In this document: one piece after another, positions 1 through 64,000 of the stretch
How the letters are laid out: every line of letters starts with the position of its first letter
How positions within the stretch are numbered: position 1 is the stretch's first letter
From: Escherichia phage Eps7
Sequence record: NC_010583.1
Length of the DNA stretch: 64,000 nucleotides
Reading direction: 5' to 3' (one strand)
Position numbers and translations under genes: made by a program
The notes under the pieces: generated by a model
What the model was told of the DNA's origin: nothing
The model's database searches: none
Seen by the model: the letters and a program-made list of their open reading frames with translations, nothing else

Positions 1-33
1 CATAATTATGTCCTTTATTGTTGTAGAAAACTA

Positions 34-246
34 TTAAAGAGCTGTCTCTTTAATAGACTCCCACTGTTTGGGGTCTTTCAGAGGAAGTTCCTCTTCTTCA
101 AACAGGTCTGTTCCATTTTCACTAACATCCCAGTTTTCTTCCATGATTTCTTCTAGAAGCTCATGTTTAGAAAGACGAGTGTAGTCTCTAGCAGACTTGT
201 GAGTGCTAGCACGGTTAAAATCATTCTTTGCAACGAAGTTACGCAT
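34..246 (-). CDS. hypothetical protein (70 aa, acidic)
   Basis: ORF followed by a GC hairpin; RBS-like GGAGAAACT upstream of the ATG on the minus strand. Confidence 0.4.
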   Translation of the reverse strand: MRNFVAKNDFNRASTHKSARDYTRLSKHELLEEIMEENWDVSENGTDLFEEEELPLKDPKQWESIKETAL

Positions 247-261
247 AGTTTCTCCAAATAA

Positions 262-279
262 GAGGGGCTTTCGCCCCCT
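262..279 (-). terminator. GGGGC-TTTC-GCCCC hairpin (GAAA tetraloop on the minus-strand RNA) followed by a T-rich tract
   Basis: perfect 5-bp GC stem with tetraloop; the transcript continues UCUUAUUUGG. Confidence 0.5.
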
Positions 280-287
280 GATTTAAA

Positions 288-503
288 TTACTTGCCCAGC
301 AGTTTAAGGATATTTTCCTTAATAGTTTGAGCAGATTTTTCACTCTTATTGGTTTCAGCCAGTTTCAGAGCGAGTTCTTCCTGCTGTTTCTGAATATCAG
401 CAGCAGTTTTCTGGTCAGCTTCAATACGAGCTTGAAGTTCATCAGTAATAGTGGTAAAGGAAGCAACGATTTCAGTAACGGAACGTGGTTTCTTAGAGAA
501 CAT
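288..503 (-). CDS. hypothetical protein (71 aa, coiled-coil-like)
   Basis: ORF with AAGGA RBS upstream; terminator hairpin immediately downstream. Confidence 0.45.
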   Translation of the reverse strand: MFSKKPRSVTEIVASFTTITDELQARIEADQKTAADIQKQQEELALKLAETNKSEKSAQTIKENILKLLGK

Positions 504-540
504 AAAAATATCCTTAATTAGTCAGAGAAAGAGTTAGTAT

Positions 541-557
541 ATGGGGCTTTCGCCCCA
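541..557 (-). terminator. second copy of the GGGGC-TTTC-GCCCC hairpin
   Basis: ATGGGGCTTTCGCCCCAT lies directly 3' of the 565..1080 gene on the minus strand. Confidence 0.4.
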
Positions 558-564
558 TCAATCA

Positions 565-1080
565 TTACTTCGCTTTACGCTTACGAGTAGGTTTAGCGGA
601 TTTACGATCAGAAGCACCAGTAAACTTAATACCGATACCGTAGCACAGAGCGCGAACGTTGTCACGGCTATACTCTACACCGAAAATATTCGGTTTAACG
701 GAGCCAAACTGTCCACGGGATTCACGCATTACGTCAGCCATTGGCTTACGCTTCTGATTGACTGCTTTTTCGTAGTCTTTCAGAGCCATACCGTTGCGGG
801 CGAACATCTCAGCACCGCCGTTAAAGCTCAGAGTTACCGGTACAGACTTATGACCTTCACCCTTGATGAACACAACCTGCTTAGCAGTTGCGCGAGTAGA
901 GTTCTTGGCCTTCGGCTTCTGGCGAACCGGAGCCGCAGACTTCAGGGCAGTCTGAGCCTGAGCATCAGTAGGATGCTTACGCAGATGACGTTCCAGACGA
1001 GCCTTACGATTGGCTTCGGTCTGAGCGAAAGTTTTAACTGCCGGAGCTGCCTGAGTTTTTGCGTTTTTCTGCTTAGCCAT
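565..1080 (-). CDS. basic (Lys/Arg/Ala-rich) protein, probably highly expressed; function unknown, possibly nucleic-acid binding
   Basis: 171-aa ORF with E. coli-optimal codons (CTG, CGT, GGT) and higher GC than neighbours; strong T5-type promoter just upstream. Confidence 0.6.
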   Translation of the reverse strand: MAKQKNAKTQAAPAVKTFAQTEANRKARLERHLRKHPTDAQAQTALKSAAPVRQKPKAKNSTRATAKQVVFIKGEGHKSVPVTLSFNGGAEMFARNGMALKDYEKAVNQKRKPMADVMRESRGQFGSVKPNIFGVEYSRDNVRALCYGIGIKFTGASDRKSAKPTRKRKAK

Positions 1081-1118
1081 TATTTGTTTTCCTTTTTGTT
1101 GATCAATTTATGAGATAT

Positions 1119-1147
1119 ATTATACGAAATTTTGAAGCGTTTAGCAA
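1119..1147 (-). promoter_or_regulatory. sigma70-type promoter (TTGCTA-17-TATAAT) with the T5-like downstream box ATATCTCATAAATTGA
   Basis: read on the minus strand; -35 complement at 1142-1147, -10 complement at 1119-1124. Confidence 0.6.
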
Positions 1148-1163
1148 ATGAATTTTTTAAAAA

Positions 1164-1442
1164 TTATCTGCCGATCATCTTAGCTTGTTCCTCACTGGAA
1201 ACGTACTGATAACCACCCTTATTGTATGCAGGAGCAGTACACAGTTTCTTACGCTCAATTTCTTCTTGAGCCTTGCGTTCCCTTTCGGCTAACTCTTCAT
1301 CTAGGTAAATTAGACGTTGCTCCGGAGGTGGTGGAAGCCTAGTTTCTGGCTCACCAATATTTGCCTTTCTGATCTGACGCGGAGATTGTGCGCGTTTTCT
1401 CAAAGGTTTAAATCCTAATGAATTTGAGTTGTAAATTCGCAT
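1164..1442 (-). CDS. hypothetical protein (92 aa)
   Basis: ORF with GAGGAGGG RBS; promoter TTGCTT-17-TATAAT upstream. Confidence 0.5.
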   Translation of the reverse strand: MRIYNSNSLGFKPLRKRAQSPRQIRKANIGEPETRLPPPPEQRLIYLDEELAERERKAQEEIERKKLCTAPAYNKGGYQYVSSEEQAKMIGR

Positions 1443-1467
1443 AAAGCCCTCCTCACTTTCAATACGA

Positions 1468-1496
1468 ATATTATACTAAATTAGAGGGCTTTAAGC
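1468..1496 (-). promoter_or_regulatory. sigma70-type promoter TTGCTT-17-TATAAT
   Basis: minus strand reads ACTTGCTTAAAGCCCTCTAATTTAGTATAATATTCG. Confidence 0.55.
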
Positions 1497-1518
1497 AAGT
1501 GAATTTTTAATTTATTTA

Positions 1519-2007
1519 TTACATCTCAGCAAGTTCTTGCTCAGTAATTACAGTATTGCATAGAGCATCAACTTCTTCATTACCACGAATACCTGAGTGA
1601 CCTTTAACCTTAACAAAGGTTGGATTGGTATCATGGAAGTTAATATACTGTTGAGTTAGTTTAAATGCTTCTTGCCAGAGTTCTAGATTAAGAGGAGTTT
1701 CACCATCTCCCTTCTTCCAGCCTTTCTTCTGCCAAGACCACATCCAGCTTTCCATACCATTTTTGCAGTAAGCAGAATCAGTGTAGATAATTACTGGACG
1801 ATTATCTTTCTTAGTAGACCAACGAAGAACTTCTACAATTGCAGTAAGTTCCATTTCGTTATTAGTAGTTTTAGGGCTGAAGCCAGATTTAGAGCCAATA
1901 CGATCATCATTATCATTATAGACAACGAATCCCCACGCACCTAAACCAGGATTGCCTTTACATGCACCATCTGTATATATGTGGAAAACCGACATTATTT
2001 GCTCCAA
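1519..2007 (-). CDS. rnh: ribonuclease H (RNase HI family)
   Basis: N-terminal YTDGACKGNPG motif, TNNEMEL, and C-terminal KGHSG..GNE..D motif; 162 aa. Confidence 0.9.
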   Translation of the reverse strand: MEQIMSVFHIYTDGACKGNPGLGAWGFVVYNDNDDRIGSKSGFSPKTTNNEMELTAIVEVLRWSTKKDNRPVIIYTDSAYCKNGMESWMWSWQKKGWKKGDGETPLNLELWQEAFKLTQQYINFHDTNPTFVKVKGHSGIRGNEEVDALCNTVITEQELAEM

Positions 2008-2264
2008 TCAATTTCAAGCCAAAAACCTTCACGCTGTTCATACTTAGCTTCTACAACATAACCTAGTTTGCTAAGTTTTTGCATGACGCTATTTCTAGCG
2101 TTTTCTGAGTATTCAGTTAATCCCTGGATGTGACAGTTAAATTCTTTATCTTTAATAGCTTTGTCAATCTCTACGGCAATAAGTGATTCTAGGTCAATTA
2201 CTTCCTTTTTAATGCTAGCAATAGTATTTTGTTTTGCTTCTAAAGCAGATAAAAGAATAGACAT
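1995..2264 (-). CDS. hypothetical protein (89 aa)
   Basis: ORF overlapping the rnh start by 13 nt (translational coupling). Confidence 0.45.
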   Translation of the reverse strand: MSILLSALEAKQNTIASIKKEVIDLESLIAVEIDKAIKDKEFNCHIQGLTEYSENARNSVMQKLSKLGYVVEAKYEQREGFWLEIDWSK

Positions 2265-2266
2265 AT

Positions 2267-2845
2267 TTATTCTCCAATTACTAAAACATCATGTTGGGAA
2301 GATACACCACACATATAATCTGCACAATGCGTAAAAGCCAGATCAATGATTTCAAATATATCATCTACATCTAAATCTGTGGCTCGACAATCCGCAATAG
2401 CTAAACCTGTACGAATACTGGAAAGTACATCTTCTCCTCCACAGCCTACACCGGCATATTCAACTTCTAGAATAGAAGCATTAGATTGGAAAATAAAGAT
2501 TCTTCCTTTGTAGAGCATAATAAATTGTCCCAGATTAGGTTCAGCATATTTTTCATTTTTCTTTTCGCCAAAATCTTTCTGGTTAAACATATCACGTAAT
2601 TTAGGTACTATTTCCGTATATAAATATTTATCATCGGAAATATCTGCTAAACGTGGTGGTACAGTAAAGCTATGCTCTAGTAATTGTCCCATGTAGAAGG
2701 AACTAGTGTATCCGAAGTACAAATCATCAGAGATTTTGAATACTTTCGGATTTTTAACCAGCAGTTTCGTATAGCCATTAGAACCCATACGATCACCAGC
2801 TAAGTATACTTTATCTTTATATTTAAATGCTACTATGGCTGTCAT
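2267..2845 (-). CDS. HslV/proteasome beta-like Ntn-hydrolase peptidase
   Basis: MTAIVAF..VYLAGDRMGS N-terminus (Thr2 nucleophile, AGD) and GVGCGGED matching the HslV GSGG region; 192 aa. Confidence 0.7.
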   Translation of the reverse strand: MTAIVAFKYKDKVYLAGDRMGSNGYTKLLVKNPKVFKISDDLYFGYTSSFYMGQLLEHSFTVPPRLADISDDKYLYTEIVPKLRDMFNQKDFGEKKNEKYAEPNLGQFIMLYKGRIFIFQSNASILEVEYAGVGCGGEDVLSSIRTGLAIADCRATDLDVDDIFEIIDLAFTHCADYMCGVSSQHDVLVIGE

Positions 2846-2875
2846 TATTAAATCCTTCTGTCAAATTAGAAGTAT

Positions 2876-2904
2876 ATTATATTTGAATTTCACTCAGTAA
2901 GCAA
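2876..2904 (-). promoter_or_regulatory. sigma70-type promoter TTGCTT-17-TATAAT
   Basis: minus strand reads CATTTGCTTACTGAGTGAAATTCAAATATAAT, upstream of an AAGGAT RBS. Confidence 0.55.
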
Positions 2905-2920
2905 ATGAAATTTAAATATA

Positions 2921-2938
2921 ATAGCCCCGAAGGGCTAT
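2921..2938 (-). terminator. hairpin with UUCG tetraloop, followed by a T-rich tract
   Basis: ATAGCCCCGAAGGGCTAT; minus-strand RNA forms C(UUCG)G stem-loop then UUAUAUUU. Confidence 0.5.
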
Positions 2939-2943
2939 TTGAA

Positions 2944-3297
2944 TTAGATTATAATCAAGATTATTAGGGCGTATGTCAGATAATGCAGTAACTGATCAAA
3001 TCCTAAAGCTATCCAAAACTTAGCATCGCTTATAGCATATTTACAGCGTTGTGCTTTCCAATAATCTATAATAAAGTGTAGAATTAATTCCATAATAGCT
3101 AAAGCTATAGACATTCCTGGTGATGTGAATAGGATTAGAATTGCAAATGTTAATCCAGCATGTACTAGCGAATGGGTTAATAATGGAAGTTTCCACCCTA
3201 TTTTATGCGTCTTTCTTAGCATATATGGTGTTTGGAGTGGATAATCGGCCATAAAATGTTTTAGAAAGAATATGACAAATAATAGTATAATTAACAT
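2944..3297 (-). CDS. hypothetical multi-pass membrane protein (His-rich)
   Basis: 117-aa ORF with three or four hydrophobic segments. Confidence 0.5.
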   Translation of the reverse strand: MLIILLFVIFFLKHFMADYPLQTPYMLRKTHKIGWKLPLLTHSLVHAGLTFAILILFTSPGMSIALAIMELILHFIIDYWKAQRCKYAISDAKFWIALGFDQLLHYLTYALIILIII

Positions 3298-3300
3298 ATG

Positions 3301-4155
3301 TTACACCGTAAATGGATATGCAATAGCAGGATGGTGTTCATAGCCACGAACAGTAAAATCATCCTTACTTACCCACGTTAATACATCATCCAAAGTTCTA
3401 ATATTTGGATTGATTTCTAAAGTAGGAGGTGCAAAAGGTTCACGATCGAATTGCTTGTGCTCCATCAGAACATTATACTGATCTTCATAGATATGAAGAT
3501 TAATAATCTTTTGACGAGCAATACCTGGCTTAAGACCTGTAATCTGTGCCATAATAGCTAGAAGTGCATAGCATTGCACCATATTAAATACTTGGCCCAG
3601 CAAGAAATCATTAGACCTCTGGAAAGAGTTTAGGTATAGTGTATCACCTAAAATAGAGAATTGATGGGTATGCATACACGGACGTAGGCATCCTTTACGA
3701 AATTCCCCACGGGTTCCAAAAGTTAAAATTTCTCCACGATCGTCAATCCCTCTTTTCAAATTATGATAGACTTTGGCTAACTGATCAAATACCATACCAT
3801 CAGAATTAGTCCAATGACGTCCTTGAACACCATAGACTCGTCCCATATCATCCTCGCCTTTACGGAATGGATTACCTAGCCAGGCAATATTTTCATTTGC
3901 ATTAGCATTCCATGTATTAACACCAATAGCGCGGAATTGTGCTGCTGAGTCGTACCCACGGAGATATCCGATCATTTCCATTATTGCTTGTTTAGCAAAT
4001 GCTTTACGAGTAGTTACTAGCGGCAGTTCTCCTGCTCCTACGTTAAAGGTAAAGTCTGCATCAATAATGGTTAGGCAACGAACCCCTGTTCTAGGATTCG
4101 TTACCCATACACCCTCTTCAAGAATACGTTTTCCAGTTTCAATATATTGCTTCAT
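3301..4155 (-). CDS. thyA: thymidylate synthase
   Basis: active-site region [10 protein letters not shown] (Cys nucleophile) and overall ThyA-like layout; 284 aa. Confidence 0.95.
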
Positions 4156-4680
4156 TTAAATATCACCAATTCTTGTAAGAATGAAAGCGTTTTATCTGCA
4201 TTCTGTCCTGCCACATAGTCCATTCTAGTTGCCATTGAATTATAAGTAATATGATGATGCAGATGTACATCAGCAGATAATGGTGTGGCTGAAGTAATAG
4301 TAGAGATATACGCCATATCTAGATGATTTTTTGACATACATTTCAAGAAGCAGAGTTGCTCCCCCTAATACTACAGTTACCTCTTCCTTGAGAAAATCAG
4401 GCAGACGGTATCCAATGTTGCTTATGCGTGTAGCTGATCTTATAGAGTTCGGTAGTGGTCTATTTGCATAAATAAATAGGTCAGAATCTCCTAGTATTCT
4501 TTTTTGCAGAGTCTCAGGGAATGCTAACCAAGTTCCTGCTCCTACAATAATATTGTCAGGTGCCAGAGAATCCAATGTAGCATAGAAGATATCTAGTTCT
4601 TCTTTGAAAGAACCCCAGGGGAGCTTACCATTGAGGCCGAACTCCCCATTCGGCCCAGTTGCATAGATTGCTGCTATCAT
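4152..4680 (-). CDS. frd: dihydrofolate reductase, interrupted by a frameshift in a homopolymer
   Basis: N-terminal [22 protein letters not shown] and GGATLL motifs; frame is lost at T6 (4327-4332) and a DHFR-like C-terminus resumes in the overlapping 64-aa ORF; total ~166 aa. Confidence 0.8.
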
Positions 4681-5825
4681 TAGAACATATCCTCAAATTC
4701 GTTGCCAAGATCTTTCAGAGTATCAGCAGATGTTTCTGTTACTTGACCTACACGATACGCTGCGCCAATCTGAATCTCTTGCGGAGCAGGTTGTAAAGAT
4801 GTAGTATCCAACCAGTTCATAATCCACGGAATAGGGTTCTTAGTAATTACAGGTAAGTGGCTTGGCCATTCTACACCAATGTGCATAAATGCGTTACGTC
4901 CTACAAAGTAAAGGTATTCTTCAAGCAGTTCTGCGTTCAAACCAATCAGACTGCGGCCTTTAAAGATAAAGTGGCCCCATTCAATCTCAGTTTTCAGAGT
5001 TTTTAGGAGTTGTGTTGGTGCTTTAGCTAATGCTTCATCTACCAGATCTTTATCAAATTGCTGGAACATAATCTGGATGATAGCTTTAGACATTTGAGTA
5101 TGTAGAGCTTCATCTTTAGCGATTAATTGCAGGTTCTTAGCAATACCTTGCAGAATATCGTTCTCTGCTAGAGCAAAGGTACATGCAAAGGATGCGTAGA
5201 ACTGCATTGCTTCCAGACCGTAGATTGCAAAGTAAGCATCTAACAGCTTAGCCTGAGTTTCACGTTTAACTTCAGGGAACTCAGTTTCTGGATAAGTATT
5301 ATCACCACGATGATCACGTACTGCAAGGAAATACTGACCTAACAGATACAATTCATCAAACAGTTCAACAGAATCTGCGATACGTGCAAATGCTTCTTGG
5401 TTTTTAGTTACAGAATCAATAAATTCTGCTGGATCAGTCAGAACGTTACGAATAATATTACTATACGCACGGCTGTGCAGATCTTCGAAGTAGCTCCACT
5501 GCTTGAGCATACCCTCCAATTCAGGACGGCTTACAAGCGGCATAATAGCTGCTTCAGGAGCACGGCTAATGAAAGAATCTGTTTGGGTCTGCCATGCTAA
5601 GTTCAGGAGAGTAATTTCCTGAATATCACGCGGAAGGTTTGGCCATTGTTTCTTATCGGCTTCCAGACTGATTTCAGTTTCAGTCCAAAATTGAGAACGT
5701 TGCAGAAGTGCTAGACGCTCAAGTTCAGGATGTGCTACACGAACGTAATCTGCGATACCAAGAGAATCGCCCAGGAAAAGGTCAGCGTTAGTATGATCCC
5801 AATTCAGGTTTAGTAAAGTAGTCAT
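4680..5825 (-). CDS. nrdB: ribonucleotide reductase class Ia beta subunit
   Basis: collinear with E. coli NrdB (EDLHSRAYS, FYASFA, AKDEALH iron-ligand regions); 381 aa. Confidence 0.95.
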   Translation of the reverse strand: MTTLLNLNWDHTNADLFLGDSLGIADYVRVAHPELERLALLQRSQFWTETEISLEADKKQWPNLPRDIQEITLLNLAWQTQTDSFISRAPEAAIMPLVSRPELEGMLKQWSYFEDLHSRAYSNIIRNVLTDPAEFIDSVTKNQEAFARIADSVELFDELYLLGQYFLAVRDHRGDNTYPETEFPEVKRETQAKLLDAYFAIYGLEAMQFYASFACTFALAENDILQGIAKNLQLIAKDEALHTQMSKAIIQIMFQQFDKDLVDEALAKAPTQLLKTLKTEIEWGHFIFKGRSLIGLNAELLEEYLYFVGRNAFMHIGVEWPSHLPVITKNPIPWIMNWLDTTSLQPAPQEIQIGAAYRVGQVTETSADTLKDLGNEFEDMF

Positions 5826-5856
5826 TGATTTTCCTCTTTCTCACTATTTCAGGAAT

Positions 5857-5885
5857 ATTATAGCAAATCTGGTAGCGATTAGCAA
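5857..5885 (-). promoter_or_regulatory. sigma70-type promoter TTGCTA-17-TATAAT upstream of nrdB
   Basis: minus strand reads ACTTGCTAATCGCTACCAGATTTGCTATAAT. Confidence 0.55.
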
Positions 5886-5891
5886 GTAAAA

Positions 5892-6374
5892 TTATAAACT
5901 ATCAAGCTCCAATAGTTTAGCATCGCGCCATTCTATAGCATCCTCTAATTCTTTAAATGTTTTAGTATGTTTTACACCTTTCCTAGCTATTTGGACTTGA
6001 TAAGATCCACTTGCTTTTTGGTGTATATTTTTAATACCTAACTTATTGTCCTTATGTGCTCCAACGTTCTTTCCATTACTAAATCTGTTAGAGGCTAGTA
6101 AATTAATTGCTCTATTATCATGACGTATTCTATTATCATGATCTACTTCTTTTGGGATGTACCCATGCGTAATATAGAATGCTAGGATATGTGCGTAGTA
6201 TTTTGTACCTCTTACCTGCATTACTATGTATCCTGAGCATTTTTCCAAAGAGCCTGCCTCTTTGCCTGCAAACTTAGTATTAAATGATTTATCTTCTCTA
6301 GGTTTGTGGGTAAAGATTCCGGTTTCTGGATTATAGTCAAATAACTCAGCTATTTCTTTGTATTTTTCTTCCAT
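5892..6374 (-). CDS. HNH homing endonuclease with AP2-type DNA-binding domain
   Basis: HILAFYITHGYIP..VDHDNRIRHDNRAINL (HNH) plus GVKHTKTFKELEDAIEWRD (AP2-like); sits between nrdA and nrdB. Confidence 0.8.
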   Translation of the reverse strand: MEEKYKEIAELFDYNPETGIFTHKPREDKSFNTKFAGKEAGSLEKCSGYIVMQVRGTKYYAHILAFYITHGYIPKEVDHDNRIRHDNRAINLLASNRFSNGKNVGAHKDNKLGIKNIHQKASGSYQVQIARKGVKHTKTFKELEDAIEWRDAKLLELDSL

Positions 6375-6406
6375 AATCTAAAATTACAGCCATTATAGGC
6401 CTAATA

Positions 6407-6425
6407 AAGGGGCTTTCGCCCCTTA
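6407..6425 (-). terminator. third copy of the GGGGC-TTTC-GCCCC hairpin, T-rich on both sides (possibly bidirectional)
   Basis: AAGGGGCTTTCGCCCCTT directly 3' of nrdA. Confidence 0.55.
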
Positions 6426-6429
6426 TTTA

Positions 6430-8822
6430 TTATAATTGACAACCACCAGATGCGCATCCAGCAGCAGCTTCCTCTCCTGCACCTCCACCATTTTCAGTGT
6501 TGAAGTTTGCATAATAAAAGGTTTTCCAACCGTACTTAACAGCAGTCATAAAGTCACGAACTACTACTGGGCCGGGAATGATTTCATTCTCGAACTTGGT
6601 GTAGTCATAGTACATATTCGTACTGATAGACTGGCTGAAGAATTTCTGCATGGTTGCTACCCATTTGATCCACTCGATACGATCTACATCATAAGCCAGT
6701 TTATAGCTCATTAATGTATCCCAATCAGTTGCACCTGGAGCAATTGCAATTACTTTATTAACTGCACTACCCTTGATAGATACGATCTTACGGGGCGGTT
6801 CGATAGAGTTAGTAACACCTAGCAGTACAGAGGAACTTTCACCTGGCATCTGAGCAGTCAGAACAGAGTTGCGCATACCATATTTCAGAATATCTGCACG
6901 CAGAGATTCCCAATCCATTTCTAGACCTACAGTTACCAGTTCATCAACAGTTTTCTTGTACGTGTCGATTACCAGAGTTCCTTGCGAAGGCTTAGTACGA
7001 TTAAACCAGTCACATGCACCTTGTTCTTTAGCCAGACGTACAGAGGCTTTATGTAGGAAGTAGGACAGCTTTTCAGCTTCACGGTGAATCCAGTTACGTG
7101 CTTCAACACCTTCGTAAGCCAAACCTTCTGCTGCCATTGCACCTGCTGCGTTCATCAGACCAATACCAACGTTACGACGTTTCTTAGCCGTGTACTTCCA
7201 TAGTTGGGAATGGGTAATCCTGAATCTCGATGATTGTATCAACGAATTTCAGAAGGATGTAGCAAGTTTTCTCCCATTCAGCCAGAGATTCCATGCGGCC
7301 TAGTACAACACCACCTAAGTTACACAGAGATACTTCACCAATATCTTCTGGACGCATATCGTCTAACTGATCTTGGGTTTTATACAGTTCCGTAACGTGA
7401 TGGAATGGACGGGTGGCTGAGTAATTCAACACAAAAGGGTTGGTCATACGAATCGGGTCAAGGAAGTTACCATGACGGTTAGATTCACCAATGTGATGAG
7501 CATACATACGCCCTGTTTCCATACGGATACGTAACCAAGTATCTAGGATTTCTTTTGCAGAGATTCTAGGAGCTGCTGGAATTGTTTTTCCTTCGTGGTC
7601 GATCTTTGTAAGAGAAGCCACACGTTTCTCCGCTGCCACGTAGATTTCTTCAAACTTAGCCTCATCTTCACCATAAAACGCTTCATGAACTTCTGGTGCG
7701 TAGAAGTAGGACATTAGCGTAATATCTTCGTTTTTCAGGTAACGTTTTAACAGAAGGTTGTTAAAGCTCAGAGAATAATCCATCTTATCGATTTTATTCT
7801 CGTCTGTAGCACGTTGCTGCTTAACCTGCATCAACTGAATGATTTCAGGATCGAAGTATGGATAAGACACAGTAGCAGAACCGCCACGGGTTTGCTGAGT
7901 GTTAGCTTTTACTGATCGGTCAATGTGTCGATAATATGGCAGTTTTCCGGAATGCGGGAATGCCCCATTTCGCACCGGATCAGCAATTGATCGGCTTTCA
8001 AGATGATACCCGATTCCCGCTCTGGCTGCGACCATTTTGAAGACGATGTGCTCGGCTGTGTCGATTGAATCCAGCGTGTCAGTGGAATCCACGAGACAGC
8101 AACTAGCAAATCCACGGTCACTAGAGCGCAGGCCAACCAGTGGCGGCGTAGGAACGTTGATTTTGTGGAGCGACATTGCATTGTAGAGGTCGATTGCATC
8201 TAGGATTGTCCAGTTAGGTTGAGATAACATCGCCATTGCCATACCCATGTAGGCAAACTGCGGGGTTTCATAAATTTCACCAGTTGCAATATTACGACGA
8301 GAATACTTGTCGAAGAACTGTTTCAGTCCACCACTGGTGAATAAACGATCGCGATCATGATCAATAACTTGGTTCAGAGCGTCAAACTGATCATCGCTAA
8401 TCCATGCACTCATGTCTTCCCAGCGCCAACACGAACCATATGATCGTGGAAGAAACGCAGAGAAGGGGTTCAAAGGAATCATATAGGCGTTTACGCATCT
8501 GCGCAAGACGTAATTCCTTTGCTACAGTATCATATGCTGGGTTGTCTTTGATAAGACCTTCAGCGGCTTTAATTAACACATCTTGGAGGGTATCGGAATC
8601 TACAACACCTTTTGGTAGATTTTTCTGGGCAGACATAACGACGGCAGACCAACTTACGTCAGTTGCTTTACATGCCCATGCAGCCCAATCATTGAGTTTT
8701 TCAGGAGCAAAGTCCTGAACAGTACCGTCACGTTTAATTACTTTTTCAATACTATGGCTCATTGGGGTTTCCTTTTTGTAGTTATCAGGATTTAGGAAAT
8801 ATTCTACTTTGTTTTGGGTCAT
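6430..8822 (-). CDS. nrdA: ribonucleotide reductase class Ia alpha subunit, split over three frames by single-base indels
   Basis: ATP-cone N-terminus (8397..8822), catalytic core (7184..8506) and C-terminus GIGLMN..CASGGCQL (6430..7242) are collinear with E. coli NrdA; frame breaks at G4 (8465-8468), CCC (8419-8421) and about 7181-7190. Confidence 0.9.
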
Positions 8823-8885
8823 TATGCAAGTACAATTTTACAGATAAAAAGAGCCCGGATATTTTCATACCCAGGCTCGTCTGTC

Positions 8886-9128
8886 TTACCATTTAAGTTT
8901 ATCGGTTATATCAATTAGCTTCTGTTGTATTTCTCGGTTGAAGAGAATATCTACAGAAGTACTTAGTTCATTATAGTTGAAAGGCCGATTTGGATTAGAG
9001 GCTACAATTTTCCACGCTAGGGTAGTCTTAGGACTTTCTTCCCCTTCCTTACGTGTAATCATGTTAGCAGCACTCAGTGAAGTACGGTGGATCTTAGTTT
9101 TGCGGTGCAGATGTACGACGTTTCCCAT
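8886..9128 (-). CDS. hypothetical protein (80 aa)
   Basis: start overlaps the stop of the upstream PhoH-like ORF (TAATG coupling). Confidence 0.45.
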   Translation of the reverse strand: MGNVVHLHRKTKIHRTSLSAANMITRKEGEESPKTTLAWKIVASNPNRPFNYNELSTSVDILFNREIQQKLIDITDKLKW

Positions 9129-9129
9129 A

Positions 9130-9429
9130 TTACACCTTCCCCATATCCTTAAAGATATCGTAGAATGCTTTAGACTCCGGTGAGCGAACGTTGTCGATCA
9201 GTTCGATCATAGAGAAAGGAGAGTTTTCGTACTTCTCATAGACTTCCATAAGAAGTGCTAGACCTGAATCACCCTTGATGTCTTTCTGAGCTATATCCCC
9301 ACAGATAATTAAACGACAATCTTGTCCTACACGAGTCAGGAGACAGATCATTGCTTCAACGGAGATATTCTGAGCTTCATCGACAATTACATAGGAGTTG
9401 TTGAATGTTGCCACGCTTTCTTGAACCAT
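9130..9429 (-). CDS. PhoH-like ATPase, C-terminal half only (Walker B onward)
   Basis: VIVDEAQN, LTRVG, GDIAQKD, SGL and VRS motifs; no Walker A upstream; an out-of-frame ATG with AGGAG RBS lies at about 9463. Confidence 0.65.
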   Translation of the reverse strand: MVQESVATFNNSYVIVDEAQNISVEAMICLLTRVGQDCRLIICGDIAQKDIKGDSGLALLMEVYEKYENSPFSMIELIDNVRSPESKAFYDIFKDMGKV

Positions 9430-9536
9430 TGCGGTTCTCTCTTTTTTGACGTGCTTTTCCCATAAATAACACTCCTATAGTGTACTTCGCTAACAGAGGA
9501 TCAACAAAAAGATCTTGTTTATCAACTTACAAATAT

Positions 9537-9565
9537 ATTATACCAATATATGCGGGAGAAAGCAA
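9537..9565 (-). promoter_or_regulatory. sigma70-type promoter TTGCTT-17-TATAAT with downstream ATATTTGTAAGTTGATAAAC box
   Basis: minus-strand reading of the divergent intergenic region. Confidence 0.55.
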
Positions 9566-9756
9566 CTACAATTTTAAATAAGCCTATGATATTGCATTTA
9601 AATAAAAAATTTGCTTGCTTTTATTGGGAGATGTATGGTACTAGATAATCATTTTATATCGCGTACACGGGCGCGTGATTATACTATTTTTAATAGAGGT
9701 TGGCAAATAAAATTTTTTGACCCAGATCAATTTACAGAATGTTATAGTAAAATATT

Positions 9757-9786
9757 GTTGACATCCGCCTTCGAATGAGTTATAAT
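9757..9786 (+). promoter_or_regulatory. sigma70 promoter TTGACA-18-TATAAT for nrdD
   Basis: TTGACATCCGCCTTCGAATGAGTTATAAT, then GAGAAGGAGGG RBS. Confidence 0.6.
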
Positions 9787-9815
9787 AGTAGTCTTAGTTA
9801 GAGAAGGAGGGTATA

Positions 9816-11690
9816 ATGAATCGCAATGAAGAACTAAAATATAAAGGAATGCAGTCCTTAATTCGAAACTGCAAAGAAATTATCGAAGGTTCAGCAGATG
9901 AAGAGCTGCTGTTTAATAATGCCAATAAACCCTCAGAACGTTTCCCTACACAAAGGGATATGCTTGCAGGGGAATTGAGTAAATATCTGATTCTGGAAGA
10001 AATGCCAATACAGATTCGAAATGCTCACATGATTGGTGATATTCACTTCCATGATGCTGATTACGCTGCGTTAGGTATGACTAACTGTTGCCTGGTTGCT
10101 TTGGAAGATATGTTGAAGAATGGTATGAAGGTTGGTAATGCTGAAATCAGTACACCAAACTCTATTACTACTGCGGCTGCTATTACAGCTCAGATTATCA
10201 CTCAAGTTAGCTCCCATCAGTATGGTGGTACTTCTGTAGACCGATTAGATGAAGTATTGGCTCCTTATGTTCGTAAGTCTTACGATAAGAATCATGCGTT
10301 TGCAAAGCGTTGGACTAAGGATGAAGCCAAAGCATCTGTAATGGCTACGGAAATGACTGAGAAAGAAGTGTACGATGCCTGTCAAGGTCTAGAATATGAA
10401 ATCAATACGATGTTCAACTCTAATGGTCAGAGTCCATTTATTACCTTTGGGTTTGGTCTAGGAACTTCTTGGGAAGCACGTCTTGTACAGAAAGCAATCC
10501 TAGAAGTGCGTATGGATGGTTTGGGTATCAATAAACGTACTGCTATCTTCCCTAAACTGGTATTTGTTCTGCGAGATGGCGTAAACATGAAGCCTGGAGA
10601 TGTCAACTACGATATCAAGAAGTTGGCTATGAAGTGTACTGCCGAACGTATGTATCCTGACTATATCAGCTATGATAAGGTTGTAGAAGTTACGGGAGAC
10701 TACAAAGTCTCTATGGGCTGTCGTTCATTCCTGGCTGCTGCGGAAGATGGTGAAACTTCTGGTCGTAACAACTTAGGCGTTGTTTCCGTAAACCTTCCTC
10801 GAATCGCTATCGAAGCGGAAGGAAATATTGATCTATTCTTCGATCTGCTTGAGCTGCGTGTGGATACCGCGTTAAAAGCATTGGAGTGGAGAGTTGATCG
10901 CTTAAAATACATTCAAGCTAACGCTGCGCCCATCCTCTATATGTCAGGAGCCTTTGGATTACGTCTGGGGCCAGATGAATATGTATTTGATCATTTCTAC
11001 AAGCGTGCTTCTGTATCCCTAGGATATATTGGCTGCCACGAAATGTTGCAGCTCATGTTTGGTAAAGATGTTGATACAATGTCTGAGTCTTGTATCAAGT
11101 TCGTTCAACGTGTGTTACAATACATGCGTGATCGTGCTGATCAGAAGAAGGAAGAGACTCAATTAGGGTATAGTCTGTATGCTACACCATCTGAATCTCT
11201 ATGTGATCGCTTCTGTCGTCTAGATCGTGAGTATTTCCCAGAGCATGAAGATATTCTGGCTAAAGGATATTACACTAACTCTCATCACCTTGATGTGGAG
11301 CGTAAGGTTGCTCCAAATGTGAAGTTTGATTATGAGTCTAACTTTACTCCTATTGCTTCTGGTGGGTGCATTTCCTATGTGGAATTACCCGATATGAAAC
11401 GATTCCCAGATGCGCTGGAATGGGTTATTAACTATGCTGCAAGTAAGGTTCATTACTTCGGTATTAATACTCCAGTAGACTCCTGTGGGGAATGTGGGTT
11501 CTTGGGTGAGACTATAGCTTCTGAGGATGGTTTCAAATGCCCTATTTGTGGCAACCATGACCCTGAGACTCTTGAGGTAACTCGTCGAGTTTGTGGATAT
11601 CTTGGAAATCCAGGTGCTCGTCCGTTTAACCCAGGCAAACAGCATGAGGTAATGGGTCGAGTGAAACATCAGGACATTCGCGCTAAATAA
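9816..11690 (+). CDS. nrdD: anaerobic ribonucleoside-triphosphate reductase (class III, glycyl-radical enzyme)
   Basis: C-terminal Zn ribbon CGECGF..CPICG and glycyl-radical motif RVCGYLGNP; 624 aa. Confidence 0.95.
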   Translation: MNRNEELKYKGMQSLIRNCKEIIEGSADEELLFNNANKPSERFPTQRDMLAGELSKYLILEEMPIQIRNAHMIGDIHFHDADYAALGMTNCCLVALEDMLKNGMKVGNAEISTPNSITTAAAITAQIITQVSSHQYGGTSVDRLDEVLAPYVRKSYDKNHAFAKRWTKDEAKASVMATEMTEKEVYDACQGLEYEINTMFNSNGQSPFITFGFGLGTSWEARLVQKAILEVRMDGLGINKRTAIFPKLVFVLRDGVNMKPGDVNYDIKKLAMKCTAERMYPDYISYDKVVEVTGDYKVSMGCRSFLAAAEDGETSGRNNLGVVSVNLPRIAIEAEGNIDLFFDLLELRVDTALKALEWRVDRLKYIQANAAPILYMSGAFGLRLGPDEYVFDHFYKRASVSLGYIGCHEMLQLMFGKDVDTMSESCIKFVQRVLQYMRDRADQKKEETQLGYSLYATPSESLCDRFCRLDREYFPEHEDILAKGYYTNSHHLDVERKVAPNVKFDYESNFTPIASGGCISYVELPDMKRFPDALEWVINYAASKVHYFGINTPVDSCGECGFLGETIASEDGFKCPICGNHDPETLEVTRRVCGYLGNPGARPFNPGKQHEVMGRVKHQDIRAK

Positions 11691-11695
11691 TGAAT

Positions 11696-11729
11696 CAGCC
11701 AGATCGCTAGTCGATCTGGCTTTTATTTT
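11696..11729 (+). terminator. rho-independent terminator
   Basis: GCCAGATCG-CTAG-TCGATCTGGC followed by TTTTATTTT. Confidence 0.7.
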
Positions 11730-11731
11730 AT

Positions 11732-11760
11732 TTGCTTTCGAGCTAAAACTTATGTATAAT
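11732..11760 (+). promoter_or_regulatory. T5-type promoter TTGCTT-17-TATAAT with downstream TGATTTATAAATTTGAGAGGAG box
   Basis: sequence match to the promoter family recurring on this strand. Confidence 0.65.
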
Positions 11761-11789
11761 TGATTTATAAATTTGAGAGGAGAAAGACT

Positions 11790-12071
11790 ATGAGCAAATT
11801 GCTTCCGAAAGTAGATGTTTCCCATCTTGGAGAGCCTAGTGAAGAACGTAAGGCTCTTGATTGGCTAGGTGGATTTGATTATCGTCGTGTTGTTGCAACA
11901 TGGAATACTGGTAAGGTTAAAAAATTTCGTGTGCATTATGTTGGCAAAGATAAGTGGCTCTGGATCGATTATGAAGAATCGAAGGGATCTACTAAGGCTG
12001 TAAAAGTCTATCGTATGAATGGGTATTATTATGCTCATTGTGATAAGAATGAATTTACAGTACAGAACTAA
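11790..12071 (+). CDS. hypothetical protein (93 aa from ATG 11790)
   Basis: GAGAGGAGAAAGACT-ATG RBS; the track ORF extends to 11760. Confidence 0.5.
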   Translation: MSKLLPKVDVSHLGEPSEERKALDWLGGFDYRRVVATWNTGKVKKFRVHYVGKDKWLWIDYEESKGSTKAVKVYRMNGYYYAHCDKNEFTVQN

Positions 12072-12080
12072 GGAACAAGA

Positions 12081-12284
12081 ATGAAGAACGTAAGACATCT
12101 TAAATATCGCTTAATTTACAACGGACGTATGGAAACAGAAGATCTAGCTCAGCTAGCGATCAATTCAGATGAAGTTACGGTTCGTGCTTTATCTATTGAG
12201 AAGCTGCGTGCTTCTTACGAAAATCGTATTATGGAACTGGAGGAGAAACTGTATGGACTTCTTGAATCAGAATCTAAAAAATAA
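12081..12284 (+). CDS. hypothetical protein (67 aa)
   Basis: AAGGAACAAGA-ATG RBS. Confidence 0.45.
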   Translation: MKNVRHLKYRLIYNGRMETEDLAQLAINSDEVTVRALSIEKLRASYENRIMELEEKLYGLLESESKK

Positions 12285-12447
12285 TCTAGAAAACATGCTT
12301 ATGGAGCAGTGGAACTCTGGGTATAATGCTGGGGTGGCTACTTGTATTGCGGGGTTGGATATGCTTATTAAGCAAGAAAAGGTACGTCCAGAAGAAGCAA
12401 TTCTACTCCAAAATATCATCGAAGGATTCAAGCAAGGAATCGTATAA
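12253..12447 (+). CDS. hypothetical protein (64 aa)
   Basis: GGAGGAG RBS 7 nt upstream of ATG 12253; overlaps previous ORF. Confidence 0.4.
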   Translation: MDFLNQNLKNNLENMLMEQWNSGYNAGVATCIAGLDMLIKQEKVRPEEAILLQNIIEGFKQGIV

Positions 12448-13261
12448 TGCGTAGACTAATCGTTGTTAGTGGTGCAGGTTTGAGTGTAGATAGTGGTGTT
12501 CGTGCTTTCCGTACTGATACTGCTAGTGGTAAAGCGTTGTGGGATGATTATGACCTAGAAGAGGTATGTAATATTCATGCCTTTCGTGGTAATTTTACCA
12601 TAAAACTCATATGTTTTACAACAAACGTCGTGAAGAGTTACAAACTGTTGAACCTAACCTAGCTCATTTGCGTATTGGTGAATGGTATAAACGGTATCCA
12701 AATCAAGTGGTAAACCTTACTACCAATGTTGATGATCTAATCGAACGTGCTGGAGTGCCGAGAGAAGATATACTCCATATTCATGGATATCTGAAAGAAA
12801 TTATTGTAGAGCATGCGTTCGACCAGACACGTGATGTTATTGATATTGGGTATAGTTCTATTGATCCAGATGACTTTGATTGGGTTAAACCTAACGTTAT
12901 CTTCTTTGGTGAGGTTGCTCCTGCCTATAAAACAATGTATGAGGTTTTTGATGGTATCACCAGTCATGATATGATCATCATTGTTGGGTGCTCTAACCAA
13001 GTAATTAACTTCTACTGGGAGCTATTTCCTGTTCTGAATCTTACTGCTGCAAAACTTATGGTAGTTAACTATTACGATAGTGCAGTAGCTATGGAACCAG
13101 GCTATCAGGGCATGACTCGTAGTGAAATGTATCAGTTAGAAGAACGTGGTATTCCTTACTGGAGTAAAGGTGCTGTGGATGCCTTTAGTGATCCCGATTT
13201 TATTGCTCGTGTGGAAGCTCATCTAGAAGGTAAACCCTATGTTCAACAAAAGCATGTGTGA
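12447..13261 (+). CDS. Sir2-family NAD-dependent deacetylase / ADP-ribosyltransferase-like protein, frameshifted
   Basis: VVSGAGLSVDSGVRAFR (GAGxS..SG..FR), TTNVDDLIERAG, HG, KPNVIFFGE, IIVGCS motifs; frame break at T4 (12594-12597). Confidence 0.8.
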
Positions 13262-13401
13262 TCTTTTAGTGTGGCCGGATGGTAGTTGGTGCTACCGTTT
13301 CGAATTTGCTACCGATGATTTCTCATGGAAGAGTGATGATTTCTGTGTTATCTATGAAGATACAGCAGAATGGAAAGAGTTCCTTATTAAGGAGGGAGAA
13401 T

Positions 13402-13587
13402 ATGGTGAAGAAGATTTTTAAGGGTATCTGGAAAGGTCTAGTATGGTTTGTCAACCTAATCGGTATGATTACCATTTATTCTCTGTTCCTATCTGTTATG
13501 TGGGGTAAAGGTGAATTGAAGGTTCCAGTTCCTTTTACTGATGAAGTTAAAGTCTGGACGTGGGATGCTACTGGTGGAAATAAGTAA
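13402..13587 (+). CDS. small membrane protein (61 aa)
   Basis: AAGGAGGGAGAAT-ATG RBS; hydrophobic segment GLVWFVNLIGMITIYSLFLSVMW. Confidence 0.4.
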   Translation: MVKKIFKGIWKGLVWFVNLIGMITIYSLFLSVMWGKGELKVPVPFTDEVKVWTWDATGGNK

Positions 13588-14080
13588 TACTCCTATAATT
13601 TTCCTGGATATTGATGGGGTGCTCAATTCGAGCATCTCTCACCATCATGCTCCAGATAGTGAAAAGCTATTCTTTGGTAGTGATTGGGTTTATAAGCCAT
13701 TACTCCAGGCTTTTCAGAACTTCCTTAAACCTTCTCCAATAATGATTGTTGGGGTATCTTCATGGTTTTCTGTACGAAACGAGATGGAGAACGTCCAGAG
13801 TATGACCGGGCTCGGTTTGATCGATCGTTTTCTTGGTACAACAGATTTTACTGGTGGCGGTTTATCTCGTGGTAATTCTGTCTTACGTTTCGTAGAAAAA
13901 CATAAGCTCAAGCATTGGTGCGTCCTAGATGATGCTGGTGCTATGATGTATCAATTTCCTACTGTTATTGTAAATGGCAGGACTGGAATAAACCTTCAAG
14001 ATTTAAATGCTATCAGCTATATGCTGGAGTTTAGTCCAGATCTTGAAATGTGTAAGGCTCTTCAGAAACTCAAGGTGTAA
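13541..14080 (+). CDS. HAD-superfamily phosphatase-like protein
   Basis: IIFLDIDGVLN (DxDG[V/T] motif I); true start may be ATG 13565. Confidence 0.6.
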   Translation: MKLKSGRGMLLVEISNTPIIFLDIDGVLNSSISHHHAPDSEKLFFGSDWVYKPLLQAFQNFLKPSPIMIVGVSSWFSVRNEMENVQSMTGLGLIDRFLGTTDFTGGGLSRGNSVLRFVEKHKLKHWCVLDDAGAMMYQFPTVIVNGRTGINLQDLNAISYMLEFSPDLEMCKALQKLKV

Positions 14081-14082
14081 AT

Positions 14083-14511
14083 ATGTTCGATAATCTTTTC
14101 ATGAAAGAGGTAAACCCTATGCTCCTCAACTTCTGGCGATCTCTCCCTGATGGTATGTATAATGAAACCATCAATCTGCTCAAGATTTGGTGTGAGAATA
14201 ACGATATCTTCTTATCCTTTAAAGGCCCACTAGAGGAAGCTCCGTGTATTGGAGTTAGCGTGGATTTAGGGGAGGGAGTAGAAGAGATTGTAGACTGGAA
14301 AGAACTAGATGAAATGGGTCTGGTTTTTGCCTTGAACCATAAGCTGTTTATGCCTGCAAATCACCGTCTTATTGTAAACTATCGCACTGGTGAAGCTCCT
14401 GCTTTCCAGGTAAATGAACGGGAGGGCTGGTCATATTCGCCCGAAGAAGTAAATGAGGGGATTCAGAAACTTCGTCGTTTCGGGTATATGATCCCAGGTT
14501 TAACTGCTTAA
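14083..14511 (+). CDS. hypothetical protein, tandem paralogue A
   Basis: shares W-EL-EMGL-ALN ... TGE-P ... R-GY-PGL pattern with the next ORF. Confidence 0.55.
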   Translation: MFDNLFMKEVNPMLLNFWRSLPDGMYNETINLLKIWCENNDIFLSFKGPLEEAPCIGVSVDLGEGVEEIVDWKELDEMGLVFALNHKLFMPANHRLIVNYRTGEAPAFQVNEREGWSYSPEEVNEGIQKLRRFGYMIPGLTA

Positions 14512-14520
14512 GGAGGCAGA

Positions 14521-14916
14521 ATGGAACAAGTATTTTGGCGTCAGATAGATCCTAGTTTGGTAGAGCGTGCTGAGGGGCTCCTTGCACGTTGGTTGGGGGT
14601 TGACAAGGTTAGTGTAACATTTCCGTTTACTTCTGTAACAGACCCTAGTGTAGGTGTCTTTGTGGACGAAGATGAAGATGATGGTTGGGAAGCTGACTGG
14701 AATGAATTGTCCAGTATGGGCTTGATTGTTGCCCTCAACTTCTCTATATTCCACCCACGTGGTTTAGCTATTACACGTGATCCCGAAACCGGTGAATCCC
14801 CTTATCTTTTGCAAGTAGAAGATGATATTTGGGAGTACACCGAAGATATTCTCGAAGAAGCTAAAGGTCAATTAAATCGCATTGGGATCTATGTTCCAGG
14901 CCTAAATGATGATTGA
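14521..14916 (+). CDS. hypothetical protein, tandem paralogue B
   Basis: paralogue of 14083..14511; AAGGAGG RBS. Confidence 0.55.
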   Translation: MEQVFWRQIDPSLVERAEGLLARWLGVDKVSVTFPFTSVTDPSVGVFVDEDEDDGWEADWNELSSMGLIVALNFSIFHPRGLAITRDPETGESPYLLQVEDDIWEYTEDILEEAKGQLNRIGIYVPGLNDD

Positions 14917-14939
14917 TTTTCATTAGTCCAATCCTGATT

Positions 14940-14967
14940 ACCGAGTCATTTTGGCTCGGTTTTCTCT
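14940..14967 (+). terminator. rho-independent terminator
   Basis: ACCGAG-TCATTTTGG-CTCGGT followed by TTTCTCT. Confidence 0.6.
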
Positions 14968-15010
14968 GTGCTCAAAGACACTGATAGCACCTTACGGAAA
15001 AATTTTACTT

Positions 15011-15038
15011 GCAGGATGGTCAAAATCTTGATATAATA
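15011..15038 (+). promoter_or_regulatory. T5-type promoter with extended -10 (TGATATAAT) and downstream ATTTATATTGAATTGAGAGAC box
   Basis: sequence match to the promoter family; no ORF follows for ~500 nt. Confidence 0.6.
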
Positions 15039-15533
15039 TTTATATTGAATTGAGAGACATTAGTAAAAATTGATTTTGCTAATTTTTCTTGTTTACAATC
15101 CGCAATACGGAACAGTTAGGCTGCCCCATTAAGGGTTGTTTTAACTATTACTAGTGTTTATACTGCATTAGTTAATTATCAATTAAGTGATCTGCGTACC
15201 CTGAATTCGGAAAGGTAAATCCAAACCGTGCATATTTAGCTCGTTATATAGGCAGAGCTTTATATGGGGGTGCGAACGAAAAGAGCAGCGAATGGTGACA
15301 CGTCCAGTAGCCACCTACCAATAGGATAGTGAGGGCAATCAGAATCGGCTTAGCGGCCAATGACCTAGGTTCTGATCTGGATAAGAGTTAAGAGAGCGCA
15401 GCACTGAGGTATGATAACTTATTCATACTGCTTGATGATGATTAATGTTTGTGTAAATGGTAGTAATAGTTGTTCTATTCTTTTGAATAGTCCTAAAGAA
15501 AGATATTCGAATAACCAACATAGGAGTATTGTT

Positions 15534-18323
15534 GTGTTCTCAATCCTACAAGGTCACGCAGGATTTTCCAGAGATAAAGCTACTGGCATCTGGAAAGAGA
15601 TCAAAGTGGAAGATTACACCTTTGCAAAGCGATTCTCTAAAGAGCATCCAGAAGGTAAACCAGCTTCCATGCCCTTCAAATTTGATGTACTTGAAGAACT
15701 TGACCCGCAAAACCTTGCTGAAATGTTACCTATCATGCGTCGTCTTACCAAAGACCCGCATATTGTAGCTATTCGTGGTAAATGTTTAGCCCCAAAAGAT
15801 AATGTGCGTCGTACCAGGGGAAACTTTAACGTATCCAATCCTAGTCATATTATTGCTATGGACGTGGATGGTATTGTAGATACTGGTGGCTATGACAAGT
15901 TTAATCTTGTTGGCATGGCACGTCATATTATTAAGATGTTGAATAGTATTAGTGAGGATATGTTTCCTCTTGATGCAGGGTTTATTGCCCATGCATCGTC
16001 TTCGGCTGGATTAAAACCAGGTATCCGAATGCACTTAATGCTAGAATCTAATGTCAAGGTAACGCAGGGACAGTTAAAGTTCTTATTTACATCTATCAAT
16101 GATAGTAGTAAGCAAAAGTACGGCTTTGATATTGCTGACTTAGCTTATTATTCTTCTGTTCAGCTTCACTATTTCGCAGATCCCTTATTTGATGATGGTA
16201 TAGTCGATCCGTTTAAAGCGGAGAATAAACCACGTCTTGTGTATGTTAAGGGTTCGAAGGTAAATCTACCTAATAACCTAGTTGACTTTGAAACAACTAG
16301 AGGTGAGTTTAAAGAAGAGTTCTACTCCTTACTTGACCAAATTAAAGGCAAGAAGGCTGCATCTGATAAAGTGGAAGAAACCATCAGCGAACTAGAAGAA
16401 GCTGAGGATGGAGTGTACCTGCGTATTATTCCAAAACTTTATCACAGAGCGTTAGAAGATGGTGTTGACTTTACGTGGTTAGAACGTGAAATTAAACCAG
16501 CTTTATCTGAGTATATTGCGACTAAAGATAATAGTCGTAATATTCAAGATTACTTTAATAACGGTCGTAAGCAGGCTCTCAAAGCCTTTGTAAATAACTC
16601 CAAACGTGAGATTCCACCAAACTTAAAAGGTGTACCATTAAAACGTCTAGACACAGATTCTCCACCAGAAGTTCCATACCTGAAAATTAACATTGTACCA
16701 CCAAAAGGACATTTAACATTTGTTAAGGCAAGTCTTGGTACGGGTAAAACTACCGCAGTAACTAAGTGGCTAGATGCAGGTGTTCTTCCAGGAAACTTTA
16801 TTGCAATCACAAATACTAGGGCACTTGTATCTTCTAACGCGAAGAAATTCGGTGCTGGCCAGTATGATAAGTCAGTTGATATGCTGAACTTCAAACGTGG
16901 TGCCATTGATCGTATGTCTTCAACTATTCACTCTATCCATAAGTTCAAGAGCTTTGTGGGTCAGATTGATACGATCTTTATTGATGAATGTGACGCAGTA
17001 ATGAATGATCTGTTATTCGCTCCGGTTGTTAAAAACCGTCGTGAATGTATTCAGGTTCTTCGTGATATCCTTATTACTGCTAAAACTGTTATCTTATCCG
17101 ATGGTGATATCAGTGCAGAAACGATTGAAGCCTATGGTTCTTTGATTGATTTTGATAAACCAGTCGCATTTTATAATCACCACCGTAAAATGCTGGCGAA
17201 AGCTCATGCTTATGAATTCCCTGATGAATCCAGTATTTGGGTTGCACTTCAAACATCTTTAGAGATGGGGGAGAAATCAATCCTAGTATCTGACTGTGGC
17301 CCGGATGAACTGAATGAGAAGGGAATGGCATTACGTCGTAATACTGGTGCGTTAGTTAAAGAAATTCACTCAAACTCTACGTCTGATGTAGATATCCGAC
17401 GTATTCTGGATTATACAACTAATGAGCTAATTGATCAACAGATTGATTGTTTATTATGTAGTCCATCTGTAACGAGTGGTGTTGACTTTAACTATTTTGA
17501 TAACGTATTCGTAATCACTAGAACCTCAAACCAAGCGCCAAACATGCGTTTTCAAGCAATCAGGCGCGACCGTGGTGCTCAGAACATTTATTATTTTATT
17601 GATAAATCTACGAGTGGATTTTCTGCGGGTTCCGAGCAATATAATATTGACGAAGGTTGGATTGAGTTAGCCCAACAACTGTACGCACGTCGTCGTGAGC
17701 TGGAATCTAGAAACTATACCAGTACTTTGCGGTATTATCTTCTCGATCAAGGTGCAACTATTGATATTTTCAGTGAAAGCTGGGGAACTATCGAAGGTGC
17801 AGGCAAAGAGTATACAGAAGAGCGAATCAAAGCTATTTTGCACTCAACTCCTGAATATTGCGCACCACGTCATGCAGACGCATATGAAGCTAAATTGCTT
17901 CTGGTTCGCTATTATCATCTGGATTCTATCAAAGATGTAACAGTGGAACATGTTGAACAGTATATCAAGGATAAACCGAATGATCGAGCTGCATTTTTCC
18001 ACAAGATGCACGACATGTTCTGGGAAGATATTAAAAAGTGTTCAAACGTAACAATCAAACCGTTTATCGAAGCTCTTAAGAATAAGAAGAAGGATTTCTT
18101 CCTTAAGACAGGTCAGAGCGCTAACCCAAAATATGCTCGTATGTATCTTGGCATGATGGGTATCGGTAAAGATCTGGATACGGAAAAGATTGTGGACTGG
18201 TACAGAACTTACTGTAAGATCGAATGTATGCCGATTCCAGTTAAGTTTATGACAGACGAAGAACGTCAGATGCACGAGGAAGCTCTTGCTGAATTGGGAG
18301 CTAGAAATGACAGTGAAGAATAA
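15534..18323 (+). CDS. replication helicase (SF2 ATPase) with an N-terminal primase-polymerase-like domain
   Basis: Walker A ASLGTGKTT, DExD box FIDECD, motif VI QAIRRDRGAQ, N-terminal AMDVDG; likely start GTG 15534 with AGGAG RBS (track ORF starts 15411). Confidence 0.75.
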   Translation: MFSILQGHAGFSRDKATGIWKEIKVEDYTFAKRFSKEHPEGKPASMPFKFDVLEELDPQNLAEMLPIMRRLTKDPHIVAIRGKCLAPKDNVRRTRGNFNVSNPSHIIAMDVDGIVDTGGYDKFNLVGMARHIIKMLNSISEDMFPLDAGFIAHASSSAGLKPGIRMHLMLESNVKVTQGQLKFLFTSINDSSKQKYGFDIADLAYYSSVQLHYFADPLFDDGIVDPFKAENKPRLVYVKGSKVNLPNNLVDFETTRGEFKEEFYSLLDQIKGKKAASDKVEETISELEEAEDGVYLRIIPKLYHRALEDGVDFTWLEREIKPALSEYIATKDNSRNIQDYFNNGRKQALKAFVNNSKREIPPNLKGVPLKRLDTDSPPEVPYLKINIVPPKGHLTFVKASLGTGKTTAVTKWLDAGVLPGNFIAITNTRALVSSNAKKFGAGQYDKSVDMLNFKRGAIDRMSSTIHSIHKFKSFVGQIDTIFIDECDAVMNDLLFAPVVKNRRECIQVLRDILITAKTVILSDGDISAETIEAYGSLIDFDKPVAFYNHHRKMLAKAHAYEFPDESSIWVALQTSLEMGEKSILVSDCGPDELNEKGMALRRNTGALVKEIHSNSTSDVDIRRILDYTTNELIDQQIDCLLCSPSVTSGVDFNYFDNVFVITRTSNQAPNMRFQAIRRDRGAQNIYYFIDKSTSGFSAGSEQYNIDEGWIELAQQLYARRRELESRNYTSTLRYYLLDQGATIDIFSESWGTIEGAGKEYTEERIKAILHSTPEYCAPRHADAYEAKLLLVRYYHLDSIKDVTVEHVEQYIKDKPNDRAAFFHKMHDMFWEDIKKCSNVTIKPFIEALKNKKKDFFLKTGQSANPKYARMYLGMMGIGKDLDTEKIVDWYRTYCKIECMPIPVKFMTDEERQMHEEALAELGARNDSEE

Positions 18324-18540
18324 AAAGTGGGAAACAAGGAAGTTTCCAGTAAAAGAACGTAAAACTTCTGTTTACGATACTGCGGAGAAACTATGTAGGG
18401 TTGTACCACCTCGTCTCGCTGGCATCCCTAATGTCTCCATATGGTTACTTAAACAACGGAAGACTCGTGTGTCTCTTCGCATTGGCTTTGAGTTAGATAA
18501 AGTCTATGCTGAACTTGCTTCTTTGCTCAAAGAATCATAA
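18307..18540 (+). CDS. hypothetical basic protein (~77 aa)
   Basis: small ORF overlapping the helicase 3' end. Confidence 0.35.
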   Translation: MTVKNKKWETRKFPVKERKTSVYDTAEKLCRVVPPRLAGIPNVSIWLLKQRKTRVSLRIGFELDKVYAELASLLKES

Positions 18541-18549
18541 AAATTTTAT

Positions 18550-18578
18550 TTGCTTTCAGGAAAAATTTTCTGTATAAT
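18550..18578 (+). promoter_or_regulatory. T5 PN25-type strong early promoter
   Basis: ATTTGCTTTCAGGAAAAATTTTCTGTATAATAGATTCATAAATTTGAGAGAGGAGTT matches the PN25 sequence as I recall it. Confidence 0.85.
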
Positions 18579-18609
18579 AGATTCATAAATTTGAGAGAGG
18601 AGTTTAAAT

Positions 18610-19314
18610 ATGGCTGGTTCTCGTAGAAAGAAACTTATCCATGAAATCCCTGATGAAACCTTTAAAAAGGTTATTGAACATCTGGAGAATGGTGGTACTA
18701 AGAAAGCAGCCTGTGAGATGCTCGGTGTTTCTTCTAACCCAACTATGGAACGAATGATCGAGGAATGGAGAGATCGTCAGGTTCAAGTTGCGGAAATGAA
18801 AAAGAAGAAGCGCGGAACACTAATTGAAGGTGTTGAGCTTGCAAACGTAATTGAACAGTATCTTTCTGGTGATTCTTTTGAAGAAATCGCAGATCGTAAC
18901 TATCGTTCTGTAGCGATGATTAAATCTGTTCTGGAACGTTATGGTGCTCTGCTTCGTTTAAACGATATTGTTGATCCATTGAATCCTCCATTGATTCCTG
19001 ATGATGCAATGGCAGAAGAATTTGAAGTTGGCGAACTTGTTTGGGTTCCCGGCTACCAGTGTATTGGTGAAATCAAGAAAGCAATGACTAACCCAGTTGG
19101 CTGCTACCGTGTTTGGTTGTTATCAGAAGGTAAACAACAGAACGTTCACTATATGCACTACGAATTAGCTTCTGTTAAACATCTGGAAAAGCTGGGAGTT
19201 GATGTTAAAGCTCTGGGCTTTAAATGGAGCCGTGAAGAAGTTATCACGTTGGTTAATGAAGCTGTTAAAGCCGCCCTGAAACTCGATAAAGAGAAAGGAA
19301 AACGTCGTGAGTAA
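18610..19314 (+). CDS. putative HTH DNA-binding protein
   Basis: N-terminal HTH-like GGTKKAACEMLGVS; 234 aa, directly downstream of the PN25-like promoter. Confidence 0.55.
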   Translation: MAGSRRKKLIHEIPDETFKKVIEHLENGGTKKAACEMLGVSSNPTMERMIEEWRDRQVQVAEMKKKKRGTLIEGVELANVIEQYLSGDSFEEIADRNYRSVAMIKSVLERYGALLRLNDIVDPLNPPLIPDDAMAEEFEVGELVWVPGYQCIGEIKKAMTNPVGCYRVWLLSEGKQQNVHYMHYELASVKHLEKLGVDVKALGFKWSREEVITLVNEAVKAALKLDKEKGKRRE

Positions 19315-19540
19315 ACTAACTGATCTGTTAAAAGCTGGAGACGTGAAATATCTCCAGCGAGATAGCTGGAAGAACACCCGAGACTTTACATTCTTGTTAA
19401 AATTTGATGTAGATAGTGACACTGTTAAGCTATATGAGTGGCCTAGTATACACTGCGTACGCCCGATAGTAACAGTAGTTAATCTTAGTCTAGAAGAAGC
19501 TCTGGCCGACGATTGGGAGATCGTTGAACTAGATGTGTAG
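19307..19540 (+). CDS. hypothetical protein (77 aa)
   Basis: overlaps the preceding stop. Confidence 0.4.
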   Translation: MSKLTDLLKAGDVKYLQRDSWKNTRDFTFLLKFDVDSDTVKLYEWPSIHCVRPIVTVVNLSLEEALADDWEIVELDV

Positions 19541-19560
19541 CAGTTACTGAAAAATTTCAG

Positions 19561-19589
19561 TTGCTTAATCCTGTAATTCTTGATATAAT
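19561..19589 (+). promoter_or_regulatory. sigma70 promoter TTGCTT-17-TATAAT
   Basis: TTGCTTAATCCTGTAATTCTTGATATAAT. Confidence 0.6.
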
Positions 19590-19647
19590 ATTCTCATAGT
19601 TTGAAAGAACTATTCTGTTTAATTCTTAATTAAGGAAATCGAAAAAT

Positions 19648-20058
19648 ATGACTACTCCAACTCAGTGGACTGATGAACTGTTCGAAAAAATGTCTTCCGA
19701 CTACGTTGCTCGTATGGAGCAATTCCCAGAAGATGAGCGTCCGGGCGTTAGCATGGAAATTGTTAGCGAAATTGCTCAGGAAAATGGTGTAACTCCGAAC
19801 GGTTTCCGTATGAAGCTGACCAAAGCAGGTCTGTATATCAAGAAAGCTGCTGGCTCTACTTCTAAATCAAGCGCATCTACTGGAGAAAAAGCTTCTGGTG
19901 GTTCTCGTACTTCCAAAGCTCAGGCGCACTCCGATCTTCGCTCTGCATTCTCTGATGCTGGCTTAGCACCGGACTTCCTGGACGACGCAATCATCGACAA
20001 GCTGACCGGTAAAGCAGCTGCTCATCTGGCAGAAGCTATCCGAGCTATCACTAAGTAA
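19648..20058 (+). CDS. hypothetical protein (136 aa), probably highly expressed
   Basis: strongly E. coli-optimal codon usage. Confidence 0.55.
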   Translation: MTTPTQWTDELFEKMSSDYVARMEQFPEDERPGVSMEIVSEIAQENGVTPNGFRMKLTKAGLYIKKAAGSTSKSSASTGEKASGGSRTSKAQAHSDLRSAFSDAGLAPDFLDDAIIDKLTGKAAAHLAEAIRAITK

Positions 20059-20094
20059 TTCTTAGATAAATCCACCAACACAAGGAATACAGTT

Positions 20095-20391
20095 ATGAAT
20101 AAAGCTGAAATTATTGCTCAATGCGAAAAATTTGGTGAGTTTTATCTTCATTACGAAAAACTTCGTCAGAAAGGAACCACGTACCTTCAGGGTACGATGG
20201 AGTTTGATCCAGCTCAGGATAAATACCTGGCTGAGCGTATTAAACGTGAGCGCATCCGTAAGCCGAAAGAAGATGAAATCCTAGTTTTCTCTCGTACTAA
20301 CGATAGCTTCCGTTTCATTCCTGTTGTGAAAGTTCGCCGTGTGACGAGCCTCCAGTCAGAGTTAGATCGTGCTTCTCCAGTAGGCCGATAA
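20095..20391 (+). CDS. hypothetical protein (98 aa)
   Basis: ORF followed by terminator. Confidence 0.5.
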   Translation: MNKAEIIAQCEKFGEFYLHYEKLRQKGTTYLQGTMEFDPAQDKYLAERIKRERIRKPKEDEILVFSRTNDSFRFIPVVKVRRVTSLQSELDRASPVGR

Positions 20392-20401
20392 GAAACCAAT
20401 T

Positions 20402-20423
20402 AGCCCCTATATGGGGCTTTTTG
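20402..20423 (+). terminator. rho-independent terminator
   Basis: GCCCC-TATAT-GGGGC followed by TTTTTG. Confidence 0.7.
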
Positions 20424-20441
20424 TGTATTTGGGATATGTAA

Positions 20442-20750
20442 ATGAGCGATCAGGTAAATCAAAACTATGAAGGACACATTGACGACCAGTCCATCATGCT
20501 TTGGGAGAAGGACGGGGAACAAGTAAGACTAACCGTATCTGAATTTCGTGGGAATCTATACATGGGAATTCGTTACTGGCTCCAAGATATTACTGGAGAG
20601 TGGTTTCCAACGAAATCCGGCTTCTCTTTTCCTTATACCCTAGAAACTACATCACAGCTATTTTACGCTTTTACGCAAATCCTCAGTGAATCCGAGGTCT
20701 TGCATGAAGTACAGAAACGAGCTGAAGAACTCAAAGCCAAGAATGCCTAG
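20442..20750 (+). CDS. hypothetical protein (102 aa)
   Basis: ORF between terminator and next promoter. Confidence 0.5.
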   Translation: MSDQVNQNYEGHIDDQSIMLWEKDGEQVRLTVSEFRGNLYMGIRYWLQDITGEWFPTKSGFSFPYTLETTSQLFYAFTQILSESEVLHEVQKRAEELKAKNA

Positions 20751-20777
20751 TTCTTGGCTTTTTCTTTATAAATGTAC

Positions 20778-20806
20778 TTGCTTTCGACTCAGTTTTGTTA
20801 TATAAT
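20778..20806 (+). promoter_or_regulatory. T5-type promoter TTGCTT-17-TATAAT with downstream ATTTATATAAATTGATGAGAGA box
   Basis: sequence match to the promoter family. Confidence 0.65.
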
Positions 20807-20837
20807 ATTTATATAAATTGATGAGAGATATAAATAA

Positions 20838-21809
20838 ATGACTAATGTAAAAGAATTTATTAAACGCTGTCAAGAAGCATATTATCAAGGTATGTCTTTA
20901 ATCTCTGACGAAGAATATGATCGTCTGATTAAAAGATTCCCACTAGAGGAAGAAATCGGACCGAAAGGTGATATTCCTCATTTGTATCGTATGTATTCTT
21001 TGCAGAAAGTCTATTACGGTCGCGGTGATAAAGCTCCATTCAATCCATTAGGTCAGGTTGAAACTGATAAGTTAGATGGTTGTGCGATTTCTCTATTATA
21101 TATTAATGGTGAATTTGTTCAAGCGTTAACTCGTGGTAACGGTATTCTAGGGAATGATGTAACGCATAATGTTAAAATGCTGAACATCCCCAAAACTATT
21201 TCCCAAAAAGTACCAACTCAAATCACTGGTGAAGTTCTCATTACTAAAGAAGTAGAGAACAAACGTAACTACGCTTCGGGTGCTATTAACCTGAAAGACA
21301 GCGATGATTTCATCCAACGTATTGGTGAAGGTGGTTTAATCTTCGTTGCATACGGTATCCAGTGTTCAGCGGAAACAGTCGGTATTACAGAAGCCTATTT
21401 AAAAGATATGCTTTGGCTAGAGAATGAGAACTTCTTGACAGTTGTTAATGTTCGTTCCTTTTTTAAATGGATTCCGACGGACGGTAAAGTTGTTCGTATT
21501 AACGACAACAATAAATTCTTCCGTGAAGGTTGGACTAATAAATTTCCTCGTGGTGCATTTGCTATTAAAGAGGATGAAGAAGGCGAAATTACCACACTTG
21601 TTAAAGTTGAATGGCAAGTAGGGGCTTCTGGTAAAGTAACTCCAGTTGGTTATTTCGAACCGGTGATTATTGATGATGCCACAATCGTTAAAGCAACTCT
21701 TAATAACGTTGATTATATTAACGCTCTCGATTTAGAGATCGGTTGCCAGATTCGAGTGATTCGTGCTGGTGGTGTAATCCCTTGTATAGTAGAGCGAGTA
21801 TACGACTAA
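20838..21809 (+). CDS. ligA: NAD-dependent DNA ligase, subunit A (adenylation domain)
   Basis: EYDRL N-terminal motif, KLDG adenylation lysine, TRGNG motif; 323 aa. Confidence 0.9.
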   Translation: MTNVKEFIKRCQEAYYQGMSLISDEEYDRLIKRFPLEEEIGPKGDIPHLYRMYSLQKVYYGRGDKAPFNPLGQVETDKLDGCAISLLYINGEFVQALTRGNGILGNDVTHNVKMLNIPKTISQKVPTQITGEVLITKEVENKRNYASGAINLKDSDDFIQRIGEGGLIFVAYGIQCSAETVGITEAYLKDMLWLENENFLTVVNVRSFFKWIPTDGKVVRINDNNKFFREGWTNKFPRGAFAIKEDEEGEITTLVKVEWQVGASGKVTPVGYFEPVIIDDATIVKATLNNVDYINALDLEIGCQIRVIRAGGVIPCIVERVYD

Positions 21810-21862
21810 TTCGTAACCCTTTGCTACCCGTTTACCATGTCGGAATTATAAAGTGGTTATTG

Positions 21863-21891
21863 ACATTTTCGCCGCTTAGGTATATACTATT
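21863..21891 (+). promoter_or_regulatory. sigma70 promoter TTGACA-17-TATACT
   Basis: in the spacer between the two ligase halves. Confidence 0.5.
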
Positions 21892-21953
21892 ATCATTCAG
21901 TTGAGGGATAGAAAGTTATGGCGAGGGTAAGCAAAGTTAGTTAAAATTGTAGT

Positions 21954-21981
21954 TGCTAAATGCTTAAATACTTGCTATAAT
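21954..21981 (+). promoter_or_regulatory. T5-type promoter with downstream ATTTATATAAATTGATAAGGAAG box
   Basis: TTGCTA-16-TATAAT. Confidence 0.6.
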
Positions 21982-22008
21982 ATTTATATAAATTGATAAG
22001 GAAGAAAT

Positions 22009-22790
22009 TTGATGAAAATCGAAATTCCAACACAATGTCCCTCTTGTGGTTCTAAGCTAGATCTTGTCAACGGGCAATTATTCTGTAGGAATAAGTCCAA
22101 CTGTCCAGCGCAATCAAGTAAGTTAATCGAGAACTTCTGCACAAAAATGAAGTTAAAGGGCTTTGGCCCGAAAACTATTGAGAAGCTGGAGCTGACTAAG
22201 ATCTCAGAACTGTTTTACCTGACCGAAGAAGATTTGGTCGGAGCTGTGGGTAGCAAGGTTGCCGCTAAATTGATTAGCGAGTTAAATACAAGGTTCGCGG
22301 AGACATTGACTTTGGTTCAGTTCTCGGTTCTTTAGGAATTCCTCTTATTGGAGAGGTTGCAGCAAAGAAACTGTCCCAAAATTGCACTAGCTTCCACGAT
22401 GTGAAGGCTGACGGCAAGGCTGGAGAAAATTACAAAACCTGGCTAAATTCCCCACAAGGCAAGGATGTTATTGAATTACCGTGGAAATTCTCAACTGGTA
22501 TCCGAGGTGCTAAAGCTGACATCATCATTACAGATGATTTAGTTGCCCAGCCAAATGGAATCACGGTCTGTATTACCGGATCTTTGCAAGATTTTGCAAA
22601 TCGAACGGATGCAACAAACTATTTAGAAAGTCTAGGGTATACGGTTAAGAAGTCCGTTACCAAAGACGTCAAATACCTAATCTGTGAGGATGAATCAAAA
22701 CGTTCTTCCTCATCTTATAAGAAAGCCGAAACGAATGGGATAGAAATCCTGTCGATTAAAGAACTATTGGAGAAAAATAATAATGTCTAA
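22009..22790 (+). CDS. ligB: NAD-dependent DNA ligase, subunit B (Zn finger, HhH, BRCT), frameshifted
   Basis: [15 protein letters not shown] Zn finger, [10 protein letters not shown] Hh[19 protein letters not shown]; frame break about 22303-22312. Confidence 0.85.
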
Positions 22791-23550
22791 ACTGAACTGG
22801 AACGTAGAAGGTGTAACCGAGTCTCTGAAAGCAAAAGCCACTGCTCTGGGTGTTGCTGTAATCTCTCAAGAACAAGTAGCTGCTATCGCTGCTGAACTGG
22901 CTACCGAGACTGGTAAAGACGTTACCGCTCGCTCTGTTGGCTCTAAGCTGCGTAAAGAAGGTTTCGAAGTACAGAAAGCTAACGAAGTACAGAAATCCCC
23001 GTGGACTCCTGAGCAGGAAGCTGAACTGGTTGATTTCCTGAACGCTCATGCGGGTCAGTATACTTACGCTGAAATCGCTGCTGCTGTAGCTGGTGGTCAG
23101 TTCGGTGCTAAGCAGGTTCAGGGTAAGATCCTGAGTCTGGAAATGACTGCTTCTGTTAAGCCAACCGAAAAAGCTGCTGCTGTTCGTTCCTTCACTCCTG
23201 ACGAAGAAACTGATTTCGTTAATCAGGTTGTTGCTGGTGCTACTATTGAAGCTATCGCTGCTCACTTCGGTCGCAATATTAAGCAGATCCGTGGTAAAGC
23301 TCTGAGTCTGCTTCGTGAAGGTCGTATCGCTGCTATGCCGGTACAGGAAACTTCAAGTGCTAAAACTCGTGAAGATCTGTTAGAAGGTCTGGATCTGGCT
23401 AACATGACTGTTGCTGAGATCGCTGAGAAAACTGGTAAGTCTGAGCGCGGTGTTAAATCTATGCTGTCTCGTCGTGGTCTGGTTGCTAAGGACTATGATG
23501 GTGCCGCTAAGCGTGCTAAACTGGATGCAAAAGCTGCGGCTGCTGAATAA
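22783..23550 (+). CDS. Ala-rich protein with four internal HTH-like repeats, putative DNA-binding protein
   Basis: repeated ..EIAA..G...V.(S/G)K..SL.. modules; optimal codon usage; 255 aa. Confidence 0.55.
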   Translation: MSKLNWNVEGVTESLKAKATALGVAVISQEQVAAIAAELATETGKDVTARSVGSKLRKEGFEVQKANEVQKSPWTPEQEAELVDFLNAHAGQYTYAEIAAAVAGGQFGAKQVQGKILSLEMTASVKPTEKAAAVRSFTPDEETDFVNQVVAGATIEAIAAHFGRNIKQIRGKALSLLREGRIAAMPVQETSSAKTREDLLEGLDLANMTVAEIAEKTGKSERGVKSMLSRRGLVAKDYDGAAKRAKLDAKAAAAE

Positions 23551-23567
23551 TCTGGTAAATTAAACCT

Positions 23568-23599
23568 AAGGGGAGGGGGCTATGCTCCTTCCCCTTTTT
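23568..23599 (+). terminator. rho-independent terminator
   Basis: AAGGGGAGG...CCTTCCCCTT followed by TTTTG. Confidence 0.7.
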
Positions 23600-23620
23600 G
23601 CATTTAGAAGGCACGAAAGC

Positions 23621-25105
23621 GTGCAAAGGAGAATGACCTTGTTTAACGTGCAAGCTGTAGTGTTGAAGATGCTTCTCGCTTCTGAACAGAAGCAAATAGC
23701 ATTGGAAACATTCTCAAAACTGCATAAAGATCATTTTAATGACGCTTTCTCCTCAATTTACCAAGCCGTCCAGAATTATTATAAGAAATATAACGCAATG
23801 CCGTCCATTGACGCACTGATGCTTGAGGCCAATAGGAACGCCCGCCTTTCTCAAGCTCTTGTCGTCTTAGCTAACACTCAAATTCCAGAAGTGAGCATGG
23901 AACAGGCGCTTGAAGTCCTAGAAGCCGAATATACACAGGATCTATTCCTGAAACTTCTAGAAACAGACGTGCTTCAAGATTTAACAATGCTGGATCAGGG
24001 AGAAATTCTCAACCGAGTTGCCTCCCTTCACTTAAAATTAGAAGAGAAAGTAACGAATACTGGAAAGGTATTCAACGCAGACACAATGCGTATTTTCCAG
24101 AGAGAAGAAGATACCAAACTGAACTTGATCGCTCTTGGTATTTGTAATGAGTTCGACGCTCAAATTGGTTTAGCTCGCACAGAAACGTTACTGCTTGGTG
24201 GTTGGCGTGGTACTGGTAAATCCATTATCTGTTCAAACATACAGGTTCAGCAATATTTGAATGGAGACATTGCTCCATATTTCTCAATTGAGATGAAGGA
24301 GCACGAAGTGTTTAGACGTAATCTGGCTATGTTAGCTGGAGTATCTGCATTAGCAATGCGTAATAACACTCTTGAAGGTGCTGCTCTGTTGAGATTAGCC
24401 AGAACTAGGGCTAGAATGTTTAATGGTGGTGAAGAGCTTTTCGATAACTTCGTTAAGCAATACACTATGGCTAAAATGAGTGACTTCTATGATATGGAAA
24501 GTAAACTCCTTGAAGGCTATGAGCTTCACACTCCTATGATCATCGTTTACGATCCTGAACTGTCTATTACGACGGTTGACGTAGAATTAAATAAACTAGT
24601 TGCTAAATATGGTGATAAGGTTACTGTAGCTCTTCTAGACTATATTAACCAAACAAGACTTCCAGATTCAAAGACCATTGACATGTATGACTGGAAAGAA
24701 CAGATGGTTGTTAGTTCATCTTTCAAATCTATCTGCCAGAAACATAACGTGGCTGGTGTTGCCCCTTACCAGATTGACCAAGATGGTAGAACGCGTATGT
24801 CTAAAGGGATTCTTGATTCCGCAGATATGGCTGCTAATCTTAACGCTGCAAAAGCTGATAATGGTCAAGGTGCTATTATGTTTGATTTCGTTAAGACTCG
24901 TTCCTCTGATAGTGTGAAGTTTATGCCTAAGATGAACTGGGAAACTCTACGAATGGATAACACTACCAACCTAGCAATGGAAGATATTGCGCAAATGGAA
25001 GCTGAGTTCGTTATTCCTATTGAAAAGGATAAACCAGCTCAACCTAAACGTGCTAAGAAAGACAAAGCTGAAAATTCAACAGGTGAACAGGCCAGCGATA
25101 TATGA
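23621..25105 (+). CDS. replicative helicase (DnaB-like / RecA-fold ATPase)
   Basis: Walker A LGGWRGTGKS and RecA-like core; start taken as GTG 23621 (track ORF starts inside the terminator). Confidence 0.75.
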   Translation: MQRRMTLFNVQAVVLKMLLASEQKQIALETFSKLHKDHFNDAFSSIYQAVQNYYKKYNAMPSIDALMLEANRNARLSQALVVLANTQIPEVSMEQALEVLEAEYTQDLFLKLLETDVLQDLTMLDQGEILNRVASLHLKLEEKVTNTGKVFNADTMRIFQREEDTKLNLIALGICNEFDAQIGLARTETLLLGGWRGTGKSIICSNIQVQQYLNGDIAPYFSIEMKEHEVFRRNLAMLAGVSALAMRNNTLEGAALLRLARTRARMFNGGEELFDNFVKQYTMAKMSDFYDMESKLLEGYELHTPMIIVYDPELSITTVDVELNKLVAKYGDKVTVALLDYINQTRLPDSKTIDMYDWKEQMVVSSSFKSICQKHNVAGVAPYQIDQDGRTRMSKGILDSADMAANLNAAKADNGQGAIMFDFVKTRSSDSVKFMPKMNWETLRMDNTTNLAMEDIAQMEAEFVIPIEKDKPAQPKRAKKDKAENSTGEQASDI

Positions 25106-25992
25106 GTAGAATAACAGAACTACTTGATCTGAAAGGCATTGAATACAAAGACACAGGTGGGGATATCCTCATCTGTTGTCTCAATCCAGATCATGATGAT
25201 AAACACCCAAGCTTGCGTATTGACCCTGAATCAGGTATTATGCATTGCTTGAGCTGTGGCTTCGGTAGAGGAATACCGAGCATTTACCATTATTTTAATG
25301 AGACTCAGTACAGACAGTCACCAAGATTGTCACAAGTACGTAAAAAGATTTCAGAGATTAGGAATGGATCTACGAATCTTGCAATTCCTGAATCTGCTTA
25401 CCTTTTCGAAGGTGATTTCCGAGGTATCAGTTCTAAGACCTTGAAGAAATATTTTGCTTTCCAACATCAAGCAGACTGGGAAGGCAGAATTGTATTCCCA
25501 ATAACAGATGCTGTTGGACGCAATATCCTATTCTTGGGACGTTCTATAAACAGTTCTGCCCCTCCTAAATACTTAGTAAAACCAAAACAAGTTTCACCAC
25601 CGATTTTCCCTGTACGATATAATACACCAGTTCTTATTCTAGTTGAAGGTATCTTTGATATGTTAAATCTAGAAGATAACGGTGTGGATTATGCTTCTTG
25701 CTGCTTTGGTACACATCAGTTTACATCTGATAACATTGCCGATAAGTTCAGTCCTTACATTATTGCTGGAGTAAGAGTAGTAGTTATCCTATTAGATAAT
25801 GATGCCTCTGGTAATAAAGCTGCGCAAGCATTGGCGAAGCTAATTCGTACAAAAACACGTTTAACACCTGTAATTGGTAACTTCCTTCTTCCAGAAGGCA
25901 AAGACCCAGGTGATTTAAATAAAGAAGAGATCGATATGTTGGCTCAACGTATTGAAATTTTAGTTGCCGAATCGCTCAAAGATTTGGTATAA
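25102..25992 (+). CDS. DNA primase (DnaG-like: zinc-binding domain plus TOPRIM)
   Basis: CLNPDHDDKHPSL..HCLSCGFG Zn motif; TOPRIM LVEGIFD and LLDNDASG. Confidence 0.85.
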   Translation: MSRITELLDLKGIEYKDTGGDILICCLNPDHDDKHPSLRIDPESGIMHCLSCGFGRGIPSIYHYFNETQYRQSPRLSQVRKKISEIRNGSTNLAIPESAYLFEGDFRGISSKTLKKYFAFQHQADWEGRIVFPITDAVGRNILFLGRSINSSAPPKYLVKPKQVSPPIFPVRYNTPVLILVEGIFDMLNLEDNGVDYASCCFGTHQFTSDNIADKFSPYIIAGVRVVVILLDNDASGNKAAQALAKLIRTKTRLTPVIGNFLLPEGKDPGDLNKEEIDMLAQRIEILVAESLKDLV

Positions 25993-25993
25993 T
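25985..25993 (+). promoter_or_regulatory. extended -10 element (TGGTATAAT) upstream of the polymerase gene
   Basis: lies inside the primase 3' end. Confidence 0.35.
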
Positions 25994-26054
25994 ATATTGG
26001 TAAGTTAGAGAAGAAACACTGAAGTTATACTTACTTACCAAAAGAAGACTAAAT

Positions 26055-28622
26055 TTGAAAATTGCAGTAGTTGATAAAGCTCTAAATAACACTCGTTATG
26101 ATAAACACTTCCAGCTTTATGGTGAGGAAGTTGATGTATTCCATATGTGTAACGAGAAGTTATCTGGCCGTTTGCTGAAAAAGCATATTACAATCGGAAC
26201 TCCAGATAACCCGTTCGATCCGAACGATTACGATTTTGTTGTACTAGTTGGTGCTGAACCTTTCCTGTATTTCGCAGGTAAGAAAGGTATCGGTGATTAT
26301 ACTGGTAAACGTGTAGAGCATGGCGGCTATGCCAATTGGATTGCAAGTATTAGTCCAGCTCAGTTACACTTTAAACCTGAAATGAAACCAGTTTTCGATG
26401 CAACTGTAGAAAGTATTCACGATATTATTAATGGTCGTGAGAAGATTGCAAAAGCTGGTGATTATCGTCCTATTACTGATCCAGATGAAGCTGAAGAATA
26501 CATCAAGATGGTATATAACATGGTTATCGGTCCTATCGCATTCGACTCCGAAACCTCAGCTTTGTACGCTCGTGATGGTTATCTGCTTGGTGTTTCTATG
26601 TCTCACCAAGAGTACCAGGGTGTTTATATTGACTCTGACAGCATCACCGAAGTAGCTGTACATTATCTCCAGAAAATTCTGGATAGCAAGAATCATCAGA
26701 TCGTTTTTCATAACTTGAAGTTTGATATGCACTTTTATTCCTATCATCTAGGACTTTCCTTTGAGAAAGCACATAAAGAGCGTAGACTTCACGATACCAT
26801 GTTACAACACTATGTTCTTGATGAACGTCGTGGTACTCACGGCCTGAAATCTCTGGCTATGAAGTATACTGACATGGGTGATTATGACTTTGAACTGGAT
26901 AAGTTCAAGGAGGATTATTGCAAAGCACATAAGATCAAGAAAGAAGATTTCAGCTATGATCTGATTCCATTTGATATTATGTGGCCTTATGCTGCAAAAG
27001 ATACCGATGCTACTCTGCGTCTGCATAACTTCTTCTTACCGAAAATTGAGAAGAATGAAAAGCTTTGCAGTCTATACTATGACGTTCTGATGCCTGGTTG
27101 TGTATTCTTGCAACGTGTTGAAGATCGTGGTGTACCAATTTCTGTTGATCGCTTGAAAGAAGCTCAGTATCAGTTAACTCACAACCTGAACAAGGCTCGT
27201 GAAAAGCTGTATACTTATCCAGAAGTCGTTCAGCTAGAGAAAGACCAGAACGAAGCATTTAACCCTAACTCTGTTAAGCAGCTCCGTGTTCTTTTATTTG
27301 ATTATGTTGGTCTGACTCCAACTGGTAAGCTGACAGATACAGGTGCAGATTCTACAAACGCAGAAGCTCTGAACGAACTGGCTACTCAGCATCCAATTGC
27401 TAAGACTCTGCTAGAGATTCGTAAGCTGACTAAGCTGATCTCTACTTATGTTGAGAAGATTCTTCTGAGCATTGATGCAGATGGTTGCATTCGTACTGGT
27501 TTCCATGAACACATGACTACTTCTGGTCGTCTGAGTTCTTCTGGTAAGCTGAACCTGCAACAGTTACCACGTGATGAATCTATTATCAAGGGTTGTGTAG
27601 TAGCTCCCCCTGGATATCGTGTAATCGCATGGGACTTAACAACTGCGGAAGTTTATTACGCTGCTGTACTGTCTGGTGACAGAAACATGCAACAAGTATT
27701 TATCAACATGAAGAATGAGCCAGATAAATATCCTGACTTCCACTCAAACATCGCACACATGGTATTTAAACTGACCTGTGAACCGCGTGATGTTAAGAAG
27801 TTGTTCCCAGCTCTGCGTCAGGCTGCTAAGGCAATTACCTTCGGTATTCTGTACGGTTCTGGCCCAGCTAAAGTAGCTCATTCTGTTAACGAAGCTCTTC
27901 TGGAACAGGCCGCTAAGACAGGCGAACCGTTTGTTGAATGTACCGTTGCAGATGCGAAGGACTATATCGAAACTTACTTCGGTCAATTCCCTCAGCTTAA
28001 GCGTTGGATTGATAAGTGCCACGATCAGATCAAGAACTTTGGATTCATCTACAGTCACTTTGGTCGTAAGCGTCGTCTGCACAATATCCATTCTGAAGAT
28101 CGTGGTGTTCAGGGTGAGGAAATCCGTTCTGGATTTAACGCAATCATTCAGTCTGCATCTTCGGATAGCCTGTTATTAGGTGCTATTGATGCTGATGAAG
28201 AAATCCTGTCCCTGGGTCTAGGAAAAGAGATGAAGATCGTCATGTTGGTTCACGACTCCGTGGTTGCCATTGTACGTGAAGATCTGATTGATCAGTATAA
28301 TGAGATTCTGATTCGTAACATCCAGAAGGATCGTGGTATTAGTATCCCTGGCTGCCCAATCGGTATTGATTCTGATTCTGAGAAAGGTGGTTCTCGTGAC
28401 TACTCTTGTGGTAAGATGAAGAAACAGCACCCATCAATCGCTTGTATTGATGATGATGAGTATACTCGTTATGTTAAAGGTGTATTACTCGATGCAGATT
28501 TCGAGTATAAGAAGTTAGCTGCAATGGATAAAGAGCATCCAGACCACAGCAAATACAAGGATGATAAGTTTATTGCTGTATGTAAAGATCTGGATAATGT
28601 GAAAAGGATTTTAGGTGCTTGA
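26055..28622 (+). CDS. DNA polymerase, family A with 3'-5' exonuclease domain (T5-type, 855 aa)
   Basis: TTG start; exo motifs IAFDSETS, Pol A motifs; length and N-terminus match T5 polymerase as I recall it. Confidence 0.97.
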   Translation: MKIAVVDKALNNTRYDKHFQLYGEEVDVFHMCNEKLSGRLLKKHITIGTPDNPFDPNDYDFVVLVGAEPFLYFAGKKGIGDYTGKRVEHGGYANWIASISPAQLHFKPEMKPVFDATVESIHDIINGREKIAKAGDYRPITDPDEAEEYIKMVYNMVIGPIAFDSETSALYARDGYLLGVSMSHQEYQGVYIDSDSITEVAVHYLQKILDSKNHQIVFHNLKFDMHFYSYHLGLSFEKAHKERRLHDTMLQHYVLDERRGTHGLKSLAMKYTDMGDYDFELDKFKEDYCKAHKIKKEDFSYDLIPFDIMWPYAAKDTDATLRLHNFFLPKIEKNEKLCSLYYDVLMPGCVFLQRVEDRGVPISVDRLKEAQYQLTHNLNKAREKLYTYPEVVQLEKDQNEAFNPNSVKQLRVLLFDYVGLTPTGKLTDTGADSTNAEALNELATQHPIAKTLLEIRKLTKLISTYVEKILLSIDADGCIRTGFHEHMTTSGRLSSSGKLNLQQLPRDESIIKGCVVAPPGYRVIAWDLTTAEVYYAAVLSGDRNMQQVFINMKNEPDKYPDFHSNIAHMVFKLTCEPRDVKKLFPALRQAAKAITFGILYGSGPAKVAHSVNEALLEQAAKTGEPFVECTVADAKDYIETYFGQFPQLKRWIDKCHDQIKNFGFIYSHFGRKRRLHNIHSEDRGVQGEEIRSGFNAIIQSASSDSLLLGAIDADEEILSLGLGKEMKIVMLVHDSVVAIVREDLIDQYNEILIRNIQKDRGISIPGCPIGIDSDSEKGGSRDYSCGKMKKQHPSIACIDDDEYTRYVKGVLLDADFEYKKLAAMDKEHPDHSKYKDDKFIAVCKDLDNVKRILGA

Positions 28623-29112
28623 TTTCAAATTGCCCGTATATGCTTTACGGGCATTTGTATCAATTGAGCAGGAAGGTGATTATTCCGTAATTACAACAAA
28701 ATATAATAAATATGTGCTAGATAACAGGAAGTTGCCCGGCACATTCTCCCAACGTAGGTTAGCCCTATTTGAGAAGCGGAAAGAATTACCGTATAAGCTC
28801 TATCCTATTCGTGGTAGAATATCAATGTTGTCCCAATTAGTAGGGTCAAAGCGTAGCCAGTTTATAGATTCTGATGGAAATCTTATTAACTGGAAGAAAA
28901 CTACGTTCTATGATGTTATCACATCTAAAGTTCTGCATTCTGCAAGAATTTATAATGGAAAGTATCAATGTTATGTGGCTAAAGTCCCATATCCATTCGT
29001 GCTATCCTATGTTCCAGCTTATATAAGCTATATTCTGGTAAATAATAGCCCTGTTATTTATCAAGTCCATCAAGAGGAGCCTGAAATTCCTAGACTTAGA
29101 ATAAAATTATGA
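28615..29112 (+). CDS. hypothetical protein (165 aa)
   Basis: ORF coupled between the polymerase and helicase genes. Confidence 0.5.
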   Translation: MLDFKLPVYALRAFVSIEQEGDYSVITTKYNKYVLDNRKLPGTFSQRRLALFEKRKELPYKLYPIRGRISMLSQLVGSKRSQFIDSDGNLINWKKTTFYDVITSKVLHSARIYNGKYQCYVAKVPYPFVLSYVPAYISYILVNNSPVIYQVHQEEPEIPRLRIKL

Positions 29113-30461
29113 AGGTTGTTATATCTAATAAAGCCTATTTCAAGCCCGATGATGAACTCTGGGATTACTGTAGTAAGCAAACCACTTATCACATCGAGAC
29201 AATGACTAGTAAATACCCTATTATGTATAAGAATAGTGGTGTTGTTGCTAAAGAGATTAAGTGGATTCCTATTACGCGTCTGGATTTACTAGATGCTAAG
29301 GGAGTAAAGTACGAATTAGTTGATAAACGTACGTTAGCTCCGGTAGAAATACCAGAACCTCAGTTCAAACTGCGTGAAGAAGATCAGCTTCCTATATATG
29401 AAGAGTGTGATGATACTTGTATTATCAATGGTAAGCCTGGGTTTGGTAAAACTATCCTAGCTCTTGCTCTTGCATATAAGTTTGGCCAGAAAACTCTGGT
29501 AATCTGCACCAACACATCCATTCGTGAAATGTGGGCTGCAGAAGTTCGTAAATGGTTTGGGTTTGAACCTGGTATTATTGGCTCTGGGAAGTATAATATT
29601 GATCCACCAATCGTGGTCAGTAATATACAAACAGTGAATAAACATGCGAATAATCTTTCTAAAGTGTTCGGTACTGTTATAGTTGATGAAGTACACCACT
29701 GTGTGGCTACAACTTTCACTAATTTCCTAGAGATCTCATGTGCTCACTATAAGATTGGTCTATCTGGTACGTTAAAGCGTAAGGATGGCCTGCAAGTTAT
29801 GTTCAAAGACTTCTTCGGATATAAGATCTTTAGTCCACCCGTTAATAATACTGTTCCACCTACAATCCATAGGTACTCCGTGCCTGTTGAGTTATCAGGT
29901 AACCAAAACGTACCCTGGGCATTACGTGCTAACGATGTGTATAATCATCCTGAATATCGAGAAACTATTATAAACCTAGCGCATTTATATGTGTCTATGG
30001 GACATAAGGTTCTCTTTGTAAGTGATAGGACGGAACTAATCCAAACAATACTAGAAGCTCTCGCACAACGTGGTGTTACAACCTATGAGATTATAGGTGC
30101 AACTCCTTTGGATGATCGATTGAGAATCCAGAAAGATGTAGCGGAGGGCGGACCTTGTGTACTTGCAGCAGCTCAGAGTATCTTCTCAGAAGGTATTTCT
30201 CTTAACGAGCTGTCTTGTTTAATAATGGGAAGTCTCATTAATAATGAATCTCTCATAGAACAGTTAGCAGGCCGCGTTCAACGTATTGTTGACGGAAAGC
30301 TAGATCCGATTGTTGTAGATTTAATTATGAAAGGAGGTACTGGTTTAAGACAGGCTTCTGGACGTATGGCCGTGTATCGCAATAATGCATGGAAAACTAT
30401 TACTATGACTCCGGAGAAAGCAGTACAATTAGCTAAAATTGCATTTGGCAACTGCTCATAA
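29109..30461 (+). CDS. ATP-dependent DNA helicase, SF2 (T5 D10-like)
   Basis: Walker A GKPGFGKT, DEVH box VIVDEVHH; 450 aa. Confidence 0.85.
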   Translation: MKVVISNKAYFKPDDELWDYCSKQTTYHIETMTSKYPIMYKNSGVVAKEIKWIPITRLDLLDAKGVKYELVDKRTLAPVEIPEPQFKLREEDQLPIYEECDDTCIINGKPGFGKTILALALAYKFGQKTLVICTNTSIREMWAAEVRKWFGFEPGIIGSGKYNIDPPIVVSNIQTVNKHANNLSKVFGTVIVDEVHHCVATTFTNFLEISCAHYKIGLSGTLKRKDGLQVMFKDFFGYKIFSPPVNNTVPPTIHRYSVPVELSGNQNVPWALRANDVYNHPEYRETIINLAHLYVSMGHKVLFVSDRTELIQTILEALAQRGVTTYEIIGATPLDDRLRIQKDVAEGGPCVLAAAQSIFSEGISLNELSCLIMGSLINNESLIEQLAGRVQRIVDGKLDPIVVDLIMKGGTGLRQASGRMAVYRNNAWKTITMTPEKAVQLAKIAFGNCS

Positions 30462-30473
30462 TTATTGTATAAT
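30445..30473 (+). promoter_or_regulatory. T5-type promoter TTGGCA-17-TATAAT with downstream ACACATAAATTTGAGAGAGAAAG box
   Basis: first of two tandem promoters. Confidence 0.6.
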
Positions 30474-30545
30474 ATACACATAAATTTGAGAGAGAAAGTT
30501 TCGGATTGATAAGAAAGTCCGAAGCAGAAAAAATAAAAATTGTAC

Positions 30546-30575
30546 TTGTCAAATCCTCCCGATTTAATGTATAAT
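30546..30575 (+). promoter_or_regulatory. T5-type promoter TTGTCA-18-TATAAT with downstream ATACATAAATTGATGAGAGAC box
   Basis: second tandem promoter. Confidence 0.6.
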
Positions 30576-30602
30576 ATATACATAAATTGATGAGAGACAA
30601 AA

Positions 30603-30965
30603 ATGAAATTCTTTGATTACGAGAGAATTTACCTCTTAGCTAGAGGAAACTCCGACCTGATTGTCAAGCTATTTAATAGAATGCTTGCAGAGCCTGATGC
30701 TCACCAGTTACTGGTCGGTTCTTCATTCATCTTGAATGAATCAACTATTGTTGATAACCCTTACAAATTGTCTAATAGACAACTGGCAGAATATCTAGGA
30801 ATTCTAAGTCTACGAAATTATGCCGAATATAAGTTTACAAACGATCCGAGTTTGGACATGCAATATGTTCCCATATGGATACCACGTTCTGTAATCGACA
30901 CTAACCCACTAATTGCAATCAATAAATCGAAGATAATCTTTAAAGAGGAAATAAAATATGGCTAA
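30603..30965 (+). CDS. hypothetical protein (120 aa)
   Basis: ORF downstream of tandem promoters. Confidence 0.5.
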   Translation: MKFFDYERIYLLARGNSDLIVKLFNRMLAEPDAHQLLVGSSFILNESTIVDNPYKLSNRQLAEYLGILSLRNYAEYKFTNDPSLDMQYVPIWIPRSVIDTNPLIAINKSKIIFKEEIKYG

Positions 30966-31731
30966 GTCTTGGGGCGAAACTACTGGCGGTTCTAACGATA
31001 AAATCGACTTCCTGAAATTCAACAACGGTGTAACTCGTGTTCGTATCGTTTCTGGTGTTCTTCCACGTTATGTCTACTGGCTGACTAACAAAGATGGTAA
31101 TGCAGCTCCGTTTGAGTGCCTGCGTTTCAACCGTACTAAAGAGAGCTTCGTTCGCGGTAAAGCTGACCCGATTCACGAAATGGGCTTCTTCGAGAAAGAG
31201 CTGGACAAAGATGGTAATCGTGTTCCGCTGAAACCGAAGAAAAACTACATCGCTTTCGTTATCGACCGTTCTGATAACAAACTGAAAGTTATGGAAGTTA
31301 AAGCTACTATCCTGAAAGGCATCCAGTCTATCATGAAGCAGCTTGAATTGGCAGATCCATTCGATATCGATATTTCTATCGAGAAGAAAGGTAAAGGCTT
31401 CGATACTGAGTACGATGTACAGCAGATCGCAGCAATGCAGTTCCAGATGAAACTGAAAGATCCTACCAGTGCTGAATCAAAACTGCACGCCGCAGATACT
31501 GATATTCTCGGTGAAGCACTGAGTGATGAAAATGGCGATTTCCTGAAGTTCGAAAAAGTTCCTTCTCTGGAAGAAACCTATCCGGTTCCGTCCTACGAAG
31601 AGCAGAAAGAAGCTATTCTCGCCTTCATGGAAGGTCGTGAGAAGCAAGACGGCGGTGACGCTAAGTCTGGTGGTGATGCTGGTTCTCAGAAAGGCATCGA
31701 CGCTGAAGCTGCTAGCGATCTGGACGACTAA
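30958..31731 (+). CDS. putative single-stranded DNA-binding protein (acidic C-terminal tail)
   Basis: optimal codon usage; acidic tail ending DLDD; function inferred only. Confidence 0.45.
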   Translation: MAKSWGETTGGSNDKIDFLKFNNGVTRVRIVSGVLPRYVYWLTNKDGNAAPFECLRFNRTKESFVRGKADPIHEMGFFEKELDKDGNRVPLKPKKNYIAFVIDRSDNKLKVMEVKATILKGIQSIMKQLELADPFDIDISIEKKGKGFDTEYDVQQIAAMQFQMKLKDPTSAESKLHAADTDILGEALSDENGDFLKFEKVPSLEETYPVPSYEEQKEAILAFMEGREKQDGGDAKSGGDAGSQKGIDAEAASDLDD

Positions 31732-31737
31732 TAAACC

Positions 31738-31765
31738 AAGGGGAGCTACGGCTCCCTTTCTTTTT
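31738..31765 (+). terminator. rho-independent terminator
   Basis: AAGGGGAGC-TAC-GGCTCCCTT followed by TCTTTTT. Confidence 0.7.
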
Positions 31766-31770
31766 AACTT

Positions 31771-32748
31771 ATGAGAATACTATTTAGTGCTGATCATCAT
31801 ATCAAACTAGGACAAGATAAAGTTCCAAAGGAATGGCAGAAGCGTCGCTTCCTGATGCTAGGAGAACGGTTAAATGACATATTCCATAATCATAACTGTG
31901 ATCTGCATATTGCTGGTGGTGATATTCTTGATGTTGCCGACCCATCGTCGGAAGAAATAGAACTTCTTGAGCAGTTCATGTCAAGACTTGATCATCCAGG
32001 CAAGATCTTCACTGGGAACCATGAAATGTTAACTAAAACTATTTCATGCCTGTATCATTATGCAGGGGTTATTAACAAAGTAACAAACGGAAATTGGGAA
32101 GTCATTACTAAACCATATCGTTCTCCTGAATTTGATATTATCCCTTACGATGAAATTCACAAACCAAAGTGGAAACCCTCTGAATCAAAATTATGTTTCA
32201 CGCATGTTCGTGGTGAAATCCCTCCACATGTAAAACCAGAGATTGATCTAACGAGGTATAACTGTTACGACACTGTAATTGCTGGCGATTTACATTCTTA
32301 TACTAATAGTCAAACTGTTGGTTCTACTAGACTTCTTTATCCAGGATCTCCATTAACTACATCGTTCCATAGAGAACGCACAAAAGGTACAAATGGTTGT
32401 TTTATCATTGATACCGACACATTAAAAGTAGAATGGATTGAACTTGGTGACTTACCACAACTGATTCGTAAAACAATCGGAGTCGGTGAGGAAATGGAGC
32501 CTAGTGACTATGACCGTGTAATTTATGAAGTCACTGGTGACGTCGTTCAGTTAAAGTCTATTAAAGATTCCGATCTCCTAGATAAAAAGATTAACCATCG
32601 AGTTACTAAAGATGCTAAGTTAAATCTTGTCGATCTTGATATGTTAGGCGAGCTTGAGCTTTACTTCCGTGAAGTTGAAAAGCTGTCTCAAGGCGACATT
32701 GATAGAATCTTAGCTAGAGCTGCTAAATATGTCAAAGATTACAATTAA
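31771..32748 (+). CDS. SbcD/Mre11-like nuclease (T5 D12-like)
   Basis: calcineurin-like phosphoesterase motifs SADHH, GGDILD, GNHE. Confidence 0.9.
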   Translation: MRILFSADHHIKLGQDKVPKEWQKRRFLMLGERLNDIFHNHNCDLHIAGGDILDVADPSSEEIELLEQFMSRLDHPGKIFTGNHEMLTKTISCLYHYAGVINKVTNGNWEVITKPYRSPEFDIIPYDEIHKPKWKPSESKLCFTHVRGEIPPHVKPEIDLTRYNCYDTVIAGDLHSYTNSQTVGSTRLLYPGSPLTTSFHRERTKGTNGCFIIDTDTLKVEWIELGDLPQLIRKTIGVGEEMEPSDYDRVIYEVTGDVVQLKSIKDSDLLDKKINHRVTKDAKLNLVDLDMLGELELYFREVEKLSQGDIDRILARAAKYVKDYN

Positions 32749-34567
32749 GACACTAAAATTCAGCAACGTTATGTCTTACGGTAAGGATATCGTAATTCAT
32801 TTCGATAAGAATCCAGTTACTCAGTTAATTGGAGGAAATGGTCTAGGGAAGTCCACTATTGCTACTGTTATTGAGGAATTGTTTTATAACAAGAACTCAC
32901 GTGGTATCAAGAAGGACGCCCTATTCTCTTGGGGTTCTCCGAAGAAAGAGTATGATATGCACGCTTACTTCTCGAAAGATGAAGATGAGTATGAATTGCA
33001 TAAAGTAGTTAAATCAACTGCTAAGGTTACGCTGATTAAGAACGGGGAAGATATCAGTGGGCACACAGCAACTCAAACGTACAAGATGATTGAAGAGATT
33101 ATGGGTGGTGACTTCCAAACATTCACTAAACTGATCTATCAATCTGTTGGTTCCAATCTAGACTTCCTCAAAGCAACTGATGCAACACGTAAAGCTTTTC
33201 TTGTTAATCTGTTCAATCAGGAACAGTATAAAGAGATGTCAGAAACTATTAAGGCTGATCGTAAAGAAGTGGCAAGTACGTTAAGTAACTTGCAAGGCCA
33301 GATGGCCGTAATTACGAAGATCCTCAATGGAAAAGGTAATCTCGGAAGTTTACAAGAACCAGTTGAAGTTCCAGAGTTTGATGAAGAACCGTTAGCACAA
33401 GAACTTACTGAATCGAAAATTAAGGCGGCATTAGCCAAGTCACAAGAGGCTAATATTACTAAACTCCGTAATTTGGACAAAGCTGTACAAGTTGCCGAAC
33501 AATCTTTCGAGCCTTTCAAAAATTTCCCTGCGCCCACTGACCAATCTGAAGAGATCTCAAGTGTTACGCGTGACCTAACGATCGTTACCTCACGTGCGGG
33601 AGAAGTCAAGAAACGTTATCAGAAGTTCAAGCAAGAGGCTTCAAATACTGAATGTCCTACTTGTGGCACTCACCTTGATACAACTGCTGCTCAAAAAGCC
33701 ATGGATATGGCTAGAACAGAATATGATCCTCTGTTTAAAGAGAAACAATCTCTTGAAGCTACATTGGAGCAGTTGAAGAAAGAACAAGTCGAGTACACTG
33801 CGTATACTAGAGCTAAGGATGCTTTGGATAAGGCAGTAGCAGCTAGAGACGAATTCAAAAATTCAATGAGTGATTCTTCTTTTGAAGAACTCAATGTGCA
33901 AATCCTACAGGTGCAAATCCGACAATTAGAACAGGAAATCGCAGATGGACGTTCTAAAGTTGCAATTGCCAAAGAACATAATGCAAATGTCGAATTAGCC
34001 AATGCAAAGTATAAAGCGAAACTAGAACAGATTGAGAAAGCTGAGGCAGAAATGTCTGAGATAACGTCCAAACTGGAAGGAGTATCAGAAGCTGTTGCTG
34101 ATCTTGATATTCTGATCGCTGCATTGAAAAATCTGGTAGGATATAAACTAGAGCATAGTGTGAAAGTATTTGAGGAATTAATTAATAAATATCTTTCTAT
34201 TATGACTGGTGGTAAGTTCGCACTTGGATTTGAACTTGATGAAACTAAATTACAAGTAGTAATCTTCAATGATGGAAATCGTACTAGTATGGAGAACTGC
34301 TCCACTGGTCAGCAAAGTAGAATTAATTTAGCAACTCTGTTAGCTATTCGAATGCTGTTAACATCTATCAGCAAAGTTAATATTAATCTTCTGTTCCTTG
34401 ACGAAGTTATTAGCTTTATTGATACGAAAGGACTTGATACTCTCGTTGAATTATTAAATGAGGAAGATAGTCTAAACTCTATCATTGTTTCTCATGGGCA
34501 TACGCATCCATTAGCCCATAAGATTACTGTCAAAAAAGATGCAGAAGGATTTTCCTACTTAGAATAA
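32729..34567 (+). CDS. SbcC/Rad50-like ATPase (T5 D13-like)
   Basis: Walker A GGNGLGKST, long coiled coil with CPTCG zinc hook, Walker B LLFLDEV. Confidence 0.9.
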   Translation: MSKITIKTLKFSNVMSYGKDIVIHFDKNPVTQLIGGNGLGKSTIATVIEELFYNKNSRGIKKDALFSWGSPKKEYDMHAYFSKDEDEYELHKVVKSTAKVTLIKNGEDISGHTATQTYKMIEEIMGGDFQTFTKLIYQSVGSNLDFLKATDATRKAFLVNLFNQEQYKEMSETIKADRKEVASTLSNLQGQMAVITKILNGKGNLGSLQEPVEVPEFDEEPLAQELTESKIKAALAKSQEANITKLRNLDKAVQVAEQSFEPFKNFPAPTDQSEEISSVTRDLTIVTSRAGEVKKRYQKFKQEASNTECPTCGTHLDTTAAQKAMDMARTEYDPLFKEKQSLEATLEQLKKEQVEYTAYTRAKDALDKAVAARDEFKNSMSDSSFEELNVQILQVQIRQLEQEIADGRSKVAIAKEHNANVELANAKYKAKLEQIEKAEAEMSEITSKLEGVSEAVADLDILIAALKNLVGYKLEHSVKVFEELINKYLSIMTGGKFALGFELDETKLQVVIFNDGNRTSMENCSTGQQSRINLATLLAIRMLLTSISKVNINLLFLDEVISFIDTKGLDTLVELLNEEDSLNSIIVSHGHTHPLAHKITVKKDAEGFSYLE

Positions 34568-34570
34568 AAC

Positions 34571-35053
34571 ATGGCCGTAGATAGTAGAGAGAAAGGTAAA
34601 CGTGGTGAATATCAGGTAAGAGATATACTGCGTGAACGTACAGGTCTTGAGTGGGAACGTGTTCCAGGCTCTGGTGCTTTTGGCCAGAGCCATGGACTGA
34701 AGGGTGACATCTACCTCCCACCACAAAGCGGACACATTAGTAAATACTGCTTCGAAGTTAAGTGGTATAAAGATGATAACATATCAAGTAATTTATTTAA
34801 CGTTGGTGAATCCACTCTAGAGAAGTGGTGGCAGCAGTGTTCCCGTGAAGGTGAACAGATGAACTCCAAACCAGCCTTAATATTCAAGAAAGACAGAGGA
34901 CAGTGGTTAATTGCTTTGGATAGCTCAGACCCGATGGTTGACAACTTAATGAGTCGTACCCATATGGTGTTAAATAAGAAAGACATGGAAATCGTAATAG
35001 GGTTATTCGAACCGTGGTTACATCACGCATCTGTTGAGGACTTAATTAAATAA
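34571..35053 (+). CDS. PD-(D/E)xK nuclease, Holliday-junction-resolvase-like (T5 D14-like)
   Basis: KGKRGEYQVRDIL, GDIY, FEVK motifs. Confidence 0.6.
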   Translation: MAVDSREKGKRGEYQVRDILRERTGLEWERVPGSGAFGQSHGLKGDIYLPPQSGHISKYCFEVKWYKDDNISSNLFNVGESTLEKWWQQCSREGEQMNSKPALIFKKDRGQWLIALDSSDPMVDNLMSRTHMVLNKKDMEIVIGLFEPWLHHASVEDLIK

Positions 35054-35928
35054 TGAGTAAATCCTGGGGAAAATTTATTGAAGAGGAAGAAGCTGAGCTG
35101 GCTTCTCGTCGCAACCTAATGATTGTTGACGGAACTAACTTAGGCTTCCGCTTTAAGCATAATAACAGTAAGAAACCTTTTGCTTCTAGTTATGTATCAA
35201 CGATTCAATCTTTAGCGAAATCTTACTCTGCTAGAACTACGATCGTCCTTGGTGATAAAGGGAAGTCTGTGTTCCGTCTTGAACATCTTCCTGATTATAA
35301 AGGCAATCGTGATGAAAAGTATGCACAACGTACAGAAGAAGAGAAAGCTCTAGATGAGCAGTTCTTTGAGTATCTTCGTGACGCTTTCGAGTTGTGTGAA
35401 ACTACATTTCCAACCTTCACTATTCGCGGTGTAGAAGCAGATGATATGGCAGCTTATATTGTTAAGCTCATTGGTCACTTATATGATCACGTTTGGCTGA
35501 TCTCTACTGATGGTGACTGGGATACTTTATTAACTGATCGAGTTTCTCGCTTCTCCTTTACCACACGTCGTGAATACCATCTTCGTGATATGTATGAACA
35601 CCATAACGTTGATGATGTTGACCAGTTTATCTCTCTGAAAGCAATCATGGGAGATCTTGGTGATAACATTCGTGGTGTTGAGGGCATTGGTGCAAAACGT
35701 GGTTATAATATTATACGTGAATTTGGTAATGTTCTGGATATTATTGATCAACTCCCGTTGCCTGGGAAACAGAAATATATACAGAATCTGAACGCATCGG
35801 AGGAGTTGCTTTTCCGAAACTTGATTCTGGTTGATTTACCGACCTATTGTGTAGATGCTATTGCTGCTGTAGGTCAAGACGTATTAGATAAGTTTACGAA
35901 AGATATTTTGGAGATCGCAGGACAATGA
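35053..35928 (+). CDS. D15: 5'-3' exonuclease / flap endonuclease (T5 D15)
   Basis: 291 aa; N-terminus MSKSWGKFIEEEEAELASRRNLMIVDGTNLGFRF matches T5 D15 as I recall it. Confidence 0.95.
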   Translation: MSKSWGKFIEEEEAELASRRNLMIVDGTNLGFRFKHNNSKKPFASSYVSTIQSLAKSYSARTTIVLGDKGKSVFRLEHLPDYKGNRDEKYAQRTEEEKALDEQFFEYLRDAFELCETTFPTFTIRGVEADDMAAYIVKLIGHLYDHVWLISTDGDWDTLLTDRVSRFSFTTRREYHLRDMYEHHNVDDVDQFISLKAIMGDLGDNIRGVEGIGAKRGYNIIREFGNVLDIIDQLPLPGKQKYIQNLNASEELLFRNLILVDLPTYCVDAIAAVGQDVLDKFTKDILEIAGQ

Positions 35929-36371
35929 TTAAAATTAAACTAACTCATCCAGATTGCATGCCGAAGATTGGTTCTGATGATGCCGCAGGTATGGATCTGC
36001 GTGCATTCTTCGGTACTAACCTTGCAGCAGATTTACGTGCTATTGCACCAGGCAAATCCCTTATGATTGACACCGGTGTCGCGGTGGAAATTCCGCGAGG
36101 TTGGTTTGGTTTGGTAGTTCCTCGCAGCTCTTTAGGTAAGCGTAAACTGATGATCGCAAACACCGCAGGAGTGATCGACTCAGACTACCGTGGTACTATT
36201 AAGATGAACCTTTATAACTACGGTTCTGAAATGCAAACTCTGGAGAATTTCGAGAGACTTTGTCAGCTAGTGGTACTACCACACTATTCAACCCATCATT
36301 TTGAAATCGTTGACGAACTAGAGGAGACTGATCGTGGAGAAGGCGGCTTTGGAAGCTCAGGAAGTAAATAA
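35925..36371 (+). CDS. dut: dUTPase
   Basis: AAGMDLRA, PRSSLG, GVIDSDYRG motifs; 148 aa. Confidence 0.95.
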   Translation: MIKIKLTHPDCMPKIGSDDAAGMDLRAFFGTNLAADLRAIAPGKSLMIDTGVAVEIPRGWFGLVVPRSSLGKRKLMIANTAGVIDSDYRGTIKMNLYNYGSEMQTLENFERLCQLVVLPHYSTHHFEIVDELEETDRGEGGFGSSGSK

Positions 36372-36600
36372 TTTTGCTGATCCTAATATGGTAGGGGTAG
36401 ATGTAGACCAACCTAATTTTTGCAAGATTGATATTAAATACGTTGAACCTGAGAAAATAGTATTGAGGGTTGATGTATCTGGTGTAGTAGAACAGTGGGA
36501 TGAAGAAGGATTTATCGCACTTTGCACTGAATCTCAAGATCATATGCTTAAAGCCATGCTAGCAGTATATAACTTAGGTAGTATTGCAGGTAGTAGATAA
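36334..36600 (+). CDS. hypothetical protein (88 aa), GTG start overlapping the dut 3' end
   Basis: GAGGAG RBS 7 nt upstream of GTG 36334. Confidence 0.4.
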   Translation: MEKAALEAQEVNNFADPNMVGVDVDQPNFCKIDIKYVEPEKIVLRVDVSGVVEQWDEEGFIALCTESQDHMLKAMLAVYNLGSIAGSR

Positions 36601-36606
36601 TAATAA

Positions 36607-36640
36607 ACCCCAGTGGACAATCCACTGGGGTTTTCTCTTA
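36607..36640 (+). terminator. rho-independent terminator closing the rightward early block
   Basis: CCCCAGTGGA-CAA-TCCACTGGGG followed by TTTTCTCTT. Confidence 0.75.
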
Positions 36641-36718
36641 TTTAGTAAGGAGTTGTTTTACTAATTCCTTTATTTTATTAATCTTTTTTTTTTTGAAAGG
36701 GTGCAAAACGAACCTCTT

Positions 36719-36748
36719 GCATTTTGCATTTTGCATTTTGCGTTTTCA
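36719..36748. repeat. tandem heptamer (GCATTTT) x4 next to a T11 tract at the convergent early/late junction
   Basis: TTGCATTTTGCATTTTGCATTTTGCGTTTTC; T11 run at about 36684-36694. Confidence 0.6.
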
Positions 36749-36882
36749 TATTGTACATAAGAACAGCCTAAGAATCAGCGAACTGTTAACATAGCAGAAC
36801 ACGCGTTGCGTTGCTAGGATAATCAATGTTCAGGCTTGTTTCGCAGCAATATTTTTCAGTGACAGATTGCACTCCACTTATA

Positions 36883-39833
36883 TTATGGTAGTTCTGTAAT
36901 TGTTGGAGCATTTCCGTTAAGCATTGATTTTACAAGGTTTTTCAGTTCATATAACTCATTGCGTAATACGTTAATTTCCTCCTGTTGATTATCAATCTTT
37001 GCTTTTTGCTCTTTGAATGCGTTAACAAGAAGTGCGACAACACCATTATAGTTAATGCCTTTGATTGCCTCGCCTTTTGGGTCTAGCTGACCATCGTTAT
37101 TCAAAGAATGAACCGCTTCCGGCAAAACCCTTTCAACATCTTGTGCGATCAATCCAGCCTCAATACTATAAACGCTGTTTTCATCTTCAATTAGATTGTT
37201 GCGCTTGTAGTAAGTATAACCAGTTAGATAATCAATTTTGTCGGATGCCGTTTCGATCTCTTTTAGATGTGCTTTTAATCTAATGTCAGACCTGCTAACC
37301 CAATTTGATGCGCTACCATTTCCAGCACTATCAAAAATAAAGTCAGCGCCCTTAACATAAAGATGTGTTTCAGCGCCGCCAGAAGTCCACGGAACAACAT
37401 CCATGCCAGCTATCCAATCTTTCCCCAATAAACAGATTTAAATATGGCAACCGCAGAATCAAATCCAATGTGCTCAACAAGCAATCCAGACGCACGACTA
37501 CGCCAGTCGGCAAATGAACCACCCTCAACTTGACCAGCAATAAGAGCGTTTGGATCACCGCGCCTAACTCCATTTACATACATACCCCTTGCGTTATCAT
37601 CAACATAAGATGATATGACCCTGTAAGTGTTTATTCCTGATGGAGTCCATGCAAATATTCTCGCTGAATCAGCAAACGCGCTTATGTGACCATCACGATC
37701 CCATTTAAGACCTGAATCATGATCCCCAATTGCTATAGAGTAATCACCAAGAGCCGATTGAGCATCCGGACTTAATAACATCAATTGCCTATCAGATCTT
37801 GCTATCCTGTACCATCCACCCCAAGAGCCAGCACTGCAAATGATACCCCATTTATTACCGTTCATTGCGGTTGCAACAATATTTCCATACTCAACATGAC
37901 CGTTTGCATTTTTACCGTGAACATGCAATTCATACATCCACCAACCAGAGGCTTCAGGTGGTTGATATGTAACAAGTTCTCCGCTTGAGTAATAACCGCT
38001 TTCTGCGTATGTTGACATAAACCCAAGAATGTTTGAATTATTAGGAATAATAATTGCTTGACCACCAACAGGAGTATTTAAGTTCTTTCTTGCTCCAACT
38101 TCAGTATTAGATCCAGTGCCGCCAGCATCAATTGAAAGAGGAATCCATCTTCCAGTTTCATCAGTCCAAACACCCCACGCCGCATCAGGTCTAATTGTGA
38201 TTCGATAAGGTGAGTTACTCCCTGGTGCATACATCATAGTTTCTGTTTCTGTTTGCTTTAAACGATCAATGCCAAAGTTTATTTTTGCGCCCTCAACGTT
38301 TTCAGCACCAGTACCGCCAGCACCAATAGAAAGCGCAGATGTGCTGTTATTGTCATTACGCGCAACGCGCCATTCCCCATTGTTAGCGATCCGTAATTCA
38401 TAAGTCCATGCAGGATTACGAAAAGAATTATAAGCGCCAGCATATTGATCTTTTACAGAATTAACAGCCTCAACTTTTAGCGCCTCCCTTGCAAGGTCTT
38501 TGTTTGCAAGATCATTAAGGTTCTGATCCTTCTTTAACGACGCTTGCATAACCTGTTCTGCTGATGCAGCCGCTGTCTCCGCTCTATCTGCTGCACTGGT
38601 GGCATTAGTAGCTTTCTCTCCTGCTATTGTAGCGCTACCAGCGGCCTCCAGGGCCTTGTCTGTTGCTGTCGTTGCAGCAGTAGTGGCGGTATTTTTAAAT
38701 ACCTCTGCTTCGTCTCTGTAGCCTTTGGTTGTGGTCATCGCTTGCGTAGCTGTATTCGCACTACCTGATGCACTTTGCTGAGCTAGCTTAGCAGCGTCTT
38801 CACTAGCTTTTGAGTTAATTTCACTAGTCTTTGTATTAGTTTCTGAGTTTTTTGCTGCTAATGCTGATGTGGAGGCTTGTGCAGCGAATGCTTCTGCTTC
38901 ATCCCTGAATCCTTTGGAGTCAGAAGCAGAGGCAGCGGAATCAGCAGCATTAGTCTCACTAGTTTTTGCTGCTGCTGCATATGCTGCTGCATTAGTCTCA
39001 CTAGTTTTTGCATTAGTCTCACTAGTTTTTGCATTAATCTCACTAGTTTTTGCTGCAGCTGATGATTCTATAGCAGTAGTTTCACTAATTTTTGCTGCAG
39101 CTGATGATTCTGCAGCTTTAGTAGCGGATGCAGCAGATTGAGAAGCAGAAATAGCAGACTGAGAAGCAGAAGCTTCAGAAGCTTCAGCAGAAATAGCAGA
39201 TTCATTCTCAGAATTCTTAGCATTAAGTTCTGAAGTCTTAGCAGCTATCTCGGAGTCTTTTGCAGTAGTAGCGTATTCTCCCGCCTCTGTAGCAGAACCA
39301 GCAGCAGCAATAGCCTGATTGGTAGACTCAGTAGCAGATGTAGCAGCATTTTGCTCAGAAGTAGCAGCAGCAGTCTTAGCAGCCTCAGCGTCCTTCTTAG
39401 CTTGTTCAGCTAATAGACGACTCTGTTCAGCATTTTGTGCAGCAAGTTCAGCAGAATCACGGAATCCTTTGGATTCCTCAGCTGACGTAGCAGAGGCATC
39501 AGCACTATCTTTAGATAAACCAGCTTGTCTCTCCGCTTCAGTAGCAGAAGCAGCAGATTGAGTTGCAGAAGTTTCTGAAGAGTTAGCGTAAATTGCAGCT
39601 AGGTTCTCCGAGTCCTTAGCATTTGTTTCAGATTCTTTTGCTGCAATTTCAGAATCTTTTGCTGCCGCAGCAGAAGCAGCAGAGGCCTCAACAGCCCCTG
39701 TTAGTTCACTAGCAGTAATAGAACTAATAGAAGTACCTAAAACTACCGTATACTTAGGATATTTACTAGCAGTAGTTGTAGTGTCATCTATGTTCAGAAT
39801 CTGCTGTACAATAATTTTAGTTTTAAGTGCCAT
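36883..39833 (-). CDS. ltf: L-shaped tail fibre (pb1-like) with C-terminal intramolecular chaperone domain, frameshifted
   Basis: Ala/Ser/Thr-rich fibrous repeats, then a Gly-rich globular domain, then chaperone motif IEAGLIAQDVERVLPEAV; frame break at C4/G4 (37423-37426). Confidence 0.8.
38947..39115. repeat. 21-bp tandem repeats inside the tail fibre gene (encoding KTSETNA heptads)
   Basis: ATTAGTCTCACTAGTTTTTGC x3 in tandem at 38990-39052 plus further partial copies. Confidence 0.7.
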
Positions 39834-40255
39834 TATTGAGTTACTCCATCGCTGATGTATACTTTACCTTCCATAATACGGAAAGAATTGACTTCAGAGC
39901 CAATTACATCACGAGTCATTAGGATATCATAATAACCAGCAAAACGTTGTCTTGGGTTATACTTATCACGTTCTTTAGATGCTTTTTCACCAATATTAGT
40001 AGTGTCTGCAATGGAAAGACTAATTGCAGCAGCACCTTGAGCAGCATCAATAACATGAGTTTTAAAATTAGCTAGAACCTCGGCGTTCTCATCTAAACTA
40101 GATTTAATAGTTCCTCTGAGTGAATACCCTGTCAAGTTAACAGGAAATTCTGTTGGCGGATATACGCTATCATCAACATCCATAAATTGCATGATAAGAC
40201 TATAAGGCACTTTCTCATCAACAACAATATCAATAACTCGGTTTTCTGTACTCAT
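39833..40255 (-). CDS. collar protein (T5 p132-like)
   Basis: 140 aa; position between pb4 and the tail fibre gene. Confidence 0.55.
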
Positions 40256-40260
40256 TATAA

Positions 40261-42319
40261 TTACCTTATATGGATATACCCACTATTTAGGTCTATCTTC
40301 ATCTTGTAGTATGCTTCAGGGTTTCCTGATAACGCAGCATTTCTATCGTAGATTATATTAACACCTATTTGTGATAAGAAGGCATTTCCTGCCACAATCT
40401 TATCAGCAGTTACAGTTCCATTAACAATCATGTTGCCATGAAGAACCATTGCAGGGTTAATCCATCCAGCCCCGTTCCATTGACGGGTAAATGCTGTTTG
40501 TGGAGCATTACTGTTAAATTGTGTTAGAACATCGTATTTAACCGGAGGTTTTCCAAAGTTATTTTGAAAGAATGCGTTAGCTTGTCCATCATCCCAACCG
40601 CCTAATCCAGGAATACCCATGGAGTACATCCCAGGACCACGCTGTCCATCATGTCCTATAGTACCTTCAGTACCACTCCATTGAACTACATCAGACCAGC
40701 TAGTACCTTCAAGAAGTTTGTTAGTAACTGGATCAAGTGTACCTGTAGTCGCATAGATATTTTGTGTCATATCTGTACGATTAGGTGGAGTTTTTGACCA
40801 ACCAGGAGGTGGATAATCTTGTTCTAACGGTTTGGCCGGTAAAGATGTTGCTAACTTATAAACAAATACTGTTTGCTTACCTTGTAAACCAGTTCCAATA
40901 TCTACGTCACCATTTGGTGTTCCAATTACTACACCACTAGAAATACGCAGAGTAGTACCATCATAACGTATCCATTGTGTAGCATTACCAATGTCTAACT
41001 TAGCTTTGGCAGAGGTATTATCCATACCCATCCAAATACCAGAGTTATTATCTCCCCAAGATTTACCTTGAGTATAAATTGCTGGATTATCTTTACCAGA
41101 TAAGTTAGTCATGATAAAGTTCGCAGCATTAATATCTCTAGTAATTACTTTACCATCGACGTTAACAACACGATTTATAGGGTCGAAAGAAATAGGTGCT
41201 TTTCCTTCTTCATCTAGCAGACCAATGTTAATAGCACCAGTAGCTGCATCAATTAAGAATGTCTGTCTCCAGATTTCTCCATCTTTCATACTACCCTTAA
41301 TAAAGGCATAGTTAACATCAATACCAGTCTCATTGACAAAACTATTATCTAGAGGAGTATCTTCATTCAATATAAATGTTACAGGAGCTGATTCTGTTAT
41401 ATCTTGCTTATTTGGTCCCCAGGCAATTGATGAAACCTTAAAGGTATGTTCAACTTTCCATGGGAATGATATAATCGTTGCAGCTCTAGCAGCACCCACG
41501 TTTATCTTTTGAGCTTTAGCCCATCCGGTTTTAGCGTATTCCTCGGAGTTTATATAAGTAACCAAGAACTCACGAACGTTAGCACCAGCACCACGTTCCC
41601 ATTCCCACTCAATTCTAACATCATATCGTTCTTTACCATCAGCAATTCGTGCAGCTTTAAAAACAATATCGATAGGTGCAGTAGGTGGAACAAAGTTATA
41701 AGCTACAGTTAGAATATTAGGAAACTCGTAGTATCCTGAAGAATCAACTGTAACACCATCAGGCATAGTTACTTGACCAGATATTCTGATCTTATAGTCT
41801 CCGATAGGAACTCCACCAAATTTAATAGTAGAACCTAAAGCCCCAATATAATATTTAGTCCAAGGACTGTCTTCAGTGGCTGTACTTTTTAACTCAATAG
41901 TACAGTAACTTGCTTCACCAGTTGTTTCCACAACAACTATCGGTGCGCCCACCCCAACATCCACAGGTTCTGACTCAGATCTTGCTGCGACAATTATTGG
42001 CTTCTCTTTTGTTTTAAAGTTAGTTTCATTAGAGAGGTTAATACCAATTTTTGCATTTAAAAGTTCTGAGTCAATAATCGAGTCATAAAAAAGCTCCCTG
42101 AACCTGATAGGTAGTTGAGGGAGTTAAATTATTGATCATAACAAAGAAAGTGTCGATTCCAGTGAAATCTCTTCTATCCACTTCTTCGCCAAGTTTAAGC
42201 CAGAATGATCTACCGATAACATCGTAGTCGGTATAGATAGAATGCTGGATATACGCCATCGTATACCCAGTCATAATACTATTTAAGACCATCTTGGCTG
42301 GTGCATTATTCGAAATCAT
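40261..42319 (-). CDS. baseplate/tail-tip protein pb4-like, frameshifted
   Basis: 78-aa and 567-aa ORFs join into ~686 aa if the A6 run (42087-42092) is read as A5. Confidence 0.7.
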
Positions 42320-45169
42320 TTAAATAGATGCCCAATCCACAGATTGCTCGCCATTATCACCTTCTGCTCTTATACGGAAGCGTAACTTCCTATTAATACC
42401 CAGAGCATCCTCATTATGAAGAGCATAGTCTGCCTTATTGTATATCAGTAGATAATCGTAGACATACTGATCTTCAATTCGTACACTTCTTAATAAACGA
42501 TCTAGGTTATCGTAGATTTCGAGAGTGTAGAAGATTCCATCAATGATATCTTCTTCTGGAATTCTATCCCAGGCCAATTTAACGTCTGGTCCTACAAACT
42601 CCGAAGCATCTCCTGAAGCTGTATTAGTAACCCTGAAGTTACTAACGACGCTTAAGTTTTTAGCAGAGTTAAGTTCTACTGATAATGTTACAGGAGAACT
42701 TCGTCTACCATTAATATCTACAGCTCTAATCTCAAAGACTGCTAAACCAGCAGGTTCTCCAATAATTTCTTGGATCATTCGTAGATTTGGATTAGTTTCT
42801 AGTTGCTGTACGATATAAGGATCAGCATGTCCAGAATGAACGATGGAGTAATAAACAACGTTATTAGTTAAGCTAGGAAGCCAAGATAGCTCACCATTCT
42901 TACCAATAGACCCTACTTGTCCACCTGGTGTTGGTGTATACATAAAGTCTCTAGGAGGCAGTACGTTATTACTAACATCAGGGATATCGTTACCACTATT
43001 ATCAACCTGCTCGGAGTTAATGAATACATCCTCACCATACTCTTGCAGTGTAATATTAATCTTACCTTCTCTAGAGTTTTCAACTTCATCAACTAGGAAG
43101 TATTTCTTATCCCAACCATAACGACCATATGTAAAAGCAACCGGATCGTTAGGCTCAATACCTATGAAATGATATGGTAATGAGAATGTGAGAGTTCGTG
43201 AGTAACGAGATTTTTTCAGTTCTCTATCTGCAAAGCTACGTGCAGTATAATAGTTAGTGATGTTTGCAAAAGAAAGCTGAAGTTTTTTATCTAATCCTTT
43301 ATCTTGTTCTTTAAATATAGAGTTAAAGAATGTAATGGAGTTAGTTTTCCAGCTTAATGCGGGATCTAGTATAGAGGCCTGTACTGAGTTGAATTTATTT
43401 CTGCCAGTAGTATCTGACAATTCCAGATCACCATAGGTATCTAAGAAGTCAATCTCCAGTGGAGTATTCGAGAACTTCTCAACAGTTATTCTATACTGAC
43501 CAGATAAGTTGTTGATAGCACCCCCATAAGACTCTATTAATCCCTGCACGTTTTTAAATACTGACTCAGAGGTATCGAGAATAGTGTTCATTTGAACTAT
43601 TTGTCTATTCTCTCCTACAGCATCAGTCCATCCAACGTATCTCCAGTAGGGTTGCCAAGAAACCTGATAGGATTCATCAATTATATCCAGAATAGCTGCT
43701 TCTTGAATAAGTTGCTGGAGAGGGAACTGATCAATAGTGATATTAGCACCATAGCGATCAGAGGTTAGGTAGTCCAGAGTTTGCCAGATACCATTTAAGC
43801 TAGTCTTATCAGCAGTTACTCTACCATCTGAATGATAGATCTTAATCTTCTTACCTTGAACTTCAGCGCTAACTTCTGGAATTTCTGTTCTGTTTTCATT
43901 AATAGTAAAGCGAACAATAGCGTAAGCAGTATCTAACAGTTTATAACGAGAGTCCCAGTATTCTGGTCCATTCTCATTCATGTTCTGTAGGTAGAAACCT
44001 TTCTCTTTTGCAATGTTAACTAGAACATCCGCAGCAGATTGGTCTGCTTTACCATGATAAGTCCAGATACGTATATCGCCATTACCATCGTTATACCTAT
44101 ATTCCTGTCCATGAACAGAGGGTTCAGAGCTTGATTGACCAGAAGCAATACGTTGCATGGTATCTCCAGCTACTTTCTTAGTACCAAAGCAAGTACGAGA
44201 CTTACTATCGTTAGGATCAATACAGATCATTGGTACATCACCAAAGTAGAAATCTAGAAATCCATCAATCTCACCCTCACAGAAGGCATATACTATATAT
44301 ACGATATTAGGGTTATGCAGCTCAGTATCCGCAAATACGGGGATTCCAGGGATTTTCTGAGTTCCATACACTACTGGAAGGAACTTAGCCGCTAAGTTAA
44401 AATCGATGTCAACTTCCTTAGTCACAGTCTCATAGTATTTCTTTAGGCTATAGCTTCTAGAAAGACCAAATAACTTTTTCTTAGACTGTAACTTGTAACG
44501 TTCTTCCTGAACCTGATACTTAGCGAGAATAGAAATACTTTTATTAGCATGGAAGAATCCGTAGTCCTCTTGATACTCAGGTCGCTTAGCACCATTAGAT
44601 GGAACTAATTGGCCAGCAACAATCTCAAGTCCCCTATGGTCAGCATCGTCTGTGAAACGTCCGTTTACTCTATCAAAGTCGTAAAACTGGTTCGAACAGT
44701 TCCATGTGATAGTGGATGTGCTAATTCCAGAAGTACCAATGTTATCCTTAATACCACCACCAGTGATTTTACCACGGAAGTAAAGTAAAGGACCATTAGT
44801 GTCTGGATCCACAGGAAGAATGTTACCTTCTTCATCAATAACCGCTTGATGGATTGAGATGGATCTATCTAGGAATGATACACCATTTTGGACTAGTTTT
44901 AATACTTCATCCTCAGCAGTACCTGTGATAGTAAAAGAAAGACTACCAATGGAAAGATCTCTATTTTGTTTATGTGTTGTTATAGACTTAACCTTACCGG
45001 ATGTATAAAGAATCCCATTATATCTTACATCTCTAAAATAATCTGTAAGATATATGTAGGCAGAACTTGATCCAGTAGAGCTTGGCAATTCAAGAGTAAT
45101 AAGGCATGCAGTTTTTATTTTATTATTAGTTCTTAAATACTCTCTTGCACTGTCAAGAATTTTCTTCAT
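42320..45169 (-). CDS. baseplate hub protein (pb3-like)
   Basis: 949 aa, immediately downstream of the distal tail protein. Confidence 0.75.
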   Translation of the reverse strand: MKKILDSAREYLRTNNKIKTACLITLELPSSTGSSSAYIYLTDYFRDVRYNGILYTSGKVKSITTHKQNRDLSIGSLSFTITGTAEDEVLKLVQNGVSFLDRSISIHQAVIDEEGNILPVDPDTNGPLLYFRGKITGGGIKDNIGTSGISTSTITWNCSNQFYDFDRVNGRFTDDADHRGLEIVAGQLVPSNGAKRPEYQEDYGFFHANKSISILAKYQVQEERYKLQSKKKLFGLSRSYSLKKYYETVTKEVDIDFNLAAKFLPVVYGTQKIPGIPVFADTELHNPNIVYIVYAFCEGEIDGFLDFYFGDVPMICIDPNDSKSRTCFGTKKVAGDTMQRIASGQSSSEPSVHGQEYRYNDGNGDIRIWTYHGKADQSAADVLVNIAKEKGFYLQNMNENGPEYWDSRYKLLDTAYAIVRFTINENRTEIPEVSAEVQGKKIKIYHSDGRVTADKTSLNGIWQTLDYLTSDRYGANITIDQFPLQQLIQEAAILDIIDESYQVSWQPYWRYVGWTDAVGENRQIVQMNTILDTSESVFKNVQGLIESYGGAINNLSGQYRITVEKFSNTPLEIDFLDTYGDLELSDTTGRNKFNSVQASILDPALSWKTNSITFFNSIFKEQDKGLDKKLQLSFANITNYYTARSFADRELKKSRYSRTLTFSLPYHFIGIEPNDPVAFTYGRYGWDKKYFLVDEVENSREGKINITLQEYGEDVFINSEQVDNSGNDIPDVSNNVLPPRDFMYTPTPGGQVGSIGKNGELSWLPSLTNNVVYYSIVHSGHADPYIVQQLETNPNLRMIQEIIGEPAGLAVFEIRAVDINGRRSSPVTLSVELNSAKNLSVVSNFRVTNTASGDASEFVGPDVKLAWDRIPEEDIIDGIFYTLEIYDNLDRLLRSVRIEDQYVYDYLLIYNKADYALHNEDALGINRKLRFRIRAEGDNGEQSVDWASI

Positions 45170-45780
45170 AGACTTTCCCTCAAGGAAAGTGAAATACCAG
45201 TATATGTACCATTGCTATTTAACGTAGAGCCGAAGCTGTCTCCATTCATTAATTTAGTTCTAAATAGAATACCATTAAATACCGGTTTCTCACTACCCGT
45301 AGTAGTAATGAATAGATCAGGATAAACACTTATATTCCAAGTATTTCCTGCTGTGTTGATAGAAGTGATTTTATACACTTTTGGATGATTGGACAACTTA
45401 AATAAATCTCCTGGTTTAGGCAGTCCACGAAGTGTACCTTTAGTGTCCATAATAACTGTTGAACCTTTTTGTCCAGCAGGAATATTTACAGCACTAGTAT
45501 CACCACGAACTCGGAAAGCCTCATATTGTGGTAATAACACATCAATATAGCTACCTGTTCTTTTATAATCTAGGATGAATGAGTCTAATTTAGCAAATTC
45601 ATCTGGGAATAATTCTGGATAAGAGATATTAATACCCCAATATTGAGCAGACACCTTAACCTCCCTAACTTTACCATTAGGTAATTCATCACGAATCATA
45701 GGGTCATTGTCTACTAAGTTAACGCTTTCAAAACCTAACCCTGATAGCTCTGGGTTCGTGTATGGGTCTGGTAGTCTCAT
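45166..45780 (-). CDS. distal tail protein (Dit, pb9-like)
   Basis: 204 aa, directly downstream of the tape measure; AGAGGAG RBS. Confidence 0.65.
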   Translation of the reverse strand: MRLPDPYTNPELSGLGFESVNLVDNDPMIRDELPNGKVREVKVSAQYWGINISYPELFPDEFAKLDSFILDYKRTGSYIDVLLPQYEAFRVRGDTSAVNIPAGQKGSTVIMDTKGTLRGLPKPGDLFKLSNHPKVYKITSINTAGNTWNISVYPDLFITTTGSEKPVFNGILFRTKLMNGDSFGSTLNSNGTYTGISLSLRESL

Positions 45781-45844
45781 AGTTAATTTCTCCTCTTAAT
45801 AACAATATTATAATAGGATTGGAAAATTTTATCAAGAAATTTTT

Positions 45845-45882
45845 ATTTTTCCATAAAGAAAGGAGGACATAAAGTCCTCCTC
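45845..45882 (-). terminator. rho-independent terminator after the tape measure gene
   Basis: AGGAGGAC-UUUA-GUCCUCCU followed by a U-rich tract on the minus strand. Confidence 0.6.
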
Positions 45883-45887
45883 CAGTA

Positions 45888-48800
45888 TTAAGAATTACCA
45901 AGTGATTTCAGGGTGGTTCCATTCTCATTAAGAGCCTGTTCCACGGCATCCCTGAAAGCAGCACTGTTACTCGAAGCAAAGTCTCGGAAGCTAGCCGCAT
46001 CCATCGTACTGATGTTCAGCACAATAGGCCTACCCGATGTACCCTTTGAAGATCCTTTGAGTTCATCAGTAGGAGTAGCCTTCATCGGAACCATAGGAGT
46101 GATTACTTCGGTACCATGCTCACCCATCTGGTAACTAACTCCAGGGTACATATTACCACCTTCTGCACGAGGTACGAAAGAGTTCGCATTACCAATCCCT
46201 TGATCTCCTCGAATATAAGAAAGTTCTCCTGCGTTAGCCGACATAGAAACGTCTACGTTCTTCTGGCGCTCTCCAAGAGACAAGTATTGAGCTGTCTCAG
46301 TACCCGAGTCTCCAATAGAAGACATACCAGATGCAGAGGATGCTTGTGCAAGAGACAATGCACCTGCAACACCTGCTGCAATCATAAGAGGGATAGACCA
46401 CGGGTAAGGAACAGCTGTTGCTGCTTGCATCACCGCTACTGCCGTCTGAATTATGATCTGCTTCTTAGCTGCGTCTTGCTGGATCTTAACCTTTTCCGCT
46501 TCCAGTTTCTTGAGCTTAGCTTTAGATGCTTCGGATTTACCGTCACGTTTTTGCTCTGCTGCAATAGCCTGGTCAATAGCTGATACTTGATTACTTACTC
46601 CCATAGCAATCATTGAAGAAACCATCTGCATACCTGCCGCCACAGTGCTAACAGTATCTAAAGATCCCTGAGAGAACTGCATCATGGCATTAGTAAGATT
46701 TCCCATACTCTGGCCAACTTCCGTTGCTTGGCTATTTAATGCTCCAAGTTTAGAAATAGCTTCGTCGTAAGAGGCCATCTGGTTCTGCATATCAGCATAC
46801 TTCTTATCATCCCCAGATAAACCAGTCGTAGGAGTATAAGTAGCTCCAACAGAAGAACCTACCTGTTGCTGCATCTGAGCATTACGTTGTGCTGTTAAAG
46901 CCGACATCTGAGCCCTTGTCTTGGCTATTTCAGCATTCCAGCGCATTTGCTCGTTAGCATTACCTTTGGTAAGTTCTTTCATCTTGGTATAAAAATCTAA
47001 CTGCATTTCCATTTTTTTGCATTTCCCCTGCCAGAGGGAACATGGAAGTTAGAGTATTTTCAAAGGCTTCTTGCCTTTTACTGGTCATTTCAGCTTGCTG
47101 GTCTTGGCGGAATTTCCAGATTTCACGCCCTATCTGTGCTTGAGCACGTCTTGATTGTTCAGCTTCTTTCTGCTTATCAGCTTGTTTTGTATACCATTCG
47201 TACTTCTCTTTTTCAATAGTCAATTCAAGATTTAACTGTGCTAGACGATACTGAGTATCTGTCATAGTACGGTTATTTAAGAGAGCTATTTCACGATCAA
47301 CACCAAGAATCTTATCCGTATAGTCCTTAACTTTCTTCTGAGCTTCCATGTCCTGGTTAGTAATTTTGATACGTTCTAACTGAACCTTAGCTATTTCATT
47401 CTCAATTGCCTTGTTACCTTTGTTAGTTTCTAGGACACGCTTAAGAGCTGCTTCCTGTTCTTCTAACTGTTGGATTTCTAGACGTCTACCCGCTTCCTGT
47501 GCTTTCTCTTTATCCTTGGTCTGGTTGTACACTTCGGCAATCTTTTGCTGAACTTCTAGCTGATTTTTAGTCTCATTACTAGTTAATTTTACATAACCAG
47601 CAAGAGCTTGTGAGGCAGTCTTCATCTCACTAAGAGTATTATACCCTAAGTTCAGACTCTTAACATACTCATCAGCATTTTTACCAGTGCCGGCAGATAG
47701 AGACTCAATAGTCTTAATCGTATCCGATAGGGATGCACTAGTTTTAGCCGCAGTATTAGTATTTTCGGCAATGTTCTGGATATCGTTAGCTAAATCACTA
47801 GCAGTTTTCTTAGCCTGATCATATGCTTTCTGCTGTTCCGTCAGTCCTTTCAGAGTTGCGGAGTTAAAGTCATAAACCGCATCAGGGTCATTCATATCCT
47901 TCTGCAGATTAATCTGCTTCTGAAATTCTGGATTAGTCTTAGCAGCCGCAGCACCAGCAGCTTGATACGCAGATTTCCAAGCATTAAGGTTTTCAGTAGA
48001 GTCATCAACTTCTTTACCTAACCTTGCTACCTGTAGTCCCATAGCTGCGGTTTCTTCTACAAACTTTTTGTTAGCTTCGGAAGAACCTATGCGCACTCCC
48101 CCTACTTCAAATCCCCCAGCAGCTAATCCAACAGGCATTCCCTCACCCACTAATCTAATAGCGGCAGCAGTACTAGCATCTGCTTGGGACATACGTTTAT
48201 CAAACTCAGTCTTTAGTTTATTACGCTTATCCAGAGACTCTTTATACATATCAAGAGCTTTATTATATCCTTCCTCGGAAGCGGAAAGACTTAAAGCTAC
48301 AGCACCAACGTTAGTTGGGTCAATCTGACGGTTAGTTTCTTCTTGTGCTCTAGCAGCAGAAGCCGAGATAGATGCTTGAGAAGTATAGAATACTGCGTTA
48401 ATAGAATCAATTACCGGCCCTAAATACTTAGCAGCAGCCTGTTGAACCTTTCTTAGTGCAGCATCAGCGTTAGCAGCAAACTGTTCCCATGGAGTTGCAC
48501 GGAGTACGTCATCCAAGTAGCCGAAACGTTTAGTAGATTCAGCAATTACTGCGTTAGCATATGCTTGTTGCTTTTGGAAAGTGGAAAGACTATTGACGTT
48601 ATATGTGATACCTGTGTTAGCAGCATTTAACTGTTTAACGTAGTCAGCGTAAGCATCATTAAGACGAATAGTAACACCAAGTTCGTCCAGAAGTTCGATT
48701 TCTTGTTTAGATACACCTTTGATTACACGGTTAAGTGCATCAGTCATATCAACACCAAGAACAGCAGCAGCACGACGGGCTACTAGACCAAATTTATTAA

Positions 48801-49599
48801 GTTGTTCAGCATCGAATCCATATGCAGAAGCAGAGGATGCCTGTCTCATTGCTTCTTCGAAGGAGATTGCATAACCAGCAGCCTCTTGTAGAGATCTAGC
48901 TAGAGTTTGTACCGGAGTACCTGTTTGAGTACCTACAATAGTACCGAACTTCTCCAGACGGTTTAACTGGTCACCCATCTTAAGTTGTTCGAATGCAGAT
49001 TGTAGAACGAACACGTTAGATGCGATAGCAGCATACATAAGAGGTAGAGAACCACCAACTTTAGCCATTGCTGCGAAGTCACGAGTAGCACCACGTGCAG
49101 AACCAGAGGTATTACCTAGAGCACGACTAGCACGACCTGCGGATGTGGTAGTATCATTGAAGCCTCTAGTAGTACCCGACAAAACACGGTTTGTATCATA
49201 TAATCTATCTTGAACTTTTTCAGTTGCAGCAGCTACATCGTTACCCATCGCCTTAACAGATTTACCAACATGTGTAAATCCAGACTCTAGCTTATCGGAT
49301 ACCTCAATCATAGCAATAGCAAGGTCATCTAACTTAGCACCAATACTATCCATAGATTTGGTGATACCCATCATACCTCTGCTAGCCTGCATTTTTGTTA
49401 GACTTTTAGCTGCTCTATCCGCCGCCCTCTCAATGGAGTAAAGAGTTTTGGGCATTTTTCCCAACTGCTCGTTAGTCAGTTCGGAAGCGGCAGCAGCATT
49501 TTCTAACGCATCGGAAACGTTCTCAATAGATTTTGCAGTACGGGTTGCCCCTTTCTGCTTTACATCTATAAGTAGTTCTCGTATTAGCTTATCAGTCAT
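45888..49599 (-). CDS. tail tape measure protein (pb2-like), frameshifted
   Basis: long coiled-coil protein; 879-aa and 374-aa ORFs join (~1236 aa) if the T7 run (47013-47019) is read as T6. Confidence 0.9.
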
Positions 49600-49610
49600 T
49601 TATTTTTCCC

Positions 49611-49645
49611 AATAAAAAAAGGCTCTGGGCAAATCACCCAGAGCC
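49611..49645 (-). terminator. rho-independent terminator immediately upstream of the tape measure start
   Basis: GGCUCUGGG-UGAUUUG-CCCAGAGCC followed by U7. Confidence 0.7.
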
Positions 49646-49680
49646 AAGCCTCATCGTGGAACGCCCATTGGAGGAAACTT

Positions 49681-50049
49681 TTACTGAGCTCGAGATCTAG
49701 CATGCGGTTTAATGTTCGGAGTACGACCATTAGGTTTACTATGCTTCTCGGCTCTCTTACGAGCTGCATCTACAGCTTTCGAATCAAATATATTGATGAT
49801 GTGTAGAACAAACTCTTTTTCTATAGGATCAGTAACCCCATAGATATCAAATAAAACACCTAGTGCACTTTTATCTTTTCCTATAAAGATAGGAAAGTCA
49901 CCTGGTATGAAACAGTCAATAAGGCTGTTATAAATATTCATACTAGTAGATACAATAGGTGGAAAATCTTCGAGTTCAACAGGCATTGCCTTAGGATCAG
50001 GTTCAATACCTAGTGAATCACAAAGCATTAAATATTGTTGTTTTGTCAT
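49681..50049 (-). CDS. putative tail assembly chaperone
   Basis: 122-aa ORF directly upstream of the tape measure. Confidence 0.45.
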   Translation of the reverse strand: MTKQQYLMLCDSLGIEPDPKAMPVELEDFPPIVSTSMNIYNSLIDCFIPGDFPIFIGKDKSALGVLFDIYGVTDPIEKEFVLHIINIFDSKAVDAARKRAEKHSKPNGRTPNIKPHARSRAQ

Positions 50050-50110
50050 TTTAGACGCTGAGGATTTAATACATTTATCTGCAAAATCGGCAACAGCATC
50101 TAGTAACTGC

Positions 50111-50515
50111 TTACGCTTTTGAGCTACGAAAAGTGTCTAAGTGGAACACTGTCTGGTTGATCCAAGAATCAAACGCAGCAGAGTTCTGCATAAGCATGAT
50201 AGCGTTATCGCGACTAAATGGAACTTCAGTAGTAGGATCAGCTTCAGTTTCGATAAGCATCAGCTTCTCAACATCTCCAATCGTCAAGCCAGTCCAGCCA
50301 GCAATTGCAGTGTCAACGAAAGCTTCAATAAACTTATCATCGTCCTGAACTTGAATCATAGTACCGTTAACCCACTCATCACGCTTAGCGGAAGAGATAA
50401 CACGCTTAGATGCAGCACGAGACATGTAGTTTAGTTGCAGCTTGAAGTTAGGCATACCTGGGTAAGCCAGCTCAATAGTACGAGTTTCAAGGGTAATATC
50501 TTTTAAATTGATCAT
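50111..50515 (-). CDS. putative tail assembly chaperone
   Basis: 134-aa acidic ORF upstream of the tape measure. Confidence 0.45.
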   Translation of the reverse strand: MINLKDITLETRTIELAYPGMPNFKLQLNYMSRAASKRVISSAKRDEWVNGTMIQVQDDDKFIEAFVDTAIAGWTGLTIGDVEKLMLIETEADPTTEVPFSRDNAIMLMQNSAAFDSWINQTVFHLDTFRSSKA

Positions 50516-51410
50516 TTCTTTATTTCTCCAAAGAAGTCGATTCTTACCGGATCAGAGTCTGCAGTAGGGATTACATCCCATTCAACTCTGTATATATCCG
50601 AGAATTGTAGGCGTTTTGTTATACGTGCTGAAGGAAAATCAATCGAAATATGTTCATTTCGGATGGTTAATGGTATGTCAGTTTCGGGTTCAATATTATA
50701 AAACATATCACCAGCAAATCGCTTGGTGTAGTAAAATGCAATTGTTGCCGAAGCATTCATCTCATTAACATAAGCTCTCTTATTATTATATATTTTGTTT
50801 ATGTCAAATACGCTTTTATCTTCTCTCCAAGAACATTGTTGCTGGAATGACATAGAAGCGGATAAAAGAGCCGGTAAAACGTTACTGTTAGTAGATACTC
50901 TAGGAGGACTATATGACATAACTTCACCCTGAATAATAGAACCAGCAGGAGTAAAAGTAGACACCTCAGAGAACTTACCAGATTCAATTCCTACGTTTAG
51001 AATAGGAACGCTTTTATCTAGAGAAAAGTCTACAGTAGATACATAGCAATTCTCAAAATACACACAGTTATTATCTTTATTAACTATGTATATATTAAAC
51101 ATTATTGGCTCAATATTTGTACTATAAAGTGGTAGTAGGAATGTGTTACCCCCTCGGTCAAAGCCCATCCATTCAAAGAAGTTAGCTTCAGTAAGGGTAT
51201 TATAAAATTTATAGCCAGCGATATTGAAGATGGAGTTTGTGCATTAATAATAGAGTCAGCATAGTTGGTTCTACGATGTATAGTCCTACGAAGAGTTTTA
51301 AATTCCTCATAGGACGTATTTATATCATAGTTTGACAGGGCATCAAAATGATAAGCCCTGCCATCGTACTCAACTATAACTTTTGACTCTCGCATTAGAG
51401 AGTAGTACAT
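50512..51410 (-). CDS. tail protein (~300 aa), frameshifted
   Basis: 102-aa and 218-aa ORFs overlap out of frame at 51102-51168; the upstream reading frame of the 218-aa ORF encodes plausible protein back to about 51235. Confidence 0.45.
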
Positions 51411-51414
51411 TTAA

Positions 51415-52824
51415 TTAGCCACCAGAAGCAGTAACTGTAATGCTCTTAGTACCTTCTACACCAGAACCATCTTTAGCTACGGCTTTTACAGTAACTGCAC
51501 CAGTCTTAGAAGCATCAGCGGTCAGTAAACCAGAAGTTGCATCAATAGTAGCAGCAGTACCAGAGGAAATAGACCAAGTTACTTCCTTATTAGTAGCTTC
51601 AGCAGGCAAAACATCTACAGTCATCTGAAGAGTTGCGCTATTCTCAACGGAAGTTGCATCACCCGCAGATTTAACAGTAATACCTGTTACCTTAACAGGA
51701 GCTGCTTTACCACCATCACCAGTTGCAATCAGATTTGCAATAGTAGTTTTAGTATACTTATTAGAGAAACCAAGATAACCTTCATCACCAGTATCCAGAT
51801 CAGTAGGAATTGCTTTGAACTCTACAGAAGTACCAAGTACATCGTCAGTCTCAATAGTTGGGATGTTTACGTGAGCTTGCTTAGCAACCAGAACAGCAGC
51901 AGGGCGCTCATCATCATATTCACCACCAAGTACTAGAGCGATTTCGAAACGGTTAACTACTTTCAGGGTCTTAATTAGATCTTTGTACAGATCCATAGAA
52001 CCTAGAGCTTTATCGTTAAGATAAGCAGTTAGAGAACCAGTTAATTCGAATGCACCAGTAAATGAACCGATTGGGATGTTAACACGGGACATGACGTTCG
52101 GAGTCAGATAGGTGATGTTGTTGTTGATTGTAAAGCTACCACCAGTGATCGGAATGTCATACGCCTTACCAGTATCCATATCCTTAATTTTGAGGATAGT
52201 CAGTTTGTTCTTGATGTAAGAACCCTGGATAGTCATGTAAGTTTCATCATCAATACCTACAGTATCAGGATCAAATGGGGCAGCATCCAGAGGGATTAGC
52301 TGGTTACCATTACCTGACCAAGTTACACGACCGATATCTTCGATATCAACGTTTACTTCAGCCTGGTTGATCTGGCAGGAATCGATGTAGCTCCATGCTT
52401 TATCAGTAAGGATGTAAATATGTAGCATTGCCAGTTCGTGGTATGCGTTATCCTTAAAGTTAACCATGAAGTTAGTTTCGTTAGTGTGTGCACCTGTATC
52501 ACCATCTAGGTTAATAGGTTTACCGCTAGAAAGAGCATGCCACAGCATGTAGTCCGGAACGATCTGCTTACTAGTAGTCTTATCTAAGTAAGGCAGGATG
52601 TAAGTAGAGAAACTCCACTCAGCTGCGTTCAGGGAGTCGTTGAAACGTTTTGAACCACGAGTTGGACGCGGACCAGCTTCGTTAACAGTAATATCGGTTG
52701 AGTTACTGTCCTGACCCCAAGAAATATCATCTTGAACTAGAATCTCTTGCGTGTTGGTCTTATCGTGACCAGTCTTAACCGTAGACACGAAGATTCGAGT
52801 ATTACGTAATAGTTGTAAAGACAT
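51415..52824 (-). CDS. major tail tube protein (pb6-like) with C-terminal Ig-like domain
   Basis: 469 aa; C-terminal Ig-like region TVKAVAKDGSG..TKSITV. Confidence 0.85.
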   Translation of the reverse strand: MSLQLLRNTRIFVSTVKTGHDKTNTQEILVQDDISWGQDSNSTDITVNEAGPRPTRGSKRFNDSLNAAEWSFSTYILPYLDKTTSKQIVPDYMLWHALSSGKPINLDGDTGAHTNETNFMVNFKDNAYHELAMLHIYILTDKAWSYIDSCQINQAEVNVDIEDIGRVTWSGNGNQLIPLDAAPFDPDTVGIDDETYMTIQGSYIKNKLTILKIKDMDTGKAYDIPITGGSFTINNNITYLTPNVMSRVNIPIGSFTGAFELTGSLTAYLNDKALGSMDLYKDLIKTLKVVNRFEIALVLGGEYDDERPAAVLVAKQAHVNIPTIETDDVLGTSVEFKAIPTDLDTGDEGYLGFSNKYTKTTIANLIATGDGGKAAPVKVTGITVKSAGDATSVENSATLQMTVDVLPAEATNKEVTWSISSGTAATIDATSGLLTADASKTGAVTVKAVAKDGSGVEGTKSITVTASGG

Positions 52825-52850
52825 TTATTTATATTCTCCTAATCTGTAAC

Positions 52851-53337
52851 TTATCTGCGAAGTGCCCTACGAGGTGGCTGATACCTCACTGTTACATTTA
52901 TTTCCGCTAAACCATATGGGGCCAGTAGACCTTCATCTGTAGCTACTGAGGTAATGCTCATATCAGTTGCCTCACATGGGAAGGTCGATCCATTAGGTTT
53001 ACTAACAGTATATTCTAAATTTCCACCTGTGTCAATGACGGTTTTTTATGTCAGCTACGAGTTTTTCAAGTTGCTCTTGAATATCTGTTTTCTCTTTGTC
53101 ATACACGAAGATTGGAAGTTCTAAAAACATCCACTGTTGGCCTGAAGGAAGATACTGCCCAGTTTCAGTTCCGATATGGACTGCCACATAAGGAAATTCT
53201 CGGATTTCCTCAAATTTATAAGTTTGACGAGAAACGTTTCCATAAAGGTTATTGAAATACTCGTCAGGTTGTGAACCATCCATTTGTGTGGCGATTCGGT
53301 CAACCACTGCTTGTGCAATACTTGTTCTGTGATCCAT
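52851..53337 (-). CDS. neck/tail-terminator protein candidate, probably frameshifted
   Basis: 101-aa ORF continues 58 codons to the pb6 RBS if the T6 run (53042-53047) is read as T5. Confidence 0.4.
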
Positions 53338-53340
53338 TTA

Positions 53341-54108
53341 TTAGGTTCCTTGATTAACCTTGATTTTATATCTAGAGTGAATCAGGTCTCTTGCAGCTTT
53401 TGCGATTGCTTCCCCAATAAGTTTTTGAGGGTTTCGAGCGCCAGGGTAAGGTCGTAGAGAAAGTCTTCGATATGTAGAAACTGCGGGGTTGAACACAGAA
53501 TAAGGACGAACCATATAATTATACGTCACATTCAGCTCTGAAGCACCTTTACTAGTTTCTGCATCACGTAGCATAACGTCTTTAATCTTTAAGGAGTTAG
53601 CAAAGCGACCAGTTCTGAACTTCAATGGTGCTCCTGCTTTTTTCATATCCTTGATTAAGTATTCCTTAGCTACTATCTCAAGAATAGCACGCATGTTACT
53701 ATTCGATACGAAACGACCGGAAGCACCTGTTACTGCACCAGAATAGCCATCTTCAGTATCTCTAGGATCTCCAAAGTTTACCTGAACTCTACCGGTAGAA
53801 CGTTTTTTACCAACAGCAGAACGTTTACCTGCGGTTGCTTGAATTAGATTCTCTAGAGCACCTAAATCACCAGAAAGATCTAAGTTAGAAGAGACGGCCT
53901 TCAATATAGATGCTGTCCTAACATTTAATAAGTCTTGAGATACTGGTTTTGAGAATTTGAAAGATACCTGTGCAACTGTACCATCTCTTGTAGGATCTTT
54001 CAAACCTGTCTCAACTGTATACACAACAGTATTCTTATTATTCTCAGATCGTCCTGCAGTATCTAGCTGCTCTTTAATAATTTGTCTAGCTAGATCAGAA
54101 AGAGCCAT
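53341..54108 (-). CDS. structural protein (255 aa), neck or tail completion candidate
   Basis: position between head and tail genes. Confidence 0.45.
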   Translation of the reverse strand: MALSDLARQIIKEQLDTAGRSENNKNTVVYTVETGLKDPTRDGTVAQVSFKFSKPVSQDLLNVRTASILKAVSSNLDLSGDLGALENLIQATAGKRSAVGKKRSTGRVQVNFGDPRDTEDGYSGAVTGASGRFVSNSNMRAILEIVAKEYLIKDMKKAGAPLKFRTGRFANSLKIKDVMLRDAETSKGASELNVTYNYMVRPYSVFNPAVSTYRRLSLRPYPGARNPQKLIGEAIAKAARDLIHSRYKIKVNQGT

Positions 54109-54620
54109 TATACTCTCCTATAGACTTCGATGATTGTACGAATATGCTCTGGAATACCAGACTTAGTATTGTTAAACGTAACTGTCTCACCACCAATAGT
54201 CTTGGCTTGACGATAATCTTGCTTATGCCAGTGATCTACTAACAGACATGCCGCCAGTTTAAGATCTTCAGGCATTGGATTGAAACCACCTTGAGTATAC
54301 TCTACATCCATGTATCCTTCAGGAGGATTAAACTTAAGGAGAATAACACCATCAGGATACAGTTTAAACTGTTCCGGGTCTATTTCATTCTCGTTAATAG
54401 TCATCTTTGTAATAGATGTGGCTGAGGGAGAACTCAGGAAATATTTCCTACGGCTAGGTTTAGTAGTGATTAATTGATCTACCGCATCCGCGTCGTCCAT
54501 ACCTAAAAGGCTAGTAATCAGCGTATTGGCAGATTTAATCATCATATCTACTTGAGTTTCAATTTCAGGACGTTTTGCGTTAGCATATAGTCTGTAATCT
54601 TCAACAGTGATGATTTGCAT
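54108..54620 (-). CDS. head completion / head-tail connector candidate (170 aa)
   Basis: immediately downstream of the capsid gene. Confidence 0.45.
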   Translation of the reverse strand: MQIITVEDYRLYANAKRPEIETQVDMMIKSANTLITSLLGMDDADAVDQLITTKPSRRKYFLSSPSATSITKMTINENEIDPEQFKLYPDGVILLKFNPPEGYMDVEYTQGGFNPMPEDLKLAACLLVDHWHKQDYRQAKTIGGETVTFNNTKSGIPEHIRTIIEVYRRV

Positions 54621-54632
54621 TTATTTTTCCCA

Positions 54633-54660
54633 ATAAAAAAGGAGAGCCGAAGCTCTCCTT
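54633..54660 (-). terminator. rho-independent terminator after the capsid gene (UUCG tetraloop)
   Basis: AAGGAGAGC-UUCG-GCUCUCCUU followed by U6. Confidence 0.7.
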
Positions 54661-54679
54661 ATCGGCTGAAAAGCCTGTA

Positions 54680-56056
54680 TTAAGCGGCAGCGTAAGCACC
54701 AGATACAACGCCGTTCTCGAAGTAACGTTGCAGGTTAACACGCTGAGTAACGTAGTATGCGTCACGCTGTTTGCCAGCTTGGCGCTCACGTTCAACAGTA
54801 ACAGCACGCTGACGCGGCATTACGAAGTTATCTTTATAAACAATAACTGCGAATTCTGCAGAAGCAGCTTTAGCTGGGAAATACTCAGAAACTACAACCG
54901 GCAGACCGTAAATACGACCAACCTGACCTTGCAGTTTAACAGCATCGTTACCAACCTGGGCAACATCCTGCCATTCTTCATCTTCCAGCAGATCGTAGTA
55001 AGCATCCATAGATACGATCAGTACCAGTTTGCTCAGTTTCAGACCATGACGGCCCAGTTTACGACGCAGCTTGGAGATAGTCTTAGCAGTTACCAGAACA
55101 GAACCGTCAGCTTTAGCTTCGGTAACAACCTTAGCACCATCATCAGCAGCCAGTTTCAGCAGACCCTTAGGCTGACCAGTACCATTACCAGACATGAAAG
55201 CTTCTTCGATAGAAACAGCGTGTGCTTCGATCAGACGCTTACGCAGCAGAGGCAGCAGGGAGAAGATTGCATCTTCTTCAGTTTCATCAGTGATGAAGGA
55301 TTTAGCAGCCAGCTTGTAAGTTTTGAAGCTGATTTCAGTCAGTTGACCTTTAACTTCGTCACCAACAGTTTCGTCAGTACCGAATTTGGAAGCATCTACC
55401 CAAGTAGCGCGACCAGCTTCTGGTTCAACGAGCATAGTAAGGATTTTGCTGGACATTGGCAGTTCATCGAACAGTGCACCAACTACCAGTTCCTTCTGCA
55501 GGTCACGAATAATACGGGTAGAGAAGATAGTTTCGTATGCTTCGCTAGACATGGAAACGGAAGAAGAACCGTTAACAGCTTTAATGTGAGCCTTACCATG
55601 TTCAGTTTCGAATACGTCTTTCTCCATCATATAAGACAGAAGAACCAGTTTCTCAACTTCATCTTCGAAAGCATCCTGAGTGCCATAAAGAGCTTTAGCT
55701 ACGCTATCACCAACGAAGGAACGACCTTCACGAGCTGCCAACAGAGACTTGATTTCGTCCTGAAGACCAACGATGGTTTCCTGTTGCTTTTCTACAGTCT
55801 GTGCAAACAGTTCTGCGCTCTTCTTAGACTTCTCATCCAGGTTCTTAACCAGATCCAGAGCTTCTTCCAGACGCTTACGGTCTTCACCAACAGCTTTAGA
55901 TACTAGGTCGTTCATACGAGCCAGTTCTTTTTCTTCCTGCTCTTCACGCAGACGCTTAGCTTCCGCAGCTTTCTGAGCAGCGGTCAGACCTTCCAGAGAT
56001 TTAGCCAGATCACCCAGACCAAGTTCTTCCTTCAGCTTATTAATATCAATAGTCAT
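54680..56056 (-). CDS. major capsid protein precursor (pb8-like, HK97 fold, with N-terminal scaffold/delta domain)
   Basis: 458 aa; coiled-coil N-terminal ~160 aa then capsid core; optimal codon usage. Confidence 0.9.
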   Translation of the reverse strand: MTIDINKLKEELGLGDLAKSLEGLTAAQKAAEAKRLREEQEEKELARMNDLVSKAVGEDRKRLEEALDLVKNLDEKSKKSAELFAQTVEKQQETIVGLQDEIKSLLAAREGRSFVGDSVAKALYGTQDAFEDEVEKLVLLSYMMEKDVFETEHGKAHIKAVNGSSSVSMSSEAYETIFSTRIIRDLQKELVVGALFDELPMSSKILTMLVEPEAGRATWVDASKFGTDETVGDEVKGQLTEISFKTYKLAAKSFITDETEEDAIFSLLPLLRKRLIEAHAVSIEEAFMSGNGTGQPKGLLKLAADDGAKVVTEAKADGSVLVTAKTISKLRRKLGRHGLKLSKLVLIVSMDAYYDLLEDEEWQDVAQVGNDAVKLQGQVGRIYGLPVVVSEYFPAKAASAEFAVIVYKDNFVMPRQRAVTVERERQAGKQRDAYYVTQRVNLQRYFENGVVSGAYAAA

Positions 56057-56073
56057 TTTTAAATAATTCTCCG

Positions 56074-56706
56074 TTATTCTTTAACGTAGCCTAAAGCTAT
56101 CGCAAGTTTTTCTAGTTCAGAAAGATTACGTTCTTGAGCTGGGACAGCCTTAGAACTTGTTGCAGTAAAAGATTTGCGCCATTCAGTGTAATCGTGGCCA
56201 TTCATACTCTTAGCGAGGTTGAACGTTGAGTCCTGATTACAGGGTACAGAAACTACCGAAACTTCGTATAGTTCTAAATCTTTAATAATAAATATGTCAG
56301 TAGCTTCATCCCATTCTGCGTCTAGGCAGCGGAATCCGATACTGAAGGTTTTCAGTACACCGTTTTTAATTAGTGAGAAGATAGCTGGATCAGAACTTTC
56401 ATAAATCTCGCATTCAATTTCGAGACCCATTTCAGTAGGGTTAAGATCAATACACTTGCCGATTGGACGACGATGGTCGTGGCCGAAAAGAATAATCGGG
56501 TTTTTCATGTAGTTAGCAAGTGCATTAGACGTTTTCCATGCCGAAGCAGGAATTACGTCACCAGCGCGATCTTTACTAATTGTATTAGCGAATCCACGGA
56601 TTTTTACAACACCCTCTTTGGATTCGCTATCAATAGACTTAATGTAAGCGTCTAAATGAACCGGTGCTGATTTTAACTTGTTATAGTCAATAGCAGCATT
56701 TGTCAT
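56074..56706 (-). CDS. prohead protease (HK97-type serine protease)
   Basis: GHDH and SIGF motifs; 210 aa. Confidence 0.8.
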   Translation of the reverse strand: MTNAAIDYNKLKSAPVHLDAYIKSIDSESKEGVVKIRGFANTISKDRAGDVIPASAWKTSNALANYMKNPIILFGHDHRRPIGKCIDLNPTEMGLEIECEIYESSDPAIFSLIKNGVLKTFSIGFRCLDAEWDEATDIFIIKDLELYEVSVVSVPCNQDSTFNLAKSMNGHDYTEWRKSFTATSSKAVPAQERNLSELEKLAIALGYVKE

Positions 56707-56709
56707 TTA

Positions 56710-57192
56710 TTAAGCCTCCGGCGCAGGGTTGATAGTTGTTACGCACTCGTTAGAAGTAATAGAAGTAGATTTACTATCCGTTACAACAACTTTGTAAGTA
56801 CCAGCATCTTCTGCAGCAGCTGTAGCTTTGTTGAAATTAGGACCAGTAACACCACTAAGTGGAGAACCGTCTTTAGTCCAAGCATAAGTATATGGTGCAG
56901 TACCACCAGTAACTGTTACGCCCAGATTAATTGCTGCACCAGTATCAACAGCTAGAGTTTTAGCCAGATTCTTCGTGAAAGCTAGAGCCGGAACAACCGG
57001 AGCAGTAACTTCGTATACTTCTTTGAACTTATTCCAAACCTTGCGGTTGGTATGTGCAGTGGTCATTCCAAACTCTTTACGTAGAGTAGCGTAGTTTGGA
57101 ACGAACTTGTGTGCTGCAACCGTAGCAAAGAAGATATGAGATTCTGGCAGCTTTTCACCAAAAATGGCCTTTAGACCATCATAATCAATCAT
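56710..57192 (-). CDS. capsid decoration protein candidate with C-terminal Ig-like domain (pb10-like)
   Basis: 160 aa; C-terminal Ig-like region GTYKVVVTDS. Confidence 0.55.
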   Translation of the reverse strand: MIDYDGLKAIFGEKLPESHIFFATVAAHKFVPNYATLRKEFGMTTAHTNRKVWNKFKEVYEVTAPVVPALAFTKNLAKTLAVDTGAAINLGVTVTGGTAPYTYAWTKDGSPLSGVTGPNFNKATAAAEDAGTYKVVVTDSKSTSITSNECVTTINPAPEA

Positions 57193-58406
57193 TCTTTATC
57201 CCCATCGGCAGTGCCTTGCGGTCTACCACCTTCTTGACCAGATACACCTGTTGCAGAACCAGCAACGTTAGCAGGAATACGAATCTTATTCATCTGCTCA
57301 TCATCTAAAGGTTCAAGGTTAAGCTCTTCACGAGCTTCGTTACCAGTCATGATACCGTTATTAACCAAAGAGGTTAAATGTTTAGCCTCAGCTTCTTTAT
57401 CTGGCGTCAGTGCAGCTACTTCCTTAGTATTAGGAGTAACCTTGTAGCCAAAGAAGAAAGTAAGAGAACTAGTCAGCTTGTTCAGCATAGGAATGATAGT
57501 CATGTAATAGAACAATTCGATGTTTGGTCGAATGTTAGCGTTATTACCACCATCAAGTAGCACTTGCGGAACACCAAAGGCAAGACAGATGGATTTATTA
57601 AATCCTTCGATATCTTCCTTGAAGTCTAGATCTTTAAAAGAGGATATTTGGGAGTACGGTTTTGCTTTCATACCACCATCTAGAATCAGGACAGTAGACT
57701 GACCCGTACTAGGATTATAATCGAGTTGTAATTCTTCTTGTTTACGCTCACGCAATTTCTTGTTCAGGATTTCATCCGTCTCAAGAATAAGACCAATCAC
57801 AGTGCCGTTATCGAGGAATTTCTCTTTAAAGTTAAGCATTTTAGAACGCTTCTCAAGAGAGTCAATAACTGTAGCAACACGAGATTGTCCAGAAATTTGG
57901 GAGTTTGTGCCACACACGTAACTGTTATCCTTTATAAAGATAATCTCATCTACGCGATAGTCTATCTGGTTATTAAATATGAATTTTTTGATAAACTTAT
58001 TGGCATCTGCCTCTACTTGCATTAGTGCAGCAGGGACATGGTAAAGTGCTGTGCCATCCCAATAGATGTATGCACAACCCTCAAAAAGTAGGTCAGTGAC
58101 TACAAGTCTACGGAATGTGCTTATATCCATGAATGGATTAGGTCGTACATTTAAGAGAGTGTCTAGAGTCTTTGCCTTGACGCCATTAGCGTACGTGACA
58201 ATATTATATTTATCTCCGACAGTATAAGAACACTCAGCCGCACTATCAATAACCATGTTAGCAGTTCGGTTGAGAATCTCAATCTTACTGTAGGCTTGTC
58301 CAGTGGTAAATGGCTTACGGTTAGTACGATGACTAACTGGTTCCATGTCTCTTATAATACGTTGACCCGGATTTAGCTTTTCAGTAATCCAGCTTTTTAA
58401 ACCCAT
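57189..58406 (-). CDS. portal protein
   Basis: 405 aa, between terminase and protease; acidic/Gly-rich C-terminus. Confidence 0.8.
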   Translation of the reverse strand: MGLKSWITEKLNPGQRIIRDMEPVSHRTNRKPFTTGQAYSKIEILNRTANMVIDSAAECSYTVGDKYNIVTYANGVKAKTLDTLLNVRPNPFMDISTFRRLVVTDLLFEGCAYIYWDGTALYHVPAALMQVEADANKFIKKFIFNNQIDYRVDEIIFIKDNSYVCGTNSQISGQSRVATVIDSLEKRSKMLNFKEKFLDNGTVIGLILETDEILNKKLRERKQEELQLDYNPSTGQSTVLILDGGMKAKPYSQISSFKDLDFKEDIEGFNKSICLAFGVPQVLLDGGNNANIRPNIELFYYMTIIPMLNKLTSSLTFFFGYKVTPNTKEVAALTPDKEAEAKHLTSLVNNGIMTGNEAREELNLEPLDDEQMNKIRIPANVAGSATGVSGQEGGRPQGTADGDKE

Positions 58407-58946
58407 TATAAGAACCTTGCGAATCCTGATTTAGTTTCAGTCTTGACTTGTGTCTTTTCTTGAGGATTCTGTAGCTTTTCCTTTTGTTTAAGAACCCATG
58501 CCTTCTGCTTATTAGCAGAGAAAAGGGGAGGTTCTTTAGTGTACACCTTATGTAATAGTTGGTGATGGTGGACACAAAGGGTAACAGTGTCATCTACTAG
58601 CTCATGCCTATATCTTTCATAGAATGCCGTCCTATTTGAGAGGACTGTTTCTTCGTCAGTGAAATCCAACTGGAGTTCTTTAGCAAATTTTTTAACTAGT
58701 AGAGACACTGTATGGTAATGATGAAGCTCTAATTCTTCACCACAACCACAGATTTCGCAGCGATCGGCTTTTTTTATATTGACTTTTTATACCGTCTCGC
58801 ATGAGTGATATAGCATCACGTTTATATTTTACATTTCCTGCCACAGTATTCTCCTCAACTGTATGAATATAGTATACATAATCATGTCGAATTTGTAAAG
58901 GGATTTTAAAATGCAGGAATGGGATACCAACTGAGTAGTATCCCAT
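58406..58946 (-). CDS. HNH endonuclease, frameshifted
   Basis: CEICGCGEELELHHYH ... LCVHHHQLLH motifs restored if the T7 run (58769-58775) is read as T6. Confidence 0.65.
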
Positions 58947-58957
58947 CCTATACTTAT

Positions 58958-60274
58958 TTATTTCCCACGGGAAATTGAGTAAATTCCATAACGCAGTGCG
59001 TCACAAAGGTGAGAGTTCGCATCATGACGTGGTTTTTCACGTGATAATTTCTCTTCGCCTTCCTGGAAGTCCCACTTGTAGTTCGCTAGGGCGTGGATCA
59101 ATGAGGTACATGAAGCATCTACGATGATCTTGCCTTGCTGGAACAGTGCTTGTAGACATGCCAAACCATCTAGGACAGATTTCTTAGCAGGTGCAGAAGC
59201 GATTTCATGTTCATATGCTAAGTCTTGACGGAACTGAGCAGCAGCGGAGTCTACAAATATACGATCAACATTATAACGATCTATGCAGTGTTGGATATAA
59301 GTAGCGTGTTGAGCTGTAGTCTTTTCAGCTTGCTGATATTCTTCCAGTACGTAATAAACATCAGTATCATAGTGATACTTGATAGTAAGAACTGCTGTAG
59401 GGTCACGATAACCAACGTCGATACCAAGTAGTGTTTCGAAAGCCTCATCATCTTTAAAGAAGTGGCGCATACCTTTGAGGTCTTTAACATGTTCGATAGC
59501 ATTGAAGGTGTCAAAGATCTGACCTTCGAATACAGAGAAGTCAGCCTCATATTCTTGACGGAAGTAGTTTTTACTAACAGTACGACGCGCTTCTTCGATA
59601 TCGTTCAGATCAGCACGTGGGTTATCACGATATGTACCATGAATAGATACCCAGTTAGGTAGAGTTTCGTTAAATCCTTTCTCATAGAACTCTTTAAACC
59701 AGTTACCACCACGAGGTGTGGAAATAAACAGAGCTTTAGAGTTTGGCTTATCTAGAGTAGGACGTAACTGAATATCGAAAGCTGCACCACCAACGTCGGA
59801 AATCGCTGCTTCGTCAAAAATGATGAAGTCATATGAACGACCAACCGCGGAGTCAGCCTGCGCCGCAGAAGCCAGCTTAAAGAGAGAACCATTCGCTAGT
59901 TCAATCTCTTTATCTTTTGCGTTCTCACGTTCAGTCTGTAATCCATACTTCTTAATAAGACCACGAATCTGTGACCAACCTATGTTAGCCAGTGAGTAGT
60001 TAGGTGCAACTACCAGCACCTTCACATTGGGTTCCAGAAGTTTTAGGAACCCAAGTGTATATGCGATGAATGACTTACCTACACGACGTGATACACATGC
60101 AGTCACGAAGCGGTGTCTTGGGTCTTCCAGCGCATTAATGATTGCAATCTGAGGGGCATTAGGTGTAATTCCCTCTTGAGCTAGAATGCTAGAGACTGGC
60201 AGACGGAAGAATCGTTTGTCAATACCAAAGTCAATAACATCTGTGGTGTTAATATAGTCTCTAGAGACTTTCAT
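58958..60274 (-). CDS. terminase large subunit
   Basis: Walker A-like RRVGKSF, Walker B FIIFDEAA, C-terminal nuclease domain; 438 aa. Confidence 0.9.
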   Translation of the reverse strand: MKVSRDYINTTDVIDFGIDKRFFRLPVSSILAQEGITPNAPQIAIINALEDPRHRFVTACVSRRVGKSFIAYTLGFLKLLEPNVKVLVVAPNYSLANIGWSQIRGLIKKYGLQTERENAKDKEIELANGSLFKLASAAQADSAVGRSYDFIIFDEAAISDVGGAAFDIQLRPTLDKPNSKALFISTPRGGNWFKEFYEKGFNETLPNWVSIHGTYRDNPRADLNDIEEARRTVSKNYFRQEYEADFSVFEGQIFDTFNAIEHVKDLKGMRHFFKDDEAFETLLGIDVGYRDPTAVLTIKYHYDTDVYYVLEEYQQAEKTTAQHATYIQHCIDRYNVDRIFVDSAAAQFRQDLAYEHEIASAPAKKSVLDGLACLQALFQQGKIIVDASCTSLIHALANYKWDFQEGEEKLSREKPRHDANSHLCDALRYGIYSISRGK

Positions 60275-60756
60275 TATCTCTTACCTCCTCCTGCTAGAGC
60301 GGTAATAAGATTCATATAGTTTTCGTCACCACTTCCAGCAATAATATTATTCTGAATATTAGTCTGGTTAGCCGGAGTACGGGCTGCTGCCTTCACTTTC
60401 TCCAGTTCTACCATCATTTTCATTTCTTCCATCTTCATCTTGTGCGCCTTCCAGAGAATATCCATGATATCCTGGTCAGAACCCATGCCAGTTTCTTCGA
60501 GTTCTTCCAACTTGCGCTTGATAACTTCATCAAGAACTCCGAATAAGCGGTCACGATTACGGAAGCCGCTTTCCATAAAGATATCGTTAAGATAGTTTTT
60601 AACTTCCCCACGATTCATTATATCACGGAATGCAATCTCGGACATCCCAAGACTACGAGCAGCGGCAGGAACATCACTACCGCACTGTAAATAGGCTTCA
60701 ATAACATCCATGCCTTCGGGAGACATGAGATCGGGAACTAATACATCATTTGCCAT
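60274..60756 (-). CDS. terminase small subunit candidate (HTH)
   Basis: 160 aa immediately upstream of TerL; HTH-like [14 protein letters not shown]. Confidence 0.55.
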
Positions 60757-60860
60757 ATATCCTCCTTTAGGTTAGGCGTTGAACTGTTACACGTAGTCTT
60801 GGCAAGAAAACAGCTGCCGCTTCTGCAGCGTGAATGATAACACCCAACTCAACGTTGCCA

Positions 60861-62548
60861 TTACCAAGGTTTTTTATTATAAATATATCCATTTCTACGA
60901 AAAGCCATCTCATCAGGTCTACTAGCCCACGTTTGGGTATAGCTATATGAAGTTGTACTGTGATATGGTACTAGATAGCCAGGTGGCAGAGTAAGAATCT
61001 GATGAAATACACCATCACCAGCTGTATAACTTTGTTGACGTCTACCTTGTACCTGCCAAGCACTACCACCGTAAGTACGTACAGGCATACCAGCAGTATT
61101 AAGATTACCCATAATAACTTCAGTAGTTAATATAACAGTAGAGTGAGCATTTGGTAATCCCAACCAAACTGTAGCCAAAGGTGTGTAGAAGTCACCAGCA
61201 CCAGGGTAGGATGGAGTTATATCATCCCCAACATAAGTACTCGCAACGTTGCCTGGGAATAATCTAAGTGGTACGGTACTAGGACTCCATACAGGGCCAT
61301 GCTCATTACCTATAGAGTTGGTATTAGTATCTACATACCACTGTTTACCAACACCAAATTTATAAAGGCTAATTTGAGAAGCAGCACCCCCATAGTTAAC
61401 AGGAGACCACAAACCCCCATTACTAGAGCCGATAAATTCACATCGTGCAGTATTATCACCAAAAACTCCGGTATACGCGGTATTATTACCAACATACTCC
61501 ATATCAGGGCGATAACCTAAGTTTCCAAAAGCATTCTGGTTAATAAATTTATAGCCTGAGTTGGGTAAGCTAACACCTTTAATAGTAAAGTTAGATGGAG
61601 ATATCAGGATATCTGAACCAGTAAATGGATTACCAGAAATCCCCATACTACCATTAGAATAGCGTAGATTTAGCACATACCAAATAACTTTAGTAGGTGT
61701 AACATTATACCAGTCTTGCACATATACCTTTCTAGCTGACTGAGCAGCCATATTAGAAGTAGAACCTCTACAAACATATATTTTTTCTGGGTATGCAGGA
61801 GATTGGTAAAGAACGTTTACGTTATCTGGTAGTACTACCTTTTTTTACCGGCAAAGCCACGAATATTGGAACTACAAACGTAAAACCAATCATGACCTCT
61901 ACCAGCAGACCCGATAGGCGCTTGCCAGTTAGGCTCCCAATAGTCTGCATTACCACCATCTATAGGAACTGTAGATACACCCGTTGGAAAGCCCATTAAT
62001 CCCCAGGCTCTAGAAATAGCTTCACCAGCAGAAACACCACCAGGTCTAAAGATCTGGAAACCGGAAGATTGTAGCAAAGTACCGCCAGTTCCTTGTCTAG
62101 CAATAGATTCCTCATGACCTAGGCTACCATTATAAATATAGGTACCATGAGCTAAACTATCACCGATTGCAAAGGCAGATGTTATTGCCAATTCAGCACC
62201 AGCACGTGGTTGGTCTTCAAAGAATGTTAAAAACTGGCCAACCTGAGATTGTGTACCATTAAGGAAACCCCTATGAGTACCGTTTATCTCAATAGCAGTT
62301 AATATAACTCTACCAGGATCATTGGATTTAATGTTTATAATATCCCAAGGCATCTGAGTAACAAAATACCCATTACCTGCATCACCTAGAGCAGCCTCGT
62401 AAGTCCCATCAACTAGGACAAATGGCATATCTGAGTGGAAGATACTATTAGTATTTGGAGAGTAGTGCTGATTTATATCACCACCATTAGCAGCGTTTAG
62501 AGATAATACAGTTTTACCATCACTAAATTTTCCTGCGAAAAAACTCAT
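60861..62548 (-). CDS. receptor-binding tail protein (functional analogue of T5 pb5/Oad), frameshifted
   Basis: 237-aa and 296-aa ORFs join (~560 aa) if the T7 run (61840-61846) is read as T8; divergent from an Llp-like lipoprotein gene. Confidence 0.6.
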
Positions 62549-62573
62549 ACAATCTCCTTCTTTAAAAATGTAT

Positions 62574-62602
62574 TTGCTTAGATCCCTCTATTTTGCTATA
62601 AT
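62574..62602 (+). promoter_or_regulatory. T5-type early promoter TTGCTT-17-TATAAT with downstream ATTTATAAATTAAACAGAGGAACG box
   Basis: sequence match to the promoter family. Confidence 0.65.
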
Positions 62603-62631
62603 ATATTTATAAATTAAACAGAGGAACGATT

Positions 62632-62901
62632 ATGAAAAAGTTACTAGCCATCGTAGTTGCAGCAGCAGTAGTGTTGACGGGTTGTGTACCAGCTCCCGAG
62701 CCATTCTGTAAGGCATACGTGAAGTCTTATGGTCATGTTGGTGAAGAACACTATGCTTTAGATATTCGAGAAGCACGTACTGTGGGCTACCGATTCCCTA
62801 AAACTCAGTTACGCACTAAGTTTGGGTGGTGGGATTTGTCACAGTTTGCTCTCAAATATGGCGATTGCAAATTTAAACTAGAACAATCTGGTCACTTGTA
62901 A
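62632..62901 (+). CDS. llp: Llp-like lipoprotein (putative receptor-blocking superinfection-exclusion protein)
   Basis: signal peptide MKKLLAIVVAAAVVLTGC with LTGC lipobox; 89 aa; divergent from the receptor-binding protein gene. Confidence 0.75.
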   Translation: MKKLLAIVVAAAVVLTGCVPAPEPFCKAYVKSYGHVGEEHYALDIREARTVGYRFPKTQLRTKFGWWDLSQFALKYGDCKFKLEQSGHL

Positions 62902-62975
62902 TTAGTATAAAGTAAAAAGATCTCGAAGTAAACAAAAATTTTTATTTCTGGGATGAGGTACAGGTAGCAAACACA

Positions 62976-63290
62976 ATGCAAGATGAAGAAAAGTCCTTTC
63001 AGGAACCTGTTAACTTTGAAATAGATCCCAGGACTAAAGCAATACATGATGCAATTAACGAAATCATTCAAGACGTCATAGAAGATACAATAGAAGACGT
63101 GATGAGAACATCCTTCTTACTAGAAGAGTCCGGCTTCGACGAAGTAATGGATCTAATCGGGACAGTCGTAATGGTTCGTGCAATTGCTAGGATATTCCAA
63201 ATACCGGGCTTACAGGAGAAGCAAAGAGATGTCAGACGACAACAGAAGAAAGAACAGACGCGGGGAAGTGTACGAAAGTTGGATAAATAG
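62976..63290 (+). CDS. hypothetical acidic protein (104 aa)
   Basis: ORF with weak RBS. Confidence 0.35.
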   Translation: MQDEEKSFQEPVNFEIDPRTKAIHDAINEIIQDVIEDTIEDVMRTSFLLEESGFDEVMDLIGTVVMVRAIARIFQIPGLQEKQRDVRRQQKKEQTRGSVRKLDK

Positions 63291-63363
63291 TTTCGGATTC
63301 GGAACTGTATTATTCTTTATCTTTGTACTCTTTTGGTTAGCAGCTATGGCGGGGTGGTTATAA
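63239..63363 (+). CDS. small membrane protein (41 aa)
   Basis: AGGAGA RBS; basic N-terminus plus C-terminal TM segment. Confidence 0.3.
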
Positions 63364-63467
63364 TGGAAGTAGTGATTATTGCTTTACTAGTTGTGGTAAT
63401 TATCGGACAGTGCATTCTAGATAACCACTTAGCTCGTATAGAATGTAAGCTGCGGGGAGATAAATAA
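63363..63467 (+). CDS. small membrane protein (34 aa)
   Basis: TAATG coupling; TM segment VVIIALLVVVIIG. Confidence 0.3.
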   Translation: MEVVIIALLVVVIIGQCILDNHLARIECKLRGDK

Positions 63468-63661
63468 TGGATTGGCTAGGACTTATTACACTTGTAGTAT
63501 GGCTTGTCTGGATTGTTGGATATATGACGTCACATCGTAATCGTATACAGCGGCTAGAGGATAAAGTCACCCAACTGAACATTAATATGGATAAGTTACT
63601 GGACTCCCAACGTAATGATCGGGCACGTATTCACCAACTTGAGAGGGAATTAGATGTTTAG
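63467..63661 (+). CDS. small membrane protein with N-terminal TM and coiled coil (64 aa)
   Basis: GGGGAGATAAATA-ATG RBS; LITLVVWLVWIVGY. Confidence 0.45.
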   Translation: MDWLGLITLVVWLVWIVGYMTSHRNRIQRLEDKVTQLNINMDKLLDSQRNDRARIHQLERELDV

Positions 63662-63881
63662 TTTTGTAGCTATCTTCATTATCGGGGTGCTTGCGGGAAT
63701 CTTCGGAACACTCGGGGCGATTAATAAGCATCGTGAATATATTGCGGGAGTATCGCGGGAGCTTTCGGAAAGGGAGCGGAAGTTTGCGGAGAAACGTGCG
63801 GAGTTTGAGCGAGAGTGGTCGGAGGGATCTCGGGCGTCGCGGCGGAGATTTCGGGCTGATTCCGTGAGTTCCCCTAAATAG
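63654..63881 (+). CDS. small membrane protein with N-terminal TM and charged C-terminus (75 aa)
   Basis: overlaps the preceding stop; FVAIFIIGVLAGIFGTLGA. Confidence 0.45.
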   Translation: MFSFVAIFIIGVLAGIFGTLGAINKHREYIAGVSRELSERERKFAEKRAEFEREWSEGSRASRRRFRADSVSSPK

Positions 63882-64000
63882 CGCTAATTTGACTTTTGCC
63901 AAATCTCATAAGATTACACATGAAGGTGTGCCCAGAGGTTCCCTAGATGAGAATGAGTCTCATTACCGCCCCGGTACTTAGCAAGCTAATAGTCACGGCA

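Follow-up and report, generated by a model that had tools for sequence, protein, structure and literature searches.

The 64,000 nucleotides of Escherichia phage EPS7 DNA analysed here, referred to as the window, raise the question of whether the frameshifts that interrupt so many of its genes belong to the phage or to its deposited sequence. An original prediction, made from the letters alone, named eleven such genes and attributed the shifts to homopolymer-length errors rather than to programmed frameshifting. Comparison with related genomes points, with a probability that we put at about 0.9, to the scattered frameshifts being errors in the deposited EPS7 consensus and not features of the phage, while the shift in a Sir2-like gene and a 419-bp deletion in phoH probably lie outside this class of errors.

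Three of the ORF products of the window, among them an 879-aa piece of the tape measure and a 567-aa piece of pb4, match exactly the EPS7 proteins ACB97595.1, ACB97591.1 and ACB97610.1 of the 111,382-bp EPS7 record. The genome of PSa2, which is classified in the species Epseptimavirus EPS7, is collinear with the window and 97.6-98% identical to it, and this collinearity, together with the exact protein matches, places the window in the genus Epseptimavirus (T5-like Demerecviridae). The RefSeq entry for EPS7 is NC_010583 and, as far as can be gathered from work citing Hong et al. (2008), the record is the EPS7 deposit of 2008. EPS7 has been described as a plaque-forming phage whose host range has been tested. 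A literature search for prior mention of frameshifts or errors in EPS7 found none.

The window was aligned with five relatives (PSa2, 3-29, 1-29, BSP22A and SB6), and a change was called private when the window differed from all five. In this six-genome alignment, 25 single-base indels and one 2-base deletion occur only in the window; 20 of these 26 small indels fall in coding sequence, the other six being intergenic or non-coding. As had been claimed, both insertions and deletions are present, with 15 and 10, respectively, among the single-base events. The frame disruption of all eleven named genes was confirmed against their orthologues, which are intact single ORFs in the five relatives, except for the Sir2-like gene, also split in PSa2. 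Private indels break ten genes: frd, nrdA, ligB and those encoding the L-shaped tail fibre, pb4, the tape measure, a p140-type protein, the tail terminator, an HNH-like protein and the receptor-binding protein. With thyA, a gene garbled rather than broken, eleven conserved genes are affected, and none of the five relatives has a broken conserved core gene.

Several of these lesions lie in genes of nucleotide metabolism, all of them on the minus strand. In thyA (3301-4155), a private compensated pair, missed by the original prediction and consisting of an extra C at 3710 and the shortening of an A5 run to A4 at 3718-3721, leaves the ORF open and changes the FWNPGE found in all relatives to FGTRGE. 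The W-N pair belongs to an invariant motif of thymidylate synthase; when compared with solved thymidylate synthase structures, the garbled motif region fell outside the alignment. The frd gene, encoding dihydrofolate reductase (4152-4680), is divided into ORFs of 64 and 136 aa by a private expansion from T5 to T6 at 4327-4332, and has also privately lost three bases, in frame, after 4242. The nrdA gene (6430-8762) had been credited with three frameshift sites; there are indeed three clusters, but these comprise seven private single-base indels, which leave three ORF pieces. They are an extra C at 7195; a group in which T2 becomes T1 at 7414, T3 becomes T2 at 7425-7426, A3 becomes A4 at 7433-7436 and G2 becomes G3 at 7437-7439; and the loss of an A after 8421 and of another after 8466. 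Such a concentration, seven events within 1.3 kb, has a Poisson probability of 8e-7.

On the plus strand, ligB (22012-22790), which encodes the second ligase subunit, has lost a T after 22289, away from any homopolymer, and the repaired LigB is 100% identical to that of PSa2. This private break has to be distinguished from the natural split of the T5-like NAD-dependent DNA ligase: in the window, as in all relatives, ligA (20838-21809) and ligB are separate genes, and whereas that two-gene layout is conserved, the break within ligB is found in the window only.

The remaining coding lesions lie mostly among tail and virion genes, whose identities were taken from Pfam and PHROG assignments and all of which are on the minus strand. 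The gene for the L-shaped tail fibre (36883-39833) has a private shortening from C5 to C4 at 37423-37426. In pb4, the straight fibre (40261-42319), an A5 run is privately extended to A6 at 42087-42092; the 567-aa piece of GenBank EPS7 corresponds to 685 or 665 aa in the other members of its cluster that were read, and the normal A5 was present in 3/3 contigs returned from IMG/VR, a small sample. In the pb2-like tape measure (45888-49599), a private T7 at 47012-47018 takes the place of the six bases of the relatives, TTTTCT or TCTTTT, and the GenBank version is divided into pieces of 879 and 364 aa, every other cluster member read being 1236 aa long. The gene for a p140-type baseplate tube protein (50512-51410) has privately lost a C after 51202, away from any homopolymer. 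In the tail tube terminator (52851-53337), a T5 run has become T6 at 53042-53047; this private extra T is absent from 60/60 records sampled across 440, and the repaired protein is 100% identical to that of PSa2. The receptor-binding tail protein gene (60767-62548), for which only single-base frameshifts had been claimed, does carry two private insertions (an extra T at 61836 and T6 to T7 at 61840-61846), but also a 2-base deletion after 60877, so that the net indel is 0 and about 960 nt are left in the wrong frame. Two database comparisons each counted one record of at least 99% identity, with which single sites might be confirmed, but none was found for the receptor-binding gene or for positions 48500-51500. 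The Pfam models for p140, the terminator, PB4 and TMP are covered end to end by the intact relatives. In T5, the tape measure, pb4, p140, the tail terminator and the receptor-binding protein are virion components, and the assertion that essential structural genes are struck is borne out for these five.

The HNH-like gene had been delimited as 58406-58946. It is broken, by a private T6 to T7 change at 58769-58775, but its CDS, on the minus strand, occupies 58406-58844 within an affected span of 58406-58902; the CDS is 438 bp long in relatives, and a second private indel, G4 to G3 at 58900-58902, is thus upstream of it. Further non-coding private changes are an extra A, outside any homopolymer, at plus-strand position 11787, in the spacer that separates the start codon of a small gene (ATG at 11790) from its ribosome-binding site; an intergenic extra A at 14994, also outside homopolymers; an intergenic A5 to A6 at 30528-30533; an intergenic A4 to A3 at 45859-45861; and an A6 to A7 at 49614-49620, 15 nt upstream of the start codon of the tape measure. 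Some of the six intergenic indels could be genuine, as could the in-frame deletion in frd and the deletion in phoH.

Other candidates were considered and discarded. The last ORF of the window, a 'membrane' ORF at 63654-63881, might have counted as a twelfth broken gene; the sequence of its divergent 3' end recurs at 100% identity in the phages BD13 and JN-S202001, which identifies it as a natural mosaic allele. Clusters of private substitutions at 12191, 44540, 47764 and 63206 were inspected as possible hidden indel pairs and none fits one, those at 12191 and 44540 having the spacing of third-codon-position changes. An in-frame extra GCA in llp was likewise set aside as an error, 89-aa versions occurring in other phages.

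The excess of coding indels in the window is large when set against the control genomes. PSa2, 3-29 and 1-29 have 0 private small coding indels each and SB6 has 2, along with 334, 278, 275 and 823 private codon substitutions, respectively. Against its 162 private codon changes the window has 20 coding indels, and the controls together have 2 against 1,710 (Fisher p~3e-19), and the coding share of private small indels is 20/26 as against 2/11 (p=0.002). By contrast, the private substitutions of the window have an N/(N+S) of 0.22, within the range of its relatives (0.16-0.36), from which it follows that the underlying genes are under normal constraint. The lesions are therefore indifferent to a selection that the substitutions respect, striking conserved essential genes. 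Moreover, undoing the private bases restores full-length ORFs, 94-100% identical to those of PSa2 and with no decay downstream of the shift, in nine of the ten genes. For nrdA, one internal stop, located in the 7414-7439 cluster, was still present after automatic repair; when this cluster is taken as four run-length changes the match to relatives is exact.

The dependence on run length is steep. By the run in which they occur, 12 of the 25 single-base events fall in runs of at least 4, two in runs of 3, three in runs of 2 and eight outside homopolymers, although runs of at least 4 make up 4.6% of bases (binomial p=2.7e-10). Per conserved run, the indel rate is about 0.01% at lengths 1-2, 0/1,658 at length 3, 0.6% at 4, 2.9% at 5 and 11.8% at 6, while that of the controls is about 0. 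The window contains four 7-mers, and each is the product of a private insertion of one base. Homopolymer dependence of this kind is also expected from real replication slippage. The description of the sites as lying mostly at homopolymers is fair when genes are counted, 8/11 having an event in a run; counted by event it is too generous, and pure homopolymer-length error does not account for the third or so of the events (8/25) that are not run-length changes. Homopolymer miscalling thus looks like an incomplete account, the thyA and nrdA clusters resembling locally poor sequence.

This mixture bears on the origin of the errors. Ion Torrent and nanopore sequencing, both offered as sources in the original prediction, are later than 2008. 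Given the date of the deposit, the platforms that stay as candidates are 454 and low-coverage Sanger sequencing, and the window resembles the output of each in part. Like 454 homopolymer miscalls, its indels include over- and under-calls of both A/T and G/C, rise in rate with run length and split genes into adjacent ORFs; the non-homopolymer events, the three in 2-base runs and the tight clusters in thyA and nrdA set it apart. With low-coverage Sanger shotgun errors, such as those due to poor read ends, compressions or mutated clones, it shares local clustering, single-base losses flanked by G/C (GGAGG to GGGG, CCCAAG to CCCAG and GGGTTGG to GGGTGG), insertion/deletion pairs about 10-25 nt apart and a deletion between short repeats, but the fact that every 7-mer is the product of an extra base is a difference. 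Sanger reads do not normally miscount runs of 5-7 bases at the rates found here. A scheme may be proposed in which base counts would have been miscalled during sequencing or consensus building, the likelihood of a miscall climbing steeply with homopolymer length, and in which a handful of short segments of very low quality (in nrdA, thyA and the middle of the receptor-binding gene) would have gathered several errors each. Gene callers would then have split the ORFs, and the fragments would have been deposited as separate proteins.

Several other explanations have to be weighed against consensus error. The mutations might have been inherited from a library, toxic phage genes in shotgun clones or PCR products surviving in E. 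coli only when frameshifted or deleted and a low-coverage consensus then taking over their mutations. The crowding of events in nrdA, the eight events away from homopolymers, the presence of nucleases and nucleotide-metabolism enzymes among the affected genes, and the loss in phoH between TTGTTG repeats, which is of the type seen in clones, are all compatible with this idea. Nevertheless we consider it unlikely, since the sharp rise of the rate with run length and the extra base in every 7-mer indicate miscalled base counts, the six intergenic events lie where inactivation brings no selective gain, and the compensated clusters of thyA and nrdA (net 0 within 11-26 nt) produce no inactivation by frameshift. 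That the sequenced EPS7 stock really carried the mutations, either as true pseudogenes or in a heterogeneous or defective population, is very improbable. Slippage at runs is a natural mode of mutation, the phage could plausibly do without phoH, frd, nrdA and thyA, and the Sir2-like frameshift is common to PSa2; however, ten genes would have been struck at once, with the tape measure, pb4, p140, the terminator and the receptor-binding protein among them, their lesions are absent from every relative, purifying selection acts normally on the substitutions that these genes carry, and the repaired ORFs retain their high identity without decay past the shifts.

Translation or transcription might alternatively decode real frameshifts, through programmed ribosomal frameshifting or transcriptional slippage at A/T runs. 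Several sites are indeed A6-A7 or T6-T7 and potentially slippery, and programmed frameshifts are a classic feature of the tail-assembly chaperone genes of phages, so that a single-base change of frame within genes of the tail module recalls the -1 frameshift of the lambda G/GT type. In the latter, though, the site is slippery and conserved and two products are needed, whereas the sites of the window are heterogeneous and the shift exists in no relative: the ORFs of the relatives are continuous and their runs differ by one base. Eight sites, such as those of ligB and p140, lack any repeat, insertions occur alongside deletions, and the tail chaperone genes, at 49681-50049 and 50111-50515, are free of lesions. 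Runs of 6-7 are, in addition, shorter than those known for efficient transcriptional slippage. Recoding is on these grounds scarcely credible. Nor do we give much more credit to a narrower proposal, in which the frameshifts in the C run of the tail fibre, the A run of pb4 and the T run of the receptor-binding gene would be genuine, run-length heterogeneity in the population acting as a phase-variable adsorption switch, or the shifts being rescued by transcriptional slippage, and the deposit being the consensus of an off state. Error in the deposited consensus, rather than programmed frameshifting, has good support in ten of the eleven named genes from the privacy of the lesions, their presence in essential virion genes of a phage that forms plaques, their indifference to purifying selection, the run-length rate and the repair, and this support does not extend to the Sir2-like gene.

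In the Sir2-like gene (12447-13261, plus strand), a T4 at 12593-12596 replaces a T5 and divides the reading frame into ORFs of 71 and 216 aa. The T4 is also present in PSa2, its sole sharer, and SB6, with the same allele, reads T5; the matched span is 816 bases, one more than the 815 of the window, in bombadil, 8sent65, GRNsp8, PMBT27, PMBT31 and KFSSM. PSa2 is an independent isolate, about 2% divergent, without any other of the EPS7 indels, and its Sir2-like region is 99.0% identical to that of the window. Because the frameshift is common to this independent isolate, it is probably a real mutation of the EPS7/PSa2 lineage, shared by descent, that inactivates a dispensable gene. The original prediction had named independent reproduction of the indels as the observation that would count against sequencing error, and it was found for the Sir2-like gene alone, the same lesion appearing in an independently sequenced relative for none of the other ten genes. 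The likeness to genuine pseudogenes of accessory phage genes extends accordingly to the Sir2-like gene, shared with the closest relative, and possibly to phoH, while the other ten are conserved core genes intact in PSa2. As for phoH, of which a remnant persists at 9130-9463 (minus strand), 419 bp are privately missing between 9405 and 9406, which breaks the frame. Direct repeats of TTGTTG lie on either side of this deletion, which went unnoticed in the original prediction and may be real or may have arisen through a loss during cloning or assembly.

Both the genus Epseptimavirus and the species that holds PSa2 are named after EPS7, and the finding amounts to an ordinary problem of data quality in a reference genome that is widely used. 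The fragmented EPS7 proteins stand in NCBI and UniProt as real, and a comparative study tabulates the EPS7 tape measure as two separate CDSs. Analyses of core genomes, host range, receptor-binding proteins and pseudogenes inherit at least eleven spurious gene interruptions together with the garbled thyA motif. Flagging or re-sequencing the EPS7 record would be useful housekeeping that reveals nothing new about phage biology. What is left for the biology of these phages is that the EPS7/PSa2 lineage has probably lost its Sir2-like gene and EPS7, possibly, its phoH.

The window belongs to Epseptimavirus, the T5-like Salmonella and Escherichia phages, and megablast searches align it collinearly with many genomes, at identities of 97-98%. 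The nearest is Escherichia phage PSa2 (species Epseptimavirus EPS7). One record is at least 99% identical to the window somewhere in 25001-64000, outside the receptor-binding gene and 48500-51500; it may represent a more closely related phage or part of an independent sequence. An exact-sequence look-up found the deposited EPS7 proteins ACB97610.1, ACB97595.1 and ACB97591.1 (111,382-bp contig) to be identical to the window's 89-aa llp product and to its 879-aa tape-measure and 567-aa pb4 fragments, respectively. These matches identify the window as the EPS7 genome deposited as CP000917/NC_010583 (Hong et al. 2008, as referred to in citing papers). Five relatives (PSa2, 3-29, 1-29, BSP22A and SB6), each merged to full length, were aligned with the window, and changes found in the window alone are here called private.

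Gene integrity was checked by projecting the 74 CDSs of PSa2 onto the window, where 12 are not intact on translation: frd, nrdA, phoH, ligB, and those for the L-shaped tail fibre, pb4, the tape measure, a p140-type baseplate tube protein, the tail tube terminator, an HNH-like protein, the receptor-binding protein and a small membrane protein at the right end. Identical projection onto the five relatives revealed no broken conserved core gene, the differences being limited to small accessory ORFs of mosaic regions. Gene identities are confirmed by the intact orthologues, whose Pfam and PHROG assignments cover the PB4, TMP_N/TMP_C, Baseplate_Tube_p140 and Phage_tail_terminator_7 models end to end. 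All eleven genes named as frame-disrupted in the original prediction are so, at the places indicated, and essential structural genes are indeed affected, those for the tape measure, pb4, p140, the terminator and the receptor-binding protein being broken.

At base resolution, 25 single-base indels and one 2-base deletion are private, the former comprising both insertions (15) and deletions (10), as had been claimed. Those in coding sequence are an added C at 3710 and a run of five A shortened to four at 3718-3721 in thyA; T5 extended to T6 at 4327 in frd; seven events in nrdA (7195, 7414, 7425-7426, 7433-7436, 7437-7439, after 8421 and after 8466); a T lost after 22289 in ligB; C5 reduced to C4 at 37423 in the tail fibre gene; A5 extended to A6 at 42087 in pb4; a T7 run at 47012 in the tape measure gene; a C lost after 51202 in p140; T5 extended to T6 at 53042 in the terminator gene; T6 extended to T7 at 58769 in the HNH gene; and, in the receptor-binding protein gene, an added T at 61836, T6 extended to T7 at 61840 and two bases lost after 60877. 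Six further events (11787, 14994, 30528, 45859, 49614 and 58900) are non-coding; the HNH CDS measures 438 bp in the relatives, and therefore the second indel there lies upstream of the gene. The three sites proposed for nrdA stand as three clusters, but these hold seven events, within 1.3 kb (Poisson p=8e-7).

The neighbouring nrdB-nrdA gap (5826-6430) contains an ORF for a 160-aa HNH homing endonuclease (5892-6374), within an insert common to SB6, where it carries a 298-bp tandem duplication. An unrelated 515-bp insert occupies this spot in 1-29 and BSP22A, and PSa2 and 3-29 have neither, a pattern suggestive of an insertion hotspot for mobile endonucleases.

The description of the events as mostly at homopolymers is correct only in part. 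Classified by the affected run in the relatives, 12 of the 25 fall in runs of at least four bases, but two are in runs of three, three in runs of two and eight at no run. Runs of at least four make up 4.6% of the window, yet hold these 12 events (p=2.7e-10), and runs of at least five make up 1.4%, yet hold nine (p=3e-11). Among runs conserved across all five relatives, indels affect about 0.01% of those of length 1-2, 0/1,658 at 3, 0.6% at 4, 2.9% at 5 and 11.8% at 6; the same test gives essentially zero in PSa2, 3-29 and SB6. All four 7-base runs of the window are products of private single-base additions. The intergenic poly-T at 36684-36694 separates the early (+) genes from the late (-) ones. 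It is T11 in the window, ranges from T10 to T18 in four of the relatives and is broken up in SB6; its length seems to be hypervariable by nature.

The lesions ignore selection. Coding sequence holds 20 private small indels in the window against 0, 0, 0 and 2 in the controls PSa2, 3-29, 1-29 and SB6 (Fisher p=3e-19), in which private substitutions are more numerous; the coding share is 20/26 in the window and 2/11 in the controls (p=0.002). The 162 private codon substitutions give an N/(N+S) of 0.22, inside the 0.16-0.36 range of the relatives, and thus the genes are under ordinary constraint. Of 440 matching records, a spread of 60 was sampled at the terminator site, and all lack the extra T.

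When only the private indels not a multiple of three were reversed, each gene regained the length found in the relatives, nrdA needing its cluster to be re-read; the original prediction had proposed such a check against T5. Identity to PSa2 is 100% for ligB and the terminator, 97-99.7% for most genes, and, for the naturally mosaic tape measure gene, 94.3%. Automatic repair left one internal stop in nrdA, inside the 7414-7439 cluster; taken as four run-length changes, this cluster matches the relatives exactly. A lesion missing from the original list is found in thyA (3301-4155, minus strand), whose two events sum to zero and leave the ORF open, turning the FWNPGE of all relatives into FGTRGE (3705-3725). 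This segment includes the conserved Trp-Asn of thymidylate synthases. An error of this type is undetectable by ORF inspection.

Since the lesions are private, blind to selection and repairable, and the phage forms plaques despite broken virion genes, comparison of the sequences indicates, with a probability of about 0.9, that the frameshifts are errors in the deposited EPS7 consensus. T5 requires the tape measure, pb4, p140, the tail terminator and the receptor-binding protein, and a plaque-forming phage lacking all of them at once is impossible. Programmed frameshifting, already rejected in the original prediction, is ruled out, as none of the relatives requires a shift at any of the sites; the tail-chaperone genes are intact in the window on CDS projection. 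As to the platform, flow-based chemistry produces a steep run-length dependence like that of the window, and of those suggested (454, Ion Torrent or nanopore) the last two came too late for the EPS7 record, which leaves 454 or, in addition, Sanger sequencing. The non-homopolymer third of the events and the tight multi-error patches suggest that the sequence was locally poor or of low coverage, or that clones carried mutations.

Consensus error does not extend to every lesion. The Sir2-like gene (12447-13261) is split in the window and likewise in PSa2, the only two with the frameshifting T4 at 12593-12596 (T5 in SB6); in six other phages with the same Sir2 allele the matched span is one base longer, and a single Sir2 CDS is present where annotated by name. 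PSa2 was isolated separately, differs by about 2% and shares 0/26 of the other events, so the lesion is most simply taken as inherited and real, against the claim of a sequencing error here. From this pattern, the gene has probably undergone genuine inactivation specific to the EPS7/PSa2 lineage. In PV785641.1 (Salmonella phage MET_P1-197_41, 41.7 kb), nrdA and the Sir2-like gene are annotated in two pieces each, so that this record may likewise contain indel errors.

The phoH remnant (9130-9463) has a private, frame-breaking 419-bp deletion, with its junction between 9405 and 9406; TTGTTG direct repeats flank the deleted segment in the relatives. It may be a real loss from a dispensable gene, or a cloning or assembly loss. 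Error was ruled out for the right-end membrane-protein gene, which is divergent at its 3' end: 63853-64000 diverges from all five comparators but matches phages BD13 and JN-S202001 at 100% identity, which identifies a mosaic allele boundary within the gene, and hence a natural allele. In llp (62632-62901), which encodes a receptor-blocking lipoprotein, a private in-frame GCA is added to a GCA repeat at 62659-62661, making the product 89 aa long; 89-aa versions also occur in phages GSP001 and fuchur. This insertion and the in-frame three-base loss in frd may be natural changes. Dense private substitutions, including AAGAAG to AAAAAA, at 11858-12010 in a small hypothetical gene (11790-12071) look like a divergent natural allele.

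The scattered EPS7 frameshifts are a known kind of artefact and not a real biological feature. In the accessible papers, no comment on the problem was found. The finding matters for the curation of a specific, much-used record, whose fragments have entered NCBI and UniProt and, in the available text of comparative work, are tabulated as separate genes. Little is left as biology: the Sir2-like gene has probably been genuinely lost in the EPS7/PSa2 lineage, and EPS7 may also have lost phoH.

Follow-up and report, generated by a model that had tools for sequence, protein, structure and literature searches.

The window analysed here, the whole 64,000-nucleotide stretch of NC_010583.1, derives from a T5-like Salmonella phage (Epseptimavirus) with 98.6% identity to phage oselot. 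Its plus strand holds the 14-mer GGGGCTTTCGCCCC, which reads GGGGCGAAAGCCCC on the minus-strand transcript, in exactly three copies (264-277, 543-556 and 6409-6422), each with a GAAA loop on the transcribed minus strand. Together with flanking pairs, the stems extend over 263-279 (hairpin 1), 541-558 (hairpin 2) and 6407-6424 (hairpin 3). Hairpin 4, on the minus strand at 2920-2939, is a C(UUCG)G hairpin of 8 bp, AATAGCCC-TTCG-GGGCTATT. All four lie between minus-strand ORFs, namely between 288..503 and 34..246 (hairpin 1), 565..1080 and 288..503 (hairpin 2), nrdA and an HNH gene (hairpin 3), and 2944..3297 and 2267..2845 (hairpin 4). Non-coding DNA makes up only 5.8% of the block 34-9429, so the chance of finding four out of four in intergenic positions is about 1e-5. 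On the transcribed strand the hairpins follow the preceding stop codon by 5-9 nt, their stems measure 5-8 bp, and their predicted stabilities range from -11 to -13 kcal/mol. Using 100 dinucleotide-preserving shuffles, we obtained an expected count of 0.00 for GGGGCTTTCGCCCC, one mismatch included, and in the oselot genome beyond its first ~8.9 kb GGGGC-N4-GCCCC is confined to the three corresponding sites. This confirms the repeated GAAA stem and the UUCG hairpin of the original prediction, all intergenic, with coordinates right to within 1-2 bases.

Hairpins 2 and 1 bound a cassette with a repeat period of 279 bp (cores at 543 and 264, hairpin 2 being the upstream copy), the cargo of which is a 71-codon minus-strand ORF (288..503; phrog_2380, no assigned function). 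Among 27 loci compared, T5 and eight other relatives lack this ORF and carry a single hybrid hairpin in place of hairpins 1 and 2; these cassette-less genomes are scattered in a neighbour-joining tree of the 516-bp flanking gene. A second extra ORF is found in this region in one relative (L020), before an unrelated hairpin. Three ORFs, 565..1080 (DUF7022, a T5.089 homolog), the 71-codon ORF and 34..246, are driven across hairpins 2 and 1 by the promoter TTGCTA-N17-TATAAT (1119..1147, minus strand), which occupies the place of P-H207 in T5; no promoter follows either hairpin. Hairpin 1 (263..279, minus strand; cAGGGGGC-GAAA-GCCCCuCU, then UAUUUGGAGAAACUAUG) is separated by 8 nt from the stop codon of the 71-codon ORF, while the hairpin's tail enters the Shine-Dalgarno sequence of ORF 34..246. 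It was called on the transcribed strand by a consensus terminator scan, and the equivalent 14-mer is labelled 'putative transcriptional terminator' in the phage HdH2 record. Hairpin 1 is probably a terminator; as it sits inside an operon with no promoter downstream, it must be leaky, and it would lower the expression of the more distal genes. Hairpin 2 (541..558, minus strand; AUGGGGC-GAAA-GCCCCAU, then AUACUAAC) lies 6 nt past the stop of ORF 565..1080. In the phage BB1 record its equivalent is labelled 'terminator', on the plus strand; a canonical terminator is ruled out here by the missing U tract. Its stem is invariant in 20/20 relatives carrying the hairpin, a conservation that termination does not explain. 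It probably makes polymerase pause or blocks 3'-exonucleases, or represents a terminator disarmed by tail loss. Most likely it is the upstream copy, whose tail was lost when the 71-codon gene came between the two copies, and its present role would not go beyond pausing or holding up exonucleases. Besides, another terminator-like hairpin (CUAUUAAAGAGACAGCUCUUUAAUAG, then UUUUCUAC; 31..56, minus strand) overlaps the end of ORF 34..246, and the BB1 record lists its equivalent as a terminator.

Hairpin 3 (6407..6424, minus strand; AAGGGGC-GAAA-GCCCCUU, then UAUUAGG) is found 5 nt past the nrdA stop and 32 nt ahead of the start of the HNH gene. It is part of a 532-bp segment (5894..6425, minus strand) that also contains an HNH_3 homing-endonuclease gene (5892..6374), and its sequence occurs only together with this gene; next to a related endonuclease-gene variant, the hairpin is a different one. 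Relatives without the endonuclease gene carry in place of the segment 35 bp, AACAAGGAGATCTTCGGGTCTCCTTTTTTCTTTGA, the resident UUCG terminator after nrdA with a textbook U7-8 tract. The post-nrdA position reads AAGGAGAUC-UUCG-GGUCUCCUU plus UUUUCUUUG in 24/31 relatives and AAGAGGGUUA-AUUA-UAACCCUCUU or AAGCCUAGCAAA...UUUGCUAGGCUU in others, and a terminator downstream of nrdA is annotated in the BB1 record. Hairpin 3 itself was called by the consensus scan on the opposite strand only. The nrdB promoter (TTGCTA-N17-TATAAT; 5857..5885, minus strand) is intact just downstream of the endonuclease insertion. Hairpin 3 is a probable weak terminator or attenuator that would throttle nrdA read-through into the promoter-less HNH gene, after which nrdB would be driven anew by its own promoter. 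Upstream of nrdA, a further terminator-like hairpin (GAGCCUGGGUAUGAAAAUAUCCGGGCUC, then UUUUUAUC; 8851..8878, minus strand) is followed by a promoter at 8829-8801, and the BB1 record annotates its equivalent as a terminator.

Hairpin 4 (2920..2939, minus strand; AAUAGCCC-UUCG-GGGCUAUU, then AUAUUUAAAUUU) is succeeded 15 nt on by a T5-type promoter (TTGCTT-N17-TATAAT; 2876..2904, minus strand), and the homologous T5 site is annotated as a promoter. Between td and the hairpin lies a DUF3307 membrane-protein ORF (2944..3297, minus strand), which is optional in relatives, so that the hairpin stands either 8 or 365 nt past the td stop. Relatives with a 72% identical Td have GUGGCC-UUCG-GGCCAC after td. 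From this layout, hairpin 4 most likely terminates the nrdB-frd-td(-DUF3307) unit and would close it ahead of the next promoter. The arrangement of gene, hairpin and TTGCTw-N17-TATAAT promoter in short units is of the T5 type. In total, 15 promoter-like TTGCNN-N16-18-TANAAT sites were observed versus 3.3 expected, and for several promoters the gap behind a hairpin is 10-21 nt (hairpin 2939-2920 to promoter 2904, 8878-8851 to 8829, 11697-11721 to 11732, and 20733-20761 to 20778). The terminator at the place of hairpin 3 in relatives without the endonuclease gene is also found 10-21 nt before a T5-type promoter. Similar terminator-then-promoter tandems are annotated in the T5 reference record elsewhere in the T5 early region; the equivalents of these particular hairpins carry no terminator annotation there. 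For a T5-like genome, 19 Rho-independent terminators and 32 TTGCTw/TATAATA promoters were described (PMC3326045).

Based on anatomy, positions, comparative pattern and the annotations of relatives, we infer termination, its efficiency and a stabilising effect, and favour, with a probability of roughly 0.7, that the hairpins are stem-loops punctuating the early units that host RNA polymerase transcribes leftward in a T5-like phage. Over the 8 nt that directly follow the full stem, U accounts for 4/8 in hairpin 1, 3/8 in hairpin 3, 4/8 in hairpin 4 and 2/8 in hairpin 2; the eight annotated T5 terminators (reference record positions 1-36,400) have 5-7/8. With their interrupted U-rich tails, hairpins 1, 3 and 4 are probably leaky intrinsic terminators, in which a short G+C-rich stem, a tetraloop and the tail most likely lead to partly efficient Rho-independent termination. 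In an unrelated 179-kb viral contig, at least seven exact copies of GGGGCGAAAGCCCC occur, and runs of 4-6 T come after most of them. Whether 3' ends come from termination or from trimming, the stems would in addition protect RNA upstream of them against 3'-exonucleases. If the hairpins acted purely as decay barriers in the manner of intercistronic stabilisers, polymerase would read through all four, endonucleases would cut downstream, and the stems would stop PNPase and RNase II, thereby giving one long transcript segment-specific half-lives. This would fit the stable stems, the absent U tract of hairpin 2, the merely interrupted ones of the other three, and the need for read-through into the genes downstream of hairpins 1 and 2, because no promoter follows these. 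We nevertheless consider it unlikely, since hairpin 4, as well as the hairpin at the position of hairpin 3 in relatives without the endonuclease gene, directly precedes a strong promoter in a classic insulation layout, the same relatives show the textbook U tract after nrdA, and hairpin 1 is a terminator according to both the consensus scan and the annotation of related genomes.

The original prediction proposed a shared function in termination, RNase III processing or mRNA stabilisation. At the level of anatomy and comparison, termination and stabilisation are supported by the position after stop codons, three U-rich tails, the promoter spacing, the differing hairpins that diverged relatives have at these positions, and the annotations of relatives. 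RNase III substrates comprise ~20 bp, roughly two helical turns, or two coaxial ~10-bp helices, and RNase III processing is unsupported because the stems of 5-8 bp are too short for the enzyme. A T7-like scheme, with RNase III dividing the polycistronic early RNA at these sites, would suit the intergenic placement within a long early transcript, and hairpin 1 has a weak extension to ~14 interrupted pairs. However, this extension consists of A-U and G-U pairs only and is absent from the other hairpin sites, and an Rfam search gave no match of any kind, which, together with the stem lengths, makes such a role highly improbable.

A comparison with relatives separates stem from loop. The stems are invariant across two genera at a dS of ~1.1 in the neighbouring gene, and each position retains a hairpin also where the sequence has been exchanged (after nrdA and after td). 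Among 25 distinct sequences the five core pairs do not vary and thus offer no covariation evidence, and the two outer pairs covary (UA/AU/GC); DNA-level palindrome maintenance by template switching could be an alternative source of this covariation (PMC8794818). The 'super-stable' GNRA loop, in contrast, does not hold up as a conserved feature: relatives read UUUC, UUCU, AGAA, UUUA or CUCU at a predicted energy cost of <=1.3 kcal/mol. Loops turn into their reverse complement between otherwise near-identical alleles with perfect stems (GAAA/UUUC, AGAA/UUCU, GAGA/CUCU), and the unrooted allele patterns of 28 genomes suggest loop inversion by replication template switching, as described for the loops (spacers) of inverted repeats (PMC8794818, PMC8604942). 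The freedom of the loop, and the abundance of the 14-mer GGGGCTTTCGCCCC in viral contigs (at least 120 stretches), might be taken for chance or a relic with no present function. Given that no copy is expected in the window, that all copies are intergenic, and that stems and positions are retained as described, we see hardly any likelihood in this.

The recurrence of one identical stem, originally ascribed to a shared function, indeed does not come from chance, but history accounts for most of it: copies 1 and 2, a pair of direct repeats, form the ends of an optional cassette, and copy 3 is linked to the mobile endonuclease gene. The 14-bp palindrome could have its primary role in DNA, either as a joint for recombination or insertion or as the target of an endonuclease, allowing entry and exit of small genes and the endonuclease gene, with secondary RNA effects. 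The exact cassette boundaries, the scattered genomes with one hybrid copy, the restriction of the third copy to the HNH gene and the recurrent loop flips, which suggest extruded DNA hairpins or template switching (PMC8794818), would agree with this. Still, a 14-bp direct repeat suffices for occasional deletion with no need of a dedicated function, and homing normally co-converts flanking DNA, which alone accounts for the linkage of hairpin 3. Moreover, other optional genes precede unrelated hairpins (DUF3307 before hairpin 4, the extra ORF in L020), the related endonuclease-gene variant has a different hairpin, and the GCGC belonging to the nick consensus that the T5 record quotes is missing from the repeated hairpin, so that a primary DNA-level role appears rather improbable.

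The four hairpins are ordinary and already known in kind, most probably as terminator and RNA-protecting stem-loops of T5-like phage. The closest counterparts are Rho-independent terminators of E. coli and its phages (T5 NC_005859, HdH2, BB1), which share the short G+C-rich stem, the 4-nt loop, the post-stop position and often a promoter directly downstream, as well as the U-rich tail in the case of hairpins 1, 3 and 4; the very hairpins are so annotated in HdH2 (hairpin 1) and BB1 (hairpin 2). Compared to the eight annotated T5 terminators, the U tracts of hairpins 1, 3 and 4 are interrupted and weaker (3-4 versus 5-7 U of 8), and hairpin 2 has none. Like REP-type intercistronic stabilisers, hairpin 2 is a stable stem-loop without U tract between two cistrons of a single operon and could block 3'-exonucleases; REP elements, in which imperfect palindromes of ~35 nt often form clusters and bind host proteins, differ from the perfect 5-7 bp stem with tetraloop found here. 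T7-type RNase III sites have the intergenic position in early polycistronic RNA in common, but the stems here would need to be three to four times longer, and they show no internal-loop architecture. Tuerk and colleagues reportedly described stable C(UUCG)G and GNRA tetraloop hairpins in phage T4 intergenic regions in 1988. Here, short GC stems with GAAA loops likewise lie between early genes, as do UUCG loops closed by a C-G pair, which are seen in hairpin 4 and in the nrdA terminator resident in relatives; UUCG is kept despite a differing stem (GUGGCC-UUCG-GGCCAC), whereas the GAAA loop is not conserved in this family. Among the T4 terminators (reviewed in PMC2988022), a weak one stops ~30% of transcripts at mobE, an HNH gene between nrdA and nrdB that depends on promoters upstream of nrdA and is followed by an nrdB promoter (PMC2988022). 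The phage families differ, the HNH proteins have the domain in common, and the Eps7 hairpin lies upstream of the endonuclease ORF and not inside its 5' end. Nevertheless, both systems combine a promoter-less HNH gene between nrdA and nrdB, exposure of that gene to nrdA read-through past a weak hairpin (predicted for Eps7), and a promoter that would then restore nrdB transcription.

The host RNA polymerase transcribes the T5 early region, to which the minus-strand block at the left end of the window belongs. Window bases 1-7000 align over their full length with Salmonella phage oselot (Demerecviridae, Epseptimavirus, T5-like) at 98.6% identity, and about 450 T5-like records match them. From position 1 to about 9700 the minus strand holds the genes, transcribed in the order nrdA, an HNH endonuclease gene, nrdB, frd, td and the genes for a DUF3307 membrane protein and an HslV-like peptidase, followed by a small ORF, the RNase H gene and four further small ORFs, among them homologs of T5.090, T5.089 and T5.088. 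Compared with oselot, unpaired single-base indels split frd into two ORFs (4327) and nrdA into three (7195, 8421, 8466); these are either sequencing or assembly errors (one lies within a T run) or they mark true pseudogenes of two nucleotide-metabolism genes. At 9537-9786 the minus-strand early genes give way to plus-strand ones in a divergent promoter region; its plus strand has a perfect TTGACA-N17-TATAAT (9758-9786), its minus strand TTGCCA/TATAAT and TTGCTT/TATAAT.

Only 5.8% of this block is non-coding, and all four hairpins lie between ORFs. GGGGCTTTCGCCCC, which reads GGGGC-GAAA-GCCCC on the minus-strand transcript, occurs at 264, 543 and 6409, where shuffled sequences let us expect no copy even with one mismatch tolerated, and the fourth hairpin has an 8-bp stem with a C(UUCG)G loop. 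The original observation of three identical stems and a C(UUCG)G hairpin, all intergenic, is borne out by exact copies. In oselot beyond its first ~8.9 kb, GGGGC-N4-GCCCC is found only at the three corresponding sites. Hairpin 1 (279-263, minus strand) starts 8 nt past the stop of a 71-codon ORF and is followed by UCUUAUUUGGAGAAACUAUG, so that its tail extends into the following gene's ribosome-binding site; no promoter lies between the two. Hairpin 2 (558-541, minus strand) stands 6 nt past the stop of the T5.089 homolog, and hairpin 3 (6424-6407, minus strand) 5 nt past that of nrdA, followed by UAUUAGG and, 32 nt downstream, by the start of the HNH gene. Hairpin 4 (2939-2920, minus strand) continues into AUAUUUAAAUUU, with a TTGCTT-N17-TATAAT promoter 15 nt later.

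All four have the stem-loop of a Rho-independent terminator (about 5-14 bp, G+C-rich, with a loop of 3-8 nt, on the transcribed strand): the stems comprise 5-8 bp with 4-5 G-C pairs, the loops 4 nt, and the predicted stabilities range from -11 to -13 kcal/mol. Their positions fit as well, 5-9 nt past stop codons and, for hairpin 4, also 15 nt ahead of a promoter, and relatives without the HNH gene carry a hairpin at the position of hairpin 3 about 17 nt ahead of a promoter. Past the GC core, the tails of hairpins 1 (UCUUAUUUGG), 3 (UUUAUUAGG) and 4 (AUAUUUAAAUUU) are U-rich with interruptions; in the annotated T5 terminators that we examined, 5-7 of the first 8 nt are U. A terminator consensus scan accepts hairpin 1 on the strand that is transcribed; it accepts hairpin 3 as well, on the opposite strand. 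Hairpin 2 clearly has no U tract (AUAUACUAAC) and cannot be a canonical terminator. A literature search found no term-seq, in vitro, 3'-end mapping or RNA-seq data on T5-like early terminators, and we infer termination, its efficiency and RNA stabilisation from the sequence. Most likely, hairpins 1, 3 and 4 work as intrinsic terminators of partial efficiency and would also shield the upstream RNA from 3'-exonucleases. Hairpin 4 would insulate the nrdB-td unit from the next promoter, and hairpin 1 must be leaky, because the genes past it have no promoter. Hairpin 2 is probably a copy that the 71-codon gene has parted from its U tract, and at most it may now serve as a pause site or a barrier to decay. 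Only the perfect conservation of its stem is not fully explained in this way.

Of the functions originally proposed, termination and stabilisation thus stand as predicted roles, and processing by RNase III is rejected. RNase III sites comprise two helical turns of double-stranded RNA, about 20 bp, in many cases interrupted by an internal loop. The longest perfect stem among the hairpins measures 8 bp, and even the extended fold of hairpin 1 reaches only ~14 interrupted pairs, mostly A-U or G-U. A site for the T5 site-specific nick (5'-NPu pGCGCN-3', as quoted in the T5 record) was likewise discarded, as GGGGCGAAAGCCCC contains no GCGC on either strand.

The hairpins belong to a regular layout of hairpins and promoters. 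The window contains 15 TTGCNN-N16-18-TANAAT sites versus 3.3 expected, in agreement with the published promoter consensus of a T5-like phage (PMC3326045). Several of these sites start 10-21 nt past a G+C-rich hairpin whose tail is rich in T, on the minus strand (hairpin 2939-2920, promoter from 2904; 8878-8851, from 8829) as well as on the plus strand (11697-11721, from 11732; 20733-20761, from 20778). The same tandems of terminator and promoter, with similar-looking hairpins, are annotated elsewhere in the early region of the T5 reference record, where one "efficient bidirectional" terminator carries a GAAA loop. Equivalents of our hairpins are labelled in GenBank too: that of hairpin 1 in HdH2 as "putative transcriptional terminator", and that of hairpin 2 together with the hairpin downstream of nrdA in BB1 as terminators. 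They are an ordinary kind of feature, already annotated in the records of relatives.

Our comparison covers 27-31 loci and a few GenBank records out of about 560 T5-like genomes. Downstream of nrdA, 24 of 31 related loci have AAGGAGAUC-UUCG-GGUCUCCUU, then UUUUCUUUG and the nrdB promoter, two carry AAGAGGGUUA-AUUA-UAACCCUCUU and a U tract, and more distant relatives place still other hairpins there. Downstream of td, hairpin 4 is identical in nine close relatives, differs by one base in T5 (CCCUUUCGGGGG) and is swapped for GUGGCC-UUCG-GGCCAC in relatives whose Td is 72% identical. Within the GGGGC family, the two outer stem pairs covary as UA, AU or GC; the five core pairs never vary, which makes covariation uninformative for them. 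Taken together, the relatives show what appears to be a function kept at the level of structure and position.

The loops behave differently from the stems. C(UUCG)G with its C-G closing pair is kept at hairpin 4 even on a different stem. At the GGGGC hairpins the window reads GAAA three times, yet GNRA is not conserved among homologs: the upstream copy (hairpin 2) has GAAA in nine, GAGA in two, AGAA in three, UUCU in five and UUUA in one, the terminal copy (hairpin 1 or a single hybrid) GAAA in 25, GUAA in one and UUUC in two, and hairpin 3 of phage mar003J3 (L002, 7420) has CUCU. These variants change the predicted stability by at most 1.3 kcal/mol; it is the stem that matters, and not the super-stable loop. 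The variants form reverse-complement pairs (GAAA/TTTC, AGAA/TTCT, GAGA/CTCT) between near-identical alleles (mar003J3, L013, L024, L028 and others); 28 genomes show at least four apparent flips. Such pairs are the signature that loop inversion leaves when the template is switched at inverted repeats (PMC8794818), which suggests that T5-like phages may frequently undergo this kind of inversion.

Hairpins 1 and 2 are direct repeats 279 bp apart that flank the 71-codon ORF (288-503, minus strand). T5, which does not have this ORF, carries a single hairpin with the left flank of hairpin 2 and the right flank of hairpin 1. The two-hairpin cassette is present in 18 of 27 related loci and the single hybrid hairpin in eight; the remaining locus (L020) combines the cassette with a second extra ORF ahead of the downstream hairpin. 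A neighbour-joining tree of the 516-bp flanking gene, a weak basis for counting gains and losses, places the genomes that have no cassette on scattered branches, which fits repeated loss or gain, or allele exchange. Against Tequintavirus genomes, the 71-codon gene has a dS of 0.22-0.45, one third of the value for its left neighbour (1.05-1.25). This does not decide for or against recent lateral transfer, since nrdA has an equally low dS (0.36-0.51; td, 0.85-0.88) and the variation reflects genome-wide mosaic heterogeneity. The ORF belongs to phrog_2380 and has no Pfam match. Many GenBank records name it "tail length tape-measure protein" or "baseplate wedge subunit", which for an early-region ORF is probably a propagated mis-annotation.

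Several other small genes near the hairpins are optional among relatives (window 1995-2845 and 2944-3297; 2298-2558 in L020); T5 and BB1 are devoid of the HslV-like peptidase gene, and T5 also of the adjoining small ORF. The DUF3307 ORF (2944-3297) sits between td and hairpin 4, and the extra ORF of L020 (2298-2558) ahead of hairpin 1. With both placed between a gene and its terminator, this may be an insertion-tolerant spot.

Hairpin 3 is found only together with the HNH gene (5892-6374, minus strand). A 532-bp segment comprising both replaces 35 bp with the UUCG terminator of relatives devoid of the gene, and leaves the nrdB promoter untouched. The gene product has an HNH_3 domain (E 4.7e-9) and a phrog_99 match. 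The gene occurs in 46 of about 450-560 T5-like records, next to nrdA in all of the full-length matches listed. Its domain, its presence or absence at one fixed site and its near-identical copies in diverged genomes characterise the segment as a putative free-standing homing-endonuclease cassette. A 79%-identical variant of the gene is accompanied by a different hairpin, and co-conversion of flanking DNA during homing suffices to explain the link between hairpin 3 and the gene. The TAATARATAA shared by the flanks of hairpins 3 and 2 is mostly the end of nrdA itself, present also in alleles without the HNH gene. We rejected a candidate promoter in the gap that separates hairpin 3 from the HNH gene: TATAAT lies 8 nt past the stem, but there is no usable -35 element, and two relatives (L036 and L037) read TATCAT or TATAAC. 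With a tail weaker than that of the terminator it replaced, hairpin 3 would admit a little transcription into the promoter-less gene. As for the shared function deduced from identical stems, the identity itself is mostly historical, arising from the cassette repeats and the copy linked to the HNH gene.

Beyond termination, the GGGGC-N4-GCCCC hairpin could serve as a portable junction for gain and loss of small genes in T5-like phages, an idea to which we give rather long odds. Two copies would then mediate recurrent precise excision and insertion of the 71-codon gene, the third would move together with the homing-endonuclease gene, and the frequency of loop flips would be a sign of DNA hairpin extrusion during replication; if this were true, terminator palindromes would be hot spots of modular gene exchange in these phages. 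A role confined to DNA, as a recombination joint, may exist as a side effect, but nothing calls for it; other optional genes of the region sit ahead of unrelated hairpins. Scanning viral contigs with the bare 14-mer core listed matches in unrelated contigs; the hairpin is common and its origin cannot be traced in this way. One unrelated contig, IMGVR_UViG_3300045988_011923 (178,768 bp; loci L139-L145), has at least seven exact copies of GGGGCGAAAGCCCC, most followed by 4-6 T, and another phage lineage thus appears to reuse this hairpin as a terminator. Repeated use of a minimal stable hairpin is therefore not peculiar to Eps7.

Apart from these elements, a strong hairpin lies at 1443-1498 on the minus strand (-24.5 kcal/mol, z -4.8), in which AAAGCCCUC pairs with GAGGGCUUU. 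The former arm is inside the spacer of a promoter (1498-1470), the latter spans the ribosome-binding site and AUG of ORF 1164-1442, the T5.090 homolog. Only read-through RNA contains the upstream arm, so that this ORF may not be translated from such RNA but may be freely translated from transcripts that start at its own promoter; several T4 genes are described as behaving in this way. T5, BB1 and most IMG/VR relatives checked share this sequence, and one relative (L011) with a few different bases has a similar fold. Rfam yielded nothing relevant (gathering-threshold scan of the whole window; scan of 1-10000 at E ≤ 1), its only match, a plant miRNA at 1428-1510, being due to chance.

Beyond annotation these results matter little: the hairpins show where the early transcription units and sub-units of a T5-like phage end and help to place promoters, optional genes and the homing-endonuclease gene, and the knowledge of how such hairpins work is unchanged. 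Of modest use for studies of phage genome mosaicism or engineering of T5-like phages are the comparative side results, namely an optional gene between two terminator copies, a terminator swapped along with a homing-endonuclease gene and recurrent loop inversions; they also suggest that sites directly upstream of terminators naturally tolerate insertions.

A known counterpart is found in T4, where the HNH gene mobE also lies between nrdA and nrdB, a weak terminator stops about 30% of the transcripts, and mobE is succeeded by the nrdB promoter (PMC2988022). This matches the arrangement in the window.

What the first reader, a model, noticed from the sequence alone, without database searches (positions are those of the whole stretch)
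2267..2845. Orphan HslV/proteasome-like Ntn-hydrolase without an HslU partner
The protein has Thr at position 2 after Met, an AGD motif and a GxGG loop, as in HslV threonine peptidases. No AAA+ HslU-like ATPase is encoded nearby. It may dock onto a host unfoldase or act alone to degrade host factors.
Basis: partly seen in the sequence, partly recalled or inferred. Interest (0 to 1): 0.65.

Follow-up and report, generated by a model that had tools for sequence, protein, structure and literature searches.

The report
Phage proteasome-like peptidase, already annotated
This T5-like phage gene does encode a small proteasome/HslV-type threonine peptidase with no partner ATPase, but the identical protein has been in public phage records since 2008 and its family was described in 2021, so it is real but not new, and its role in infection is still untested.

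Summary

The window is an Epseptimavirus (T5-like phage). No AAA+ unfoldase is annotated anywhere in a 98 to 99% identical genome.

It is not HslV proper. No HslV model in NCBIfam matches, and the H2-S7 pore loop is long, as in BPH. Relatives are common in Streptomyces, a phylum that lacks HslV, so docking on host HslU is disfavoured.

The family is large: 969 clusters at E<1e-30. Its spread across alphaproteobacteria, actinobacteria and many phages fits the 'AAH' proteasome homologue of Fuchs, Alva and Lupas (2021), who had already noted phage copies without AAA+ partners.

The gene is an accessory early gene with its own promoter. It is absent from T5-type Tequintavirus and under strong purifying selection (dN/dS 0.03). 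The exact protein is EPS7 ACB97546.1. Verdict: already known, function untested, modest interest.

The parts
2267..2845 (-). CDS, 192 aa: propeptide-less proteasome-family (T1) Ntn peptidase. Thr1 codon 2842..2840, Asp17 codon 2794..2792, Lys33 codon 2746..2744, oxyanion Gly codon 2713..2711, Cys at the Ser129-equivalent position, codon 2443..2441.
2853..2859 (-). Shine-Dalgarno-like AGAAGGA, 7 nt upstream of the ATG
   Evidence: read directly from the sequence
2876..2904 (-). Sigma-70-type promoter-like site: -35 TTGCTT (2904..2899), 17-nt spacer, consensus -10 TATAAT (2881..2876), A/T-rich upstream. It resembles T5 early promoters such as PN25 (from my own knowledge, not tested here).
   Evidence: sequence. 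The automatic scan did not list it because its -35 hexamer matches only 3 of 6, so this is a by-eye call.
2920..2939 (-). GC-rich hairpin (8-bp stem, UUCG loop) followed by an interrupted U-rich tract. It is a terminator-like element separating the upstream DUF3307 gene from this gene.
   Evidence: RNA fold -12.2 kcal/mol, z -3.6 against shuffles. The terminator scan did not call it.
2944..3297 (-). Upstream neighbour: 117-aa DUF3307 membrane protein (phrog_2470). It is a separately variable accessory gene in the same td-rnh slot, and no functional link is shown.
   Evidence: PF11750 46.4 bits; phrog_2470; absent from phage S124, which keeps the peptidase gene
1995..2264 (-). Downstream neighbour: 89-aa protein of unknown function (phrog_13270). 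Its ATG lies 3 nt after the peptidase stop, so it is probably co-transcribed.
   Evidence: Present without the peptidase in phage Seabear; Tequintavirus has a small hypothetical gene at the same position, also without the peptidase. Absent from S124.
1519..1995 (-). RNase H gene, the conserved right-hand boundary of the variable slot
   Evidence: annotation of phage oselot mapped onto the window; ORF
3301..4155 (-). Thymidylate synthase gene, the conserved left-hand boundary of the variable slot

Best explanation
The gene encodes a catalytically competent threonine N-terminal-nucleophile peptidase of the proteasome-beta/HslV/BPH superfamily. It has no propeptide and belongs to a large phage-associated family: phrog_1040, most probably the 'AAH' group of Fuchs et al. 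2021.

Shown here: the fold; the intact Thr1/Asp17/Lys33 triad and oxyanion Gly; strong purifying selection; the absence of any phage-encoded unfoldase; and accessory status within T5-like phages.

Inferred: host methionine aminopeptidase removes Met1 and exposes Thr1, as it does for E. coli HslV, which also starts MTT. The subunits assemble into a homo-oligomeric ring or double ring, like HslV and BPH. The particle works without a dedicated AAA+ partner, with access controlled by its long H2-S7 pore loop. It cleaves peptides and unfolded or loosely folded proteins in the infected cell. The gene is transcribed early from its own sigma-70-type promoter, alongside the nucleotide-metabolism genes.

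The physiological target is unknown. It could be bulk turnover of host protein, or removal of particular host factors.
For: Family membership:
- PF00227 scores above its cut-off, and phrog_1040 matches.
- A profile search against PDB sequences gives HslV 3.8e-11 and BPH 2.6e-7.

Structure:
- The AF2 model has pLDDT 96.6, a beta-sandwich core and four helices.
- Foldseek top hits are HslV and BPH, TM 0.64-0.71.

Catalytic residues:
- T2, D18, K34, G45, G134 and G136 are 100% conserved in 168 homologues that share only 25-40% identity.
- 160 of 167 homologues start MT, so there is no propeptide.

Selection and persistence:
- dN/dS is 0.03 against phage S124.
- A 56%-identical orthologue sits in the same td-rnh slot in Enterobacter phage KKP_3711.

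No unfoldase partner:
- None in the window.
- None in the whole near-identical phage oselot genome.
- None among the recurrent neighbours at 80 viral loci.
- Fuchs et al. also found no co-occurring AAA+ for these homologues.

Independence from HslU:
- Relatives are abundant in Streptomyces and Actinoplanes, a phylum with no HslV in Table 1 of PMC8665760.
- The H2-S7 loop is about 18 residues, like BPH and unlike the short HslV linker.

Expression: own promoter-like site, SD and upstream hairpin.
Against: - No biochemical or genetic data exist for any member of this family.
- The oligomeric state was not predicted or measured here.
- The Ser129-equivalent residue is Cys in this protein (64% of sampled homologues; 30% have Ser), and the effect on catalysis is unknown.
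- The Asp166/Ser169 equivalents could not be aligned with confidence.
- Gene neighbourhoods vary: early/auxiliary regions in large lytic phages, and next to portal and terminase genes in others. A single conserved role is therefore not assured.
- T5-type Tequintavirus phages do without the gene, so any role is dispensable or conditional.
Confidence: 0.6

Rival explanations
1. Host-unfoldase hijack. The phage subunit forms HslV-like hexameric rings that dock onto host HslU (ClpY) or another host AAA+ such as ClpX or ClpA. This redirects ATP-dependent proteolysis to phage-chosen substrates.
For: - HslV is the best sequence-profile match among solved structures and among the top structural matches.
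- The hosts, E. coli and Salmonella, encode HslU (established knowledge).
- The N-terminus MTAIV resembles E. coli HslV MTTIV.
Against: - No NCBIfam HslV model matches at all.
- The family is abundant in actinobacteria, which lack HslV, and in phages whose GC content spans 29-72%.
- The pore loop is long and of mixed charge, not the short HslV loop carrying the Arg86/Arg89/Lys90 cluster.
- Under the HMMER alignment that equates the family's invariant Gly with HslV Gly45, the HslU-tail pocket residues Phe54 and Phe57 (PMC6429459) fall on Gln and Glu/Gln. Lys28, which I recall as a tail contact, falls on Leu. This mapping depends on the alignment and is only indicative.
- In BPH, a related HslV-like family, pull-downs found no HslU.
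Confidence: 0.12
2. Not a bulk protease. It is a specific Ntn enzyme that carries out a single processing, transpeptidation/ligation or amide-hydrolysis reaction on one phage or host substrate, as connectase does within the same superfamily. It may act as a monomer or small oligomer.
For: - The family has its own invariant motif around helix H1, G-Y/F-T-S/T-S-F-R/Y-M-G-Q-L-L, where proteasomes shape the substrate pockets.
- Some homologues sit next to portal, prohead-protease and terminase genes, which would suit a morphogenetic processing role.
Against: - It retains helices H1 and H2, which connectase lacks.
- It has no insertion covering the active site.
- In T5-like phages it lies among early nucleotide-metabolism genes, far from the head genes, and T5 itself assembles without it.
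Confidence: 0.15
3. Decoy or poison subunit. The protein co-assembles with or mimics host HslV and so inhibits host HslUV, without needing its own catalysis.
For: Only the general resemblance to HslV and the precedent that phages inhibit host proteases (own knowledge, for example T4 PinA against Lon).
Against: - Every catalytic residue is invariant across a very divergent family, which would not be expected of a non-catalytic decoy.
- Identity to HslV is only about 18-20%.
- The family occurs in hosts without HslV.
Confidence: 0.03

Closest known systems
[quoted passage not shown]
   Same: - Compact subunit of about 180-190 aa with no propeptide, four helices, and no S12/H5 or other extension.
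- Catalytic Thr1/Asp17/Lys33/Gly47 retained.
- No AAA+ partner.
- Bacterial relatives are concentrated in alphaproteobacteria (Azospirillum, Rhizobiales, Devosia) and actinobacteria (Streptomyces, Actinoplanes), with scattered Firmicutes and Bacteroidales, and many phages. This is the distribution the paper gives for AAH.
   Different: - Assignment rests on architecture and distribution only. The AAH reference WP_035979212 was not available for direct comparison.
- The paper reported 240 sequences at 90% identity. The family detected here is far larger: 969 50%-identity clusters at E<1e-30.
BPH (Betaproteobacteria proteasome homologue; PDB 5OVS, 5OVU)
   Same: - No propeptide and no partner unfoldase.
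- Long loop between H2 and S7.
   Different: - Only 13-19% identity.
- The BPH loop is strongly acidic. Here it is mixed (4 Lys, 3 Glu, 1 Asp in QKDFGEKKNEKYAEPNLG).
- BPH is a chromosomal bacterial gene linked to stress operons, not a phage gene.
- The heptameric double ring of BPH is not tested here.
HslV (ClpQ), the peptidase of the HslUV ATP-dependent protease
   Same: - Ntn fold, with the Met-Thr N-terminus matured by Met removal.
- G-D at positions 16-17 and Lys33.
- The G-x-G-G loop aligns with HslV G-S-G-G.
   Different: - No hslU gene.
- No NCBIfam HslV model hit.
- Cys instead of Ser124 (the Ser129 equivalent).
- Long pore loop without the Arg86/Arg89/Lys90 cluster.
- The family is present in phyla that lack HslUV.
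- Database names such as 'peptidase HslV family' or 'ATP-dependent protease' describe similarity, not orthology.
[quoted passage not shown] 2021
   Same: Phage-borne group I proteasome homologue without an AAA+ partner.
   Different: PPH is about 140 aa and lacks helix H2. This protein is 192 aa with a confident H2 at residues 71-89.

Membership tests
Proteasome-like T1 Ntn hydrolases (Pfam PF00227) | Profile match above the curated threshold | tested here: met
   38.5 bits against cut-off 22.4, residues 2-189 on profile positions 5-188 of 189
Proteasome-like T1 Ntn hydrolases (Pfam PF00227) | Alpha-beta-beta-alpha Ntn fold with flanking helix pairs H1/H2 and H3/H4 | tested here: met
   [not shown]
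Proteasome-like T1 Ntn hydrolases (Pfam PF00227) | N-terminal nucleophile Thr1 with Asp17 and Lys33, and oxyanion Gly (Gly47 in 20S, Gly45 in HslV) | tested here: met
   T2, D18, K34 and G45 (Met-numbered) are invariant in 168 sequences. The HMMER alignment equates the family Gly with HslV Gly45.
Proteasome-like T1 Ntn hydrolases (Pfam PF00227) | Ser129/Asp166/Ser169 network that positions Thr1 | tested here: inconclusive
   The Ser129-equivalent is Cys135: 64% Cys, 30% Ser across the family.
Proteasome-like T1 Ntn hydrolases (Pfam PF00227) | Threonine peptidase activity sensitive to proteasome inhibitors | not testable with these tools
   Needs enzyme assays.
HslV (ClpQ) proper | Match to the curated HslV family model | tested here: not met
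   NCBIfam returned only sub-threshold hits to 20S_bact_beta (14.7 bits against 191.9) and arc_protsome_B. No HslV model appeared at E up to 10.
HslV (ClpQ) proper | Partner AAA+ HslU encoded with it | tested here: not met
   None in the window, none in the whole near-identical genome, and none among the recurrent neighbours at 80 viral loci.
HslV (ClpQ) proper | Short H2-S7 pore linker with the basic cluster Arg86/Arg89/Lys90 (PMC5777263) | tested here: not met
   The loop is about 18 residues (89-106, QKDFGEKKNEKYAEPNLG) between H2 and the next strand. The feature is as described.
HslV (ClpQ) proper | HslU C-tail pocket residues (Phe54, Phe57, Gln114, Lys80; PMC6429459) | tested here: inconclusive
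   Under an ungapped extension of the HMMER alignment, Phe54 and Phe57 fall on the family's invariant Gln and on Glu/Gln. hhalign places this helix differently, so the mapping is not secure.
AAH (Fuchs et al. 2021) | Compact group I subunit: no propeptide, no insertions, H1-H4 present, no S12/H5 | tested here: met
   160 of 167 homologues start MT
AAH (Fuchs et al. 2021) | Distribution centred on alphaproteobacteria and actinobacteria, plus phages | tested here: met
   The best 80 of 198 bacterial loci are mostly Azospirillum, Rhizobiales and Streptomyces, with Myxococcales and Paraburkholderia. 367 viral contigs also carry a relative.
AAH (Fuchs et al. 2021) | Clusters by sequence with the AAH reference (WP_035979212) | not testable with these tools
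   The accession is given in the paper, but the sequence is not held. It was not among the cluster members read, and the supplement has no sequences.
PPH (Fuchs et al. 2021) | About 140 residues, lacking helix H2 | tested here: not met
   192 aa; H2 at residues 71-89 with pLDDT above 95
Known anti-phage defence proteins (PADLOC-DB) | Match to any defence-system protein model | tested here: not met
   No family at E up to 1

The most novel reading that the evidence does not exclude
This family could be a true viral 'mini-proteasome'. It would be a ring-shaped particle, independent of any unfoldase, that phages switch on early to destroy specific host proteins such as defence or stress-response factors. 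It would be a portable counter-defence or host-takeover module, which would explain its patchy, cassette-like distribution in a variable slot of T5-like genomes.
Probability: 0.15. Interest if true: 0.65.

Novelty: already known. Interest (0 to 1): 0.27.

Why it matters
Proteasome-type peptidases are normally tied to an ATP-driven unfoldase. A large family that phages carry without one raises two questions: how are substrates selected and admitted, and what does a virus gain from it? No member of this family has been tested, so the first biochemical and genetic work would be informative. An Epseptimavirus/E. coli or Salmonella system would be convenient for that. The existence, annotation and 'orphan' nature of the gene are already on record, so this window adds an example, not a discovery.

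Tried and rejected
1. Conserved partners near 80 bacterial homologues. Naive ORF calling plus all-against-all BLAST was swamped by spurious antisense and alternate-frame ORFs in high-GC genomes and by Azospirillum synteny. I abandoned it.

2. The same analysis on 80 viral loci with greedy non-overlapping ORFs. It worked but found no neighbour in more than 11 of 80 loci. By my reading of the representative sequences, the neighbours were prohead protease, portal, PhoH, terminase, methylase and DnaB-type proteins. None was an AAA+ unfoldase.

3. A second proteasome-like paralogue in the window, as seen in tandem in Aeromonas phage 4L372D. None was found. The apparent pair in Vibrio phage R16F is one long-form gene split in two.

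4. Direct assignment to AAH, PPH or CPH. The paper's supplement holds no sequences, and the reference accessions did not appear among the cluster members read.

5. An explicit list of HslV residues that contact HslU. Only part of the list was recovered, so that test is inconclusive.

6. Literature on function in phages or T5-like genomes. Nothing was found.

7. PADLOC defence models: no hit for the peptidase.

8. A functional link to the DUF3307 gene or the 89-aa gene. I rejected this because each occurs without the peptidase, or the peptidase without it, in related phages.

9. A linked-multimer AlphaFold run. I considered it but did not run it, because coordinates are not returned and ring geometry could not have been read out.

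Full report
**Where the window comes from.** The first 6 kb of the window is 98-99% identical to many T5-like phages of Salmonella and E. coli. Matches include Salmonella phage oselot and the EPS7-like group, genus Epseptimavirus, family Demerecviridae. Mapped onto the oselot annotation, the finding lies in the early region, all on the minus strand of the window. The gene order is nrdA, an HNH endonuclease, nrdB, dihydrofolate reductase, thymidylate synthase (td), a DUF3307 membrane protein, the finding, an 89-aa protein, then RNase H.

**The observation.**
- ORF 2267..2845 (minus strand) encodes 192 aa beginning MTAIVAFKYKDKVYLAGDR and containing GVGCGGEDV. The Met-Thr start, the AGD motif and the GxGG loop are all there.
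- Pfam Proteasome (PF00227) scores 38.5 bits against a cut-off of 22.4, over almost the whole protein.
- PHROGs places it in phrog_1040, 'peptidase HslV family', E 1.9e-21.
- tblastn finds a 100% identical product in more than 100 phage records. These are annotated variously as hypothetical protein, 'peptidase HslV family', 'proteasome subunit-like protein' or 'protease'.
- The exact sequence is ACB97546.1 of phage EPS7 and was seen on 55 contigs.
- Against the orthologue of phage S124 (88.8% DNA identity), dN is 0.021 and dS is 0.71, a ratio of 0.03. This is a real, constrained gene.

**Fold and active site.**
- A 143-sequence alignment gave an AlphaFold model with mean pLDDT 96.6 and pTM 0.91. 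It has a beta-sandwich core and four helices at 50-59, 71-89, 137-153 and 160-177.
- Foldseek against the PDB puts HslV and BPH first, with TM 0.64-0.71.
- A profile of the family against PDB sequences gives HslV 3.8e-11 and BPH 2.6e-7.
- In 168 aligned homologues sharing only 25-40% identity with the query, T2, D18, K34, G45, G134 and G136 are invariant. 160 of 167 begin MT.
- In mature-protein numbering these are Thr1, Asp17 and Lys33, exactly the proteasome triad, plus the oxyanion Gly. The HMMER alignment equates the invariant Gly with HslV Gly45.
- The residue that aligns with HslV Ser124 / proteasome Ser129 is Cys here. Across the family it is Cys in 64% and Ser in 30%.
- Because Thr follows Met directly, host methionine aminopeptidase should expose the nucleophile, as it does for E. 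coli HslV. This is established knowledge and was not tested here.

**It is not HslV proper, and it is orphan.**
- NCBIfam returns no HslV model at all. It gives only far-sub-threshold hits to bacterial and archaeal 20S beta models.
- The window holds no second proteasome-like ORF. Its Walker-A ORFs lie at positions that correspond, by my coordinate mapping, to the helicase, exonuclease and terminase genes annotated in oselot.
- The 207 annotated features of oselot include no AAA+ unfoldase.
- The loop between H2 and the next strand is about 18 residues, QKDFGEKKNEKYAEPNLG. In HslV this is 'merely a short linker' carrying Arg86/Arg89/Lys90. The partnerless BPH has a long loop.

**The family.**
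- An exhaustive profile search of 1.84 billion representatives found 6955 clusters at E<=1e-3, 4592 at <=1e-10 and 969 at <=1e-30. Nearly all begin at residue 1 of the profile, and some carry acidic C-terminal extensions.
- A scan of one genome per prokaryotic species found 198 loci. The best 80 are dominated by Azospirillum, Rhizobiales and Devosia (alphaproteobacteria) and by Streptomyces and Actinoplanes (actinobacteria). Myxococcales, Paraburkholderia and a few Firmicutes, Bacteroidales and Chloroflexi also appear.
- IMG/VR holds at least 367 viral contigs with a relative, with GC content from 29 to 72% among the 80 loci fetched.
- This matches the 'AAH' family of Fuchs, Alva and Lupas (2021). 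[quoted passage not shown]
- Their PPH family is excluded: it is about 140 aa and lacks H2.
- I could not compare directly with the AAH reference sequence, so this assignment is probable rather than proven.
- Their Table 1 shows no HslV in actinobacteria. The family therefore works in cells that have no HslUV. Together with the pore loop and the weak conservation of the HslU-tail pocket, this argues against docking on host HslU.

**Genomic behaviour.** The td-rnh interval is a variable slot.

| Phage | Gene order in the slot |
|---|---|
| This window, oselot | td, DUF3307, peptidase, orf89, rnh |
| S124 | td, peptidase, rnh |
| Seabear | td, an 84-aa gene, orf89, rnh |
| HildyBeyeler, PNJ1902 (T5-type Tequintavirus) | td, a 93-aa gene, rnh |
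| Enterobacter phage KKP_3711 (distant relative; peptidase 56% identical) | td, a 63-aa gene, peptidase, then a 160-aa gene |

- About 124 phage records carry a copy with at least 90% identity, whereas 446 records match the flanking DNA. The gene is therefore accessory, but old and retained.
- Upstream of the gene lie a GC-rich hairpin (2939..2920; -12.2 kcal/mol, z -3.6), a promoter-like TTGCTT-17-TATAAT (2904..2876) and a Shine-Dalgarno sequence. This looks like an early transcription unit of its own.
- Elsewhere the gene keeps varied company. In Aeromonas, Vibrio and 121Q-like phages it sits near PhoH, Sir2, Nudix and endolysin genes. In some other contigs it abuts ORFs that I read, from their sequences, as portal, terminase and prohead-protease genes.
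- No neighbour recurs in more than 11 of 80 loci.

**Mechanism.**
- Shown: the fold, an intact catalytic apparatus, constraint on the sequence, and the absence of a phage unfoldase.
- Inferred: Met removal; assembly into rings as in HslV (two hexamers) or BPH (two heptamers); access gated by the long pore loop; and ATP-independent cleavage of peptides and unfolded proteins early in infection.
- The physiological substrate is unknown.
- Rivals, scored in the report sections, are hijack of a host AAA+, a single-substrate processing or ligase-type enzyme, and an HslV decoy.

**Novelty.** The identical protein has been public since phage EPS7 and is labelled 'peptidase HslV family' in RefSeq. The class, and its lack of AAA+ partners, was described in 2021. 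I found no functional study. The finding is correct but already known. The remaining interest lies in the untested biology.

Noticed in passing
window ~6430..8825 (-): The class Ia ribonucleotide reductase large subunit gene (nrdA) is broken relative to phage oselot. DNA identity is 96.8% with 9 gap positions, and the protein aligns only in four pieces in different frames, with breaks near aa 119/120, 134/135 and 543. In the window it appears as separate ORFs 6430..7242 and 7184..8506. It is either a pseudogene or, more likely, a set of indel errors in the source assembly.
   Followed up: partly
outside the window: NC_048871.1 98685-99284 (L171:18686-19285): The same phage genome type also encodes a 199-aa ClpP-like serine protease subunit (PF00574, 31.1 bits against cut-off 20.2), with no Clp ATPase. 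It is a second orphan chambered-protease-type subunit. In the 121Q-like jumbo phage vB_EcoM_E9.1, a ClpP-like 'protease' lies two genes upstream of the proteasome-like gene (L005:3065-3673 and 4001-4594).
   Followed up: partly
L004:4001-4552 and 4570-5454 (Aeromonas phage 4L372D): Two phrog_1040 paralogues sit in tandem: a short 183-aa form like the one here, and a 294-aa form with an acidic C-terminal extension. Long forms of 300-390 aa in the metagenomic family mostly end in a similar C-terminal segment (for example ...KYPHNIGIEKLREKI...). This hints at a docking or regulatory tail that the T5-like protein lacks.
   Followed up: no
window 2944..3297 (-): A DUF3307 membrane protein (phrog_2470, category 'moron, auxiliary metabolic gene and host takeover') is a separate accessory gene in the same td-rnh slot. 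It is present in oselot and this window, and absent from S124, Seabear and Tequintavirus.
   Followed up: partly
window 5892..6374 (-): An HNH-type homing endonuclease ORF (160 aa) is inserted between nrdA and nrdB. Further HNH endonucleases are scattered through the related genome.
   Followed up: no
L109, L127, L155, L156 (IMG/VR contigs): In several other viral contigs the proteasome-like gene starts within 0-16 nt of the end of an ORF that I read as a portal gene (unannotated; judged from its sequence). That would place it in the late head module rather than among early genes. The context differs from the T5-like one and is unexplained.
   Followed up: no

Follow-up and report, generated by a model that had tools for sequence, protein, structure and literature searches.

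The dihydrofolate reductase (DHFR) gene, frd, in the sequence record of Escherichia phage Eps7 (NC_010583.1) is split by one surplus base, and with a probability of about 0.9 this base is a sequencing or assembly error, as we infer from the assembled sequence rather than from reads. The window analysed, a 64,000-nt stretch of this record, carries frd on the minus strand at 4152..4680, and the reading frame is lost in a run of six T residues (A6 on the coding strand). In the phage itself, frd is most likely intact, with five A residues (A5) in the coding-strand run and a product of 175–176 residues. The surplus base would then be a base-calling or assembly error, one of about 27 indel errors in the 64-kb record. 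The identity of the gene, the restriction of the extra base to this record and a window-wide excess of frame-breaking indels are all directly observed.

The limits of frd on the minus strand are an ATG at 4680-4678 and a TGA at 4154-4152. As recorded, translation from this ATG yields an ORF of 136 residues (ORF1; 4270..4680, minus strand), which is composed of 117 native DHFR residues, a Lys and 18 out-of-frame residues, and ends at a TGA at 4272-4270. The C-terminal 58 codons and the stop codon (N118 to K175; 4152..4328, minus strand) are found in the +1 frame. Deletion of one A from the run gives an open 175-residue reading frame. An alignment of frd with the corresponding genes of Salmonella phage 3-29 and Escherichia phage SuperGirl places a single-base gap exactly at the run (4327..4332), which is A6 in the window and thus one base longer than the A5 of these closest relatives. 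With 25 A6/T6 runs in the window, a T6 is not unusual by itself; the frame break, however, coincides both with such a run and with the sole frame-changing indel of frd, and this coincidence is non-random. A preliminary description of the region had assigned a DHFR gene to 4152-4680 and had located the loss of frame at 4327-4332, and both assignments are borne out by the present analysis. Its DHFR-like N-terminus was likewise correct in kind, with the length revised from 110 to 117 residues, and the DHFR-like C-terminus is indeed encoded in another frame, although, read in the direction of translation, this is the +1 and not the −1 frame owing to one surplus base, and a +1 shift or a 1-nt deletion is what would restore it. 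Whereas an intact orthologue is a single ORF of 174–178 residues between nrdB and thyA, the record holds a 136-residue product and a 58-residue remainder at this position.

The window is a segment of a T5-like phage (Demerecviridae, Markadamsvirinae, Epseptimavirus). In a megablast search with a 25-kb query, at least 80% of the query was covered in 365 phage records, with a best identity of 97–98%. Its nrdB-frd-thyA genes form a conserved nucleotide-metabolism block, and the gene order nrdA-nrdB-frd-thyA is the same in close relatives, in which the orthologue is annotated as dihydrofolate reductase and has 531 nt and 176 residues. On the upstream side of frd lies nrdB, which encodes the small subunit of a class Ia ribonucleotide reductase (4680..5825, minus strand; Pfam PF00268, Ribonuc_red_sm, E = 1.7e-35) and whose TAA stop codon overlaps the frd ATG by 1 nt (TAATG). 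On the downstream side, the ATG of the thymidylate synthase gene thyA (3301..4155, minus strand; Pfam PF00303, Thymidylat_synt, E = 2.9e-64) overlaps the frd TGA (ATGA) and is preceded by a Shine-Dalgarno-like GGTGA. The Epseptimavirus DHFR genes of 3-29 (QAU04657.1), SuperGirl (QXV84618.1) and PSa2 occupy the same position between nrdB and thyA, and their stop and start codons overlap in the same way. A promoter and terminator scan revealed no terminator inside the nrdB-frd-thyA block, and the sole plausible promoter is located upstream of nrdB. This sigma-70-like match (5857..5885, minus strand; TTGCTA-17-TATAAT with a TG) may serve as the promoter of an nrdB-frd-thyA unit. Between nrdB and nrdA, the window also contains a 160-residue ORF (5892-6374, minus strand) that matches the HNH_3 family of homing endonucleases (Pfam E = 4.7e-9). 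This ORF, a mobile gene that is polymorphic for its presence among these phages, is missing from 3-29 and present in the relative SB6, where two homing endonuclease ORFs are annotated.

The assignment of frd as a DHFR gene is based on a PHROG match, the predicted fold, sequence motifs and synteny, because the matches from the Pfam, NCBIfam and PDB sequence searches are weak. For the repaired protein, the match to PHROG 316 ("dihydrofolate reductase") has an E value of 1.8e-31 and 110 bits over residues 1–161, a stretch that spans the break at residue 117. Against Pfam PF00186 (DHFR_1), the repaired protein scores 20 bits (E = 5.9e-4), which is below the gathering threshold of 25 bits; ORF1 alone scores 17.9 bits, and a search of PF00186 with the C-terminal fragment returned no match. 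All NCBIfam matches, which are to Dfr families, are sub-threshold, and the PDB sequence search gave one marginal match (E = 0.0099). No precomputed Pfam domain is present in the 24 full-length homologues (P0001–P0024) either, and the weak Pfam score is a trait of the whole T5-like DHFR family. These homologues extend down to 58% identity, and every one is a single ORF of 174–178 residues. The repaired protein is 97–98% identical to the annotated DHFRs of close relatives, such as that of Escherichia phage PSa2 (P0001). Among 19 family members, L20-P21-W22, E27/E28 and G106-G107 are invariant, and we take these to be the LPW motif, the catalytic acidic residue and the GG of the NADPH site. In a solved DHFR of 186 residues (PDB ID: 3k45), the catalytic Glu is the residue that aligns with E28. 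Invariant residues are also found past the break, at S126, A136, D137, L140, F167, Q169 and E170.

The predicted structure leads to the same assignment. An AF2 model built on the 19-sequence family alignment has a pLDDT of 81.4 and a pTM of 0.79, in contrast to an unusable single-sequence model (pLDDT of 35). A Foldseek search of the PDB with the alignment-based model returned 384 matches at E ≤ 1e-3, and all 50 of the 50 matches listed are DHFR or DHFR-TS structures. The top match, 2w3w, has an E value of 7.5e-11 and TM scores of 0.75/0.79 over 174 columns. The model predicts the central mixed β-sheet of the DHFR fold over the whole chain, with the C-terminal part contributing strands 122–130, 151–159 and 165–173 to this sheet. 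Loss of the frame at residue 117 would remove these three strands, and the fold would therefore be out of reach of the 136-residue product. In comparison with chromosomal-type (type I) DHFRs, a group that includes Escherichia coli FolA and the mycobacterial and vertebrate enzymes (PF00186), the model aligns over its whole length, with TM scores of 0.75–0.79 to 2w3w, 8f83 and 6uwq. The phage protein shares with this type the N-terminal LPW, the acidic E28 and the GG motif (VLGGA). It differs in its low identity to solved DHFRs (14–19%) and in its length of 175 residues, compared to 159 in E. coli FolA. The frd locus is most simply described as an ordinary, already known DHFR gene of a T5-like phage, with a predicted enzyme activity.

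The A6 allele was found only in the window. None of 200 phage records that match a 69-nt segment across the run carries A6, and the best of them, identical at 68/69 positions over a 68-nt stretch, has A5. A 37-mer containing A6 had no exact match in viral, genome or metagenome contigs; the A5 version of the same 37-mer, used as a control, was found in three viral contigs. There is no conservation of the run, either: SB6 reads AATAAT there, and the homologues have K, N, H or Y as residue 117. Over approximately 560 nt, the frd genes of 3-29 and SuperGirl are identical to that of the window at every nucleotide but for two sites, both of which are unique to the window record. One is the extra A. 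The other, which the preliminary description had overlooked, is a net −3-nt change at 4242..4244 (minus strand), where TAT (Y) stands in place of the TTA ACT (LT) or ATG ACT (MT) of the relatives. The Tyr replaces Leu and Thr at residues 144–145 and leaves a one-residue gap that is present in no homologue. This change occurs in none of 208 records, the best of which is 95.2% identical, with an 84-nt stretch of the record aligned to the 81-nt query. A lineage variant was considered as the origin of the change and rejected; the SB6 DHFR is also 175 residues long, but it is shortened at the C-terminus instead.

The extra base in frd belongs to a window-wide pattern. Private indels were called where the window, 3-29 and SB6 all align, and the annotated genes of 3-29 were mapped onto the window. 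About 27 window-private indels have a length that is not a multiple of 3, with at least 17 in the left 48 kb and about 8 more in the right part. In contrast, 3-29 and SB6 each have no private indel that interrupts a substantial gene. The private indels of these relatives at 18547, 18600 and 20764 are intergenic by gene coordinates, that at 36684/36717 falls in a variable repeat and overlaps only a 41-residue ORF annotated in 3-29, and that at 56712 is within a 3-nt gap separating two genes. As a side observation, the repeats at 36684-36730, a poly-T tract (10–15 T) and an adjacent TTGCATT tandem repeat, differ in length among all three phages. The same is true of a 14-nt repeat unit (ATTGCAAATTTAAA) near 62864.

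Approximately 12 genes are broken by the indels of the window. One of them, nrdA, which encodes the large subunit of ribonucleotide reductase (6430-8822, minus strand), is split into three ORFs (8822..8397, 8506..7184 and 7242..6430) by six private indels, at 8467, 8423, 7436 (+2), 7427, 7415 and 7197. A Sir2-like gene (12447-13261) is divided into two ORFs (12447..12662 and 12611..13261) by the change of a run at 12597 from T5 to T4, as compared with SB6; the strong divergence of this region from 3-29 points to a mosaic replacement. Private frame-breaking indels are likewise observed in the genes for ligase subunit B (22290) and a minor tail protein (51203). Further breaks are found in the genes for a 983-residue tail protein (C5 to C4 at 37423), pb4 (A5 to A6 at 42087), the tape measure protein (a T7 run at 47012), the tail terminator (T5 to T6 at 53046), a 145-residue protein (T6 to T7 at 58769) and the receptor-binding protein (+2 at 61833 and −2 at 60877). 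Four of these breaks, at 42087, 47012, 53046 and 58769, have the same signature as that in frd, namely a +1 change in an A/T run of at least five bases. A lesion of another kind is present in phoH (9130-9429, minus strand), which has a private deletion of approximately 408 nt at 9406-9415 relative to 3-29 and SB6. The deletion takes out the 5′ half of the gene and the region upstream of it, with the microhomology GTTGCCACG at the junction, and reflects either an assembly fault or a deletion that truly took place through the microhomology.

The indels are unevenly distributed. The region from 3.7 to 9.4 kb, which includes frd, holds 11 indel events in addition to the 408-nt deletion, a density about eight times that elsewhere. 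In thyA, 430 nt downstream, a private +1/−1 pair at 3710/3718, separated by 8 nt, leaves the ORF open. The pair changes the conserved WNP at residues 147–149, which is present in both relatives, to GTR, and it is probably a base-calling error. Compensated clusters of this sort (+1/−1 and −1/−1/+2, within 8–23 nt) look like base-calling artefacts and not like mutation. About half of the private indels fall in runs of at least four bases (3718, 4327, 12597, 30528, 37423, 42087, 45859, 47012, 49620, 53046, 58769 and 58900). In A/T runs of at least five bases, counted in the longer state whether of the window or of the relatives, all seven changes that can be classified as insertions are +1. The remaining half are in runs of 1–3 bases or in no run at all (e.g., 8467, 11787, 14994, 22290 and 51203). 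Of the preliminary claim that the break in frd follows a record-wide homopolymer error pattern, the record-wide part is thus upheld; a purely homopolymer model is incomplete. Private single-base indels also occur between genes, at 30528, 45859, 49620, 58900, 11787 and 14994, and those at 11787, 45859 and 49620 are just upstream of start codons. In kind, these do not differ from the indels that break genes.

The substitutions behave differently from the indels. In the 39.8 kb of coding sequence that was aligned, 222 of the 250 substitutions private to the window (89%) are synonymous and 86% fall at third codon positions, and the substitutions of 3-29 show much the same distribution. An explanation of the substitutions as errors was rejected on the basis of this synonymous fraction. 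The same value indicates normal purifying selection, and only the indels are abnormal. Normal purifying selection does not fit with widespread real gene decay.

A true recent frameshift in frd is an unlikely alternative. According to this explanation, the phage really has A6 and frd is a young pseudogene; the truncated 136-residue product would lack the last three β-strands, and the phage would rely on the FolA of its host. The sequence as given does read A6, and real frameshift mutations most often arise through a change in the length of an A/T run. In addition, T4 frd is dispensable, and a phage DHFR is probably so too where the host has its own FolA, in which case a true frameshift at this site would not kill the phage. 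The Shine-Dalgarno-like GGTGA of thyA also means that a loss of translational coupling need not be fatal. The 177 nt that follow the break retain the sequence of the relatives, except for the one in-frame net −3-nt change, a state that fits a very recent event or an error alike. The absence of A6 from all 200 related records and from the viral, genome and metagenome contig collections argues against a pseudogene, and so does the presence of the same type of lesion in essential tail genes, where no propagating phage could really carry it. The life cycle of T5-like phages is strictly lytic, and to be viable a phage needs its tape measure, pb4, tail terminator, minor tail, receptor-binding and 983-residue tail proteins; given the course of T5 morphogenesis, it could not propagate with these tail genes broken, and the indels in them must for this reason be errors. 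This viability argument applies to the other broken genes and not to frd itself, because a folA+ host probably makes the phage DHFR dispensable. For frd, the comparison of rates is more informative: at least 12 gene-breaking indels are present in approximately 57 kb of coding sequence, compared to none in each of the two relatives, and for a 528-nt gene we estimate that these counts favour error by more than 20:1. The indel in frd is private to the record, and similar indels are found in indispensable genes of the same record, as would be the case for an artefact. Less credible than any other explanation considered is a defective or degrading genome, from a mutator lineage or a non-viable variant, with real indels in frd and many other genes. 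The number of genes affected at once and the additional 408-nt deletion in phoH are in line with this idea. However, a lytic phage with a broken tape measure, pb4, receptor-binding protein and tail terminator could not have reached sequencing depth, the predominance of synonymous private substitutions reveals no relaxation of selection, and the compensated clusters have the appearance of base-calling artefacts.

A role for the A6 run in recoding is very improbable. In this proposal, the run is a site of +1 ribosomal or transcriptional slippage that gives some full-length DHFR, which would make frd a regulated or phase-variable gene. Runs of A are known slippery sequences, and a +1 slip of tRNA-Lys from A1A2A3 to A2A3A4, a mechanism deduced from the codons at the site, would be followed by AAT CAT CTA and would thereby reproduce the V-K-N-H-L of the relatives. 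There is accordingly a scant chance that A6 is real and that frd is leaky or switchable, with the wild-type V-K-N-H restored either by a tRNA-Lys +1 slip on A AAA AAT or by an RNA polymerase that drops one A. As in the +1 frameshift of prfB, the −1 frameshift of dnaX and transcriptional slippage in A/T runs, the site is an A run at which a one-base shift restores a functional frame. Unlike those sites, the run is short, it is not conserved in relatives and no stimulatory element was detected at it. Six A residues are few for efficient transcriptional slippage or ribosome sliding, and an Rfam scan of the whole window matched no family. The homologues are all single ORFs, with A5 in the closest relatives and AATAAT in SB6. 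A programmed frameshift was rejected because the site is conserved in no relative. The window-wide indel pattern, moreover, accounts for the site without a special mechanism.

An error in the run, the preferred reading, is chiefly a matter of data quality. Annotation of the record should include neither a DHFR pseudogene nor the approximately 12 other split genes, and the record is unfit for inferring gene loss in T5-like phages until it has been corrected. Polishing is needed before annotation, and either frame-aware annotation or polishing with reads would give back an ordinary nrdB-frd-thyA block. If A6 were true, frd would illustrate in a small way how a phage loses an accessory folate enzyme, which is of modest interest since the host supplies FolA.

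Beyond the genus, the DHFRs of the Tequintavirus phages T5 and BF23 belong to the same orthologous family (58–62% identity, 174–177 residues), and no frameshift is reported there. According to the authors of the BF23 study, localisation of DHFR to the virion had not previously been reported for T5 (PMC10644984). In BF23, the DHFR (ORF112, 19.7 kDa) is expressed, and proteomics of purified virions detected it with an intense signal (PMC10644984).
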